From the NCBI GenBank assembly GCA_964595925.1, contig CAZQSG010000001.1, positions 27,437-81,037 of the forward strand: a stretch of 53,601 bases of DNA. The letters are read 5' to 3'. The stretch is from an uncultured Anaerolineaceae bacterium. Lineage in GTDB: Bacteria > Chloroflexota > Anaerolineae > Anaerolineales > Anaerolineaceae. Within the stretch, counting starts at the first letter, position 1; each line of letters begins with the position of its first letter. The translations under genes were made by a program, and so were the position numbers. A model generated the notes under the pieces. That model was not told the DNA's origin, made no database searches, and worked only from the letters and a program-made list of their open reading frames with translations. This document shows positions 1 through 53,601 of this stretch, piece after piece.

Positions 1-201
1 TTGACAATGTTAACCTATCATCAAAAAGCTAACAGGTTTGATGCTGATTACTGGATTAAAGGATTATCCCGTTAGTGTCTGTGGATAAAGTGCGAGGTAT
101 GCGTAGGGTACTCTGTATTCACGAGAACATCATGACGGGGTAAAATAATAGTGGTGTGTTCAAATTTCTTTTAAAAAAGGTATAAGGTATACTTGACATT
201 T

Positions 202-2004
202 ATGACGACCCATATTCGTAATTTTTGTATAATTGCACATATTGATCACGGCAAGTCAACACTGGCTGATCGACTATTACAACTGACTGGTACGATTTCT
301 GAACGGGAAATGACCAACCAGGTACTTGACACAATGGATCTGGAGCGTGAAAAAGGGGTTACGATTAAGGATTCTGCAGTTCGAATGGTGTATCATGCGA
401 AGGATGGAAAAGAGTATCATTTAAATCTTATCGATACACCCGGGCATGTAGACTTTAGCTATGAGGTGAGCAGGGCTTTGTATGCCTGCGAGGGAGCCAT
501 TTTAATCGTTGATGCGACGCAAGGGATTGAAGCGCAGACATTAGCTAATTTGTATCTGGCACTTGAAGCGGATTTAGAGATCATCCCTGTGATTAATAAA
601 ATTGATCTTATTTCTGCGCAGCCTGATTCTGTAGCAGAGGCTATCAGTAATTTATTGGGAATGGACGCAGACAGCATAATTCGAATTTCAGCCAAAGATG
701 GGGTGAATATCGAAGCCGTACTTGAGGCTGTCGTTGAAAAAGTACCACCTCCCAGAGGAAATCCTAATGCGCCTTTGAAAGCGCTTGTTTTTGATTCTCA
801 CTACGATTCATATAAAGGAGCTATTGCATATATCCGTATTGTTGAAGGGCAGATGAAAGAAACTGATGTTTTACTGGCAATGACGACTAAAACAATCATT
901 AAACCAATAGAAATCGGATATTTCTCTCCAACAATGGAACCAACAGAAATGTTGGATAATTCAGAAGTTGGGTATATTGCTACTGGTTTGAAAACAGTTT
1001 CTGAGTGCAGGGTTGGTGACACGATCACGTTGGCAAAATCACCGGCAGAGGAAAAATTACCCGGGTATCAGAAAGTGAAACCAATGGTGTATGCAGGAAT
1101 TTATCCTGTTGAAGGAGAAGATTATGCGATTCTGAAGGATTCGCTTGCCAAACTGCAATTAAATGATGCATCATTGATTTACGAGCCAGAGACATCCCAG
1201 GCTTTAAATTTCGGTTTTCGATGTGGTTTTTTGGGTCTTTTTCATATGGATATCATTCAAGAGCGTTTGGAACGGGAATACGACCTAGACATTGTTATCA
1301 CAGCGCCTTCTGTTGAATACGAGGTAGAACTCCGTACTGGTAAAGTGATTGCATTGGCATCTCCCGCAGATCTTCCCGATGAAGGAGAAATAACTGAGAT
1401 TCGTGAACCCTGGATGCGGCTTCAAATTTTTACTCCTACTGAATACTATGGTTCAGTGATGGAGCTTGTTACAAAGAGACGGGGCACGTTTGTTGAGCAG
1501 GAATATCCTGCACCAAACCGCGTACAATTAGTCTATGAAATTCCATTGTCAGAAATAATTGTGGATTTCTTCGATGAACTGAAATCACGGACACGTGGTT
1601 ATGCTTCTATGGATTATCAATTCAAAGAGTATCGAAAGGGGGATCTGGTAAAGCTCGAAATTATGGTTTCAGGCGAACCGGTCGATGCTTTATCTACTAT
1701 TGTTCATCGTGAAGATGCCTATCATCGGGGGCAGTCGCTAGTCACTAAATTGAAGAAACTGATTCCAAGGCAGATGTTTCTTGTTGCTATTCAGGCGTAT
1801 TCTCAAGGGCGTGTGATTTCTCGCGCTAATGTGAAAGCTCTTCGAAAGGATGTATTGACCAAATGTTATGGCGGTGACATTTCACGAAAGCGGAAACTGC
1901 TTGAGAAGCAGAAAAAAGGGAAGAAGCGCATGAAGAAAGTGGGGAATGTTGAGATACCGCAAGAAGCTTTCATGGCTGTTCTAAGATTAGGGGATAAAAA
2001 ATGA
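202..2004 (+). CDS. lepA: Translation elongation factor 4 (LepA), GTPase
   Basis: N-terminus [25 protein letters not shown] carries the G1 motif. DTPGHVDF (G3) and NKID (G4) are present, and the ~600 aa length with a basic C-terminal tail is typical of EF4. ATG at 202 is preferred over the in-frame TTG at 193 because homologues start about 5 residues before IRNF. Confidence 0.95.
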
Positions 2005-3011
2005 GCAAAATCGGCTTTTTCCGTAAGAACCTGATTAAATGGGTGCCAGGGGTATTATTATCGCTAATTGCTATTCTCTTTATGATATTTGCATTAGACT
2101 GGACAGGGTTTTCAACAGCGCTTAAGTCTGTGCAGTTGGTGCCTATGATATTACTTTTTTGCCTGGCAGTTCTGTCAGTTTTTTTTCGCGGTATCGCATG
2201 GCATTTTTTGCTAAGGCGAGAAGCAAGCATTGTTGATTCATTTCTTATTGAGAATGTTGGGTATCTGCTCAATAATTTTTTACCTTTACGGATGGGAGAA
2301 GTAGGCAGGGCTATCCTTATGGGACAAAAAACAGGAAAGGGTTTTTTTGAAACACTCTCAACGATTGTAATTGAACGTTTTTTTGATATTTGTTTTGCTG
2401 GAATTACTTTATTAATTGCCCTCCCTTTCTTAATTGACACGGATTTTGGCACTTCTACTCTGTTTATCACATTTGGGATTGTGGCAGTGGGATTAGGTGT
2501 GTCTTTTTGGGCAGCAAAAAGCAAAGTTAAAATCGAGAAAAAGTTGGTGCAACTCCAAGAAAAGAAACCCATTTTTGCGAAAGTGACACCCATTGTTGTA
2601 TCTTTAGTGGATGGGCTGCAGGTTATGCTAGAACCAAAACGGTTTTTATCCTTTATTGGTATGATGATACTGACATGGCTGACTTATTGGGTTTCCTATT
2701 TCATTATTATTCGTCAATTTGTACCGGATGCTCCATTTTGGTGGGCATTGTTGGTTGATGGTGTAGTTGCCTTAGGTATTGCCATTCCTTCTGCGCCTGG
2801 CAGTCTGGGTGTGTGGGAAGCTTCATTCGTGGGTTCTTTAGCGGTCGTTGGTGTAGCTCAGAGTCAAGCGCTGACTGGAGCCATTTTGTTGCATTTAATT
2901 AATTATCTCAATTCAGGAATTTTTGGGTTGATTGGTTTGATTCGTTATGGCCGATCATTTTCAGATTTGTTCTCTGAAATTCAATTAAGAAAAAATCAAT
3001 CTGATAAGTAA
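2001..3011 (+). CDS. Flippase-like / lysylphosphatidylglycerol-synthase-TM-region family (UPF0104, PF03706-like) polytopic membrane protein
   Basis: 336 aa with ~8 predicted TM helices. The stretch [11 protein letters not shown]...[17 protein letters not shown]...IVIERFFDI matches my recollection of the PF03706 signature (RW..ll, P.R.GE..R, ER..D). The ATG overlaps the lepA stop (ATGA). Confidence 0.7.
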
Positions 3012-3030
3012 GTTTTATTAAGGAGATATT

Positions 3031-4071
3031 ATGAGAAAATCAAAATACCTCATCACTGGTGGAGCTGGTTTCATTGGTTCAAATTTTGTATCGAGATTAA
3101 TCAAACGCGGCGAAGCTGTTACCGTTTTTGATAACTTATCAAGAAAGGGCACTGAACGGAATCTATCCTGGCTTCAAAAAACCTATGGTATCCATTCTTT
3201 TCGTTTAATTCAAAAGGATATTCGTGATGCCGAAGCTGTTCGTCTCGCAGCACAAGAAGCAGATATTATTATTCACCTGGCAGGACAGGTGGCTGTTACA
3301 ACTTCCGTGATTGATCCTCGAGAAGATTTTGAGATCAATGCAGGAGGGACATTTAACGTACTGGAAGGTGCAAGACTTTCTAATAACCGGCCTGTGGTTC
3401 TGTATGCTTCCACCAACAAGGTATATGGCGGAATGGAAACAGTGGATGTTCGTGAGGGAGATACTTCTTATTATTATGCTGATTTTCCGCAAGGAATTCC
3501 AGAAACGCAGAATTTAGATTTTCATTCGCCTTATGGCTGCTCAAAAGGGACCGGCGATCAATATGTTCGGGATTACGCACGTATCTATGATCTGCCTACT
3601 GTCGTTTTTCGGCAGAGCTGTATTTATGGTCCTCGACAATTTGGTATTGAAGATCAAGGATGGGTAGCCTGGTTTGTTATTGCTGCCCTGACGGATAAGA
3701 ATATTACGATCTTTGGCGATGGGAAACAAGTTCGGGATGTTCTGTTTGTTGAAGATCTGCTGGATGCTTATGATGCAGCCATCGAAAATATAGATACAGC
3801 TGCTGGTCAGGTATATAATGTGGGCGGCGGGCCAGAAAATACGATGTCGATATGGGTAGAGTTCCAGAAATATCTTGAAGAATTACTGGGCAAGAAGATT
3901 GAAGTTGCTCAAGATGACTGGCGTCCAGGGGATCAATTTATATATGTCTCTGATATTCGGAAAGCGCAAAAAGAATTGGGATGGGCTCCTACTCACTCTG
4001 TTTCTGACGGGCTCGAAAAATTATTTAATTGGGTGAAAGAGAACAGCTATCTCTTCATTGAGGATAATTAA
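3031..4071 (+). CDS. NAD-dependent sugar-nucleotide epimerase, CDP-paratose 2-epimerase (RfbE/tyvelose epimerase)-like SDR
   Basis: Rossmann motif ITGGAGFIGSNF. The blocks FDNLSRKG, HLAGQVAVTTS, FEINAGGT, STNKVYG, LDFHSPYGCSKG, DQYVRDYARIY, TVVFRQSCIYGPRQFG, DQGWVAWF and GDGKQVRDVL align block for block with Salmonella CDP-paratose 2-epimerase as I remember it. Confidence 0.8.
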   Translation: MRKSKYLITGGAGFIGSNFVSRLIKRGEAVTVFDNLSRKGTERNLSWLQKTYGIHSFRLIQKDIRDAEAVRLAAQEADIIIHLAGQVAVTTSVIDPREDFEINAGGTFNVLEGARLSNNRPVVLYASTNKVYGGMETVDVREGDTSYYYADFPQGIPETQNLDFHSPYGCSKGTGDQYVRDYARIYDLPTVVFRQSCIYGPRQFGIEDQGWVAWFVIAALTDKNITIFGDGKQVRDVLFVEDLLDAYDAAIENIDTAAGQVYNVGGGPENTMSIWVEFQKYLEELLGKKIEVAQDDWRPGDQFIYVSDIRKAQKELGWAPTHSVSDGLEKLFNWVKENSYLFIEDN

Positions 4072-4073
4072 AA

Positions 4074-5240
4074 ATGCGCATACTTGTAATGCTGACGTAT
4101 TACAGACCTCATACAAGCGGTTTAACAATCTATGCTGAACGATTGAGCAGGGCGTTCGCAAAACGCGGGCATCAAGTTACAGTTTTAACATCACAATTCG
4201 ACCCAAGCACTCCGCTGGAAGAAGTATCGGAAGGGGTACGGATTATGCGTGTTCCTGTTTTATTTCGAATCAGCAAAGGTGTCTTCATGCCAAAATTAGG
4301 CCGAATGGCAACGAGGCTGGTGAAGGAAAATGATGTAATTCAACTTCATCTACCCCAGTTTGATGCTGCAGGGGTCTCTCTCCGAGGGCGTATGTGGCAT
4401 AAACCAACCGTAATTACTTATCATTGTGATCTAGACATGCCCCACGATATTATCAGTCAGACAGCGAATATTGTGATCAATGTTGCAAACTGGATAGCGG
4501 CACTCTTCACACATCGATTTGTAGCCTATACTGAAGATTTTAGGGATCATTCACCATACTTGAGTCGGAATAAACAAAAGGTTAAAGTTATTCAACCGCC
4601 GGTGGTGATGCCAAAAGCCGCAATAGCAGATGTGGAACAGTTTGGAAAGAAACATTCCGTAGAAGATCACTATCCGATCATTGGCATGGCAACCCGATTT
4701 GCAACTGAAAAAGGTGTGGAAGTGCTTCTGGAATCTCTTCCTTCTGTGATAGACAAATATCCAAACGCAAAGGTGCTCTATGCTGGAACTTATCAGAACG
4801 TGATGGGTGAGAAAAAATACTTTGACCGTTTATATCCTGTGATTGAAAAATATGAGAAGAAGGGCCAGTGGGAGTTCTTGGGCATTCTTACCCCAAAAGA
4901 AATGGCGATGTTTTATCCAAACCTGGATATGTTAGTTATTCCAAGTTTAAACTCGACAGAATCTTTTGGCCTTGTGCAAATTGAGGCAATGATTAATGGA
5001 ACACCTTGCATTGCATCTGCACTACCGGGGGTTCGTCAACCAGTCTATCAGCATGAAATGGGGAAAGTTGTACCGATTGGTGATCATCAGGCCTTGTCTG
5101 AGGCAATATTGGAGGTTGCTGATCATAAAGAAAATTATCTAAGGGATCCAGAACCAATTCGGGAGCATTACAACCCCGAAATAGTCGCGGAGGCCTACGA
5201 AAAATTATTTATTGAAATTGATAGGGAGTTGACCCAGTAA
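4074..5240 (+). CDS. Glycosyltransferase family 4 (GT-B fold, WbuB-like)
   Basis: 388 aa. N-terminal YYRPHTSGLTIY is typical of GT4. The C-terminal E-x7-E region is SESFGLVQIEAMINGTPCIAS. It starts 2 nt after the epimerase stop. Confidence 0.8.
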   Translation: MRILVMLTYYRPHTSGLTIYAERLSRAFAKRGHQVTVLTSQFDPSTPLEEVSEGVRIMRVPVLFRISKGVFMPKLGRMATRLVKENDVIQLHLPQFDAAGVSLRGRMWHKPTVITYHCDLDMPHDIISQTANIVINVANWIAALFTHRFVAYTEDFRDHSPYLSRNKQKVKVIQPPVVMPKAAIADVEQFGKKHSVEDHYPIIGMATRFATEKGVEVLLESLPSVIDKYPNAKVLYAGTYQNVMGEKKYFDRLYPVIEKYEKKGQWEFLGILTPKEMAMFYPNLDMLVIPSLNSTESFGLVQIEAMINGTPCIASALPGVRQPVYQHEMGKVVPIGDHQALSEAILEVADHKENYLRDPEPIREHYNPEIVAEAYEKLFIEIDRELTQ

Positions 5241-5379
5241 GGTGGATTCGTACCAACCAGAATGAATTGAGTTTTTTGAAAATTCTTGTTTAACAAAAAA
5301 AATATATCAATTCAGCTTTCTATCTCTACAATTTTTATGCGACAATTACTGAAAATCTAGAAAGAAAGGTGTTCTGCAC

Positions 5380-7554
5380 ATGCATGAGCCAAGTGTACTT
5401 GATTATTTCCTCGCAAAGATTCAGTTTTGGAAAAAATCTGCTGTTGATTTTGAATTATTTTTAGCTGATAAACCTCAAGAGATTGACGATGGAGAACTGC
5501 TAAATTTCGAACAGCAGGTGCTTTATGAAAACCAGGCAGGCGAGCTTTCCACTTCCACTGTTTTAAAGAAGGAATCTCTCTTTGAACTCTCTTTGGCGTG
5601 GAAATTCATTGCTGCACTGATTTTTGCAATTGCTGGACAGAGCATGATGGAGCTCTCTGATCCCAATATAGCTATCGCTATTTTTCTATATAGTTTTTCT
5701 TTACTCTTTATTCTATGGGCGTTTGTTAAAAAGGAATTAATTTTACCCGTTATGTCTTCCTCGGATGTCGAGGATGCGAGTGATTCATTTCATCTGGGTT
5801 CCCTTTTAATTAGTCTTCCTTTTCTCCTTGCGGCATTTATTACTTTTCGCGACAATAGATTCACACTGCTCAATCTGTTTCTCTGGCTTGTCGCAATTAT
5901 CCTGATAATCCATTCAGTTTGGATTCCAAACAAGAAATGGAGTCTGAAAAAATTCTTAACTGAAATTCAAAAAATTTTCAGTCGGTCTGCTGTTAATTTA
6001 AAAATTTCCTGGTGGAAAATCCTGCTCCTCTTTGTTGCAATAGTGGCTATCTTTTTCAGGTTCTATCAACTCGACTCTGTTCCGGGTGAGATGTTTAGTG
6101 ATCACGCAGAAAAATTATGGGATGTACAGGATGTGTTGGACGGACAATTTTCCATCTATTTCCCTAGAAATACTGGTCGGGAAGCATTTCAGATGTATTT
6201 GACTGCCTTTATATCGCAATTTCTTGGTACAGGAATTTCGTTTTTAAGCTTAAAGATAGGCACCGCTCTTTGTGGGTTGGTGATGCTTCCCTATATTTAC
6301 CTTATTGGGAAAGAACTAGGTAATAAATGGGTGGGATTATTTGCATTAATTTTCGCCAGTTTTGCTTATTGGCCGAATGTGATTGCACGAGTAGGTTTAA
6401 GATTTATTTTAACTGCCTTTTTTGCTGCACCTACGATGTATTACCTTTTACGTGGTTTACGTCGTCATCGGCGGAACGATTTTATCCTTTGCGGCGTTTT
6501 CTTGGGGTTGGGATTACATGGGTATAGCTCTTCACGCTTTGTTCCAGTTTTGATATTAGTGGCAGCCGGGATTTATTGGCTGCATCAGAAACGAGCAAGC
6601 CTTAAGCGCAACAAGGTGCTGGGAGCTGTGTTAATCATCGCCCTTGTCTCGTTTGTAATTTTTCTTCCTTTGTTTCGGTATTCACTTTCTTCCCCTGATA
6701 TGTTTACCTATCGGATGAGAACGAGAATAGGAACTGCCGAAGCAGAATATCCTGGTTCACCTTTCTTAATTTTCCTTGACAATTTTTTTGATGCAAGTGT
6801 CATGATGTGGTTTGATAATGGTGGTACATGGGTGCATAGTGTTGTCTCTCGTCCCGCATTAGATTTGATAACCGCAGTTTTCTACTTTTTTGGGTTATTA
6901 TTCATAATTCTTCGTTATATTAAGAAACGAAATTGGGAAGATTTATTTCTCTTAATTTCTATCCCTGTTTTATTGATGCCTTCCATATTATCTTTGGCAT
7001 TTCCGGGTGAAAATCCATGCTTGAATCGAACTTCTGCGGCAATTGTTCCGGTCTTCCTGGTGGCAGGAATTGGAATGGAAGGTCTGCTTTCAAACATGCA
7101 CCGACACTTTAAAACGAAACGTAAAACGATTCTTATTGGTTTTATCGCAGTGCTTTTACTTCTTTGGTCGGCTGGTTTGAATTATGATCTGGTGTTCAAT
7201 CAATATAAAGAGCAGTATATGGCTAATGCATGGAATACCAGCGATCTTGGGTCAGTAATTAAGGGATTCACTGATTCTGTAGGAAATCCTGAAGCTGCCT
7301 ATGTAGTACCATATGCTTATTGGGTTGATACCCGGTTGGTGGGGATCAACGCGGGGTACCCGCGGACAGACTATGCGCTTTGGCGTGATGGTATTCCAGC
7401 TACATTAGACCAAAAGGGTCCCAAATTGTTCCTGTTCAAACCTGAAGATGAGGAAACAATGCAGGCTTTGTTTGAGTCTTATCCAACAGGTCAATTGAAG
7501 CTCTATGATGACCAATATGAAGGCAGAGATTTTTATATATTCCTGACCCAATAA
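5380..7554 (+). CDS. Large polytopic membrane protein, GT-C-like (ArnT/PMT_2-like) putative glycosyltransferase
   Basis: 724 aa with >12 predicted TM helices. An acidic motif sits in the first extracytoplasmic loop after an RFYQLD helix end (PGEMFSDHAEKLWD). A C-terminal soluble domain of ~110 aa follows. SD GAAAGGTG lies upstream of the ATG. The family call rests on topology and motif only. Confidence 0.55.
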   Translation: MHEPSVLDYFLAKIQFWKKSAVDFELFLADKPQEIDDGELLNFEQQVLYENQAGELSTSTVLKKESLFELSLAWKFIAALIFAIAGQSMMELSDPNIAIAIFLYSFSLLFILWAFVKKELILPVMSSSDVEDASDSFHLGSLLISLPFLLAAFITFRDNRFTLLNLFLWLVAIILIIHSVWIPNKKWSLKKFLTEIQKIFSRSAVNLKISWWKILLLFVAIVAIFFRFYQLDSVPGEMFSDHAEKLWDVQDVLDGQFSIYFPRNTGREAFQMYLTAFISQFLGTGISFLSLKIGTALCGLVMLPYIYLIGKELGNKWVGLFALIFASFAYWPNVIARVGLRFILTAFFAAPTMYYLLRGLRRHRRNDFILCGVFLGLGLHGYSSSRFVPVLILVAAGIYWLHQKRASLKRNKVLGAVLIIALVSFVIFLPLFRYSLSSPDMFTYRMRTRIGTAEAEYPGSPFLIFLDNFFDASVMMWFDNGGTWVHSVVSRPALDLITAVFYFFGLLFIILRYIKKRNWEDLFLLISIPVLLMPSILSLAFPGENPCLNRTSAAIVPVFLVAGIGMEGLLSNMHRHFKTKRKTILIGFIAVLLLLWSAGLNYDLVFNQYKEQYMANAWNTSDLGSVIKGFTDSVGNPEAAYVVPYAYWVDTRLVGINAGYPRTDYALWRDGIPATLDQKGPKLFLFKPEDEETMQALFESYPTGQLKLYDDQYEGRDFYIFLTQ

Positions 7555-7569
7555 TTAAAGGACGCGAAT

Positions 7570-10500
7570 ATGTCAATTGAAGAACAAAAACATCAAAATA
7601 GCCCGATAGAAAAAAACAGCCTTTCTGCTGAATCACAACAAAAACAGCACAAAAGTCAATGGATATGGACAGTCGTCCTAATACTCGTTCTTGCTGCCGG
7701 TGGATACGTGAGAACGGTTGGGATGGATTGGGATGATCATGAACATCTTCATCCTGATGAACGGTTCTTGACATTTGTGGTTTCTTCAATTCATCCGAAT
7801 GAAAACCCGGCGGATTTCTTCAATACTTCGAAATCAACAATGAATCCAAATAATGTGGGCTATGGGTTCTTCGTTTATGGAACACTGCCGCTGTTTATTG
7901 TACGTGCTGCTGCGGATCAATTATCGGTTACTGGTTGGGATATGTATCTGGTTGGTAGATATGTATCAGCGATCTTTGATATATTGACCATTTTGATTAC
8001 TTATTTGATCGGCTATAAGCTTTTTAAGAAGGAGTGGGTTGCTGTTTTGGGAGCTGCTTTTTATGCTTGTGCTGTGTTGCCAATCCAGCTTTCTCATTAT
8101 TTTACTGTTGATATTCAAGCAAATTTTTTCAGTATGACAGCTTTCTATTTTGCTGTTGTGGCAATGCGCCAAAAACGTAAGCTAAATAGAAAAAATGATG
8201 AAGAGTATGAAACCTATGAGGGTGATAAAAAACCCTTAACCGATGAGTTAATACTGTGGGTTACTGGCAGATGGGAGGAAGCCATTCCATATCTTCTGTT
8301 CGGGGTTTTCTATGGCCTGGCAATGGCGAGTAAAGTTAGTGTTCTGCCAATCGCGGCATTAATTGCAATTGCAGCAATCGTATCTTATATGGGTTTATCG
8401 AATGAGGACCGTAAAGAAGCACTCCCCTTTCTTATACGAAATGTATTATTAGCTGCGGTTGTTTCAGTGATTATATTTCGTATTGGACAACCTTACGCAT
8501 TTCAGGGACCCGGATTCTTCGGAATACTGCCTAACAAAGATTGGATCAATGATTTAACGAGTTTGAGCGGACAAGCAAAAGGACTGGTAGATTTTCCTCC
8601 AGCTTTACAATGGTCACGCAGACCACTTAGTTTTGGTTTTACTAATTTGATTCGATGGGGGCTTGGGCTACCGTTGGGAATATGGGCGTGGATCAGTTTT
8701 TTCTGGATGTTGTGGAAGATCATCCGATACCCATCCCGGCGATATCTGGGTTTGCTCTGGCTGTTTACTGCGGCATATTTCGTCTGGCAATCCTTAGCCT
8801 TTAATAGTATGATGCGTTATTTTATGCAAATATATGTACCTCTTTCGTTAATTGCCGCCTGGGGATTTTCCGAATTGTTTAATCTGAAATTTCAACGAAA
8901 ATGGTTTCAATCTGGTTTTCGGATTCTTAGCCCAATTTTGTGCGTTGGTATTATTCTCTCGACCGCAGCATGGGCTTTTGCTTTTTCAAATATTTATACA
9001 AGGCCGGCAACCCGTGTAGAAGCCTCAGACTGGTACTTTCAAAACATATCAGGCCCAATCAATTTAAACGTTTTATTAGAAGATGGTGACGAAAAGCAGC
9101 AGGTACTCCCCTATGAAGCCGGGGTATTAATCAATTCAGAACGACCTCTGGTTTATTCTTTTCAGGCTGTAACAACTGGAACTATCTCTGAAATTCATTT
9201 AAGTCATATTCGTACTGAGTATTCTGATGGCGATCTATACCATGGCATCTATGCGGAGATTACCACTTCTTTCGACGAGGAAACTCCGGTTGGATATGGT
9301 GAATTGTTTACCGAGTTTCGCAAGGAAACGAATCAAATGGGAGATCCACAGACGATCTTTCTGGCTCAGCCAGCCTATATTGAGAAAGGGGAAGAATATT
9401 TTCTTACGTTAGAATCTGAGTCAGAAACTGCCAATTTGTCTATTGCTGGTTCAATTTATCTTGATATTCAACGCAGGGATGACGGTACTGATCAATTACA
9501 GGTACTGCCTGAAGCTGTCCATCGGATTACTGAAACGACACCAAAAACTTCGACTTTCACTTCGAAATATACGGGCCAACTTCGGAGTATTTCAATACCC
9601 AATATTGCTGATCATTTGGGTGTTATTTCTGAAAAAACACTGCAAATGCAGATTACGGATAGCAGTAATTTAGAAAATACAACTATTACAAAAGTGGTAA
9701 GCGATTTTCTGCCTGTGGGTGATCCGAAAGGTGAAGAATTCACATTTAACTTCAATCCCCCCCTCAATCTAATTGAAGGGAATATCTACTATCTAGACCT
9801 TTCTCTTGATGGAGACGGAAGCATTGCGATTTATGGCACAAAACAGGTAAATGAATCTTCTTGGGATGATGTTGTTCCACAGCGCCGAGATGGATATGAT
9901 CCATTTTCTGAAACAAATGGAGTTTATCGAACAGAATTGAATTTTGAAATGTATTGGGATGATAACGAGGACAAACGAGAACGTTTTTTGAATAATCTCG
10001 AAGAAGCGGACCTCATCATGATTACGTCCAGTCGCCAGTGGGCGAACACCACCAGGGTTCCAGAACGTTATCCGATGACTTCTATGTATTATCGAGAGTT
10101 GTTGGGGTGTCCTGACGGGGAGAATATTGAACGATGTTATGAAATTGCTGAACCGGGCATGTTTACAGGGAATTTAGGATTTGAATTGATTGAAGTGTTC
10201 CAATCGAATCCAAATATTGGTGATTTTGAGATCAATGATCAACCATCAGAAGAGGCTTTCACTGTTTATGATCATCCGAAAGTTCTTTTGTTTGAAAAGA
10301 CAGATGCATATGATACCGAAGCTGTGCGTCAGTTGTTCTATGCGATTGATCTTGATGCTGTGATGCATATGATTCCTGCTGAAGTTCCACAAAGAACCGC
10401 AAAGAATTTATTACTGCCTCCTGATCGATTAACTGAACAACGAGCTGGTGGTACGTGGAGCGAGTTATTTAATTCGGCATCCGTTTTAAATTCCAACCCT

Positions 10501-12915
10501 ATTGTGGGCGGAATTGTCTGGTATATTTGCATCTTATTATTAGGATGGATAATGTATCCAGTGGTGCGAATGGCCTTCAGCGGTTTGGTGGATCGAGGTT
10601 ATGCAGTTTCAAGATTCGCTGGATTATTGCTGATTGCATTATGCAGCTGGTTATTAGGTTCAGCGGCAGTGCCGGTAACAAGAATGACCGTATGGCTGGT
10701 GATTGTATTTTTGGCACTCATGAATCTGTTTGTATTTCTAAAGAATCGGGCTGAAATCATCGCCGAAATACGTGAATCGAAAAAATTATTCCTGATGATA
10801 GAGCTGGTTGCTTTATTAAGTTTTTTGGCATTCCTGCTGATTCGCTTGGGGAATCCTGATTTATGGCATCCATATAAGGGTGGCGAGAAACCAATGGATT
10901 TCTCTTACCTGAACGCAGTGATTAAGAGCACCACCTTCCCTCCTTATGATCCCTGGTTTGCGGGAGGATATATCAATTACTATTATTACGGATTTGTCAT
11001 CGTGGGAATGCCCATCAAGGCTTTAGGCATTGAACCTGCAATTGCTTACAACCTGGTTCTTCCGACATTATTTAGTTGTTTTTCTCTGGCTGCCTTTACC
11101 TTTGGTTACAACGTATTAACAGTCCCTGAAAAAGGTCTCTCGAAAAAGTGGTCTGATTTCCTGAGACAGGCTCCTGTGTTCGGCGGTTTAATTGCAGTAA
11201 TATTCTCATTAATTATTGGGAGTATTGGCACGATAAAGATGGTTTTCAATGGCTTGATGCGATTGGGCGGTGTAAGTGAGCCTGTTTTGTTGAACTTCTG
11301 GAACAATGCATCAGCATTCTTTAAAGGGATTGGAATGGCATTCCAGGGGAATGTACTGCCATTTTACCCGGGGGATTGGTATTGGATTCCAAGCAGGGCA
11401 ATTCCGGGAGAGGCAATTACAGAATTTCCTTTCTTTACCTTCCTTTATGCTGACCTGCACGCTCATTTAATTGCGTTGCCGATCACATTGTTCGTTTTGG
11501 TATGGGGATTATCAGTATTGAGAACAAAATGGATTTTCAAAGGAGTCCACCAATGGAAAAAATTAGCCGTAAGTCTGATTATTGGTGCTGTTGCGGTTGG
11601 AGCATTACGACCTACGAATACCTGGGATTTCCCTGTTTATTTGGTGTTATCGGTTCTGATCATTGGTTATGCTCTGACTCGAAATTTTCATTATGATTTT
11701 TCAAAAACAATGGCATGGGTTCCTGAGAAATTGAGAAATGTAACCTTTGCAGGGTTAGTGAGCATTGCATTTATTCTATTATGCCTGGTGCTTTACTCCC
11801 CATTTTCCGAATGGTACGGACAGGGTTATTCATCGGTCAAATATTGGGAGGGGGATCATACCCCAATCGGTTCTTATCTCACTCATTGGAGTGTTTTTCT
11901 TTTTGTCTTACTTTCGTGGTTGGTTTACGAAATCTATGATTGGATGCGTGTTACTCCGGTTTCTTATTTGAAAACTTTGCGCCCTTATCGCTTATGGATT
12001 CAAATTGGGATGAGCATTTTACTGATGTTGCTGATTACACTTGCAATACTTGGTGTATCCATCATCTGGATTGCGCTGCCAATCGCGTTTTTGGCAGGCG
12101 TGCTTCTATTTCGACCAGGTATCAGTGATCGAAAGCGTTTGGTTTTATTTATGACAGGAACAGGCTTGGTGTTGACAATTCTTGTTGAAGTGATTGCTTT
12201 AGAAGGCGATATAGGGCGGATGAATACTGTTTTCAAATTCTATCTTCAAGCATGGGTGTTATTATCACTTTCTTCAGCAGCTGCGCTCAGTTGGTTAATT
12301 CCTGCGGTGCGAAAGAATGATGGTATATTCCCCGTCGTATTTCGGGTTGTGTTTGGGATACTATTCTTTTCTGCTCTGCTATATCCTGTAATGGCTACCA
12401 GAGATAAAATTAATGACCGGATGCAACCAGATGCGCCTCACACACTTGATGGAATGGCTTATATGGCTTTTTCATCGTACAATGACCAGGGACAAGATTA
12501 TTCTCTAAGTGAAGATTATTTGGCGATTCAATGGATGCAGGAAAATATCGAAGGTTCGCCTGTTATTATTGAAGGTAATACGGTGGAATATCGTTGGGGC
12601 TCCCGCTATACGATCTATACAGGATTGCCATCTGTCGTAGGTTGGAATTGGCATCAGCGTCAGCAGCGTACGGTTGTTTCTTCTGAGCGCGTAACTGATC
12701 GAGTGGATGATGTCAAACTTTTCTATAATACAACGGATGGTGAAGAGGCGCAAGCAATATTAGAGCAATATGATGTTTCCTACATTGTCGTCGGACAGTT
12801 GGAACAAGTGTATTTCCTCCCAGAAGGACTGGAAAAATTTGATGCCTTCGATGGAAAATATTGGACAACTGTCTATCAGGTAGGGGAGACGACGATCTAC
12901 AAAGTGATAGAATAA
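7570..12915 (+). CDS. Giant (1781 aa) fusion membrane protein: N-terminal GT-C-like module, central duplicated soluble region, C-terminal Chlor_Arch_YYY (DUF2298/TIGR03662-like) module
   Basis: The ORF is uninterrupted. The N-terminal loop motif is HLHPDERFLTF (7741-7770). The central region of ~480 aa has no TM helix. The C-terminal module carries GGEKPMDFSYLNAVIKSTTFPPYDPWFAGGYINYYYYGFVIV, with EKPMD at 10885-10899 and YYYY at 10978-10989. This is the hallmark YYYxG motif of the Chlor_Arch_YYY family as I recall the TIGRFAM description. Confidence 0.75.
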   Translation: MSIEEQKHQNSPIEKNSLSAESQQKQHKSQWIWTVVLILVLAAGGYVRTVGMDWDDHEHLHPDERFLTFVVSSIHPNENPADFFNTSKSTMNPNNVGYGFFVYGTLPLFIVRAAADQLSVTGWDMYLVGRYVSAIFDILTILITYLIGYKLFKKEWVAVLGAAFYACAVLPIQLSHYFTVDIQANFFSMTAFYFAVVAMRQKRKLNRKNDEEYETYEGDKKPLTDELILWVTGRWEEAIPYLLFGVFYGLAMASKVSVLPIAALIAIAAIVSYMGLSNEDRKEALPFLIRNVLLAAVVSVIIFRIGQPYAFQGPGFFGILPNKDWINDLTSLSGQAKGLVDFPPALQWSRRPLSFGFTNLIRWGLGLPLGIWAWISFFWMLWKIIRYPSRRYLGLLWLFTAAYFVWQSLAFNSMMRYFMQIYVPLSLIAAWGFSELFNLKFQRKWFQSGFRILSPILCVGIILSTAAWAFAFSNIYTRPATRVEASDWYFQNISGPINLNVLLEDGDEKQQVLPYEAGVLINSERPLVYSFQAVTTGTISEIHLSHIRTEYSDGDLYHGIYAEITTSFDEETPVGYGELFTEFRKETNQMGDPQTIFLAQPAYIEKGEEYFLTLESESETANLSIAGSIYLDIQRRDDGTDQLQVLPEAVHRITETTPKTSTFTSKYTGQLRSISIPNIADHLGVISEKTLQMQITDSSNLENTTITKVVSDFLPVGDPKGEEFTFNFNPPLNLIEGNIYYLDLSLDGDGSIAIYGTKQVNESSWDDVVPQRRDGYDPFSETNGVYRTELNFEMYWDDNEDKRERFLNNLEEADLIMITSSRQWANTTRVPERYPMTSMYYRELLGCPDGENIERCYEIAEPGMFTGNLGFELIEVFQSNPNIGDFEINDQPSEEAFTVYDHPKVLLFEKTDAYDTEAVRQLFYAIDLDAVMHMIPAEVPQRTAKNLLLPPDRLTEQRAGGTWSELFNSASVLNSNPIVGGIVWYICILLLGWIMYPVVRMAFSGLVDRGYAVSRFAGLLLIALCSWLLGSAAVPVTRMTVWLVIVFLALMNLFVFLKNRAEIIAEIRESKKLFLMIELVALLSFLAFLLIRLGNPDLWHPYKGGEKPMDFSYLNAVIKSTTFPPYDPWFAGGYINYYYYGFVIVGMPIKALGIEPAIAYNLVLPTLFSCFSLAAFTFGYNVLTVPEKGLSKKWSDFLRQAPVFGGLIAVIFSLIIGSIGTIKMVFNGLMRLGGVSEPVLLNFWNNASAFFKGIGMAFQGNVLPFYPGDWYWIPSRAIPGEAITEFPFFTFLYADLHAHLIALPITLFVLVWGLSVLRTKWIFKGVHQWKKLAVSLIIGAVAVGALRPTNTWDFPVYLVLSVLIIGYALTRNFHYDFSKTMAWVPEKLRNVTFAGLVSIAFILLCLVLYSPFSEWYGQGYSSVKYWEGDHTPIGSYLTHWSVFLFVLLSWLVYEIYDWMRVTPVSYLKTLRPYRLWIQIGMSILLMLLITLAILGVSIIWIALPIAFLAGVLLFRPGISDRKRLVLFMTGTGLVLTILVEVIALEGDIGRMNTVFKFYLQAWVLLSLSSAAALSWLIPAVRKNDGIFPVVFRVVFGILFFSALLYPVMATRDKINDRMQPDAPHTLDGMAYMAFSSYNDQGQDYSLSEDYLAIQWMQENIEGSPVIIEGNTVEYRWGSRYTIYTGLPSVVGWNWHQRQQRTVVSSERVTDRVDDVKLFYNTTDGEEAQAILEQYDVSYIVVGQLEQVYFLPEGLEKFDAFDGKYWTTVYQVGETTIYKVIE

Positions 12916-12930
12916 ACCTATTGAATAGGA

Positions 12931-15522
12931 ATGAATATGGGCACATTTTTCCTCTGGTATTTAGTAATTTTTCTCCTCGGTCTGATTGGGTTCCCGATCT
13001 CATTCCGTTTATTAACTAAACTTAAAGATCGAGGTTACACACTTGTAAAAAGTCTCAGTCTGCTTGTTTGGGGATACCTTTTCTGGTTATTGTGTGTTCT
13101 TGGACTGGTGCAAAATAACATCGGAGGTGTTGTCTTTGCACTTGTCGTCTATCTGGGGATTTCGATCGCCTGTTTGAATGGAAAACTACAAGAGATACGG
13201 ATATGGATTCGTGACAATTATCGAATCCTCTTACTTTCAGAAGCCGTGTTTTTTATTGCATTTGCTTTGTGGACAGTTGTTCGTGCTGCAAACCCGGCAT
13301 TGATTGGCACTGAAAAGCCAATGGAGCTAGCCTTTATTAATGCTATTTTGAAATCACCCACATTCCCGCCAATTGATCCCTGGTTATCAGGTTATTCAAT
13401 TTCCTATTATTATTTTGGTTATGTAATTGTGAGTATGCTGATTCGAATTACTGGAACTCTCCCGACAATTGCTTTTAACCTGATGCTCTCACTTTTGTTT
13501 GGTTTGGTGGCAGTAAGTTCGTTTGGTATTCTGAACAATCTCCTACAAACCAGAAATAAGGAGAAGGATGGGGCTCATTTTTCAATTTCACAATGGCTGG
13601 CAGGTTTGCTGGGGCCGGTGTTTATTTTAATCATTGGGAATCTGGAAGGTTTTTTGGAAATGCTGCATGCAAAAGGACTTTTCTGGACTCGAAGTGCGGA
13701 CGGCAGTTTCACTTCAAAATTTTGGAATTGGTTGCGTATACCGGAGATTGAACTTCCACCTACAGAGCCTTTTAGCTGGATTCCAAACCGGCAGAATGGT
13801 TATTGGTGGTGGCGTGCCTCACGGGTGCTGCAAGCTTATAAAATTAGTGGAGAACGAATCGAAATTATTGATGAGTTTCCGCAATTTTCATACATACTTG
13901 CTGACATGCACCCCCATGTTTTATCGATGCCTTTTGTATTACTGGCGGTTGGAGTCATCTTTAATATATTTCTGGCAGGTTCTAAATCAGCAGAAGGGAA
14001 AGTCGGCATTCTGTCCTGGATGCGTTCTAAATTATTCAAACGCGAAGGGATTGATTTCCAGGAAACATACGTATATTCATGGGTGAAAGACCCTATATTT
14101 TGGTTAATCGCTTTGATAGCCGGGGGGATTGCATTTTTTAATATTTGGGATTTCCCAATTTATGTTGGATTATTGTGTCTGTCCACTGTTCTCTATCAGT
14201 ATTGGCAGACAGGTTGGGGGAAAGCGCGTTGGATTGAGTTCTTTGAAACAGGCATTCTCACCGGACTTGCCGGCATTCTTTTGTATTTGCCATATTATTT
14301 AGGCTTTGGTTCTCAAGCCGGGGGTGTTTTACCAAGTCTTAATTTTTATACAAGAGGCGTGTATTTCTGGATCATGTTTGGCGGTTTATTGATTCCAATT
14401 TGTGGGTGGATGATCTGGAGGAGAATTAAAACCAAAAATGAATTTAATGCAAAATTTGGGGGAATTGTTTCTGGCGGGCTGGTTTTCGGATTATGGGTGG
14501 TATCTTATCTGTTTACAGCTCTTCTGCTTGTTATTGGCGGGATGGGGGATGGCTCTGAAAAAGTTCAGGATTTACTGGGACAATTCTACTGGCTGCAGGG
14601 TGGTGTTGATGGGCGGACAATGCTGGTTCAATCCTTTGCAAACCGATTGGTTGAGCCAGGGACATGGATAACTTTACTTATTATGCTTGCACTGGTCTGG
14701 GGGTTGTTGGCAGGGATAAAACGGAAAAAGTATAACCAAGTTGATCGAAACGGCGAAAACAAATCAATGATAGCCGGGTTTGTGTTGTTACTGATCCTTT
14801 TGGGGTTGGGGTTGGCCTTAGTACCCGAATTCTTTTACTTACGGGATCAGTTTGGCACTCGAATGAACACCATTTTTAAATTCTATTTTCAAATCTGGAT
14901 ATTATGGGGGTTGGCTGCTTCTTTCGCACTGATCGTGCTATGGAGAGAAACCAAAGGATTTGCCAGATTAGTTATCCGCATTGCTTCGATTTTCTTAATC
15001 GGGTTGGGTCTTGCATATCCTGTCTTTGCGATTTTAAGGACGACAAATAATTTAAATCCGCAAACTTATCAGGATGGTGAATTGGTATCAGACTGGTCTT
15101 TGGATGGTGCCTTATACCGCACTCGCAATAATCCTGATGAAATGGCTGCGATAAAATGGCTGCGCGATAAAGCTCCTTTAGGTGTTGTTGCCGAGGCGGT
15201 AGGTGGAAGCTATACTGACTATGCGCGTGTAGCCACGTATTCGGGAATGCCGAATGTTCTTGGGTGGCCCGGGCATGAGAGTCAGTGGCGCGGTGGTGGA
15301 GAAGAGATGGGATCTCGTGAATCTGACATTGAATTAGTATATCGGAGCGGAAATTGGGACCAGGTTCAGATGATTCTGGATCAATATAATATTCGATATG
15401 TTTTTCTAGGTAATCTGGAACAGATCAAGTATGGGGCATCTGATAAAGTGTTTTCGATTTATTTGGCGCCTGTATTTCAAGCTGGCGACACTAAAATATT
15501 TGAATATAACCCCCTGGAATGA
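12931..15522 (+). CDS. Chlor_Arch_YYY (DUF2298/TIGR03662-like) polytopic membrane protein
   Basis: 863 aa and highly hydrophobic. GTEKPMELAFINAILKSPTFPPIDPWLSGYSISYYYFGYVIV (EKPME 13312-13326, YYY 13405-13413) is paralogous to the C-terminal module of the preceding ORF. The C-terminal soluble domains are also paralogous (LGWPGHESQWRGG...YNIRYVFLGNLEQ versus VGWNWHQRQQR...YDVSYIVVGQLEQ). Confidence 0.8.
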   Translation: MNMGTFFLWYLVIFLLGLIGFPISFRLLTKLKDRGYTLVKSLSLLVWGYLFWLLCVLGLVQNNIGGVVFALVVYLGISIACLNGKLQEIRIWIRDNYRILLLSEAVFFIAFALWTVVRAANPALIGTEKPMELAFINAILKSPTFPPIDPWLSGYSISYYYFGYVIVSMLIRITGTLPTIAFNLMLSLLFGLVAVSSFGILNNLLQTRNKEKDGAHFSISQWLAGLLGPVFILIIGNLEGFLEMLHAKGLFWTRSADGSFTSKFWNWLRIPEIELPPTEPFSWIPNRQNGYWWWRASRVLQAYKISGERIEIIDEFPQFSYILADMHPHVLSMPFVLLAVGVIFNIFLAGSKSAEGKVGILSWMRSKLFKREGIDFQETYVYSWVKDPIFWLIALIAGGIAFFNIWDFPIYVGLLCLSTVLYQYWQTGWGKARWIEFFETGILTGLAGILLYLPYYLGFGSQAGGVLPSLNFYTRGVYFWIMFGGLLIPICGWMIWRRIKTKNEFNAKFGGIVSGGLVFGLWVVSYLFTALLLVIGGMGDGSEKVQDLLGQFYWLQGGVDGRTMLVQSFANRLVEPGTWITLLIMLALVWGLLAGIKRKKYNQVDRNGENKSMIAGFVLLLILLGLGLALVPEFFYLRDQFGTRMNTIFKFYFQIWILWGLAASFALIVLWRETKGFARLVIRIASIFLIGLGLAYPVFAILRTTNNLNPQTYQDGELVSDWSLDGALYRTRNNPDEMAAIKWLRDKAPLGVVAEAVGGSYTDYARVATYSGMPNVLGWPGHESQWRGGGEEMGSRESDIELVYRSGNWDQVQMILDQYNIRYVFLGNLEQIKYGASDKVFSIYLAPVFQAGDTKIFEYNPLE

Positions 15523-15529
15523 GGTGAAA

Positions 15530-17248
15530 ATGCAGGAAAATAAGATTTTGATTAATAATATAAACCTTCTACCGATTATCATCGCAATATTTTTGGCTGG
15601 GATGTTCCTGCGATTTTATAAGTTAGGATCAAACCCATTAGACAATCATGAAGCCGCTTATGCGTTACAAGCGTTAGATGCGGCCTCTAACAAGAACAAT
15701 TTTCCAGTTCAAACTGATCCTTTATTGGTGCTTGGTACTGCAGCGTTATTTTTCTTCTTTGAAGATAACACTTTACTGGCCCGGGTATTACCCGCATTGT
15801 TTGGGTCAGCACTGATCCTGGCTCCATTATTCTTGCAGAAGAAATACTCACCAACAGTGTTATTAATTCTTTCAATTGGGTTGGCCTTTGATCCGAGTCT
15901 CGTTGCCATGTCGAGAACTGCGGATAGCCATATTATTACGCTTGCAGTCTTTTCATTTCTCCTCATTGCGATGTTATGGGATAAGGCGATATGGTTTGGA
16001 ATTCTCACTGGTCTTTTGTTATTAAGTGGCCCGAATATTGGTTTGTTGTTGTTAATTTTGTCCGGTGTGTTCATTTGGGATTGGTTCACTGGCAGGTCAA
16101 TGATTCATTCTCTGCCAAACCGATTTAAAAAAATTCCCTGGAAAGCAATAGTATTGTCATTTTTTATCACTTTTCTGTTGGGTGGTACATTATTTTTACA
16201 ACGTCCCGAGAGCATCAGTGCCGTTTTTATGGGGCTGAACGAATTCTTTGTTGGCTGGGTGAGCACCGAATCTAACTTATCAATTTCCCAAATTGGCATT
16301 GTGTTGATTGCATATGAGCTCTTTGTCATAGTTTTTGGACTATGGGGAATAGTTTATTTTTCACGTCAGAAGGAAAAAAAGCAGTTGAACCTCTTACATT
16401 GGCTGATAATAGCGTTATTCCTTGTGACATTATTTCCAGCCAGAACAGCGGGGGATTTGATCTGGGTACTTGTTCCTTTGTGGGTTTTTGCTGCTATGCA
16501 AATTGAAAGAATAATACAAGTATTTAAAAAGATTAATTGGATCGCTATCGGGTTAGGTATATTCTATTTGGTTTTATTGTGTTTTATAATTCTAAATTGG
16601 GTCAGTATAGTGAACAACCAATTTGATCAGCAACAGGTTGTTTTACGATGGTTATTAATCGGTGGTTCGATTCTCCTAATAGTGCTTGTAGCTTTTATGG
16701 TCAATTATGGGTGGGGGATGTCTTTCGGTACAAATGCTTTGCTGACGGCAGTATTTGTGTTTTTGATAGGGTTTAGTCTTCTTCCTGCAATATGGTCATC
16801 TACTTTCTTAGGAAATCGCCCCGATCTTGAGTTCTGGAGGTTTGCGCCTTTTCCAGGACAATCAGCTTATCTTAAAGAAACGATCGATGATTTGTCGGAG
16901 TGGAATCATGGCGACAATGAAAGCCTGGAGATTGTTACGGTGGGAGTGAATGATCCTTCATTAAAGTGGTTATTGCGAGAGTATAGGGTCAATTATGTTT
17001 CTGGTTTGGCACCTGCCACGTCACCTGAAATTATTATTACTCCCATTTATGAGAGCGGAGGGTGGAATGCGTCTTATACTGGACAAGATTTTGCCATCAG
17101 GCAATATCCTAATTGGTCACTGTTATTTTCACAAGAATGGCAGCAATGGTATTTACATCGGAATGTGGATGTAACGAGAGAATTGGTCATTCTTTGGACG
17201 CGAACGGACATTTTTCCTGGTAGTAGTATTCCTGGTGTTGAAGACTGA
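15530..17248 (+). CDS. Polytopic membrane protein, GT-C-like (ArnT/PMT_2- or TIGR03663-like) putative glycosyltransferase
   Basis: 572 aa from the ATG at 15530, which follows SD GAGGTGA 7 nt after the upstream stop. The track ORF start at 15431 would overlap the previous gene by 92 nt and has no SD. The first loop after RFYKLG contains NPLDNHEAAYAL. There are ~13 TM helices and a C-terminal soluble domain. Confidence 0.5.
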   Translation: MQENKILINNINLLPIIIAIFLAGMFLRFYKLGSNPLDNHEAAYALQALDAASNKNNFPVQTDPLLVLGTAALFFFFEDNTLLARVLPALFGSALILAPLFLQKKYSPTVLLILSIGLAFDPSLVAMSRTADSHIITLAVFSFLLIAMLWDKAIWFGILTGLLLLSGPNIGLLLLILSGVFIWDWFTGRSMIHSLPNRFKKIPWKAIVLSFFITFLLGGTLFLQRPESISAVFMGLNEFFVGWVSTESNLSISQIGIVLIAYELFVIVFGLWGIVYFSRQKEKKQLNLLHWLIIALFLVTLFPARTAGDLIWVLVPLWVFAAMQIERIIQVFKKINWIAIGLGIFYLVLLCFIILNWVSIVNNQFDQQQVVLRWLLIGGSILLIVLVAFMVNYGWGMSFGTNALLTAVFVFLIGFSLLPAIWSSTFLGNRPDLEFWRFAPFPGQSAYLKETIDDLSEWNHGDNESLEIVTVGVNDPSLKWLLREYRVNYVSGLAPATSPEIIITPIYESGGWNASYTGQDFAIRQYPNWSLLFSQEWQQWYLHRNVDVTRELVILWTRTDIFPGSSIPGVED

Positions 17249-17286
17249 TTCAACAAAACTTTTACAGGTAAAAGGAAGCATAAGTA

Positions 17287-17988
17287 ATGAGCAAAACGCT
17301 GACAATTGCAATTGATGGCCCGGCTGCATCTGGAAAATCAACCGTGGCAGAGATATTGGCTGAAAAATTAAATCTTTTATACCTTGATACAGGAGCAATG
17401 TACCGGGCAGTTACACTGGCAGCCCTCATTCAGTTAAATGGGGTCGCTGATGAGATGCGAGTCTCAGACCTTTCAAAAAAGATTAAGATTGATATCCAAC
17501 CTGCTGATAAAAGAGATTGTCGAATGAATGTTGTACTGCTGGATGGAGTTGATGTTACCCGAGATATCCGATCCTGCGAAGTAAACGACAATGTTTCAGC
17601 CGTTTCTGCTTATCCGCTCGTAAGGGATGAAATGACGCGTCAGCAACGAAGGATAGGTCATCGGGGAAATGTGGTGATGGTTGGACGTGATATAGGAACG
17701 ATTGTGATGCCCGATGCTGATTTGAAGTTTTATATCGAAGCTTCTGCTGAAGTACGTGCTGAACGACGTCATCTCGAGGTCAGCCAACGTGGCGGCAAAG
17801 AAACCTATGATGAGATATTGTCTTCTTTAAAAAAGCGAGATGAAATTGATTCCAATCGAATTATAGCTCCGTTAAAGCCAGCGGAAGACGCGATAATTAT
17901 TAATACAGATCATCTTACAAAGGATGAAGTTATCGATAAATTGCTGAATTATTGTGAGCAATGGTCATTAGAAAACGAGGGAATATAA
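17287..17988 (+). CDS. cmk: (d)CMP kinase (cytidylate kinase)
   Basis: IAIDGPAASGKSTVAE P-loop, YLDTGAMYRA, and typical length. Confidence 0.9.
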   Translation: MSKTLTIAIDGPAASGKSTVAEILAEKLNLLYLDTGAMYRAVTLAALIQLNGVADEMRVSDLSKKIKIDIQPADKRDCRMNVVLLDGVDVTRDIRSCEVNDNVSAVSAYPLVRDEMTRQQRRIGHRGNVVMVGRDIGTIVMPDADLKFYIEASAEVRAERRHLEVSQRGGKETYDEILSSLKKRDEIDSNRIIAPLKPAEDAIIINTDHLTKDEVIDKLLNYCEQWSLENEGI

Positions 17989-17990
17989 TT

Positions 17991-18767
17991 ATGACAACTA
18001 TGAAATTATTATCCTGGAATGTGAATGGTATCCGATCAATTCATAAGAAAGGCGCGCTAACCGAGTATATTAATCTGGGTGCTGATATATTATGTATTCA
18101 AGAGACAAAAGCACAGGTTCAACAACTTGGCGAAGATATTACTATCTTTGATGGCTATCGATCTTACTTTTCTGATGCAGAAAGAAAGGGATACAGCGGG
18201 GTTTCGATTTATACAAAACCGGTGCCATTAGCGATTGAAACCGGGATGGGTATCGAACGGTTTGACAGTGAAGGACGAACTTTATTGGCAGATTACGGTG
18301 ATTTTGTGCTTTTGAATCATTACTACCCCAATGGAAAAGCATCAAGTGAACGGTTGAATTATAAAATGGATTTTTACGAGGCATGTCTGGAATTCACGGA
18401 TAAGCTGGTTGCTGCCGGAAAAAATGTTATCATCTGCGGCGATGTGAATACAGCGCATACTCCGATTGACCTGGCCCGTCCAAAAGCTAACGAAGATATT
18501 TCTGGGTTTTTACCTGAAGAACGAGCATGGATCGATACATTCTTGAGCCATGGCTATGTAGATACTTTTAGAATGTTTCATCCTGAAGAGCCAGATCAAT
18601 ATTCATGGTGGAGTTTTCGATCAGGTGCAAGAAAACGGAATGTTGGCTGGCGGATTGATTACTTTTTCGTCAATGAGGCCTATCAAAGTCATATCAAGGA
18701 TGCATTCATTTTAAATGAATTTGTTGGGTCAGACCATTGTCCAATTGGGATAGAACTGGAAATTTAG
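17991..18767 (+). CDS. xth: Exodeoxyribonuclease III (AP endonuclease)
   Basis: MKLLSWNVNGIRS, LCIQETK, GDVNTAHTPIDL and SDHCPI motifs. ATG at 17991 follows SD GAGGGA and lies just after the cmk stop. The track start at 17961 lies inside cmk. Confidence 0.9.
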   Translation: MTTMKLLSWNVNGIRSIHKKGALTEYINLGADILCIQETKAQVQQLGEDITIFDGYRSYFSDAERKGYSGVSIYTKPVPLAIETGMGIERFDSEGRTLLADYGDFVLLNHYYPNGKASSERLNYKMDFYEACLEFTDKLVAAGKNVIICGDVNTAHTPIDLARPKANEDISGFLPEERAWIDTFLSHGYVDTFRMFHPEEPDQYSWWSFRSGARKRNVGWRIDYFFVNEAYQSHIKDAFILNEFVGSDHCPIGIELEI

Positions 18768-18788
18768 CAGAAGACACGGAGATTAAGG

Positions 18789-19679
18789 ATGAAACAGCGA
18801 AAATTTATTTTGATAATGTTGGGATTTTTATTGATAATCGGAGTTTCCTGCACTCTGACGGATATTATTTCTCACTCGGATAATGAACCCGAAGCAGCTG
18901 AGGCGCTTACAGAGATTGAAGTGCAGCTAACTGAGATGGCGATAGAGGATGAACAAGAGGCGGCAGAAACATCCGCACCAACGAAATTACCACAGGCTAC
19001 TAATACTCCTGAACCAACAAAACCTCCATTGCCTACAAACACGCCAGCTCCCACGATTACGGTGGCTCCTTCAAATTCAGGTTTAATTACAGAAAAAGAT
19101 TATTATACAGAATTTGAAACGGATGATGGTTGGTACGATTTTTACATCTCACCTGAGGCGCATCCAGAATATGATCTTGAGTACACTGGAGCAGGGGTGG
19201 ATGTTTTCGTGGAGACACCAAATACCTATGTTTATATGCTGCAGGAGGATTTGTGGTATGACCGGGGGGATGATCTTTACCTGGAAGCGGAAATTGCGAC
19301 AGTAAGTGGGCCATATGATAATAATCTTGCCCTTATTTTTCGGGTGACTGAATCAGGTTGGTATGAATTTGCGATTCGTACCAATGGGTATTGGGATTTT
19401 TGGAGCTATGATGCCAATGATAAGAGCTATAAGTATCTTGACGGCGGTGGTTCATGGAGCATAAATATGAAACATAAAACCAATAGCATTGGGCTTTTAG
19501 CACAAGGAGATAAGTTTACAATTTTCATCAACGGCACCGAGACCAAAGATATTTACAATGATCAATATACTGAAGGCAGTGTTGGTTTAGCTGTGTCCAG
19601 TTTGGAAGTCGGAGAAGTGATGTTTGAGGTGAGAAATTTTGGGGCGGTTAATGATCTTTCTTTAGCAGGCTTCGATTAA
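18789..19679 (+). CDS. Hypothetical exported protein or lipoprotein with an acidic segment, a Pro/Thr-rich linker and a C-terminal aromatic-rich (possibly lectin/beta-sandwich-like) domain
   Basis: The signal-like N-terminus MKQRKFILIMLGFLLIIGVSC has a Cys in a lipobox-like position. The linker is PTKLPQATNTPEPTKPPLPTNTPAPTITVAPS. The ~200 aa W/Y-rich domain carries no motif I recognise. Confidence 0.5.
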   Translation: MKQRKFILIMLGFLLIIGVSCTLTDIISHSDNEPEAAEALTEIEVQLTEMAIEDEQEAAETSAPTKLPQATNTPEPTKPPLPTNTPAPTITVAPSNSGLITEKDYYTEFETDDGWYDFYISPEAHPEYDLEYTGAGVDVFVETPNTYVYMLQEDLWYDRGDDLYLEAEIATVSGPYDNNLALIFRVTESGWYEFAIRTNGYWDFWSYDANDKSYKYLDGGGSWSINMKHKTNSIGLLAQGDKFTIFINGTETKDIYNDQYTEGSVGLAVSSLEVGEVMFEVRNFGAVNDLSLAGFD

Positions 19680-19706
19680 AGCAAATTTTATTTGATGATT
19701 AGATTA

Positions 19707-20075
19707 TTATAAGGCTTCCATGTTGCGGCTGGCCAGAATATTGATACCTGAATCCAGAACGTTTTCCAGAATGATCTGATCCATTTTAATAGGTGTTGTA
19801 ACTTCAACTTTTCGGATCTCACTCAACAGATCCTTAATTTTTGGTTTGGGAAATGGCGCTGATGTGTAAACAGGCAGCAATGGATGCAGGCCATTTATTA
19901 CTTTAACAGTTGTGGCTACCATTCGGCGGGGATCAGTCAATTCTTGTTTTGCGTAATCTACACCGCGTTTGCACCCAGCAGTGATGTGAACAAATGTATC
20001 ATCTTCTCTGACGACTTTGAGCACACATCCTTTAGGGCAGACTGTACAGATAAAACTGTCTTCTCTGGTGGCCAT
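19707..20075 (-). CDS. DUF1667 domain protein (small subunit of the anaerobic-type FAD-dependent dehydrogenase trio)
   Basis: 122 aa. The N-terminal Cys cluster (FICTVCPKGC...GCKRG) and its position directly downstream of two FAD oxidoreductases match the GlpA/GlpB/DUF1667 arrangement known from Thermotogae and Firmicutes. Confidence 0.7.
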   Translation of the reverse strand: MATREDSFICTVCPKGCVLKVVREDDTFVHITAGCKRGVDYAKQELTDPRRMVATTVKVINGLHPLLPVYTSAPFPKPKIKDLLSEIRKVEVTTPIKMDQIILENVLDSGINILASRNMEAL

Positions 20076-20083
20076 AAATTCTC

Positions 20084-21361
20084 CTATCTTTCGATGACAT
20101 CTACGGTCAGGCTGGTTGCCTGTTTTACTTGATCATAATATTTCGATCGAAGCTTTACAGTGATCATCTCGCCGGGACGGACGTAGGGTTCAGATTTTTT
20201 AGCAATCACCTCTTGTCCATTTGTTATTTGGATACGAACAGGCGCTTCAACAGGTATTTTTACGCGGAGCTGCAAATTAATATCTTTTTCAGCAAGATTG
20301 TCTTTAATAATTTTCTGAGGAACGACATAGCGAACGTTCTCTCCAGCGAGTGTTGGAATGGTGGGTAGATCGCGCTTCTTCTCTGTAATAGCAAATTTGG
20401 CGGAATTTTCACCGGCAATGAAACCTGCTCTAGTTACCCAATCAGCGAGATCGTAAACGTGAACCACGTTGCCAGCGGCAAAAATGCCGGGCACATTGGT
20501 TTGATAGGTATCATCAACAACTGGACCGCCGATCACTGGGTCAATTATGACGCCTGCTTTGCGAGATAGTTCGTTTTCAGGTATGAGCCCAACAGATAAA
20601 AGCAAAGTGTCACAGGGAATGATTTCTTCTGTGCCGGCGATGGGTTTAAAACTGTCATCCACGCGAGTTGTTTCGATGGCTTCGACGCGATCTTTGCCAA
20701 TAATTCTCTTTACGGTATGCTGCAATTGAAGTGGGATATCAAAATCTAAAAGACACTGTACATAGTTTCGGGAAAGGCCGGAAAGGAAGGGCATGAGCTC
20801 AAGAACACGCTCTACTTTCGCACCTTCAAAGGTCAAACGGCGTGCCATAATCATGCCGATGTCGCCAGAGCCGAGGATCACAAAATTTTTGCCGGGCATA
20901 TAACCCTCGATATTAACCCAGCGTTGGGCGGTGCCAGCGGTGAAAACGCCCGATGGTCTGGAACCAGGAAGCTGGATTTGAGCACGGGTACGTTCTCGGC
21001 AGCCCATTGCCAATACGATTGATCGAGCCTGGATTTCAAGAATGCCGAAATTTTTGTTTGTAGCATAAATTTTGCGTTGGGGTGAGATGTCCAACACCAT
21101 GGTTTTTGTTAAGAATTCAACACCCAGTGCTTCTGCATCCGCAATGAAGCGGTGGGCATAAGAAGGGCCAGGGAGGTCCTCACCCAAAATTTCCATCCCA
21201 AAGCCGTTATGGATGCATTGGAGTAAAATTCCACCCGGTTCAATATCTCGTTCGAGGATTAATACATCATCAGCACCAGTCTTTTTAGCTGCAATTCCTG
21301 CAGCAATACCACCCGGGCCGCTGCCTATGATGATGACGTCATATATTTTTTTAATCATCAT
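20084..21361 (-). CDS. FAD/NAD(P)-binding pyridine nucleotide-disulfide oxidoreductase family protein (GlpB-like partner subunit)
   Basis: DVIIIGSGPGGIAAG dinucleotide fold, a second Rossmann motif FVILGSGDIGMIMA, and GIFAAGNV. It overlaps the upstream gene by 4 nt. Confidence 0.8.
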   Translation of the reverse strand: MMIKKIYDVIIIGSGPGGIAAGIAAKKTGADDVLILERDIEPGGILLQCIHNGFGMEILGEDLPGPSYAHRFIADAEALGVEFLTKTMVLDISPQRKIYATNKNFGILEIQARSIVLAMGCRERTRAQIQLPGSRPSGVFTAGTAQRWVNIEGYMPGKNFVILGSGDIGMIMARRLTFEGAKVERVLELMPFLSGLSRNYVQCLLDFDIPLQLQHTVKRIIGKDRVEAIETTRVDDSFKPIAGTEEIIPCDTLLLSVGLIPENELSRKAGVIIDPVIGGPVVDDTYQTNVPGIFAAGNVVHVYDLADWVTRAGFIAGENSAKFAITEKKRDLPTIPTLAGENVRYVVPQKIIKDNLAEKDINLQLRVKIPVEAPVRIQITNGQEVIAKKSEPYVRPGEMITVKLRSKYYDQVKQATSLTVDVIER

Positions 21362-22848
21362 GACAGTTCCTCAGTATTCTTTGTTTTCCGATAAAGAAAT
21401 TCGGAACCCTGCCCTTTTTTTGTAATCTCAGTGGGTGATAATCCTAATTCGCGAGAGAGGATTTCTACAACCAGGGGCATATCAAAACCGCCCTGACAGC
21501 GTCCAGTGCCTAACCAGGTTCTGCGTTTGATCGCATCATAGTTCGTGGCGGGTATAGGACTGTGAATTTCGGCTATGATCTCTCCCTCTGTTACCATCTC
21601 ACAACGGCAGATAATTCGTCCATAGCGAGGATCAAGTTGAATCAATTCTTTTTGTTCCTCTCGATTGAGTTCGCTGAAACGAGGTCGGGCAGGTCGAATA
21701 GGTTGGTAGTCAGTCTTTTTGATAAAATTCTCACCAGCGTCCTTCATCAGAGCCACTACATATTCAGCAATAGCCGGCGCTGAACTGAGACCGGGTGATT
21801 CAATTCCGCCAAGATTCACAAAACCAGAGACGGTTTCAGGAATTTCAATAACGAAATCATTGGGGTAATCGATACCGGGTGTTTCGCATACCGCATTTCC
21901 TCCAGCTCGCAATCCAGCATAAGCTGCAATGATATGCTTTGAATTGAGGGATGGAACGAGTTTTTTGGCACCTTTCCAAATTTCGTCAAGGCCTTCTGAT
22001 GTTACTGATGTGTCTGTTTTATCATCAATGATCTCAGTGTTGGGGCCGATCAAAGCATTTCCATGTACTGTGGCAGCAACCAGGATACCTTTGCTAATAT
22101 CATTCGGCACTGGGAAAAGAATAGAGTTGATTTCCAATCCTTCACGGTCAATGATGAAATATTCACCGCGGCGAGGTGCAATATTAAATTCAGGGCGAAC
22201 GCCGGCTTTATGCATAACAACATCAGAATATAAGCCTGCAGCGTTAATTGCCCATCGGCATTGGAAATCACCCTGGTTTGTCTGCACTCCAACGATTCGA
22301 TTCTCTTTGAAAAGGAAATCTTGAAAAGCCGTGTTGAGCTTAACCACAACACCATTCATAACAGCATTCTCTGCTGCTGCTATTGTTGCTGCAAATGTGT
22401 CGCAAATGCCGCCTGTAGGTGCCCAGAGGGCCGCTGTGACATCAGGGTTGATAAGGGGTTCCTTTGCTATTAATTCATTGCTGGTGATGATTTTTAATCC
22501 TGGAACACCATTCTTCTTGCCGCGCTCCAGCAAGTCCTCCAACCTGGCAATTTCCTTTTTGTTAATGGCAACGACATAATCACCACTTCGCGTAAAAGGT
22601 ATATTTAATTCACTGGCAAAATTGTCCCACATTGGTGAAGCAGCCACATTCATTTTTGCTTTTAAAGTGCCTGTAACGGCATCATAACCAGCATGAACAA
22701 GTGCTGAGTTTGCTGAGCTGGTGGACATGCCGATATCCGTTTCTTTTTCAAGCAGGAGGATTCTTAGTTTGTATTTGGAGAGTGTGCGCGCAATTGTTGC
22801 GCCAATAATTCCTCCACCGATGATAATGATATCAAACTGTTCCATCAA
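21358..22848 (-). CDS. FAD-dependent oxidoreductase, glycerol-3-phosphate dehydrogenase/oxidase-like (GlpA-like) with a C-terminal BFD-like 2Fe-2S domain
   Basis: DIIIIGGGIIGATIAR FAD fold, SSANSALVHAG, and a C-terminal CRCEMVTEGEI...GRCQGGFD motif. Confidence 0.8.
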   Translation of the reverse strand: MMEQFDIIIIGGGIIGATIARTLSKYKLRILLLEKETDIGMSTSSANSALVHAGYDAVTGTLKAKMNVAASPMWDNFASELNIPFTRSGDYVVAINKKEIARLEDLLERGKKNGVPGLKIITSNELIAKEPLINPDVTAALWAPTGGICDTFAATIAAAENAVMNGVVVKLNTAFQDFLFKENRIVGVQTNQGDFQCRWAINAAGLYSDVVMHKAGVRPEFNIAPRRGEYFIIDREGLEINSILFPVPNDISKGILVAATVHGNALIGPNTEIIDDKTDTSVTSEGLDEIWKGAKKLVPSLNSKHIIAAYAGLRAGGNAVCETPGIDYPNDFVIEIPETVSGFVNLGGIESPGLSSAPAIAEYVVALMKDAGENFIKKTDYQPIRPARPRFSELNREEQKELIQLDPRYGRIICRCEMVTEGEIIAEIHSPIPATNYDAIKRRTWLGTGRCQGGFDMPLVVEILSRELGLSPTEITKKGQGSEFLYRKTKNTEELS

Positions 22849-22912
22849 TTCAATCTTTCCTAGTAATATTTTTCGTTGTGATACAGGCGAAAAAGCCCTT
22901 TTCTTTTGTACA

Positions 22913-22921
22913 ATTTTACCA
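22913..22921 (-). promoter_or_regulatory. Candidate extended -10 promoter (TGGTAAAAT on the minus strand) for the glpA-like operon
   Basis: The minus strand reads TGGTAAAAT about 65 nt upstream of the ATG at 22848. There is no good -35. It is flanked by an 8-bp inverted repeat, GCCCTTTT (22895-22902) and AAAAGGGC (22927-22934). Confidence 0.3.
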
Positions 22922-23074
22922 CTATAAAAAGGGCATATATTTTTTAAGAGAGAAAGCAGGATGGGGTTATTTCAAATGGTTAAAACGAAAAAATTAACAT
23001 CAATCCTAGATAATAATTTCTTAAATATTATATAATGTCCAAACAAAGTATCGTTGAGAAAAGGAGTAATTAAG

Positions 23075-24412
23075 ATGAAAAGTTTATCCAAAAGTTTTCC
23101 AATGTTGCGAGAATTCGCGGAGCTTGTACCGATTATTGATTGTCATGATCATACATTAAAACCCGGCCCAAGATTTTTGGACCCGATTCACGCTCTGGTT
23201 GAGGGATATTTTGCCACCGATTTATGGAGTGTTAGCTCAGATAATGACATTCAATACGTATTAAATTCAAAAATACCATGGCGAGAACGCTGGCCCTTGT
23301 TCAAGGAATTATGGGATTTAGCAAAAAACACCGGCTATGGTCAAGTTATAAAAAGTGTTCTTAGAGAATTCTATAATATTGATGAATTAACATTTGAGGG
23401 GATGGAAGAAATTGAGAAAAAAATGCCCAATCTTGAAGACCCTGCAGTTTTTGATTCAATTTTGGAAAAGGCAAATATCACTTTACGCATCTGCGACATC
23501 TTCAATGATGGTAGTTCTTTAGATGTAATCACGGTTCCAGGAACTGAAAACACACTTGCATTACCACCGCGTGGTAGAATGGTGATTTCTCTACCGCATT
23601 TTCATTCTATTTGCAGTTACGATGATATTCAAACCCGAATGGCTCCCCTGAATCGAGTATGCACAAAAACCCTTGATGATTATGTTACAGGTTGTTACGA
23701 AATTTTCCAACAATTTAAAGAACTTGGTGCGGTTGCTTTTAAAGATCAAACTCCATATAACAAATCTATCTCATTCAGTAATCCGACCCGGGCTGAAGCA
23801 GAGAAGGTTTTCAATTGGATAGTTTCTGACCCAAGGAGAAAGGCTTCATATCCTGACCAGTTGAAGCCCTTAGATGACTATTTATTCCACCGATTCTTGG
23901 ATATGGCTGCAGATATGGATTTGCCTGTGCAGTTGCATACTGGTCTACTTGCTGGAATTCGTCATGATGTATCAAAAGCCAATGCGATTTTATTGCGGCC
24001 TGTTTTAGAGCTTCATAGAGATGTTAAATTTGACCTTTTCCATGGGAATTGGCCTTATTCCGGTGAATGGTTATTCCTGGGAAAAAATTATCCGAACGTT
24101 TATCTAAACTTCTGCTGGGTAAATACGATCGATCCAATCTATTCTCAGCGTTTATTTCAACAGGCAGTAAGCAGCTTGCCTCACGGTAAAATTTTTGGGT
24201 ATGGGTCAGATTATGTTGGTTATGCAACGCATGCATGGGCCCATTCTCAGTTGGCGAAGGATAATATTGCGATTGCACTGTCAGATCTGGTTGATATGGA
24301 ATACCTGTCTATGAAAGAGGCGAAAGATATCATTAAAGCATGGCTCTATGACAACCCAAATCGGGTCTTTAAACTCGGGTTGCCAGATTTGCATTTTAGT
24401 CAGGAGGGATAG
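23075..24412 (+). CDS. Metal-dependent amidohydrolase-fold (TIM barrel, amidohydrolase_2-like) protein, substrate unknown
   Basis: The N-terminal IIDCHDHT (HxH metal motif) is followed by downstream conserved His and Asp residues (VQLHTG, FHGNWPY, GSDY). ATG at 23075 follows SD AAGGAG. The track TTG at 23054 lacks one. Confidence 0.6.
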   Translation: MKSLSKSFPMLREFAELVPIIDCHDHTLKPGPRFLDPIHALVEGYFATDLWSVSSDNDIQYVLNSKIPWRERWPLFKELWDLAKNTGYGQVIKSVLREFYNIDELTFEGMEEIEKKMPNLEDPAVFDSILEKANITLRICDIFNDGSSLDVITVPGTENTLALPPRGRMVISLPHFHSICSYDDIQTRMAPLNRVCTKTLDDYVTGCYEIFQQFKELGAVAFKDQTPYNKSISFSNPTRAEAEKVFNWIVSDPRRKASYPDQLKPLDDYLFHRFLDMAADMDLPVQLHTGLLAGIRHDVSKANAILLRPVLELHRDVKFDLFHGNWPYSGEWLFLGKNYPNVYLNFCWVNTIDPIYSQRLFQQAVSSLPHGKIFGYGSDYVGYATHAWAHSQLAKDNIAIALSDLVDMEYLSMKEAKDIIKAWLYDNPNRVFKLGLPDLHFSQEG

Positions 24413-24418
24413 GTAAAT

Positions 24419-24862
24419 ATGTTAGAGCAAGTTAAGGTGATGGTGCAAGTTGCAATTGTTGTTCGTGATGTTGAAAAGAAAGCCAAAGCGTTTGCAGAAT
24501 TTTTCGGTGTTGATGTTCCAAAATGGAAGATGACAGGTAGTTTTGAAGAATCAAACATACAGTTTAATGGAAATGCAACACATGCGAGAGCGAAGTTAGC
24601 TTTTTTCAATCTAGAGAATATCCAGATAGAGCTAATTGAACCGGTTGATCGTCCCAGTACTTGGGGAACCTTTTTGGATATAAAGGGGGAAGGAATTCAC
24701 CATATAGCCTTTCATGTACCAAACATAGAAAATGAAATCGTTCGTTTAGAGGGGATGGGACTTACCTTGGAACAGACCGGTGATTTCAATGGCGGAAGCT
24801 ATGCATATTTAAATGGACAAGAAAAGCTGGGCGCGATTATTGAATTGCTGGCTGATGTCTAA
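24419..24862 (+). CDS. VOC (glyoxalase/dioxygenase) superfamily protein, methylmalonyl-CoA-epimerase-like subfamily
   Basis: 147 aa. VAIVVRDVEK..., IELIEP and GEGIHHIAFHV motifs are paralogous to the epimerase at 38735. Confidence 0.7.
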   Translation: MLEQVKVMVQVAIVVRDVEKKAKAFAEFFGVDVPKWKMTGSFEESNIQFNGNATHARAKLAFFNLENIQIELIEPVDRPSTWGTFLDIKGEGIHHIAFHVPNIENEIVRLEGMGLTLEQTGDFNGGSYAYLNGQEKLGAIIELLADV

Positions 24863-24947
24863 AAGGGATTATTAATATTTATCGCTGGTTTATTCAAATC
24901 CAATCGAATGTGCCAGCTTCTATTGACCAAGTACCCAGGTATAAAGG

Positions 24948-26513
24948 TTAAAAGGTTTTCGGATATCCAGTAATGTCACGGATTTCTTCGTAGAGGGGTT
25001 TTAGTTGTTTATACATTTTTAAATAAACCCGATTATAAAGATCAGAATATATTTTGTGGTTTTCTTTGTTCGGATCGATATAATGTCCTATTCCTGTCAT
25101 TTCTTTAACTGCGATTTCGAAATCCGAGTGGAAACCAAGTCCGACTGCTATATCAATCGCTGCTCCAAGGCCACTGGTTTCGTATATTGAGGGAACAGCT
25201 GTTGGGATGCCAAAAATATCTGCGGTGATCTGAACTGCTTCTGGCGATTGGCTGCCGCCACCAGAAATTACTATCTGCTTAATTGGGATATGTGTTCGTT
25301 TAACGGTTCTGTCCATTCCTTCACGAAGCGCATAACCAAGTCCCTCAACAATGGCACGATACAGGTGGGCACGCGTATGGATATCTCCAAAACCAATAAC
25401 AGCCCCTTTTGCTTCTGGTCCCGGCACTTTTACCCCAGGAGACCAATAAGGCTGTAACATAAGGCCCATTGCTCCGGGAGGCGCAGCGTTCAGGAGTTCA
25501 TCAAATAATTCCTCTGTTTGAATATTTCGCTGTGATGCCAGACGCTGTTCGGATTGAGCAAATTCCCGTTTAAACCATTCAATCATCCAGTAACCCCGGT
25601 AGATCTGGATTTCAAGGCTATAGCGATGTGGTACAGCAGCTGGATAGGGAGGGACGAGGGGGATCACTTCGTAATATTTTTTATGGATTGTGTTGATTGT
25701 GGCAGTAGTTCCAAAAGATAAACAGGCAATATCTGGAGACAGACAACCCGAACCAAGAACCTCACAGGCTTTATCAGCAGCCGCTGAAACAACAGGTGTG
25801 CCTTCAGGGATGCCAGTTGCATGTGAAGCTGTTTTTGTAATTTGTCCAATTATTTCACCGGGGGAAACCAATTCTGGAAGCATGTCTTTTGTCAAAGCAG
25901 GGCAGGCTTTCCATTTCCAATCACTTGGTTTGCACCATGTAAGAGCCTTGTAGTCAAAAGGGATATACCCTACTTGACTGGCAACTGAATCGACGATTCT
26001 TCCGACAAGTTTATTGAGAATAAAAGCCGACAAGAAGATAAATTTGTCCGTTTGTGTCCATATCTCGGGTTGGTTTTCGGCTATCCAATTTGCTTCTGCC
26101 TGGGTTTGAAAATAATTTGTGGTTTCACGAATTCCGCTAATATCAAAAAGCAATCCCCATAATCCACCGATAGGTTTGAAATGATTCGCCTGACGCTGGT
26201 CCAGCCAATGAATTGCAGGTCGGAGTGGATTGCCGTTTTTATCGAGATTTATTAATGTAGAGCGTTGGGTTGTTAATGCAACCCCTGCAATGTCGCTCGG
26301 ATTGATACTATTTTCTAAAATTACACCCTGGCAGGCTTCACAGATTTTCAACCAAAAATAATCAGGATCTTGTTCTGCCCAACCCGGATGGGGTGAGACA
26401 TAGGCAGTGATCTTCACTTTTTTCTTAGCGATCAAGCTTCCATCTGGTTTAAAGATCAAGGCACGCACACTTTGTGTACCGTTGTCGATTGCAAGTAAAT
26501 AGTCACCGGCCAT
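24948..26513 (-). CDS. FGGY-family carbohydrate kinase (specificity unknown, not a typical GlpK)
   Basis: LAIDNGTQSVRA phosphate-1 motif and a C-terminal ISGGGSQSPEAVQITADIFG. 521 aa. SD AAAGGAG lies 8 nt upstream. Confidence 0.85.
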   Translation of the reverse strand: MAGDYLLAIDNGTQSVRALIFKPDGSLIAKKKVKITAYVSPHPGWAEQDPDYFWLKICEACQGVILENSINPSDIAGVALTTQRSTLINLDKNGNPLRPAIHWLDQRQANHFKPIGGLWGLLFDISGIRETTNYFQTQAEANWIAENQPEIWTQTDKFIFLSAFILNKLVGRIVDSVASQVGYIPFDYKALTWCKPSDWKWKACPALTKDMLPELVSPGEIIGQITKTASHATGIPEGTPVVSAAADKACEVLGSGCLSPDIACLSFGTTATINTIHKKYYEVIPLVPPYPAAVPHRYSLEIQIYRGYWMIEWFKREFAQSEQRLASQRNIQTEELFDELLNAAPPGAMGLMLQPYWSPGVKVPGPEAKGAVIGFGDIHTRAHLYRAIVEGLGYALREGMDRTVKRTHIPIKQIVISGGGSQSPEAVQITADIFGIPTAVPSIYETSGLGAAIDIAVGLGFHSDFEIAVKEMTGIGHYIDPNKENHKIYSDLYNRVYLKMYKQLKPLYEEIRDITGYPKTF

Positions 26514-26880
26514 TGGAATTACTCCTTTGTATGGTTCAGTCCTAATGGTTCTACATTGATGTTTCTATGTTTTGGCTTATTTTAATACAGAATTAAAAAT
26601 ATCTAATAACGTAATCTATGATGCAAGTATATCATTCTTAAAAAGACGGAAATGCGGTCGCGATTCTCAAGTAAATTCACCTATCACTTCGTATTAACAG
26701 TGAAAAGTGGTTGGATTTATTGCAGGTATTCGCATTTTTATAGTTGACTTCCCTGATTTTTCCTGAGACTATTTTTAGAAGCATGCTCATAAATGGGGAT
26801 GCGACTGATCCAGGAAAAAACATAAAACGTATAGCTGCCCGAAAATAAAATGTTCGCATCAGAATGAACCATTTGAACTA

Positions 26881-26889
26881 TGCTACAAT
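26881..26889 (+). promoter_or_regulatory. Candidate extended -10 promoter (TGCTACAAT) for the NYN-domain gene
   Basis: The TGnTACAAT element lies 54 nt upstream of the TTG start. SD GGAGG is at 26929-26933. The -35 is poor. Confidence 0.4.
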
Positions 26890-26942
26890 GACTACTAATT
26901 ATTTTAAAAAAAATCAGGTCATTAGGATGGAGGACACGTTAT

Positions 26943-28040
26943 TTGTCCATTCACACATCACAATCATTAAAGCAATTAGGCCGGGTGGCCATTTTTATGG
27001 ATTACGAGAATTTTTTCAATTCTTTGAAGAAACAAAATAAGACCTTCCAGAATATTTATGGTTTTGCACCTAAGATGGATTTTATCCACATGGTTGATTA
27101 TATTGAGAGGGAAATTGGACAAGTTGCGGTGGAAGACTTTATTGTGGTTGCGAATTTTTCTCATTATGATGGTCAAAAAGGTGGACTAAATAAAGTCTCA
27201 ACGCAAATACATGTGGACAGCTTTGAAGATCGGATTACAAGGAAAGAAAAACAACGTTCTCCGGGGAAAAAGTATGTAATCGATAATTTTGCTGATGCGC
27301 GATTAGCTTATGAGATTGGTTATCATGCGGCAAAACATTTGGCTGATAAATATATTATCGCTTCAGGCGATAAGTTTTTTCTTGCTCCAGCACGGGCATT
27401 AAGAGAGAGCGGAGTTGATGTTTATTTTTTGGTATCTGATGTGGCAAAAACTGCAATCATGATTAAACAAGAATTTCCTACGGTTTTATTTACTGATACT
27501 CAACCGAATCCAAAAAAACAAAAAGAAAATAGTCAGGAAGATAGTGATAAAGATGATCTGCGCGTGGAAGAGACGCCGGTTGAAGAATTTTGCAGCTTAT
27601 TATCAAATCTACGACAAGGATTAAGAAGCGGAATTCCAAGCACTCTCATTCTCTCTTTTTATCCATTTGATAATGCAAAAAGGTTATTAAATAAGGCCCG
27701 GGGAGAAGGAATAGTCGATGTATGGGAAAGCGATATAGGGGTTCAATGCGTTTCCTTGCAAAATGAAAGGCTATGCAATACTGTGCAGAAGGTGGGAATT
27801 CGCGAAGGATTATGTGAGAAGAGTGAAATATTATATATGTTGCGAGTAGCTGAGTTTCAGAATCTAAAAATTGAAACGCTGGCCGATTGGCGAAAGGGCC
27901 TGATGCAGCTCACTGATTATAGTAACAGGGAAATTAAAGGGTGGCTTGAAAAGATTCAAAAGGCAGGGTTACTCCATAAATATGATTTCCATAGGTTAGA
28001 CTTTTCTTATGAGAATGTGATGCAGTTTATCGAAAGTTAA
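26943..28040 (+). CDS. NYN (LabA-like, PIN-fold) domain protein with a low-complexity linker and an uncharacterised C-terminal region
   Basis: GRVAIFMDYENFF (the NYN N-terminal acidic motif), FADARLAYEIG, and IIASGDKFFLAPARALRESGVDVYFLV (a variant of the SGD.DF motif). A TTG start 9 nt after GGAGG keeps the conserved VAIFMDYEN strand, which the first ATG would cut. Confidence 0.6.
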   Translation: MSIHTSQSLKQLGRVAIFMDYENFFNSLKKQNKTFQNIYGFAPKMDFIHMVDYIEREIGQVAVEDFIVVANFSHYDGQKGGLNKVSTQIHVDSFEDRITRKEKQRSPGKKYVIDNFADARLAYEIGYHAAKHLADKYIIASGDKFFLAPARALRESGVDVYFLVSDVAKTAIMIKQEFPTVLFTDTQPNPKKQKENSQEDSDKDDLRVEETPVEEFCSLLSNLRQGLRSGIPSTLILSFYPFDNAKRLLNKARGEGIVDVWESDIGVQCVSLQNERLCNTVQKVGIREGLCEKSEILYMLRVAEFQNLKIETLADWRKGLMQLTDYSNREIKGWLEKIQKAGLLHKYDFHRLDFSYENVMQFIES

Positions 28041-28072
28041 GATGTAAGCTTTAGTATTTACTGGTTTAAAAG

Positions 28073-28109
28073 AAAGAAACCCAACAAAATAGTGTTAAGT
28101 TTCTTTTTT
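28073..28109 (+). terminator. Weak rho-independent terminator after the NYN gene
   Basis: AAAGAAAC (28073-28080) pairs with GTTTCTTT (28099-28106) and is followed by TTT. The loop is 18 nt and the stem is AT-rich. Confidence 0.4.
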
Positions 28110-28159
28110 ACTGGGACATTCCATTAGTGAAAGCCCATTTGTAGTTGAGAGTAAAAAAA

Positions 28160-30004
28160 TTAATCAGCGGGTGCAGCTGCACTCTGTTTGGTTTCAAAGG
28201 GGTTGTAAGCCGTTTCCATCTGGCTGCGAAATTGGTTTGTGTAGAGTTGGAAATATTTACCCTGCTGTTTAATCAATTCTGCATGAGTGCCCATCTCTGC
28301 AATTTCACCATTTTCGATCACAAGAATGCGATCTGCATTTTTAATGGTTGAGAGTCGGTGAGCAATAATGAAACTTGTGGAGCGTTTTAGCAGACGATCC
28401 ATTGCCTTTTGAATGAGTGATTCTGTGAGTGTGTCTACCGAGCTGGTTGCCTCATCCATGATAAAAATATCAGGTTCTGCCAAAATGGCTCTTGCCAGAC
28501 TGATTAATTGCTTTTGTCCGACAGACAATAAGCTTCCACCTTCACCAACCTCCTCGTTATAGTTTTTTGGAATCTTCATAATGAAATTGTGGGCTCCTGC
28601 CAATTTTGATGCCTTAAATATCTCTTCATCAGAGGCATCTAATTTACCATACCGAATATTTTCTTTGATGCTCCCTGAAAAGAGGTGGGGTGTTTGTAAA
28701 ACAATGCCCAACTTTGATTGAATGCTATGGAGTGTGTAATCACGATAATCTCGACCATTTATTAAAATACTGCCCTCTTTTGGTTCGTAGAATCTGGCAA
28801 GTAAGTTGACGGTTGTTGTTTTCCCACCACCTGTTGGACCAACCAATGCGATTGTTTCTCCCTTCTTGACTTTCAAGTTGAAATTCTTTAGTACTGGCAC
28901 CTTTTCTTCATCGTCATCGTACCAGAATGTGACATTTTTATATTCAATGTCTCCGAGAATGTCATCAGGGGAAAAAGCCTTCTCTGTGTTTACGATCGCT
29001 GGAACAGAGTCAACCAGTGAGTAAATTCGTTCGGCGGAAGCAATTGACAATTGCATTTCTGCAAAGATACGCGCCATGTCGAAAATTGGCCACATCATGA
29101 AAGTGACATAAGATATGAAGGCCTGAATACTACCGATTGTCATCAATCCAATTCCATTTTCAAATTGCCAACCGCTGAAATATATTACTGCGGCAAGGGT
29201 GAATGAGGAGAGTATTTGAATGGCCGGCAGGAAGAGAGCGCTGAGAATCGCAGCTCTGACTGAGGCTTTGTACATTTCGGAACTCTCTGCTTTAAATTCA
29301 TTCAGGGTTCTTTGTTCTTGTCCTAATGCCTTAATGACACGAACTCCAGTAATCATCTCGTTGTATTTCCCTGTAAGCTTCGAATTTTGCTTCCTTACTT
29401 TTCGATATTGATGAAGAATGCCTGTTCGAAATTTTATTGCTACAAATATTAAAATGGGGACACTGAGAAGAACAAGAATTGCCAGTTTCCAATTTAGTGT
29501 GAACATGAAAATCAGGGCGATGCTGATGTTCATAACGCCCCAAAAAGAGTCGATTATACCCCATGTAAGAAGATCTGATACTCGTTGGATGTCTGATGTA
29601 AGTCTTGACATAATCCAGCCGACAGGCGTCACGCTATAATAAGACAGCGAAAGTTTTTGGAGGTGGGCGAATAATTTCTTTCGTAAATTGAACTGCACTT
29701 TTTCGCCGACTACACCAGCAAGAAGAATAAATGCAAATACACAGATCGCTTGAAAAATAATTAAACCACCATATTGGGCGAGTAGATGGCGAATTCGGTC
29801 ACTGTTCCCTGCGATAATGCCTTCATCGATAATTTGTTTATTTATATAAGTAAAGGTTGAGTCAAATAAGGCAGTCAGTCCGATGGATACTAAGATACCA
29901 AGAACAGGTAGCCACAATGGCCGCAGCTCTTTGATCAACCTGAGGAGAGTTTTCCCATTGAAGGAGGTCTCAAACTCTTCTTCTTCAAAATAATTAACTG
30001 ACAC
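28160..30004 (-). CDS. ABC exporter half-transporter (TMD-NBD), consensus-site subunit of a heterodimer
   Basis: Walker A GPTGGGKTT, signature LSVGQKQ (non-canonical), Walker B IFIMDEATSSVD, H-loop AHR. A GTG start at 30004 follows SD AAGGAG (30017-30012, 7-nt spacer) and overlaps the upstream stop by 11 nt. The track start at 30034 has no SD. Confidence 0.9.
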   Translation of the reverse strand: MSVNYFEEEEFETSFNGKTLLRLIKELRPLWLPVLGILVSIGLTALFDSTFTYINKQIIDEGIIAGNSDRIRHLLAQYGGLIIFQAICVFAFILLAGVVGEKVQFNLRKKLFAHLQKLSLSYYSVTPVGWIMSRLTSDIQRVSDLLTWGIIDSFWGVMNISIALIFMFTLNWKLAILVLLSVPILIFVAIKFRTGILHQYRKVRKQNSKLTGKYNEMITGVRVIKALGQEQRTLNEFKAESSEMYKASVRAAILSALFLPAIQILSSFTLAAVIYFSGWQFENGIGLMTIGSIQAFISYVTFMMWPIFDMARIFAEMQLSIASAERIYSLVDSVPAIVNTEKAFSPDDILGDIEYKNVTFWYDDDEEKVPVLKNFNLKVKKGETIALVGPTGGGKTTTVNLLARFYEPKEGSILINGRDYRDYTLHSIQSKLGIVLQTPHLFSGSIKENIRYGKLDASDEEIFKASKLAGAHNFIMKIPKNYNEEVGEGGSLLSVGQKQLISLARAILAEPDIFIMDEATSSVDTLTESLIQKAMDRLLKRSTSFIIAHRLSTIKNADRILVIENGEIAEMGTHAELIKQQGKYFQLYTNQFRSQMETAYNPFETKQSAAAPAD

Positions 30005-31832
30005 TTGAAATCTCCTTTTGTAATTCATCTTCAATCATTGTCTGAACTTTAAAAATATTTCGATAAATGCCATCCAATTCCAATAATTCGACATGTGTTC
30101 CGCTTTGGACAACTTTTCCATTATCCAACACAAGGATTAAATCAGCATTCATGATGCTTTGTATTCTGTGGGCAATGATAAACGTTGTGCGATTTTCCAT
30201 GAGATTATTTAGTGCATTTCGAATCTGTGATTCTGTTTCTGTATCCACAGAGGAGGTTGAGTCATCCATAATAAGAATTTTTGGGTTTCTCAATAATATT
30301 CGAGCAATAGCAACGCGTTGTTTTTGTCCACCGGATAGTGTCACACCTTTTTCACCGACCAGTGTGTCGTATCCATGGGGAAAGGTAAGGATTACCTTAT
30401 GAATGGCAGCCGCTTTTGCTGCTTTAACAATATCATCTTCAGAAACATCTTGATTAACACCAAACAAAATATTATCGCGTAGGGATCGGGAAAACAGAAA
30501 TGGTTCTTGCTCAACAGTGCCAATGTGCTGGCGTAGGAATCGTCTGGGATAGCGATTCAATTCGACATCGTCTAATTTTATGGACCCTTTTGTATATTCA
30601 AAGAAGCGTGGAAGAAGGTTTACCAAGGTTGTTTTTCCTGATCCAGTAGACCCAAGCAGGGCAATTGAATGACCGGCTTTTACTGAAAAGCTGATATTTT
30701 CAAGGATTGGGTGTCCATCTTCGTATGAGAAGCCAACATTATTAAAAGAGACATCTCCCTTGATGTGTTCGGGCTGGTAATCCCCCTGATCAAGGGGTTC
30801 ACGCTTCTCTTTGATGATAGAGCAGACGCGGTCATAAGAAACAAAGCCGCGCGACATCTCGACAATGAGGCGGCCTAAATTTCTCATTGGAAAAATAAGC
30901 CAGATGAGCATACCTGCATATGCCAAATAGGTTCCTATTGTAATTTCTCCATTCAATGCCATCATTCCACCGACAAAATATCCAATGATGATTTGAAACC
31001 CGCAGAGAATGTCAGAAACTGGCCAGAATAATGAATGCATCTTGTTTAAAAGAAGGCCGGCTTTATACTTTTCGATATTGTTTTTACCAAACTTTATAAT
31101 TTCATGCTCCTGTCTCGCAAATGCTTTAACAACGCGAACTCCGGAGAGATTCTCCTGTAAGGTTGTGGATAATGCAGCGTCTTTTTCCTGGTAATCTTTA
31201 TACTTTCTTGAGATTCGTTTAAAGAAAAAGGCCGAAATCATCACAATAAAAGGAATAATCACAATTGAGAATAAAGCCAATTTTACATTCAATGATAAAA
31301 TGGCAACGAAGTTGACGATAAAGAATATCAACGTCCTAGCAATGCCTATTGCATTTTGCGCAAAGAATCGACGCAATGTATCTACATCTGAAGTTGTTTT
31401 CTGTATCAATTCCCCTGTACTACTTTCGTTATGGTATTTGTAGGTTAAGTTTTGAATATGATCAAAAAGGAAATTGCGCAGTCGTTTTGTTGAACCTTCA
31501 GAGACTTCAGCAGTGAATCGTCCGCTAAAATAATTGGTACCACCTGTAATCAAAGTGAGTAAAATAATCGAAGCAGAAATCGGGAATAAGCCAACTTGAG
31601 CTGTTCCAAGAGTAAGATAATCATCAACAAAGTACTGCAGTATAAAGTATTGAGCAGTGCGTGCCATCGTAGATAGACTTATCGCAATCGTGGCAATGAT
31701 GTATTTAAGCTCATAGCCTTTCATGATTCTGAAAATTCCAACTAATTTTCTTTTGTGGAGAATATTGATCAAATCATAGTCATTATTTTTCGTTGCTTCC
31801 AAGATTTTCCTCCCAAAAATTGTATCCATCAT
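29994..31832 (-). CDS. ABC exporter half-transporter (TMD-NBD), degenerate-site subunit of a heterodimer
   Basis: Walker A GSTGSGKTT, signature LSGGQKQRVAIAR, Walker B ILIMDDSTSSVD (Asp replaces the catalytic Glu), H-loop AHR, six-TM exporter domain. Confidence 0.9.
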   Translation of the reverse strand: MMDTIFGRKILEATKNNDYDLINILHKRKLVGIFRIMKGYELKYIIATIAISLSTMARTAQYFILQYFVDDYLTLGTAQVGLFPISASIILLTLITGGTNYFSGRFTAEVSEGSTKRLRNFLFDHIQNLTYKYHNESSTGELIQKTTSDVDTLRRFFAQNAIGIARTLIFFIVNFVAILSLNVKLALFSIVIIPFIVMISAFFFKRISRKYKDYQEKDAALSTTLQENLSGVRVVKAFARQEHEIIKFGKNNIEKYKAGLLLNKMHSLFWPVSDILCGFQIIIGYFVGGMMALNGEITIGTYLAYAGMLIWLIFPMRNLGRLIVEMSRGFVSYDRVCSIIKEKREPLDQGDYQPEHIKGDVSFNNVGFSYEDGHPILENISFSVKAGHSIALLGSTGSGKTTLVNLLPRFFEYTKGSIKLDDVELNRYPRRFLRQHIGTVEQEPFLFSRSLRDNILFGVNQDVSEDDIVKAAKAAAIHKVILTFPHGYDTLVGEKGVTLSGGQKQRVAIARILLRNPKILIMDDSTSSVDTETESQIRNALNNLMENRTTFIIAHRIQSIMNADLILVLDNGKVVQSGTHVELLELDGIYRNIFKVQTMIEDELQKEISSVS

Positions 31833-31864
31833 AAAAAAAGTGCCGAAGAAATTTTCTGCGGCAC
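31833..31864 (-). terminator. Intrinsic-terminator-like hairpin plus U7, immediately upstream of the ABC operon ATG (proximal)
   Basis: Minus-strand RNA reads GUGCCGCAGAAAAUUUCUUCGGCAC (31864-31840). It forms a 6+4 bp stem with one mismatch and is followed by UUUUUUU (31839-31833) and then AUGAUG. Confidence 0.55.
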
Positions 31865-31874
31865 AAAAATTTAT

Positions 31875-31909
31875 AAAAAAACCGCAGGTACCCTTTTTTG
31901 TACCTACGG
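31875..31909 (-). terminator. Intrinsic-terminator-like hairpin plus U7 in the ABC operon leader (distal)
   Basis: Minus-strand RNA reads CCGUAGGUAC-AAAAAAGG-GUACCUGCGG (31909-31882), a 10-bp stem including one G-U pair that would be a C-A mismatch on the plus strand. UUUUUUU follows (31881-31875). Confidence 0.6.
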
Positions 31910-31943
31910 ATGGCTGCTCTCGCTCGTTATGGAAAAATGTAGT

Positions 31944-32009
31944 TTATACTACATCCCAAAGGCACATTACAGGTGAAACGTTATTATTTCTTGCTTTGAT
32001 TGTAACCAC
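31944..32009 (-). CDS. Putative 21-codon leader peptide (MVTIKARNNNVSPVMCLWDVV) upstream of the ABC exporter operon
   Basis: A strong SD AAGGAGG (32024-32018) lies 8 nt upstream of GTG (32009-32007). The TAA stop (31946-31944) sits in the loop of a 7-bp hairpin, ATGTAGT/ACTACAT (31937-31954). It is too short for the ORF track, and the call rests only on SD, context and the downstream terminators. Confidence 0.35.
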   Translation of the reverse strand: MVTIKARNNNVSPVMCLWDVV

Positions 32010-32048
32010 GTAACACGCCTCCTTTCTTCTTAATATAAATCCTCAACT

Positions 32049-32077
32049 AGTTTACATGGTTTTAATTAATTAGTCAA
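32049..32077 (-). promoter_or_regulatory. Sigma70-like promoter for the leader/ABC operon
   Basis: The minus strand reads TTGACT (32077-32072), a 17-nt spacer, then TAAACT (32054-32049). The predicted TSS is near 32042, about 18 nt upstream of the SD of the leader ORF. Confidence 0.5.
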
Positions 32078-32188
32078 GAATTTTTAAGAATGGAAAATTT
32101 GTTCTCATTATGTTGATGGCGATGACTATGTTGTATATACGATCTATGAGGAATTTAGAAAATTCTATTATCCTGTTTCGTAATCGGG

Positions 32189-32194
32189 TATAAT
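32189..32194 (+). promoter_or_regulatory. Candidate -10 box (TATAAT) 7 nt upstream of the ATG at 32202 (possible leaderless transcript)
   Basis: The sequence is cgggTATAATttccagtATG. There is no SD before the ATG and no alternative in-frame start. The -35 is poor. Confidence 0.3.
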
Positions 32195-32201
32195 TTCCAG
32201 T

Positions 32202-33215
32202 ATGAAAAATGAAGAAAATGCTCTTAACAAAGAGGAAATATTGCCTGAGGCATCGGCCAAGGGTAAGAATAAGAATCAAATCGGACGGGTAATATTTATT
32301 AGTTCAATTATATTTCTCTTATTCTTGACTGCAGGAACCCTGGCAGGATACCAGGGCGGTATAAATTTACGGGTAAAGAATTATGAAGGTCAGGTAGCTG
32401 TTGCTGCCGCCACACAGTACCAATATGGGGTAATTGATCTTGAAGAAGGACGGTATGATATTGCTCGTCAACGATTTGAGTACGTGATTGGGTTAGATCC
32501 CAAATTCCCTGGTGCCGCAGAGAAACTCCAGGAAGCTCTGTTGAATTCATCACTAGAAGCAAACCCAACAGCCGCGCCGTTGCTGCCTACCGTGGTGCCT
32601 ACAGAAGAAGTTATGCTTACGCCGACTCCTGACACCAGAACAGAAGAGGAGTTGATGGCATCGGTTGAAACACTATTAGCAGAGTTTGACTATGTAGCAG
32701 CAATTGGGCTATTAGATCAACTCCGAATGGGTTCTCCAGAGTATAAAACTGCCCAGGTTGATGGAATGTATTACATTGCCTACCGGAATTTGGGCGTTAA
32801 AAGAATCCTTGTTGAAGGCAATCTGGAAGGCGGCATGTATGATCTTTCGATTGCGGAAAGGTTCGGGCCTTTGGATGTTGAAGCCAATAGTTATCGAACC
32901 TATGCTCGATATTATGTAACAGGATCCAGTTTCTGGGAATTGGATTGGCGACAGGTTTCCTATTATTTTTCCCTGGTTTATAAGGCTCTACCTAATTTGA
33001 TTGACGGTTCAGGTTATACAGCTACAGAGCGTTTTCGACTGTCAACCATTTATTATGGCGATGATCTCTATGAAGTAGGGGACTATTGTAAAGCTCAGGT
33101 TCAATACGAAACAGCTTATGAAATTGACCAAAATGTGGAAGGGCTATGGGAAAAAGTTGAAAAATCTCGTGAAAACTGTGCTGAACACGGTGATGCATCT
33201 GAAAAAGGGGATTAA
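32202..33215 (+). CDS. Membrane-anchored hypothetical protein with a TPR-like extracytoplasmic domain
   Basis: A charged N-terminus precedes one TM helix (VIFISSIIFLLFLTAGTLAG). TPR-like helical repeats include GRYDIARQRFEYVIGLDPKFPGAAEKL and GDYCKAQVQYETAYEID. Confidence 0.5.
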   Translation: MKNEENALNKEEILPEASAKGKNKNQIGRVIFISSIIFLLFLTAGTLAGYQGGINLRVKNYEGQVAVAAATQYQYGVIDLEEGRYDIARQRFEYVIGLDPKFPGAAEKLQEALLNSSLEANPTAAPLLPTVVPTEEVMLTPTPDTRTEEELMASVETLLAEFDYVAAIGLLDQLRMGSPEYKTAQVDGMYYIAYRNLGVKRILVEGNLEGGMYDLSIAERFGPLDVEANSYRTYARYYVTGSSFWELDWRQVSYYFSLVYKALPNLIDGSGYTATERFRLSTIYYGDDLYEVGDYCKAQVQYETAYEIDQNVEGLWEKVEKSRENCAEHGDASEKGD

Positions 33216-33243
33216 ATAAACCAGAGTACAATATGTAAAATGT

Positions 33244-33274
33244 AAAACACCTTCCATTCGGGAGGTGTTTTTTT
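33244..33274. terminator. Bidirectional rho-independent terminator between convergent genes
   Basis: The sequence is AAAA-CACCTTCC-ATTC-GGGAGGTG-TTTTTTT, an 8-bp stem including one G-U, a 4-nt loop, a T7 run on the plus strand and a T4 run on the minus strand. Confidence 0.8.
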
Positions 33275-33317
33275 ATGAGAAAGAATGAATGATCAACAAC
33301 GTTGATGTTCAATTATG

Positions 33318-34673
33318 TTAAGAAGTTCTTTCTTGCAGATTGTCCGGAACCCCAAATAGATCATACGGTTCAGCTTCTGTGATAGTTACCTCAATCATAT
33401 CGCCGGTATTAAATTGTCCGTTTATAAATACGAGGCCATCAATTTCTGGGGCGTCTCTATATGAACGCCCGATCGAGATGTTTTGTTCAGAATCGTTTCC
33501 CTCAATAAGAACAGTTAGTGATTTTCCAATCCACTCCTGGTTCTTTTCAAGCGAAATTTGCTGCTGAATAACCATTAACTGGTCGATTCGATCCTGTTTA
33601 ACTTTCTCAGGAACAGGGTCGCCTAATGGCGCGCTGGGGGTACCGGTCTCATAGAAGAATGGGAAGACTCCCAGGCGATCGAAACGCATCTCTTTTATAA
33701 AATCTAAAAGAACCGAAAATTCTTTTTCTCCTTCACCCGGGTAACCTACGATGAATGTAGTTCTTAGTGATAAGTCAGGTATTTCACTACGGAGTTTTAA
33801 TAAATTATCATGAGTCTTTTCAATATTTGCAGGACGTTGCATGCTCTTTAGAATCTTTGGGTCGGCATGTTGAAGGGGAATATCAAGATATGGGAGGAAT
33901 CGCTGGTTGTGTTTCATCAATTGAATGAAGTCGTTATTGATTGATCCCGGGAAGGCGTAAAGCATGCGTAGCCAGGGGACATCTGGTGTTGCATCCAATA
34001 CATCTTTAATCAATGATATGTAATTGTAGTTGTTATTTAAATCCCATCCATAATCACTGGTGTCCTGTGCAATAAGAATAATTTCTTTTATATTTTGTTT
34101 TTGAAGGCTGATAGCATCTTCAAGGATAGCTTCTCTTGATCTGCTGACCAGGGTGCCTTTGATGAGAGGAATAGAGCAGTAAGAACATTTTCTTCGACAC
34201 CCATCTGCAATTTTTAGATAAGCACTTTTTCCCTGGGCTGCAATTCGGTGGACACCTGATGTTTCTGTCTTGCCGACAGTTTTCACATCCGGGATGTGGT
34301 ATTGGGTTTTTTGTGAGTTGCCACGGTTATCAATTTTGTCCAATAATTCCACAATGTCCATCCAGCGGCGGCTTGAGATCATCCCATCCACTCGAGGAAC
34401 ATTGGAATGAATCATTTTTGCATAGTGTTGGGTCATGCATCCGGCAGCTATCAGGTATTGACTGTTTTTTTTCCTGGCTGCCAATTCATTTAATACTTCA
34501 ATTGATTCATTTCTTGCTGGTTTGATAAATCCGCACGTATTTACAATGACCAGATCTGCCAGATCAGGGTCTAATATTGGGCTGTGTCCGTGTTGAATTA
34601 GAATGGCACCAATTGACTCCGAATCTACGGTATTTTTTGCGCAGCCGAGAGATACGATATGAAATTTCGCCAT
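33318..34673 (-). CDS. rimO: Ribosomal protein S12 methylthiotransferase
   Basis: N-terminal FHIVSLGCAKNTVDSE (MTTase N domain), radical-SAM CRRKCSYCSIP, and a C-terminal TRAM domain. The length of 451 aa and the N-terminal pattern fit RimO better than MiaB. Confidence 0.85.
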   Translation of the reverse strand: MAKFHIVSLGCAKNTVDSESIGAILIQHGHSPILDPDLADLVIVNTCGFIKPARNESIEVLNELAARKKNSQYLIAAGCMTQHYAKMIHSNVPRVDGMISSRRWMDIVELLDKIDNRGNSQKTQYHIPDVKTVGKTETSGVHRIAAQGKSAYLKIADGCRRKCSYCSIPLIKGTLVSRSREAILEDAISLQKQNIKEIILIAQDTSDYGWDLNNNYNYISLIKDVLDATPDVPWLRMLYAFPGSINNDFIQLMKHNQRFLPYLDIPLQHADPKILKSMQRPANIEKTHDNLLKLRSEIPDLSLRTTFIVGYPGEGEKEFSVLLDFIKEMRFDRLGVFPFFYETGTPSAPLGDPVPEKVKQDRIDQLMVIQQQISLEKNQEWIGKSLTVLIEGNDSEQNISIGRSYRDAPEIDGLVFINGQFNTGDMIEVTITEAEPYDLFGVPDNLQERTS

Positions 34674-34740
34674 AATTCAATGATCCTTAATAATTTTGAA
34701 AAGCCTGCTGAAGTGACCAATTGTCTGCTCAAGAAGTAGT

Positions 34741-36066
34741 TCAATCAGAAGCAGGTGTTAGCGTTGGGGTTGGTGGTGGTGTGTTGGTAATTGTTGGCGT
34801 TGCTGTAGAAACTGCTGTGGGGGTGATGATGCTTTCGGGGAGAATGGTGAAATTAATTACCTGTCCCACAACACCTAGAATGCCAAGATCTGTCTGCTCA
34901 CCATTTTGGATTAAGATTGCCGAAAATGCGGCAGCATTTCCGGTAGTGAACTCTAATTTTTCATCTGCATAAAATTGATACGCGCTTCCGGGTAAAACAC
35001 GTCCACTGAATTGTATTTCTTCATCGGCTATGACCTGAAGCCAGGCTCGCTGATTTGTTGTAAGATGCAGTTGAATCTTTGCATTATTGTTTAAAGTTGT
35101 TATATCTTCTGGGGATTCTATGTTTTGAGTTGTCTGGTCAGGGGGGACAAATTCCTCTACAAAGTCCGATTCTGTTGGTTCGGGCGATGGGGTAAAGGTT
35201 GATGTTGATGTTGGTGAATTTTCGATGATATTGGTTTGTGTGAGGAAGGAGTTTGCTTTTAACCTTTCCTGGTTTGTATTCACGACCTTTGCAATACTCA
35301 AAATTGCAATAACCAGAACTAAAATAATTAGTGAGGAACCAATGATCAGGTCAGGGGTGAATAATTTTCTAATTGGTAACTGCGTTTTGCTGGATTTTTC
35401 ATTTTTACGATTCTTTGGTAACCTCTCAGCTATCTGGGTCTCAATACGCTTTTGCAGAAGGGCTTCAGCATACAACTCCAGCGTATGATCAACATCCATG
35501 TTCATGAAGGCTGCATAATTTTCTAACATTCCTTTGGCCTGTACACTGGAAGGCAATTCATTGAAGCGGTTTTCTTCGATGGATTCAAGGATGGTTTTTC
35601 GAATATGCGTAGCCTGTTCAACATCGGTATACGATAATTGAAGAATTTTTCGTTGCTGCTTAAAAAAGAGCCCTAATTCTTCCAATAATTGATGGGAAGA
35701 TGGGGCTTCATCATTTATAGGTCTATTACCATCCAGATCAGTCTCTTCAACTGAAGTTGATAATGAAGATTGCTCTGCTGATTCATTATCATTCGATTCG
35801 TCAGCAGAAGATGTTTTTCTTTCATTTTCAGGCTCTTCAATGCCGTTCCACTGCGAAATCAACTTCTCTGAGTTCAGTTCTAAGAAAGAAGCATATAAAC
35901 GGAGAAAACCCTTTGCCTGCACATCGGACGGTAAATTTTGAGGTTCATCATTTTCAAGTGCCTGGAGATATTCAATGCGTATATGTAATTCATCCGTCAC
36001 TTCTTGGAGTTGGATGTTTTTTTGTTCTCTTTGGTTTCTTAACTGTTTACCAATACTATCGCACAT
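34741..36066 (-). CDS. RodZ-like cytoskeleton/morphogenesis protein with two tandem HTH modules, one TM helix, a Pro/Thr linker and a DUF4115-like C-terminal domain
   Basis: HTH 1 is GKQLRNQREQKNIQLQEVTDELHIRIEYLQALEND...VQAKGFLRLYASFL. HTH 2 is FKQQRKILQLSYTDVEQATHIRKTILESIEENRF...VQAKGMLENYAAFM. The TM helix is LIIGSSLIILVLVIAILSI. The C-terminal region is AWLQVIADEEIQFSGRVLPGSAYQF. Confidence 0.7.
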   Translation of the reverse strand: MCDSIGKQLRNQREQKNIQLQEVTDELHIRIEYLQALENDEPQNLPSDVQAKGFLRLYASFLELNSEKLISQWNGIEEPENERKTSSADESNDNESAEQSSLSTSVEETDLDGNRPINDEAPSSHQLLEELGLFFKQQRKILQLSYTDVEQATHIRKTILESIEENRFNELPSSVQAKGMLENYAAFMNMDVDHTLELYAEALLQKRIETQIAERLPKNRKNEKSSKTQLPIRKLFTPDLIIGSSLIILVLVIAILSIAKVVNTNQERLKANSFLTQTNIIENSPTSTSTFTPSPEPTESDFVEEFVPPDQTTQNIESPEDITTLNNNAKIQLHLTTNQRAWLQVIADEEIQFSGRVLPGSAYQFYADEKLEFTTGNAAAFSAILIQNGEQTDLGILGVVGQVINFTILPESIITPTAVSTATPTITNTPPPTPTLTPASD

Positions 36067-36123
36067 TCTTCCCTCAATTTATTCTATCGTTCAGGGAAAT
36101 TTTATCACAGGGTGAGGAAGAAA

Positions 36124-36161
36124 ATTAAAAAAACAATTGTTGAGTTAAGAATCAACAATTG
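36124..36161 (-). terminator. Rho-independent terminator of rplI
   Basis: A perfect 11-bp inverted repeat, ACAATTGTTGA (36132-36142) and TCAACAATTGT (36151-36161), has an 8-nt loop and is followed on the minus strand by a T run (plus-strand A run 36126-36131). Confidence 0.75.
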
Positions 36162-36203
36162 TCTTGGTGTATCTCTTTTTCAGACAGTCAAAAAAGAACA
36201 GAG

Positions 36204-36848
36204 TTATTGGGAATCCTCACCGTCTTCTGGAAGATCATTTGACTCAGGCGTTTCTTCAACGGTTTCTGTCATTTCTATAACTGCTTCAGCTTCTTCTTCA
36301 ACGACTTCCATCACTTCTTCACCAATTTCCGCTGCTTCATCAATAGTTTCTGACGTTTCTTCTATGTCTTCACTTTCTTCAAACAGAGAAGATGGGGATT
36401 CACCCTCACGATATACGAGAATGTCGATTACAGGGATGAGGTCGAGTGTAAGGCGAATTTCAGCCTTGTGTTCACCCAGGGTTCGAATAGGTTGAATTTC
36501 GATATTGCGACGGGAAATCACTTCACCACCAATGTTTTCGTTGACAGCATCAGCGATCATCTGAGATGTGATAGAACCATAAAGTTTGCCGGTTTCACCT
36601 GCTTTGGATGGGAAATGCAGTACGATTCCGTTAAGCTGGTTTGCAACACTTTCCATTTCCTTGTTGAGAATGGCGCGTTCTTTTTCTGCTTCTTCACGGA
36701 TTATTTCGGTCTGTTCTAATGCTTTTGGTGTAGCAAGCGTCGCGAATCCCTGGGGAACCAGGTAATTTCGGCCGTAGCCATTGGCAACTTTTTTTACATC
36801 GCCAGCGCGACCGAGGTTATAAACATCTTTTAATAATAAAACTTTCAT
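36204..36848 (-). CDS. rplI: 50S ribosomal protein L9 with a ~65-aa acidic C-terminal extension
   Basis: MKVLLLKDVYNLGRAGDVKKVANGYGRNYLVPQGFA is the canonical L9 N-terminus. ATG at 36848 is preferred over the TTG at 36857. The body aligns to ~150 aa, then EESEDIEETSETIDEAAEIGEEVMEVVEEEAEAVIEMTETVEETPESNDLPEDGEDSQ follows. Confidence 0.9.
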   Translation of the reverse strand: MKVLLLKDVYNLGRAGDVKKVANGYGRNYLVPQGFATLATPKALEQTEIIREEAEKERAILNKEMESVANQLNGIVLHFPSKAGETGKLYGSITSQMIADAVNENIGGEVISRRNIEIQPIRTLGEHKAEIRLTLDLIPVIDILVYREGESPSSLFEESEDIEETSETIDEAAEIGEEVMEVVEEEAEAVIEMTETVEETPESNDLPEDGEDSQ

Positions 36849-37075
36849 TTTTCTCAAGCCCTTTCTATATGAACCAGTACAATTATTAATTGCGAAGGGT
36901 ACTACGCAATCAGCTTTGAGATTTTACCATGATTGCTGGAGAATTCAAAGCGGATTGAGCAGCAAAGGGCTGGTTAAATTTCAGCTTTCTATCTGATTAT
37001 GCAGCGCATTTTAGGGTATACTGAGCACATATCATTCACCAGATATGTCTACATTTTGTAGCCGAAAGGAATAGA

Positions 37076-38725
37076 ATGACACTTCGCGAAGAGAAAAAAC
37101 GATGGAAGTCAGATGTTCTTGACCCAGCAATAAGTCGGTTCAGGGAAAGACAAGAAGAATTTGAAACCTTGTCTGGTATTCCTGTTGAGCAAATTTATTT
37201 GCCTTCTGAACGAGATTATTTAAGTGAAGAAGGATTTCCCGGGGAATATCCTTTTACTCGTGGTATTCAGCCGACAATGTATCGCGGCCGATTCTGGACG
37301 ATGCGGCAATATGCTGGATATGCTTCAGCGGAGGAATCCAACGCACGTTATCGATACCTTTTGTCACAAGGCCAAACGGGTTTATCTGTGGCATTTGATT
37401 TGCCTACCCAAATTGGATATGACGCTGACGATCCAATTGCTATTGGAGAAGTAGGTAAAGTCGGGGTGTCAATCAGCACTATAGATGATATGGCGCAGTT
37501 GTTCCATGAAATTCCTTTGGATAAAGTCTCTACCAGCATGACGATTAATGCGCCAGCCGGCATTTTGCTGGCGATGTATATCGTGGTTGCAAAACAGCAG
37601 GGTGTCGAAATTGGGCAGATCCGTGGAACAATTCAGAATGATATTTTAAAAGAGTATATTGCGCGTGGAACCTATATATTTCCTCCTAAACCCTCAATGA
37701 GATTAATCACGGATATATTTTCGTATGGTTTGAAGAACATTCCGCTATGGAATACAATCAGCATCTCTGGTTATCACATTCGAGAAGCTGGTTCAACAGC
37801 TGTCCAGGAATTGGCCTTTACGCTTGCAAATGCGATTGCTTACGTTGAAGCAGCATTGAAGGCAGGTTTGGAAGTAGATGCCTTTGCCTCTCAATTATCT
37901 TTCTTTTTTAATTCCCACAATAATTTTTTGGAAGAAATTGCTAAATTCCGAGCTGGGAGGCGCCTTTGGGCCAGGATCATGCGAGAACGATTTGGTGCAA
38001 AATTAGACCGTTCATGCCGTCTTCGATTCCACACGCAAACAGCCGGGTCTACACTGACTGCGCAACAACCTGAAAACAATATTGTACGCGTTACACTCCA
38101 GGCATTATCTGCTGTTCTTGGGGGGACACAGAGTCTTCACACGAACAGTATGGATGAAGCGTTATGGCTTCCAACTGAAAAATCAGTACGTACTGCATTG
38201 CGAACACAGCAAATCATTGCTCTTGAATCAGGTGTGGCCGATACTGTGGATCCTTTGGCAGGCTCTTATTATATCGAATACCTTACGGATGAAATTTGCA
38301 AACGGGCAATGGAATATATTGAACGGATTGATCAAATGGGTGGGTCATTGGCAGCAATAGAAGCAGGTTACATTCAGAATGAAATTCAAGATGCGGCTTA
38401 TCAATATCAAAAATCAGTTGAAGATGGTTCAAGTCTTATCGTAGGTTTAAACACCTTCAAAGTTGATGAGGTGGTTGAGTTAGAGCGGTTGAAAGTAAAT
38501 CCTGCAATCGAAGAAGGGCAAAAGAAGAAATTAAAAGAATTTCGGGAAAGACGCAATAATCAGCGTGTTGTTGAGCTGAAAACGAAATTGGAGGACGCTG
38601 CAAAAGGTGATCAAAATATGATGCCTCTATTGATTACCTGTGTTGAAGAGCATCTGACGTTGGGCGAAATATGCAACGTTTTACGGGATGTATGGGGCGA
38701 ATATTCTGCTTCTCAATTTGGTTAG
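37076..38725 (+). CDS. Methylmalonyl-CoA (acyl-CoA) mutase, catalytic large-subunit domain without a fused B12-binding domain
   Basis: [49 protein letters not shown] and [14 protein letters not shown] motifs. 549 aa, so it ends before the B12-binding domain. Confidence 0.9.
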
Positions 38726-38734
38726 GAGAGATTG

Positions 38735-39148
38735 ATGTCAAAGATTTTGAGAATTAATCATATTGCGATTGCTGTCAATAATCTTGATGATGCGATGCCG
38801 TTCTGGAAAGATGTTTTAGGGATTCCCATAGATCATATTGAAGCTGTTCCTTCACAGAAATCAAAGGTCGCTTTTTTCCCAATCGGCGATAGTGAAATCG
38901 AACTTGTTATGCCAACTGACCCCGGCACCGGATTGGCGAAATATCTTGAGAAGCATGGAGAGGGAATACATCATATTTGTTTTGAAGTTGATGACATAGA
39001 ATCAAGCCTGGAAACGTTGAGGGAAAGGGGAATCCGTTTGATTGATAATGAAGCCAGGGTTTTACCCGGACGAAAAATCGCATTTATCCATCCCAAAAGT
39101 ACAGGTGGTGTACTGGTTGAATTATATGAACTGGTATTAGAGGGATAA
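38735..39148 (+). CDS. mce: Methylmalonyl-CoA epimerase (VOC family)
   Basis: INHIAIAVNNLDDA, IELVMP, and GEGIHHICFEVDDI. It lies 7-10 nt downstream of the mutase gene. Confidence 0.8.
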   Translation: MSKILRINHIAIAVNNLDDAMPFWKDVLGIPIDHIEAVPSQKSKVAFFPIGDSEIELVMPTDPGTGLAKYLEKHGEGIHHICFEVDDIESSLETLRERGIRLIDNEARVLPGRKIAFIHPKSTGGVLVELYELVLEG

Positions 39149-39249
39149 TGTAAGGTTTTTAGAGGAATTCTAACCGTGATTGAGGGGTTTTGATTTGGTA
39201 ATAACCTTTTATATGGTATATTATTGGTCTTGAAAGGAAATATTAGTTC

Positions 39250-40260
39250 ATGCCACTTCTCACAAGACATTTAGGTATCGATCTTGGTACTATCAACATT
39301 GTAGTAGCGGAGGGTCGCCAGATATTATTAGAAGAACCGACAGTTGTTGCTATCCTTATTGAAGAGCAAAAAATGGTGGAATGGGGGCAGTCGGCAAAAG
39401 ACATGTATGGCCGTGTACCTGAGGATTCGATTGAGGTTGTTCGTCCGCTTCGAAATGGGGTTATCGCAGAATATGAGATAACCGAAAATTTGTTGAATTT
39501 CATTGTAAGAAAACTTTGCGGTCCTATGATGTTATTTCGGCCAACTATCATGCTTACTGTACCTTATGGTGTAACGAGCGTAGAAAGACGCGCTGTGCAT
39601 GAGGCGGGTTTAGGCGCCGGCAGTCGGGATGTATTATTGATTCAGCAACCGCTTGCAGCAGCAATTGGCATTGATTTACCAATATCTACTCCTTCTGGTA
39701 ATATGATTATGTCTCTTGGGGGCGGGACCTCGCAGGCTGCGGTGATTGCGATGAATACGATTATCTCAGCAGGGACTACCCGTTCAGCCGGGTTGCGTAT
39801 GGATGAATCCATTATTAGTTATGTAAGAAAGAAATACGGTATCATTATAGGGCAGCCAACAGCCGAACAATTAAAAATCCGAATCGGTTCAGCACTGCCC
39901 ATGGAAGACTCTTTAACGATGGAAGTGCAGGGACAGGATCAGGTAACTGCGCTGCCTCGTCCAATCACATTAACTACAGAAGATATTGTTGAATCTTTAC
40001 AACCTCCACTTCATGACATTGTTGAAAACGTAAAGCGAATACTTGAGAATACACCACCAGAATTGATATCCGATATTATTGATCGTGGCGTTGCGATCTG
40101 CGGTGGAACCTCACTATTGAGGAACATCGATAAATATCTGACGAAATCGCTGGGCATTCCCGCATACCGTGTTGATAATCCTTATACATGCACTGCTGAA
40201 GGAGCTGCAAAAGCGATTGAGATGCGAGATGAGTTGCGCAGGAGCTTATTAAAAGCTTAG
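39250..40260 (+). CDS. mreB: Rod shape-determining actin homologue MreB
   Basis: LGIDLGTINIVV (phosphate-1), GGGTSQAAVIA (phosphate-2), RGVAICGGTSLLRNID. 336 aa. Confidence 0.9.
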   Translation: MPLLTRHLGIDLGTINIVVAEGRQILLEEPTVVAILIEEQKMVEWGQSAKDMYGRVPEDSIEVVRPLRNGVIAEYEITENLLNFIVRKLCGPMMLFRPTIMLTVPYGVTSVERRAVHEAGLGAGSRDVLLIQQPLAAAIGIDLPISTPSGNMIMSLGGGTSQAAVIAMNTIISAGTTRSAGLRMDESIISYVRKKYGIIIGQPTAEQLKIRIGSALPMEDSLTMEVQGQDQVTALPRPITLTTEDIVESLQPPLHDIVENVKRILENTPPELISDIIDRGVAICGGTSLLRNIDKYLTKSLGIPAYRVDNPYTCTAEGAAKAIEMRDELRRSLLKA

Positions 40261-41261
40261 CATTCTTTTTCTAAGTAATCACGTTTTTCCAGGCACAAAT
40301 TATCCAATTCATGAACAAATGAGTGGACAGTCTCAGTTGTTAACAGAGCCCGTTTTTCCTCTTTTTCTAGGAAATAGACTTTCAAGTAATTTACCGCGTG
40401 TTTACGGAATAACATAACGCCGATTCGTTCATTATAAAAAGCTGCCATTGCTGATAAATGGTTAATCATAGTCTGACGCACTTCGGGAAATGGTATCTCA
40501 AAGCGATCTCTCATGGAAAAAATCCAGGGATTACCGATAGATGCTCTCCCGATCATAACGGCATCGCAATTCGTGTGATCCAGCATTCGCTGGATATCCG
40601 CAACGCATTTAATATCTCCATTCCCTACGATTGGGATAGAAACTGCTTGTTTAATTTCGGCAATTGCGTCCCAATCGGCTTCTCCGTTATAACCCTGGTT
40701 TTTTGTCCGGCCGTGAACGGCTATAGAGCTTCCTCCATTGTCTTCAATAATTTTTGCAACTTCCAGGTAATTACGTGTGGCCCCGTTCCATCCAAGACGT
40801 ATTTTTCCTGTTACCGGAACAGGCAGGGTCTGACTCAGATTCTGGAAAATTGTCTTTATCTTTTTGGGAGTGCGAAGTAATCCTGCTCCTGCTCCGCGTC
40901 CTGACACTTCTTTTGATGAACATCCCATATTGATATCAATGATGTCGGGATTCGCTTTTAAAATGATATTTGCTGATCGAATGATTCTCTCAGGCTCATT
41001 ATCATAAATTTGAATAGAGAAGGGCCTTTCAGATGGGTCAAAGGCCAGACGCTGAGAAATGCGGTAAGGGTGTCCATGAATGATTTCGAGGGCGTTAATA
41101 AATTCGGAAGTGCTGAGAGAAGCCCCGTATTTTCGGCAGATCATTCGAAAGGGTTGGTCTGAAATGCCTTCCATTGGAGCGAGCAAACATCTACCATTAA
41201 TTGGAACATCTTTAATAAACCAGGTATCTGAAAGTGTATTTATTTGTTGACTGTTCATCAT
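40257..41261 (-). CDS. tRNA-dihydrouridine synthase (Dus family)
   Basis: LAPMEGISDQPFR, DINMGCSSKEV, VTGKIRLGW, IAVHGRT and VGNGDI motifs. Confidence 0.85.
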   Translation of the reverse strand: MMNSQQINTLSDTWFIKDVPINGRCLLAPMEGISDQPFRMICRKYGASLSTSEFINALEIIHGHPYRISQRLAFDPSERPFSIQIYDNEPERIIRSANIILKANPDIIDINMGCSSKEVSGRGAGAGLLRTPKKIKTIFQNLSQTLPVPVTGKIRLGWNGATRNYLEVAKIIEDNGGSSIAVHGRTKNQGYNGEADWDAIAEIKQAVSIPIVGNGDIKCVADIQRMLDHTNCDAVMIGRASIGNPWIFSMRDRFEIPFPEVRQTMINHLSAMAAFYNERIGVMLFRKHAVNYLKVYFLEKEEKRALLTTETVHSFVHELDNLCLEKRDYLEKEC

Positions 41262-41326
41262 GAAATTATTATAATCGGAGGATGAGGAAATTGTTCAGTT
41301 TAAAGGAATAAATTATTACTTCAGGT

Positions 41327-41355
41327 TTGGATTTTTAAATATATTATGGTATTAT
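41327..41355 (+). promoter_or_regulatory. Sigma70-like promoter with extended -10 for infC-rpmI-rplT
   Basis: TTGGAT (41327-41332), a 17-nt spacer, then TATTAT (41350-41355) preceded by TGg (41347-41349). The predicted TSS is near 41362. Confidence 0.5.
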
Positions 41356-41357
41356 GT

Positions 41358-41388
41358 TACATGCGTCTCTGAGTATCTGACGCATGTA
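41358..41388 (+). promoter_or_regulatory. 10-bp hairpin/palindrome at the start of the infC leader
   Basis: TACATGCGTC (41358-41367) pairs with GACGCATGTA (41379-41388) across an 11-nt loop. A U-rich stretch AUUUAUGUUUAUAUU follows, then SD AAGGAG (41405-41410). Confidence 0.45.
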
Positions 41389-41417
41389 TTTATGTTTATA
41401 TTAAAAGGAGAAAAGTC

Positions 41418-41945
41418 ATAAGCACTTCAAATTTTCGTGTCAATGAATCAATCCGGAGTAAAGAAGTTCGGTTGATTGGCCCAGATGGGACCAATATTGG
41501 CGTTATCCCTACGCTGAAGGCAAAGGCAATTGCGGATGAAGCAGATCTAGATCTCGTAGAGGTTGCTCCAGACGCAAACCCGCCAGTTTGTCGTGTAATG
41601 GATTATGGTAAGTTTTTATATGAACGGACCAAGAAAGAAAAAGAAGCGAGAAAATCTCAAACAAAAGTGGAGATGAAGGAAATTCGACTGCGTCCGAAAA
41701 CAAACGCACATCATCGCGGCTTTAAGACAAGAGATGCTCGTCGCTGGTTGGAAACCGGATTAAAAGTACGTGTGACCATACGGTTTCGGGGACGCGAAAT
41801 TCATTACCCTGAAATTGCACTAGAAGATTTAAAAGAAATTGGGGAAGAGTTATCAGATGTATCAAAAATCGAGCAGAGACCAAAAATGGAAGGACGCGCC
41901 ATGTCGATGATGCTGGTGCCGTTAAAAACAGGGAAAAAGAAATAA
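41418..41945 (+). CDS. infC: Translation initiation factor IF-3, non-AUG (ATA) start
   Basis: The ORF track starts at the TTG at 41472. The in-frame upstream codons encode (I)STSNFRVNESIRSKEVRLIGPDG, which is the conserved IF-3 N-terminus (INE.IR..EVRLI). The only plausible initiator is ATA at 41418, 7 nt after AAGGAG. Confidence 0.8.
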   Translation: MSTSNFRVNESIRSKEVRLIGPDGTNIGVIPTLKAKAIADEADLDLVEVAPDANPPVCRVMDYGKFLYERTKKEKEARKSQTKVEMKEIRLRPKTNAHHRGFKTRDARRWLETGLKVRVTIRFRGREIHYPEIALEDLKEIGEELSDVSKIEQRPKMEGRAMSMMLVPLKTGKKK

Positions 41946-42090
41946 TTCTAAAGATGCTTTATACCCTATCCACAGGGAAAGGCTTATTTAGAATAAAGAA
42001 ATGGATCACTTCATAAGGTAATTGTCACTTTTCGGTTGTTTCTTGCAAACCTTAAAACTAATCAATATCTATTGGTGAGAGGAGTTTGTT

Positions 42091-42324
42091 GTGTCAAAAA
42101 AAGTAAAAACAAAAAAATATAAACTTAAGACCCATAAAGCAACTTCGAAACGGTTCAAAGCTACCGGTTCGGGAAAGGTTATGCGTACAAAAGGTGGTAA
42201 AAGTCACTTTCGACGTCGCCGATCCAAACGCGTTAAAGGTCAGTTGGATGAGATGCTTCCAGTTAACGGGAAAAGTATTGTCAAACGAGTCAATCGTCTT
42301 GCGCCTTATCTGAAGAAAAAATAA
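42091..42324 (+). CDS. rpmI: 50S ribosomal protein L35
   Basis: KLKTHKATSKRFKATGSGKVMR matches the L35 core. A GTG start follows SD GAGAGGAG by 6 nt. Confidence 0.85.
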   Translation: MSKKVKTKKYKLKTHKATSKRFKATGSGKVMRTKGGKSHFRRRRSKRVKGQLDEMLPVNGKSIVKRVNRLAPYLKKK

Positions 42325-42412
42325 TAATATTTCAAATATTAATTGCGGCTATTGGGTGTTCTTAACAAGTGAGAAAATCACTGACGCCCCTGGGTACGCA
42401 AAGGAGTAAATG

Positions 42413-42760
42413 ATGGCAAGAGTAAAAGGTGGCCCAGTAGGTTACCGAAAACATAAAAAAGTATTGAAGGCCACAAAAGGCCAATTTGGCACTCGCAGCA
42501 AATTGTTCCGACGCGCTAATGAAGCGATGATGAAAAGCCTGTGGTATGCGTATCGTGATCGACGAAATCGTAAGCGAGACCTGCGCCGTTTATGGATTGC
42601 TCGCATTAATGCAGCATCCCGTATTAATGGTGTACCATATAGCAAGTTGATCTATTTGCTCAAGCAGGCTGATATCCAAATCAACCGCAAGATGTTAGCA
42701 GATCTGGCAGTAAATGATCCTGCTGCTTTCACCGTTATCGTGGAAAAAGCAAAAGGATAA
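42413..42760 (+). CDS. rplT: 50S ribosomal protein L20
   Basis: [19 protein letters not shown]...[24 protein letters not shown] is canonical L20. The second ATG is preferred. Confidence 0.92.
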
Positions 42761-42798
42761 AATTGCTGCGAAAGAAACAACCTTAAGTGATCATTCAA

Positions 42799-42825
42799 CG
42801 GGAAGATTAATTTCTTCCCGTTTTT
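42799..42825 (+). terminator. Rho-independent terminator of the infC-rpmI-rplT operon
   Basis: CGGGAAGA (42799-42806) pairs with TCTTCCCG (42813-42820) across a 6-nt loop, followed by TTTTT (42821-42825). Confidence 0.8.
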
Positions 42826-42828
42826 CTT

Positions 42829-42864
42829 AAATGAAATTTGACAAGTTTGACATGAATTTCATTT
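42829..42864. repeat. Perfect 10-bp inverted repeat enclosing two TTGACA hexamers
   Basis: AAATGAAATT (42829-42838) pairs with AATTTCATTT (42855-42864). The 16-nt spacer and its left edge contain TTGACA at 42838-42843 and at 42847-42852. A possible weak -10 TTTACT lies 17 nt after the second hexamer. Confidence 0.45.
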
Positions 42865-43098
42865 CTTGATTTACTCAAGCAGGATACAGGAGTATGTGTT
42901 CTATACTATAATGTTTTTATGCCTTTTTAGAAGTAAGACGCTACGAATATGTCATAGGAATTCGGCAGAAGAGAGGCATGACATTGAGAAAATTAGTATT
43001 GTTTCAGAATCTAATTTGGATAAATGTTTTCGCATTAATAAAGAGAAATTACGAATAATCCGATTATTACTTCCGCTGACAACCCCAAAATCCAATAT

Positions 43099-43851
43099 GT
43101 GCGTGAACTTCTTCGAAAAAAGAAATTTAGGATCGCAGAGCAGGTATATGTGGCTGAAGGTGTGCGTCTGGTCGAAGAAGTTGCGAAAAATGAAATTCGT
43201 CCCAAAATTCTTCTTTATTCTGATGCAGTTTCTGATCGTGGGTATGAAACCATCAAATATTTTCAGAATATTGGGGTTCAAATTTTTCAAGTCGCAGATT
43301 ATTTATTGGCAAGAATATCAGGCACAAAGACATCACAAGGGGTAATCGCTGTTCTTTCAATGGAAAAGAAACAATTTTCTGCAATTCCATCATTTTTGTT
43401 GATTGTGGACCACGTTCGAGATCCAGGCAATATGGGAACTTTGCTGAGGACAGCCAGAGCTGCCGGTGTGGATGGTGTGATGGTTTTGGACGGTTCTGTT
43501 GATGTTTATTCACCAAAGGCTGTTCGAGCTGGAATGGGTGCACACTTTTCTTTGGCCATTCAAACGATAACTGTCAAAAGACTGCTTGCATATTTTGACG
43601 AGTTATATCTAAATCGACCTAAAACATTTGCTATGGTTGTGACAAACGGTAAGCCTATCTGGCAAAGTGATTTTCGACAACCCTGCGCATTGGTAGTGGG
43701 GGGAGAGGCGAATGGTGTGTCCAGTGAAATGCTGGAGATATGTGACGAGAAAATCACAATTCCAATGAAGGATAATACGGAGTCCTTGAATGCTGGAATT
43801 GCAGGTAGCGTTGCGTTATTTGAAGTTTTCCGACAACGTTGGCAGCAATAA
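43099..43851 (+). CDS. TrmH/SpoU-family RNA 2'-O-methyltransferase (RlmB-like); true start possibly upstream at ATT 43063
   Basis: FVAEGVRLVEE-type N-domain, SPOUT motifs DHVRDPGNMGTLLRTA, LVVGGEANGVS and ESLNAGIAGSVALFE. GTG at 43099 is the first canonical start. The in-frame upstream codons encode IYTSADNPKIQY, which resembles the family N-terminus. Confidence 0.8.
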   Translation: MRELLRKKKFRIAEQVYVAEGVRLVEEVAKNEIRPKILLYSDAVSDRGYETIKYFQNIGVQIFQVADYLLARISGTKTSQGVIAVLSMEKKQFSAIPSFLLIVDHVRDPGNMGTLLRTARAAGVDGVMVLDGSVDVYSPKAVRAGMGAHFSLAIQTITVKRLLAYFDELYLNRPKTFAMVVTNGKPIWQSDFRQPCALVVGGEANGVSSEMLEICDEKITIPMKDNTESLNAGIAGSVALFEVFRQRWQQ

Positions 43852-43858
43852 ACAAGTG

Positions 43859-44689
43859 CTATTGCACCTGTTTAAAATCAATCATAATCCAATTCTGTGT
43901 GCAATGCCCAGTTGTAGAAAAGTGAACCTTTGCGGAAAGTGGAAGGCCTTCCTCATCGATTAATTGCACCCATTTAACTGGAGGGGAATATACAGGTTTA
44001 TCTCCTAATTCAAATTCATATCCTGAGTCACCAAAAATGATAGAATCTCCACTTTTAGTATATCGAAATTCAAATTCTTCATCAATTGAAAAACCACCCA
44101 AGCGTACCTTAATTCCAGTCAAGGGATTTCCAAGTATATCAAAAACCTGGCCGCCAACACCGAGCCAATTACAATTAAGAATTGGATTCTCGGCAAATTC
44201 ATTGTAGGGTGACTCATTAAACCTTGGCTCTTTCACAAGGACAAACGAATAAAGGTAGCCAATTTTCGGCGTTGGTGTTGGTGTATAGAATATTTGATCA
44301 GGGTGAATATCAGTCGAAACGAAATGAATTTCTGCTACTGCTTTATCCATCGTGGGAGTTATCGAGGCGGAGGTATCGGGCGAAGGAGTAATAACATTTG
44401 TGGGCACACTTTTTGTTGCGGTACAACTGGCTGTAGGTGTGATAGAAGGAATTGGTGAAAATTGATTTTCAATAGCTATCGTTTGTGTGAGTGCAAGTGC
44501 CACTTCATTTTGAGAGATCGAATTTTTGGGTGTTGCAGGTGGAAAAGGGTTAAGTATGCTTTGGGGTTCTGCGAATATTAACAGAAAATAAATTACTATT
44601 ACAACCAAAAGAATGATGAAAAAGATCGTAAAAAATGAGAATATCCCTTGATAAGTTCTTTTTGTTTTTCTTATTTGTTGATTTCCCAT
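43859..44689 (-). CDS. Hypothetical membrane-anchored extracytoplasmic protein
   Basis: N-terminal TM anchor (FSFFTIFFIILLVVIVIYFLLIF), a Ser/Thr/Pro-rich segment, and a ~150-aa C-terminal domain with no motif I recognise. SD AGAGGAAAC is present. It lies 8 nt downstream of the PPIase gene. Confidence 0.5.
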   Translation of the reverse strand: MGNQQIRKTKRTYQGIFSFFTIFFIILLVVIVIYFLLIFAEPQSILNPFPPATPKNSISQNEVALALTQTIAIENQFSPIPSITPTASCTATKSVPTNVITPSPDTSASITPTMDKAVAEIHFVSTDIHPDQIFYTPTPTPKIGYLYSFVLVKEPRFNESPYNEFAENPILNCNWLGVGGQVFDILGNPLTGIKVRLGGFSIDEEFEFRYTKSGDSIIFGDSGYEFELGDKPVYSPPVKWVQLIDEEGLPLSAKVHFSTTGHCTQNWIMIDFKQVQ

Positions 44690-44697
44690 TGTTTCCT

Positions 44698-45630
44698 CTA
44701 CTGAATTGAGGCAATTATTTCAATCTTACTGTTGGATCGTTGTTGGTCTATCCATGATTGTAGGGCCAGGTGCTGTAATTTTTGTTTTGCGTCAATGGAA
44801 AGCGGATGGATTTCATGATTGAGAACTTTGATGAAGTGATAGCCGAAATCAGTTTCAATCATTTCACTAACAGTGCCGGGTTCTAATTCGAAAGCAACAG
44901 TTTCTATTTCTGGTTGAGAAAGATAGCCTTTTGGCGACCAGGAAAGGTAGCCATTTGTAAGGGGATGATATTGTGCGGCTAGCCATTTAAAATCAGTTCC
45001 GCTCTCTAACGCCAACTGAATATTATCAGCAGTAACCCGATCATAAACCAGAATTTGGCGTAATTCAACCTGATCAATCTCATCTGGAATTTGTTGGATG
45101 ATTAATTCAATCTGGTAATCAGATTCGATGGCAATTGTTAAGGTTCTTTCGAAAGATTCTTGTGTGTAATAGTTTTTTTCCAGCCACCGGGTAAAAAGAG
45201 TTTCATCCCCCAATTCATTGATTAATTCTATGATGCGATCAGATACCATTTCTTCATCTGCTGAATAACCATTGTTTCTTGCCTCTTGTGCAAACAGGTA
45301 TTGATCAATCATTGATTGTAATGATGCATCAAACGATTGTTCTGCGGATGTATCGGGATGAGCTTTCATGTATCGTAGAATTTCGTTATTTAAATCCTCA
45401 AGGAGTATGGCTTGATCATTTACGGTAGCTGCCAGTGGTGCTGGGGTGGGGGTAGCTGCGAGTGTATTTGTGGGAGAGGTTTCGACGGAATCAGTTGAAA
45501 GGGGAGTGGTTGGGGTAACTGTCTCAGCAACTTTCGTTGGCCGTTGACAACCTGCTGTAACAATGCTAATCAGGATAAGCGTAAGTACGGGTAATATGAA
45601 AATCAGTAATTTGGTTTTTTGTGGTTTCAT
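44698..45630 (-). CDS. Parvulin-type peptidyl-prolyl cis-trans isomerase lipoprotein (PrsA/SurA-like)
   Basis: Lipoprotein signal MKPQKTKLLIFILPVLTLILISIVTAGC, a SurA-N-like helical region, and a PpiC domain (VELRQILV...ETDFGYHFIKV). ATG at 45630 is preferred over the track start at 45663, which adds a Cys-rich non-signal extension. Confidence 0.75.
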   Translation of the reverse strand: MKPQKTKLLIFILPVLTLILISIVTAGCQRPTKVAETVTPTTPLSTDSVETSPTNTLAATPTPAPLAATVNDQAILLEDLNNEILRYMKAHPDTSAEQSFDASLQSMIDQYLFAQEARNNGYSADEEMVSDRIIELINELGDETLFTRWLEKNYYTQESFERTLTIAIESDYQIELIIQQIPDEIDQVELRQILVYDRVTADNIQLALESGTDFKWLAAQYHPLTNGYLSWSPKGYLSQPEIETVAFELEPGTVSEMIETDFGYHFIKVLNHEIHPLSIDAKQKLQHLALQSWIDQQRSNSKIEIIASIQ

Positions 45631-45750
45631 AATACAAATTATACACAGTTTTAATCCACACATGATTTGAATTTGATGGTCACACTGAAACAGGCAGAAA
45701 AGGATGGATATAGTTTTTTAAAGATTTAAGATTGTTACATGTTTTTCAGC

Positions 45751-45779
45751 TTGCAATGACCATCTAAGTGTGCTAAAAT
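45751..45779 (+). promoter_or_regulatory. Sigma70-like promoter for nrdR-nrdJ
   Basis: TTGCAA (45751-45756), a 17-nt spacer, then TAAAAT (45774-45779). The predicted 5' UTR is about 105 nt. Confidence 0.55.
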
Positions 45780-45813
45780 TTTTTTACTTAAATACACGGG
45801 TAATTATGAATAG

Positions 45814-45833
45814 CACCCCCATATGCGGGGGTG
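45814..45833 (+). promoter_or_regulatory. GC-rich hairpin/palindrome in the nrdR-nrdJ leader
   Basis: CACCCCC-ATATGC-GGGGGTG is a 7-bp G/C stem in an otherwise AT-rich leader. A second palindrome, ACGAAA-TG-TTTCGT, lies at 45846-45859. Confidence 0.4.
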
Positions 45834-45893
45834 ATTTCAAAGGTAACGAAATGTTTCGTACTTCTTCAAAACGTTATGAAAGGGAGGTAGGCT

Positions 45894-46352
45894 TTGTATT
45901 GCCCATATTGTCAAAATAAAAAAACCCGAGTTATTGATACAACACGGAATAATCATGGCGGGATTCGACGCAGGCGGGAGTGCTTAAATTGTCATCAGCG
46001 ATTCTCAACTTATGAACGGGCAATTCTTGCCACTCCGTTAATCGTAAAACAAGAAGGAACTCGTGAAGAGTTCAATCGCGAGAAATTATTAAAAGGAATT
46101 CGTATCAGCTGTGCGAAAAGGCCGGTTTCTGGTGCTGATATTGATCGCCTGGTGGGAGAAATTGAAGTATCTTTGCAAAAACGGGGCCGTTCAGAAGTAT
46201 CCAGTCGTGAGGTCGGGGATTTGGTGATTGCGGGCCTAAAAGAGTTAGATCTGATTGCTTATATTCGTTACGCAATTGTTTATTTACAGCTAGATGATCT
46301 GCATTCAATCAGGAATGAAATTGATAAATTATTAGAAGGTAATGGAGGATAG
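45894..46352 (+). CDS. nrdR: Transcriptional repressor NrdR (zinc ribbon plus ATP-cone)
   Basis: (M)YCPYCQNKKTRVIDT...RRRECLNCHQRFSTYE zinc ribbon followed by an ATP-cone. A TTG start lies 6 nt after AGGGAGG. Confidence 0.9.
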   Translation: MYCPYCQNKKTRVIDTTRNNHGGIRRRRECLNCHQRFSTYERAILATPLIVKQEGTREEFNREKLLKGIRISCAKRPVSGADIDRLVGEIEVSLQKRGRSEVSSREVGDLVIAGLKELDLIAYIRYAIVYLQLDDLHSIRNEIDKLLEGNGG

Positions 46353-46355
46353 GTA

Positions 46356-48917
46356 ATGTCGTCAGAAAAAAGCAAATTAGGGAAGTTGCTGCCTACACCA
46401 GAATTACCAAAAGGATTGCCCAAAATCGAACTAACAGATAATTCGATGCAAATTCTGCAACGACGATATTTGCGGCACGATAAAAATGGCGAAGCTGTTG
46501 AAACTGTTGAAGAAATGTTTTGGCGGGTTGCTTATCATGTTGCGAAAGTGGAATCAGTCTGGAACACTGATATTGTTGCTCTGGCTGAAGAATATTATAA
46601 GCTTCTGATCACAAAAAAGTTCTTTCCGAATTCTCCGACATTTACTGGAACGGGTACCCCTCTTGGGCAGTTAGCGGCTTGTTTTGTTTTACCCATCAGC
46701 GATGATATGGGGCGAAATGGTACGGGTATTTTTGAAAGTTTGCGTAATGCTGCATTGATTCAACAAACTGGTGGAGGAAACGGGTTTTCATTTTCTCGTT
46801 TGCGTCCCTCCGGTGCACTTGTGAAATCATCTTCAGGGAAGGCAACTGGGCCGAATGGTTTTTTACGCGTGTATGATAATGCATTTGGCGAGATTGCACA
46901 GGGAGGTACACGACGGGGCGCTAATATGGCGGTACTGCGGGTAGACCATCCTGATATTGAAAAATTCATTACCTTAAAAACAGATGAGAATGCCATAACA
47001 AATTTCAATATCTCTGTTGGAATCACTGATGCATTCATGAAGGCTGTCGAGGAAGATGCTGATTGGGATTTGGTATTTCCGGATGTTGATGATCCTATGT
47101 ATTCACAATTAGATGGAACCATTGAAGATGCAGTCGAGATGGGAATTCCTCTCAAGGTGTATAAAACAGTCAAAGCAAGAGATGTTTTTAATCAGATTGT
47201 GAAACAGTCTCATCACAATGGTGAACCTGGGGTGTTATTCCTTGATACTGCGAACCGGCAAAATCCAGTCCCTCAACTTTATAGACTGGAATCAACCAAT
47301 CCTTGTGGCGAACAATGGCTTGGACCATTTGAAAATTGCTGCTTAGGATCCATTAATCTTGCTCAACATTTTGGTGAGAATAGAATGTTGGATTGGGAAT
47401 CACTGCGAGAAAGTACGGTTCTTGCAACACGATTTTTAGATGATGTTGTGGATGCCAATCATTATGTTCCTGCTATACCCCAACTGAAAGAATCAGCACT
47501 GCGTGCCCGCCGTATTGGTTTAGGGATAATGGGTTTTGCAGATATTCTGTATCATGTTGGAATTCGGTATGGGTCAACTGGAGGACAAGAATTTGCTTCA
47601 CAAGTGATTGAGTTTATCCGTTTCCATTCAATGAAAACCAGTATTCAACTGGCAGAGGAGCGTGGGGCGTTCCTTGCGATACAGGGCAGTCTTTATGATC
47701 CAAATGATCTTAAGTGGCAGGTACCGGAATCTATAGTGCCTTACACTCATGATTATGGCAGGCCTGCACTTGATTGGAACGGGATTGTTGAAGGAATAAA
47801 GACTCACGGTATTCGCAATGCCGCGCAAACGACAGTTGCACCAACTGGGACAATTGCTACTGTTGCAGGTGTTGAAGGTTATGGTTGTGAACCTGTTTTT
47901 GCACTTGCGTATATCCGCCACGTTGATGACAATGGCAGCGACTTACAATTGACTTACACCTCCCCTCAATTTCTTAAGAAAATGGAAGAAGCTGATTTAG
48001 AAAAGGACTCTCAAGAAAAGATTATCCAGAAAGTGATGGAAATGGGATCCTGCCAGAATATTCTTGAGGTGCCAGAAGATATTCGTGATGTGTTCGTAGT
48101 TTCTTCTGACATAACTGCAGAAGAGCATGTTCGGATGCAGGCAGCAATGCAGGCTTTTGTTGATAATAGTCTTTCGAAAACTGTTAATTTCCCAGCGGGG
48201 GCGGTGGAAGAAGATGTTGCTCATGCATATCAGCTGGCATGGAAGTTGGGCTGTAAAGGAATCACAGTTTATGTAACAGGATCTCGTGATGTTGTTGTTC
48301 TGGAGACGAAAGAGACTGTTGAGGAAAAAGAAGAGCCCAAAACAGCTATGCAGCCAATGATCTGGAGTGATAGTCGAAAACCCCGTCCTCGAACGTTGCC
48401 AGGATACACCTATTCTATTCAAACTCCACTGGGAAAAGCGTTTGTAACCGTGAATGAAAATGGAGGCAATCAGCCGTTTGAAGTCTTTATCAATAGCGCT
48501 AAGGCCGGTTCTGATACCGCGACTGTATCAGAAGCTATTGGGCGTTTGATCTCTCAAGTATTACGACAGGCATCACCAATCGAACCGGTAAAGCGTCTTG
48601 ATTTAATTATCCAACAATTAAGCGGTATTGGTGGTGGGCGTGCTTTAGGATTTGGACCAGACCGAGTCCGTTCTTTCCCTGATGGTGTTGCCACTCTTTT
48701 GCGCGAATATCTTGAGCAGAGGAAAGTTCGACTTAATGGTGGGGAACTTTCATCGCGAGCAGAACAACTAGAACGACTAAATGCAACCTCTAAAAATACT
48801 ACTCATCAGCCAGGTCTTCCTCAGATTGGCGATCTTTGTCCCGAATGCGGGCAGGCGACCTTAGTGATGGAAGAGGGCTGCTGTAAGTGTTACTCATGTG
48901 GTTATAGCGAGTGTTAG
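46356..48917 (+). CDS. nrdJ: Adenosylcobalamin-dependent (class II) ribonucleotide reductase with a C-terminal Cys-rich zinc-ribbon tail
   Basis: The active-site block is [23 protein letters not shown]. 853 aa. The C-terminal [26 protein letters not shown] is a known feature of many class II RNRs. It starts 3 nt after nrdR. Confidence 0.9.
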
Positions 48918-48968
48918 TCTATTCGTAAATTTCATAAGCTACTTGAAAATTAGAGATTTTGAGAATCA

Positions 48969-49871
48969 ATGAAAATCTATTCAGAATGTTTTGAGTGTTT
49001 AACCCGTATGTCTTTACGAACGCTGCGATATAGCGGCGCTGGCAAAAAGGTCGAACGGGATATCATGCAACGAGTTTTACGTTTTATGGGTGAAGCCAGC
49101 GAGGATTCTCTTCCAGTGGATGTGGTTGCGATATTGATGGATGAAATCCGCGCGCAAACGGGTGTGGATGACCCTTATGAAACTTTAAAACAAATAAGCA
49201 CACGCGATGCGTTGAAGCTTTATCCGCGCATGAAAGAATTTGTCGCAGCTTCAAAAGATCCATTTAAAACAGCTCTTCATATAGCTGCTCTGGGAAATGC
49301 TATTGATTTTGGTGTTTCAAATACCTTTGATTTAGAAGAAGTGCTTGATGATGGGTTGGAACAAAGTCTTTATGCTCCTGAGATTGATGAACTTCGGTCA
49401 GAAATTGAGCAAAGTCCCTGGATGCTGATGATGGGAGATAATGCTGGAGAAACTGTTTTTGATCGGGTTCTCATCGAAACCATCCATTCAGAGATAGGTT
49501 CAATTCCGATCAAGTATGCTGTGAAAAGCAATGGCGGGTTGAATGATGCGATGAAGAAAGATGCCGTTCAGGCAGGTCTGGATCAATGTACCGAGATAGT
49601 CGAAACAGGTGATGGGATTGCTGGAATCATTTTGAGAAGAGCAAGTGATCAGTTCAGGACTTTATTTATATCAGCTCCTATGATTCTTTCTAAGGGTGTT
49701 GGAAATTATGAAGGATTGAGCGGCAATGCATTAAATACCCGGATTTATTATCTGTTTAAAGTGAAATGTGTATCAATGGTTCATGAATTGGGAATTGATA
49801 TCGGAACCATGGTATTGTGGCCTCATTCAAAAGACAAAATTGTATTTAAGTCTCCTCTTGTTCTAAGATGA
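48969..49871 (+). CDS. DUF89 / ARMT1-like damage-control phosphatase family protein
   Basis: N-terminal CFECLTR plus the metal-site motifs MMGDNAGETVFD and SKGVGNYEGL. Confidence 0.75.
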   Translation: MKIYSECFECLTRMSLRTLRYSGAGKKVERDIMQRVLRFMGEASEDSLPVDVVAILMDEIRAQTGVDDPYETLKQISTRDALKLYPRMKEFVAASKDPFKTALHIAALGNAIDFGVSNTFDLEEVLDDGLEQSLYAPEIDELRSEIEQSPWMLMMGDNAGETVFDRVLIETIHSEIGSIPIKYAVKSNGGLNDAMKKDAVQAGLDQCTEIVETGDGIAGIILRRASDQFRTLFISAPMILSKGVGNYEGLSGNALNTRIYYLFKVKCVSMVHELGIDIGTMVLWPHSKDKIVFKSPLVLR

Positions 49872-49900
49872 AAAAGCCCCACTGGGTTCACCAGGGGGCT
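49871..49900 (-). terminator. Rho-independent terminator of the flavodiiron gene (also closes the convergent DUF89 gene)
   Basis: AGCCCC-a-CTGG-gttca-CCAG-GGGGCT (49875-49900) forms a 10-bp stem with a 1-nt bulge. The U run exists only on the minus strand (plus-strand A run 49871-49875). Confidence 0.7.
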
Positions 49901-49920
49901 GTGGAGAGTCAATCAGGTAA

Positions 49921-51105
49921 TTATTTTATAACCCCTAATTCTATATGTTTTTCGAAGATCAATTGAGCAAGAACAGCTAACTCTTGTTCTGCGGCTTCAT
50001 TTGGGTATCCCTTAGCTGTTACAAAGGGGAGCACTTCTTTATTAAGAGGTCCCGCCATTTGAGCTATTTTTTTCGATACTGTATCTCCCCATCCATAGGA
50101 ACCAATAAAACCAAGATAGGATGCTTTCGGTTTCACCAAGGCTGCTAAAGAAATTGCGTTTACCAGCAGTGGGTGTGGATTTCCGAGAAGAGTGGGAGAA
50201 GCAAGAATGATTGTAGAAGCATCAATCATGCAGGTGGCTAATTGTCCAATAGTTGCGGTCTCGAGATTATAGGGCTGTACGATGATTCCCCGATCGCCAA
50301 GTGAAGACATAAGAGATTCAACCATTCGTAATGTGCTATTGTGCATGGACACATAGGGAATCATAACCATGTTCTTGGTAGGCCCATTTGCCCATTCATT
50401 ATACGCAGAGAGGATGAACTTTGGAGTGTTGTAGATAGGACCATGGCTGGGGCAGATCATATCAATATCATAAGGCTCGAGTTTTTCCAGATTTTTGCTG
50501 ACGAATTTTCGTAATGGCTGCATAATTTGGGCATAGTACAGTTTGTTGCTGGCCAAAACGACTGGATCTTCATCAGCAAACATTTTTGACGTTGCTAAAT
50601 GCGATCCGAAAAAGTCGCAGCTGAACAAGATGTTTTCTTCAACCAGATAAGCAGACATGGTTTCAGGCCAATGTACCCATGGAGTGTAAATGAATTTCAA
50701 GGTAAGATCACCCAGAGAAAGTTGTTCACCATCTTCGACTGTGATGATCCGGTCAGGATTTAGACCCGGAAGTAAATCTAAGAGCATGGGTTTTTCTTTT
50801 TGCGAGGTATAAACAACTGCGTTGGGATAGTGTTCAAGGACAAGAGGAATGGTGCCGGAATGATCTTGTTCTGCGTGTAGTGAAATAATGTAGTCAATCT
50901 CAGGTACCTGGTTTAGCTGGTTCATGAGAACGTAGGCTTTCCCCGGTTCTACTGTGTCAATTAATGCAGTTTTATCACTGCCCTTAAGTAAATAGGAGTT
51001 ATAGGACGTTCCATCAGGTAATGGAATTAATGAGTCAAAAACTGTACGATCCCAATCGATAGCTCCCAATAAATCTATTTGATTTGTAATTTTTCGTGGA
51101 TTCAT
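49921..51105 (-). CDS. Flavodiiron protein (FprA-type A-type flavoprotein: metallo-beta-lactamase-like plus flavodoxin-like domains)
   Basis: Di-iron motif SLHAEQDHSG (H-x-E-x-D-H) and a flavodoxin-like C-terminal half (ILASPTLLGNPHP). ATG at 51105 follows SD GAGG by 5 nt. The track TTG at 51123 overlaps that SD. Confidence 0.85.
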   Translation of the reverse strand: MNPRKITNQIDLLGAIDWDRTVFDSLIPLPDGTSYNSYLLKGSDKTALIDTVEPGKAYVLMNQLNQVPEIDYIISLHAEQDHSGTIPLVLEHYPNAVVYTSQKEKPMLLDLLPGLNPDRIITVEDGEQLSLGDLTLKFIYTPWVHWPETMSAYLVEENILFSCDFFGSHLATSKMFADEDPVVLASNKLYYAQIMQPLRKFVSKNLEKLEPYDIDMICPSHGPIYNTPKFILSAYNEWANGPTKNMVMIPYVSMHNSTLRMVESLMSSLGDRGIIVQPYNLETATIGQLATCMIDASTIILASPTLLGNPHPLLVNAISLAALVKPKASYLGFIGSYGWGDTVSKKIAQMAGPLNKEVLPFVTAKGYPNEAAEQELAVLAQLIFEKHIELGVIK

Positions 51106-51369
51106 AATTACCTCTGTAATCAATCTAGTTATTAATCTAAAAAAAGTTCTATAAAGGATTTAATTCACTTTACAATACTATTTCAAAGGTTTAAAAAAAT
51201 CAAGATAAATCTCAAACTATTAATAATAATATCACCTGTTGATCAGAATGGGGGAATAATCAGACTGGTTAATATTCCTCAAAAGGAGTGTTATAAGGTA
51301 AAATCGAAGGATAATAATTCTGTTAAATTGAAGTCATTGTTGTATGTGGTAGATTCAGGGAGAAGCTTA

Positions 51370-51951
51370 ATGGATGGTCATTTCGGTCGATTAGAAGTTG
51401 TGTGTGGTTCGATGTTTTGTGGGAAATCCGAAGAATTAATTCGTCGGATGCGTAGGGCAATGATTGCCAAACAAAAGATTCAGGTGTTTAAACCAAGTAT
51501 AGATGATCGTTATAGTGGGTTACAAAAAATCACATCACATTCAGGTTACGAAATCGACTGTATTCCTGTCAAAGATTCCGAAGAATTAAAACAATTACTG
51601 GATTCAGAAGTGACGGTCATTGCGGTGGATGAAGCGCAATTTTTTGATTCTAATTTAATAAACGTAATCGATGAAATTGTTGATCAAGGGATACGTGTCA
51701 TTGTCGCCGGATTGGATATGGATTTTCGAGGAGAGCCCTTTGGTATTATGCCATTGTTGCTGGCAAAAGCGGAAAGAGTGGATAAGCTGCAGGCCATTTG
51801 CATGGTGTGTGGCGAAGCTGCCAGCAGGACACAACGGATGGTGAATGGTAAACCTGCGTTTTATGATGAACCTATTGTTGTAGTAGGAGCAGCTGAACTT
51901 TATGAGGCCCGATGTCGAATACATCATCAGGTGCCGCATCGCAGTGATTGA
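51370..51951 (+). CDS. tdk: Thymidine kinase
   Basis: GSMFCGKSEELI P-loop, VIAVDEAQFF, and Zn-site CMVCG...ARCRIHH. ATG at 51370 follows SD GGGAGA. The track TTG at 51328 adds 14 non-conserved residues. Confidence 0.9.
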   Translation: MDGHFGRLEVVCGSMFCGKSEELIRRMRRAMIAKQKIQVFKPSIDDRYSGLQKITSHSGYEIDCIPVKDSEELKQLLDSEVTVIAVDEAQFFDSNLINVIDEIVDQGIRVIVAGLDMDFRGEPFGIMPLLLAKAERVDKLQAICMVCGEAASRTQRMVNGKPAFYDEPIVVVGAAELYEARCRIHHQVPHRSD

Positions 51952-51971
51952 GTTTCACAAGGAGTAAGAAA

Positions 51972-52532
51972 GTGCAGGATTATCAAGAAATTTTAAAAAA
52001 GGTTCTGATTTCAGAAGAAAAACTACAAACTCGTATCTCAGCATTGGCTGAACAGATTAACCATGACTATCAAGACTCTGATGGGTTAATTCTGGTGTGT
52101 GTGCTTCGAGGCGGCATCATGTTTTTGGTTGATCTCATGAGACAGTTGAATATCAGTCACTCGGTTGATTTTATGGCTGTTTCGTCTTATGGCATTGGCA
52201 AGCGGAGCTCTACTGGGCAAGCCAGAATTTCGCTGGATTTGAATACTGATATTGGTGATCGTGATGTATTAATAATTGAAGATATTGTAGATAGCGGACG
52301 CACAATGAATTCACTGCTTCAACTATTAAATAGCCGACGGCCAAAATCGCTCGAGGTATGCGTTTTGTTAAACAAGTCTGAGCGGCGTGAAGTTGATATT
52401 CCTATCAAATACGTTGGTTTTGAAATCGCAAATGAATTCGTTTTTGGTTATGGACTTGATCTTGATGAATATTATCGCAATCTGGGATTTATTGGGATTG
52501 TAGATTTAGAGAAGTATGAGGTTGAAGGATAA
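51972..52532 (+). CDS. hpt: Hypoxanthine(-guanine) phosphoribosyltransferase
   Basis: PRPP-binding loop VLIIEDIVDSGRT and VCVLRGG. A GTG start at 51972 follows SD AAGGAG (51961-51966). The track TTG at 51948 overlaps the tdk stop. Confidence 0.9.
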   Translation: MQDYQEILKKVLISEEKLQTRISALAEQINHDYQDSDGLILVCVLRGGIMFLVDLMRQLNISHSVDFMAVSSYGIGKRSSTGQARISLDLNTDIGDRDVLIIEDIVDSGRTMNSLLQLLNSRRPKSLEVCVLLNKSERREVDIPIKYVGFEIANEFVFGYGLDLDEYYRNLGFIGIVDLEKYEVEG

Positions 52533-52567
52533 CCGTTATTCTTCACAAATTATTCAGTTAGCTTAAC

Positions 52568-52597
52568 AAGGATATTTGTGTTTTTGCAAATATCCTT
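52568..52597 (+). terminator. AT-rich 11-bp hairpin downstream of hpt (weak terminator candidate)
   Basis: AAGGATATTTG (52568-52578) pairs with CAAATATCCTT (52587-52597) across an 8-nt loop. No T run follows. Confidence 0.3.
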
Positions 52598-52617
52598 CGA
52601 TGTGTTAATATCTAAAT

Positions 52618-53601
52618 ATGGATACTGAACTTTCTTTTGAAAAAATTATTGCGTATATACGTTCGAACTTCAGATCAGACACACGAGTTTATCTTGTTGG
52701 TGGCGTTGTACGGGATATGATACTTGGGATTCCGTCGAATGATATTGATATTGTATTGACCGGGAATGTGAGATCAATTTCCCGCAGCATTGCGAATCAT
52801 TTTTCAGGAGATTTTTATCCCCTTGACGAAGAACGGCACGCGTATCGTGTCATACTTCATGATTCTTCTACAAAAGACATAATATTGGATATTGCTTTGA
52901 TGCGGGGCGAATCAATTGAAGAAGATTTGGAAGACCGCGATTTTACGATTAATGCCATTGCCATTGATGTTTCCAAAATAGATAAAGGGGCTTATATTGA
53001 TCCACTTGATGGGATTGGTGCAATTGAAAATCAACTAATAAGCGCTTGTTCAGGGCAATCTTTGGTTAATGACCCTGTTCGTGTTTTACGTGCAATTCGG
53101 TTTGCATGTCAATTTAACAATGTGATTGATAACAAAACAAAAGAGGCGATGCATGATGCGGTGCCTCACCTAAACGAAACTTCTCAAGAACGAATTCGTG
53201 ATGAGTTCTTCAAGATGTTAGGAAAAACCTGGACAAGGGAGTGTTTGAATTATTGTCTCCAATTTAATCTGGCGCAGAAGTTATTTCCTGGTTCTGAAAA
53301 CTGCCCTGATAATTGGCTGGAATCAAATGAAGTAATTAATGATCTGAATCATTTTCTTATTAAGCCTGAGGGGGAGAGGAAAGAACAATTACCTTGCAAA
53401 TTGCTCATAAACACTTTCCAAAAAAATATTTGCGACTATTTAGAGGACGTGATCGTATCAGATCGGAGTGTGATTAAAGTACTTAGTTTGGGAATTCTTC
53501 TACACCAGGAGTTCAACTGTATATTAAGTTGTGCTCTTGATAGCGGCGATAGAAAAAAAACACTTCATTCTTTTTTAAAAAAGCGCGGTGCGGATTTCGT
53601 A
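52618..53601 (+). CDS. cca: CCA-adding enzyme / poly(A) polymerase-family tRNA nucleotidyltransferase (3'-truncated by the window end)
   Basis: It is not in the ORF track because no stop is reached. My reading from ATG 52618 gives MDTELSFEKIIAYIRSNFRSDTRVYLVGGVVRDMILGIPSNDIDIVLTGN...EDRDFTINAIAIDV...VRVLRAIRF, open through 53601 (328 codons). Confidence 0.8.
   Translation, partial: MDTELSFEKIIAYIRSNFRSDTRVYLVGGVVRDMILGIPSNDIDIVLTGNVRSISRSIANHFSGDFYPLDEERHAYRVILHDSSTKDIILDIALMRGESIEEDLEDRDFTINAIAIDVSKIDKGAYIDPLDGIGAIENQLISACSGQSLVNDPVRVLRAIRFACQFNNVIDNKTKEAMHDAVPHLNETSQERIRDEFFKMLGKTWTRECLNYCLQFNLAQKLFPGSENCPDNWLESNEVINDLNHFLIKPEGERKEQLPCKLLINTFQKNICDYLEDVIVSDRSVIKVLSLGILLHQEFNCILSCALDSGDRKKTLHSFLKKRGADFV

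What the first reader, a model, noticed from the sequence alone, without database searches (positions are those of the whole stretch)
2001..17248. Seven-gene envelope-glycosylation-like cluster built around two Chlor_Arch_YYY (DUF2298) modules and three further GT-C-like polytopic proteins; function unknown
Seen in sequence:
- Seven co-directional ORFs have gaps of only 19, 2, 139, 15, 15 and 7 nt.
- A cytoplasmic supply module comes first: a PF03706-like flippase-type membrane protein, a CDP-paratose-2-epimerase-like SDR and a GT4 glycosyltransferase.
- Four consecutive huge polytopic proteins follow (724, 1781, 863 and 572 aa), about 3,940 aa of membrane protein in total.
- Each carries an acidic motif in its first extracytoplasmic loop: SDHAE, HPDERF, EKPMD, EKPME and DNHEA. 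That is where GT-C fold transferases (ArnT, PMT, PglB/STT3, Emb) place their catalytic acidic residues.
- Two modules carry the YYYxG hallmark (10978-10989 and 13405-13413).

Established knowledge: the TIGRFAM description of Chlor_Arch_YYY, as I recall it, notes a patchy Chloroflexi/Archaea distribution, co-occurrence with a PMT-like partner family (TIGR03663) and unknown function.

Inference: the locus looks like a complete lipid-linked-sugar synthesis, flipping and extracytoplasmic transfer or polymerisation machine for an uncharacterised glycoconjugate of a monoderm-type envelope. Five GT-C-like modules in a row is unusual.
Basis: partly seen in the sequence, partly recalled or inferred. 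Interest (0 to 1): 0.75.

Follow-up and report, generated by a model that had tools for sequence, protein, structure and literature searches.

The report
Conserved Anaerolineae GT-C glycan-assembly gene cluster
This is a real seven-gene cluster, conserved across Anaerolineae bacteria, that joins a sugar-activating and lipid-flipping module to five membrane glycosyltransferase-like (GT-C fold) modules; it probably builds an unknown cell-surface glycan that nobody has studied experimentally.

Summary

**Domain calls that hold:**
- PF03706 flippase-like protein.
- SDR, 49.8% identical to the CDP-glucose/CDP-mannose 2-epimerase TaTyvE.
- GT4.
- PMT_2 protein.
- 1781-aa fusion of a PMT-like module, two beta-sandwiches, an alpha/beta domain and a YYY module.
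- 863-aa YYY protein.
- Agl23-like protein that scores below the family cut-off.

**New here:**
- AlphaFold2 models plus Foldseek place both the PMT-like module and the DUF2298/YYY module in the GT-C fold. YYY also carries an AglB-like C-terminal domain.
- Gene order is conserved in about 80 Anaerolineae species genomes.
- Other lineages fuse PMT-like+YYY+YYY into one 2400-2700-aa protein.
- A divergent, rearranged locus keeps flippase+GT4 beside the GT-C block.

**Caveats:**
- The cluster is not "complete": neither it nor the window encodes a polyprenyl-phosphate-sugar synthase or a priming transferase.
- lepA and cmk are equally conserved neighbours, so synteny alone is weak evidence.
- No paper was found on DUF2298 function.

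**Best model:** lipid priming inside, flipping, then GT-C extension outside, as in the PIM/LM/LAM and GPI pathways. Moderately interesting; a new variant of a known kind.

The parts
2001..3011 (+). o1: polytopic MprF-flippase-domain-like protein (PF03706 / TIGR00374), 336 aa. Its start overlaps the lepA stop by 4 nt.
   Evidence: PF03706 E 3.9e-39, 135 bits; TIGR00374 80 bits. Conserved upstream of the SDR or GT4 in relatives.
3031..4071 (+). o2: extended SDR, CDP-tyvelose 2-epimerase-like (probable NDP-hexose C2 epimerase, Glc<->Man), 346 aa.
   Evidence: PDB 9RL0 (TaTyvE) E 1.2e-103, 49.8% identity over 329 columns; 1ORR E 3e-90. TaTyvE activity is described in PMC13098431 and PMC7851689.
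4074..5240 (+). o3: GT4 (GT-B, retaining) glycosyltransferase, 388 aa.
   Evidence: PF00534 91 bits and PF13439 63 bits. The best full-length PDB relatives are PimA (E 7e-14) and MshA-like proteins.
5241..5379 (.). 139-nt AT-rich spacer. At this position 41 of 50 relatives carry a class I SAM methyltransferase gene, and some carry two.
   Evidence: tblastn of the L001 methyltransferase: present in 41/50 loci, no match in the window.
5380..7554 (+). o4: PMT_2-type GT-C protein, 724 aa, with an N-terminal extension (four extra TM segments in the crude hydropathy count) and a C-terminal soluble domain (about aa 604-724). The conserved loop is PGEMFSDHAEK (6082-6111).
   Evidence: PF13231 E 8e-12, 46 bits against a cut-off of 26. 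Invariant or near-invariant E237, S240, D241, H242, E244, K245 in 26 orthologues.
7570..9045 (+). o5 module 1 (aa 1-492): PMT/ArnT/STT3-like GT-C membrane module with a near-invariant HPDERF loop (7750-7767).
   Evidence: PF02366 26.0 bits against a cut-off of 22.7 when scanned alone. AF2 pLDDT 86. Foldseek gave 33 hits at E<=1e-3, all but two of them GT-C: AglB, STT3, Pmt4, ArnT, Emb, ALG9/12. hhalign against the o4 family: 95%, E 4e-8.
9058..9852 (+). o5 aa 497-761: two tandem beta-sandwich (jelly-roll) domains, extracytoplasmic.
   Evidence: AF2 secondary structure, all-beta, pLDDT about 90. Jelly-roll hits and full-length alignment to EmbA/EmbB. Variable in length among orthologues.
9967..10449 (+). 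o5 aa 800-960: highly conserved alpha/beta extracytoplasmic domain (SSNRQW...VYDHPKV). It is the usual C-terminal domain of this PMT-like family.
   Evidence: Many invariant columns. The same domain ends the stand-alone 629-aa PMT-like protein of L089.
10504..12915 (+). o5 module 2 (aa 979-1781): Chlor_Arch_YYY / DUF2298 module with EKPMD, YYYY, TEFP...DLHAH motifs and a C-terminal globular domain.
   Evidence: TIGR03662 514 bits; PF10060 376 bits. 27% identical to o6, E 9e-63.
12931..15522 (+). o6: stand-alone Chlor_Arch_YYY / DUF2298 protein, 863 aa, comprising a polytopic GT-C-fold membrane domain (aa 1-704) and an AglB-like C-terminal globular domain (aa 705-863).
   Evidence: TIGR03662 477 bits. 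AF2 pLDDT 88.5, pTM 0.93. Foldseek matched DPY19 at 9e-7, AglB at 2e-6 and AftA at 1.5e-4, all at prob 1.0, and the C-terminal domain matched 3VU0 with TMt 0.51. Cross-phylum invariants are E128, D149, Y159-161, E315, D325, H327, H329, D407 and E633.
15530..17248 (+). o7: Agl23-like (TIGR03663-related, sub-threshold) polytopic protein, 572 aa, with an invariant Glu41 in its first outside loop and a C-terminal soluble domain.
   Evidence: TIGR03663 62 bits against a cut-off of 126, and 28/29 orthologues hit it. hhalign against the o4 family: 86%, E 5e-6 over the N-terminal 160 columns. Invariants R28, E41, R85.

Best explanation
The locus is a core Anaerolineae assembly line for an extracytoplasmic glycan. 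It follows the logic of the mycobacterial PIM/LM/LAM pathway and the eukaryotic GPI pathway.

**Proposed steps**
1. o2 interconverts an NDP-hexose at C2, most likely CDP- or another NDP-glucose/mannose.
2. o3, a retaining GT4, puts that hexose on a membrane-lipid acceptor at the cytoplasmic face. In most relatives a methyltransferase modifies the product.
3. o1, an MprF-flippase-type protein, moves the glycolipid to the outer leaflet.
4. Five GT-C-fold modules (o4, o5-N, o5-YYY, o6-YYY, o7) extend or transfer the glycan outside the membrane. They would use polyprenyl-phosphate-linked sugars made by enzymes encoded elsewhere. The beta-sandwich domains of o5 would hold the growing chain.

The product would be a lipid-anchored or wall-bound glycan of the monoderm-type envelope.

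**Shown**: domain identities, the GT-C fold, conserved acidic and histidine residues in outside loops, conserved linkage, and fusion of modules.

**Inferred**: every substrate, the order of steps, and the nature of the product.
For: - **Domains**.
- **Epimerase**: o2 is 49.8% identical to TaTyvE, a proven CDP-Glc/CDP-Man 2-epimerase (PMC13098431).
- **GT4**: its best full-length solved relatives are the lipid/inositol-directed PimA and MshA.
- **Precedent for GT plus flippase**: a glycosyltransferase paired with a flippase-only MprF homologue has a glycolipid precedent in HexSDF (PMC10128005).
- **GT-C fold**: o6; o5-N, including full-length alignment to Emb proteins, which also carry periplasmic beta-sandwich domains.
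- **Homology among modules**: o4, o5-N and o7 are homologous.
- **Conserved residues**: invariant extracytoplasmic E/D/H residues persist across phyla in YYY.
- **Linkage**: neighbours of o6 are conserved in 48/52 to 63/66 testable loci from about 80 species genomes.
- **Fusions**: PMT-like+YYY+YYY occur as single 2434-2744-aa proteins.
- **Rearranged locus**: divergent locus L089 keeps flippase+GT4+methyltransferase next to the GT-C block although the order has changed and the SDR is lost.
- **Independent context**: in a Lachnospiraceae plasmid, DUF2298 sits inside a surface-polysaccharide cluster with wecB, GT2 x2, DegT, a GtrII-like gene and an O-antigen ligase.
Against: - No GT2 polyprenyl-phosphate-sugar synthase or priming transferase lies in the cluster or the window.
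- YYY resembles solved GT-C enzymes only by fold. TM-scores are 0.3-0.43, and sequence profile searches found nothing.
- The closest named relative of o7 is reported to be a flippase (PMC11182771).
- lepA and cmk are conserved neighbours as often as the glyco genes (cmk 60/65), so synteny within one class is weak proof of function.
- In L087 the fused giant has no flippase or GT4 nearby.
- No glycoconjugate of Anaerolineae is tied to this locus in the literature searched.
Confidence: 0.45

Rival explanations
1. This is a protein-glycosylation system. The PMT-like modules would O-glycosylate secreted or envelope proteins from polyprenyl-P-hexose. The YYY modules, with their AglB-like C-terminal domain, would act as oligosaccharyltransferase-like enzymes on protein acceptors such as S-layer, sheath or Pro/Thr-rich proteins.
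For: - o4 and o5-N match PMT/PMT_2.
- Foldseek's top matches for both models include AglB/STT3 and Pmt4.
- The YYY C-terminal domain matches the AglB C-terminal globular domain (3VU0, prob 1.0, TMt 0.51).
- Agl23, the nearest named relative of o7, works in haloarchaeal N- and O-glycosylation (PMC11182771).
- A Pro/Thr-rich secreted protein is encoded nearby at 18789-19679.
Against: - No WWDYG-type motif was seen.
- The Emb-like beta-sandwich domains, together with a GT4 and an MprF-type flippase, fit a lipid or polysaccharide acceptor better.
- No target protein is conserved in the cluster: the gene at 18789-19679 is absent at that position in L001.
Confidence: 0.22
2. These are two independent modules that are neighbours only by inherited gene order. 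o1-o3 would make and flip a membrane glycolipid (HexSDF-like), while o4-o7 would be a separate GT-C system using other substrates.
For: - A 139-nt spacer, or in relatives one or two extra genes, separates o3 from o4.
- lepA and cmk show that unrelated genes keep their place here.
- L087 has the GT-C giant without a flippase or GT4.
- Four loci lack o4 (L004, L009, L011, L012).
Against: The flippase, GT4 and methyltransferase remain adjacent to the GT-C block in the rearranged, distant locus L089, where GT4 is only 34% identical. GT4 is present in 48/52 loci.
Confidence: 0.18
3. Some or all of the GT-C-fold proteins are not transferases. They would act as lipid-linked-sugar flippases, scramblases or scaffolds. 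This would apply to o7 as an Agl23-type flippase, and possibly to YYY as a transporter.
For: - Purified Agl23 translocates a lipid-linked oligosaccharide in liposomes (PMC11182771).
- o7 orthologues evolve fast (median 29% identity) and keep few invariant residues.
- YYY has no sequence-level link to any proven transferase.
Against: - YYY keeps a dense set of invariant acidic and histidine residues in outside loops across phyla, plus a conserved globular outside domain. This is typical of active sites.
- o4 and o5-N keep the PMT-type acidic loop.
Confidence: 0.12
4. The genes are adjacent by chance, or the ORFs are mis-called.
For: None found.
Against: Every ORF has full-length homologues, and the order recurs in about 80 species genomes.
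Confidence: 0.01

Closest known systems
Chlor_Arch_YYY / DUF2298 (TIGR03662, PF10060)
   Same: o5-C and o6 score far above both cut-offs and carry the YYYxG hallmark. Architectures with two copies plus an N-terminal region and TPR repeats also occur among relatives.
   Different: The family has no known function. What is added here is the GT-C fold assignment, the AglB-like C-terminal domain, the list of invariant residues and the class-wide gene context.
Mycobacterial PIM/LM/LAM and arabinogalactan machinery (PimA GT4; PimE, MptA/B, EmbA/B/C, AftA-D GT-C) and the eukaryotic GPI pathway (PIG-A GT4, then GT-C mannosyltransferases)
   Same: - The logic matches: a cytoplasmic GT4 primes a lipid, the product is flipped, and several GT-C enzymes act outside.
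- Several GT-C genes lie in a row.
- Emb-like periplasmic beta-sandwich domains are present.
- PimA is the best full-length solved relative of o3.
   Different: - No sequence-level orthology exists to any of these GT-C families.
- The YYY fold match is remote (TM 0.3-0.43).
- Acceptor, sugars and product are unknown.
- The comparison with the pathways themselves rests on established knowledge, not on a test made here.
AglB/STT3/PglB oligosaccharyltransferases (GT66)
   Same: They are among the top Foldseek matches for both o6 and o5-N. The YYY C-terminal domain resembles the AglB C-terminal globular domain.
   Different: No profile-level sequence similarity was found, and no WWDYG motif was seen. 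The catalytic-loop position differs: it follows TM4, not TM1.
Agl23 (TIGR03663) of Haloarcula hispanica
   Same: o7 and 28/29 of its orthologues hit TIGR03663 over about 350 residues.
   Different: The score of 62 bits is below the 126-bit cut-off, so o7 belongs to a sister group and is not a member. Agl23 is reported to be a hexose-P-dolichol / LLO flippase (PMC11182771). The function of o7 is untested.
PMT / ArnT-type GT-C (GT39/GT83; PF02366, PF13231)
   Same: o4 (PF13231) and o5-N (PF02366, plus fold) share the core and an acidic first loop.
   Different: - o4 has an extra N-terminal membrane region.
- o5-N is fused to two beta-sandwiches and a YYY module.
- No profile hit was found to any solved PMT or ArnT sequence.
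C. difficile HexSDF glycolipid operon
   Same: A glycosyltransferase is paired with a protein that is only the flippase domain of MprF, as with o3 and o1.
   Different: HexS is an MGDG-synthase-type enzyme. No GT-C proteins follow it, and a deacetylase is present instead of an epimerase.

Membership tests
TIGR03662 / PF10060 (Chlor_Arch_YYY, DUF2298) | Score above the curated cut-offs (300.25 and 27.8 bits). | tested here: met
   o5: 513.9 and 376.1 bits. o6: 477.2 and 358.0 bits.
TIGR03662 / PF10060 (Chlor_Arch_YYY, DUF2298) | YYYxG motif. | tested here: met
   YYYYG at 10978-10992 and YYYFG at 13405-13419. Y159-Y161 and G163 are invariant in 49 sequences and across phyla.
GT-C glycosyltransferase superfamily | GT-C membrane fold. 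| tested here: met
   o6 matched DPY19, AglB and AftA at prob 1.0, E 9e-7 to 7e-4, although TM-scores are only 0.27-0.43. o5-N gave 33 hits at E<=1e-3, all but two of them GT-C. o4 is assigned by Pfam. o7 is assigned only by hhalign (86%) and a sub-threshold TIGR03663 match.
GT-C glycosyltransferase superfamily | Conserved acidic residue(s) in an extracytoplasmic loop near the start of the core. | tested here: met
   - o4: E237, D241 and E244 are near-invariant.
- o5-N: D63 and E64 are near-invariant.
- YYY: E128 and D149 are invariant.
- o7: E41 is invariant.
- The outside location is inferred from positive-inside counts and the AF2 model; it was not measured.
GT-C glycosyltransferase superfamily | Transfer from a polyprenyl-phosphate-linked sugar donor. 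| not testable with these tools
   This needs biochemistry. No donor synthase gene is in the window.
TIGR03663 (Agl23) | Score above the curated cut-off (126.25 bits). | tested here: not met
   o7 scores 61.8-62.1 bits. 28/29 orthologues hit the model, best E 1.7e-18. They are related, but o7 is not a member.
PF13231 PMT_2 | Score above the gathering cut-off (26.1 bits). | tested here: met
   o4 scores 46.1 bits, E 8e-12.
PF02366 PMT | Score above the gathering cut-off (22.7 bits). | tested here: inconclusive
   The first 500 aa of o5, scanned alone, score 26.0 bits over 78 residues. The match is not listed when the full protein is scanned at E<=0.01. Many orthologues carry precomputed PF02366 or PF13231 hits.
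PF03706 / TIGR00374 (MprF flippase-like domain) | Score above the cut-offs (33.4 and 43.2 bits). | tested here: met
   o1 scores 135.4 and 80.2 bits, covering almost the whole profile. Flipping activity was not tested.
CDP-tyvelose 2-epimerase-type SDR | Close full-length similarity to characterised members, set apart from other extended SDRs. | tested here: met
   9RL0 E 1.2e-103 (49.8% identity) and 1ORR E 3e-90. The next best hit, a UDP-glucose 4-epimerase, is at 1e-35. Substrate was not tested.
GT4 (GT-B, retaining) | Both Rossmann halves: PF13439/PF13579 at the N-terminus and PF00534 at the C-terminus. | tested here: met
   PF13439 scores 63 bits and PF00534 scores 91 bits. No NCBIfam equivalog reaches its cut-off.

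The most novel reading that the evidence does not exclude
DUF2298/YYY proteins form a previously unrecognised catalytic family of GT-C enzymes with an AglB-like acceptor-binding domain. Together with fused or adjacent PMT-like modules, they would form a multi-active-site complex that builds a class-defining, possibly essential, envelope lipoglycan or glycoprotein layer of Anaerolineae. Counterparts would exist in Archaea and Firmicutes. In this reading a CDP-hexose 2-epimerase, GT4 and MprF-type flippase supply the lipid anchor.
Probability: 0.3. Interest if true: 0.75.

Novelty: new variant of a known kind. Interest (0 to 1): 0.5.

Why it matters
Anaerolineae are abundant in sediments, digesters and wastewater, yet the chemistry of their cell envelope is almost unknown.

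- **A defined candidate locus.** A core-genome cluster with five GT-C-fold modules, lying between lepA and cmk in about 80 species genomes, is a concrete starting point for finding the major envelope glycoconjugate of this class.
- **A hypothesis for a large orphan family.** DUF2298 has 9,246 clusters at 50% identity and occurs in Chloroflexota, Firmicutes and Archaea. Placing it in the GT-C fold, with named candidate catalytic residues, gives it a testable biochemical hypothesis.
- **A possible physiological role for an enzyme studied outside its biological context.** The papers consulted here study CDP-glucose/CDP-mannose 2-epimerases for catalysis and synthesis. This locus suggests where such an enzyme might act in a cell.

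Tried and rejected
- **Profile searches of solved structures.** The YYY, o7 and o4 alignments found nothing meaningful in PDB sequences.
- **YYY against the PMT_2 family.** hhalign gave no signal (prob 1.4%), so the YYY to GT-C link rests on fold only.
- **Promoter and terminator scan, 1500-18000.** Counts were at the level of shuffled sequence. No operon boundary can be drawn from them.
- **RNA genes.** Rfam and tRNA scans of the whole window found nothing.
- **Archaeal context.** The only archaeal hit reachable, a Halarchaeum plasmid, runs across the record start and has uninformative neighbours. Archaeal synteny remains untested.
- **Literature.**
  - Searches for DUF2298, PF10060, TIGR03662/3 and \"YYY domain\" found no functional study. 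The \"YYY domain\" hits are the unrelated Y_Y_Y domain.
  - Searches for Chloroflexi with GT-C or with lipoglycan also found no functional study.
  - The primary Agl22/Agl23 paper (Lu 2020) is not held.
- **cmk as a functional partner (CMP/CDP recycling).** I considered this and left it as an idea only, because cmk sits next to housekeeping genes generally.
- **Antisense ORFs.** Those at 1970-2593, 7436-7789 and 15709-16089 overlap conserved plus-strand genes and were treated as spurious without further testing.

Full report
**1.

ORF listing and translation give seven co-directional genes: 2001-3011, 3031-4071, 4074-5240, 5380-7554, 7570-12915, 12931-15522 and 15530-17248. Recomputed intergenic gaps are 19, 2, 139, 15, 15 and 7 nt, and each quoted motif sits at the quoted coordinates.

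The longest ORF for the last gene begins at 15431.

The flanks are housekeeping genes:
- lepA (193-2004), whose stop overlaps the o1 start.
- cmk (17287-17988) and xth (17961-18767).

The rest of the window is also housekeeping and holds no further glycosyltransferase. No tRNA or Rfam family is present.

**2. Domain identities**

| Gene | Result |
|---|---|
| o1 | PF03706/TIGR00374, the flippase domain of MprF (135 bits) |
| o2 | Extended SDR; nearest solved relatives are the CDP-tyvelose 2-epimerases 9RL0 (E 1e-103, 49.8% identity) and 1ORR (3e-90); next class at 1e-35 |
| o3 | GT4; no equivalog model reaches its cut-off; best full-length solved relatives are PimA and MshA-type enzymes |
| o4 | PF13231 (PMT_2) |
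| o5, o6 | TIGR03662 (514 and 477 bits; cut-off 300) and PF10060 |
| o7 | No Pfam match; TIGR03663 at 62 bits, below the 126-bit cut-off; 28/29 orthologues behave the same way |

- 9RL0 is TaTyvE, which converts CDP-glucose to CDP-mannose (PMC13098431; PMC7851689).
- TIGR03663 is now named \"flippase activity-associated protein Agl23\". o7 is therefore a relative of Agl23 but not a member of the family.

**3. Fold evidence (new)**

*o6.* An AlphaFold2 model built from 49 homologues is confident (pLDDT 88.5, pTM 0.93).
- The only strong Foldseek matches in the PDB are GT-C enzymes: C-mannosyltransferase DPY19, oligosaccharyltransferase AglB and arabinosyltransferase AftA. All have probability 1.0, with E between 9e-7 and 7e-4.
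- The C-terminal globular domain separately matches the C-terminal domain of AglB (3VU0, TMt 0.51).
- Global TM-scores are low (0.27-0.43), and sequence profiles see nothing. YYY is therefore a remote GT-C family.

*o5, residues 1-1000.* The model (pLDDT 86) shows four parts:
- A GT-C membrane module. It gave 33 Foldseek hits at E<=1e-3, all but two of them GT-C enzymes: AglB, STT3, Pmt4, ArnT, EmbA/B/C, ALG9 and ALG12.
- Two beta-sandwich domains.
- A conserved alpha/beta domain.
- Then the YYY module begins.

Scanned alone, the N-terminal 500 residues reach PF02366 (26.0 bits against 22.7).

*Profile-profile comparison.* This ties o5-N to o4 (95%, E 4e-8, 370 columns) and o7 to o4 (86%, E 5e-6, N-terminal 160 columns). 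The acidic loops align with one another.

All five modules are thus GT-C-like, with evidence of unequal strength.

**4. Conserved residues and topology**

| Module | Invariant or near-invariant residues |
|---|---|
| YYY, membrane part (o6 numbering) | E128, M131, D149, W151, Y159-161, G163, E315, P317, D325, H327, H329, N404, W406, D407, E633, R644, N646, K650 |
| YYY, C-terminal cluster | E755, Y761, R766, G778, W779, H782, R787, R796 |
| o4 | E237, S240, D241, H242, E244, K245 |
| o5-N | H61, P62, D63, E64, R65, F66 |
| o7 | R28, E41, R85 |

- The YYY residues are invariant across Anaerolineae paralogues and a Lachnospiraceae homologue.
- Positive-inside counts and the model place these loops outside the membrane.
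- In YYY the acidic loop follows the fourth helix, not the first.

**5. Gene context**

A scan of one genome per species found 595 related stretches. The 80 loci kept are all of Anaerolineae type and include the cultured Ornatilinea apprima.

With o6 as anchor, and counting only loci long enough to test, the neighbours are present as follows:

| Neighbour | Present / testable |
|---|---|
| o5-YYY | 63/66 |
| o5-N | 57/59 |
| o4 | 50/55 |
| GT4 | 48/52 |
| o7 | 63/70 |
| cmk | 60/65 |

- Loci that reach far enough upstream show lepA, then PF03706, then the SDR.
- Most relatives (41/50) carry a SAM methyltransferase between GT4 and o4. The window lacks it and has only a 139-nt spacer there.
- Some relatives add a second methyltransferase, or a DUF952-like protein plus a GNAT between o5 and o6.
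- lepA and cmk are just as conserved, so order within one class cannot by itself prove a shared function.

Three further observations do better than plain synteny:
- **Fusions.** An exhaustive profile search found 9,246 clusters at 50% identity (E<=1e-3), including 2434-2744-aa proteins. P0327 is PMT/PMT_2 plus two DUF2298 copies. P0369 and P0394 have two DUF2298 copies plus TPR repeats.
- **A rearranged divergent locus.** In L089 the order is lepA, PMT-like, PF03706, GT4, methyltransferase, fused giant, YYY, o7-like, PMT_2-NHL. The supply genes stay beside the GT-C block although GT4 is only 34% identical and the SDR is missing.
- **An unrelated genome.** In a Pseudobutyrivibrio plasmid, DUF2298 lies inside a surface-polysaccharide cluster.

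Against a tight link, locus L087 has the fused giant and another YYY gene next to cmk but no flippase or GT4.

**6. Mechanism**

The best-supported reading has three stages:
1. Priming inside: o2 epimerises an NDP-hexose and o3 puts it on a membrane lipid.
2. Flipping by o1.
3. Extension outside by GT-C modules, with the o5 beta-sandwiches binding the glycan as in Emb proteins.

The PIM/LM/LAM and GPI pathways use the same logic. The pairing of a glycosyltransferase with a flippase-only MprF homologue has a glycolipid precedent in HexSDF (PMC10128005). All substrates and the product are inferred.

The missing piece is the source of polyprenyl-phosphate sugars.

Rival readings:
- Protein glycosylation. 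This is favoured by the PMT, AglB and Agl23 resemblances.
- Two independent modules.
- Non-catalytic or flippase roles for some GT-C-fold proteins, since Agl23 flips lipid-linked oligosaccharide in vitro (PMC11182771).

**7. Novelty and score**

No paper in the library addresses DUF2298, TIGR03662 or TIGR03663-like proteins in bacteria. One paper merely lists a DUF2298-PMT2 neighbourhood in a Chloroflexi genome (PMC8756737).

The genes are common in public metagenome-assembled genomes, where they are annotated as \"DUF2298\" or \"YYY domain-containing protein\". The kind of system, GT-C-based extracytoplasmic glycosylation, is known. The YYY family, its fusion architectures and this class-wide cluster are an uncharacterised variant.

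I rate interest at 0.5. This is a solid, testable lead for envelope biology of Chloroflexota and for a large orphan membrane-protein family, but it is not a surprise in kind.

Noticed in passing
window 5241-5379: This is an AT-rich 139-nt spacer. At the same position 41 of 50 related loci carry a class I SAM methyltransferase gene, and some carry two. The window has no match to that gene anywhere, so this organism would make an unmethylated version of the product.
   Followed up: partly
window 2001-2004 and 17249-17286: The lepA stop overlaps the o1 start (ATGA), and cmk starts 38 nt after o7. All genes from 193 to 19679 are on the + strand, so the glyco genes may be co-transcribed with housekeeping genes. 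The lepA-flippase and o7-cmk adjacencies recur in relatives. cmk is adjacent even in the distant locus L087, where it is in the opposite orientation.
   Followed up: partly
window 18789-19679: A 296-aa protein with an N-terminal hydrophobic segment and a Pro/Thr-rich linker (TNTPEPTKPPLPTNTPAPT). It has no Pfam match. Linkers of this type are typical O-glycosylation targets. It is not present at this position in L001.
   Followed up: no
L025 6104-7071; L051 8980-9950; L055 6387-7345; L082 8180-9132: In several relatives two small genes are inserted between the o5 and o6 orthologues. One encodes a 117-121-aa protein that looks DUF952-like by eye (family not checked), and the other a GNAT-like acetyltransferase of about 205 aa.
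   Followed up: no
P0327, P0369, P0394 (loci L089, L087): These are giant single proteins of 2434-2744 aa that combine a PMT-like module with two YYY modules, and TPR repeats in two of them. L089 also carries a 1011-aa PMT_2-NHL fusion. L087 has a glycoside-hydrolase-like gene (Alpha_L_fucos/GHL6) right after the YYY genes.
   Followed up: partly
window 12931-15522: An identical protein (P0001, 100% identity, 861 aa) is already in ENA on a 35.9-kb contig, so this organism or a near-identical one has been assembled before. The next relative is only 57% identical. An o7 relative at 91% identity also exists (P0241).
   Followed up: no
window 19707-26513, 34741-36066, 39250-40260: The surrounding genes are housekeeping. 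They include a glycerol-3-phosphate dehydrogenase-like trio (DAO/BFD, Pyr_redox_2, DUF1667) with an FGGY-family sugar kinase, a RodZ-like protein with a duplicated HTH_25 domain, and MreB.
   Followed up: no
window 1970-2593 (-), 7436-7789 (-), 15709-16089 (-): Antisense ORFs of 117-207 aa lie inside conserved + strand genes and are probably not genes.
   Followed up: no
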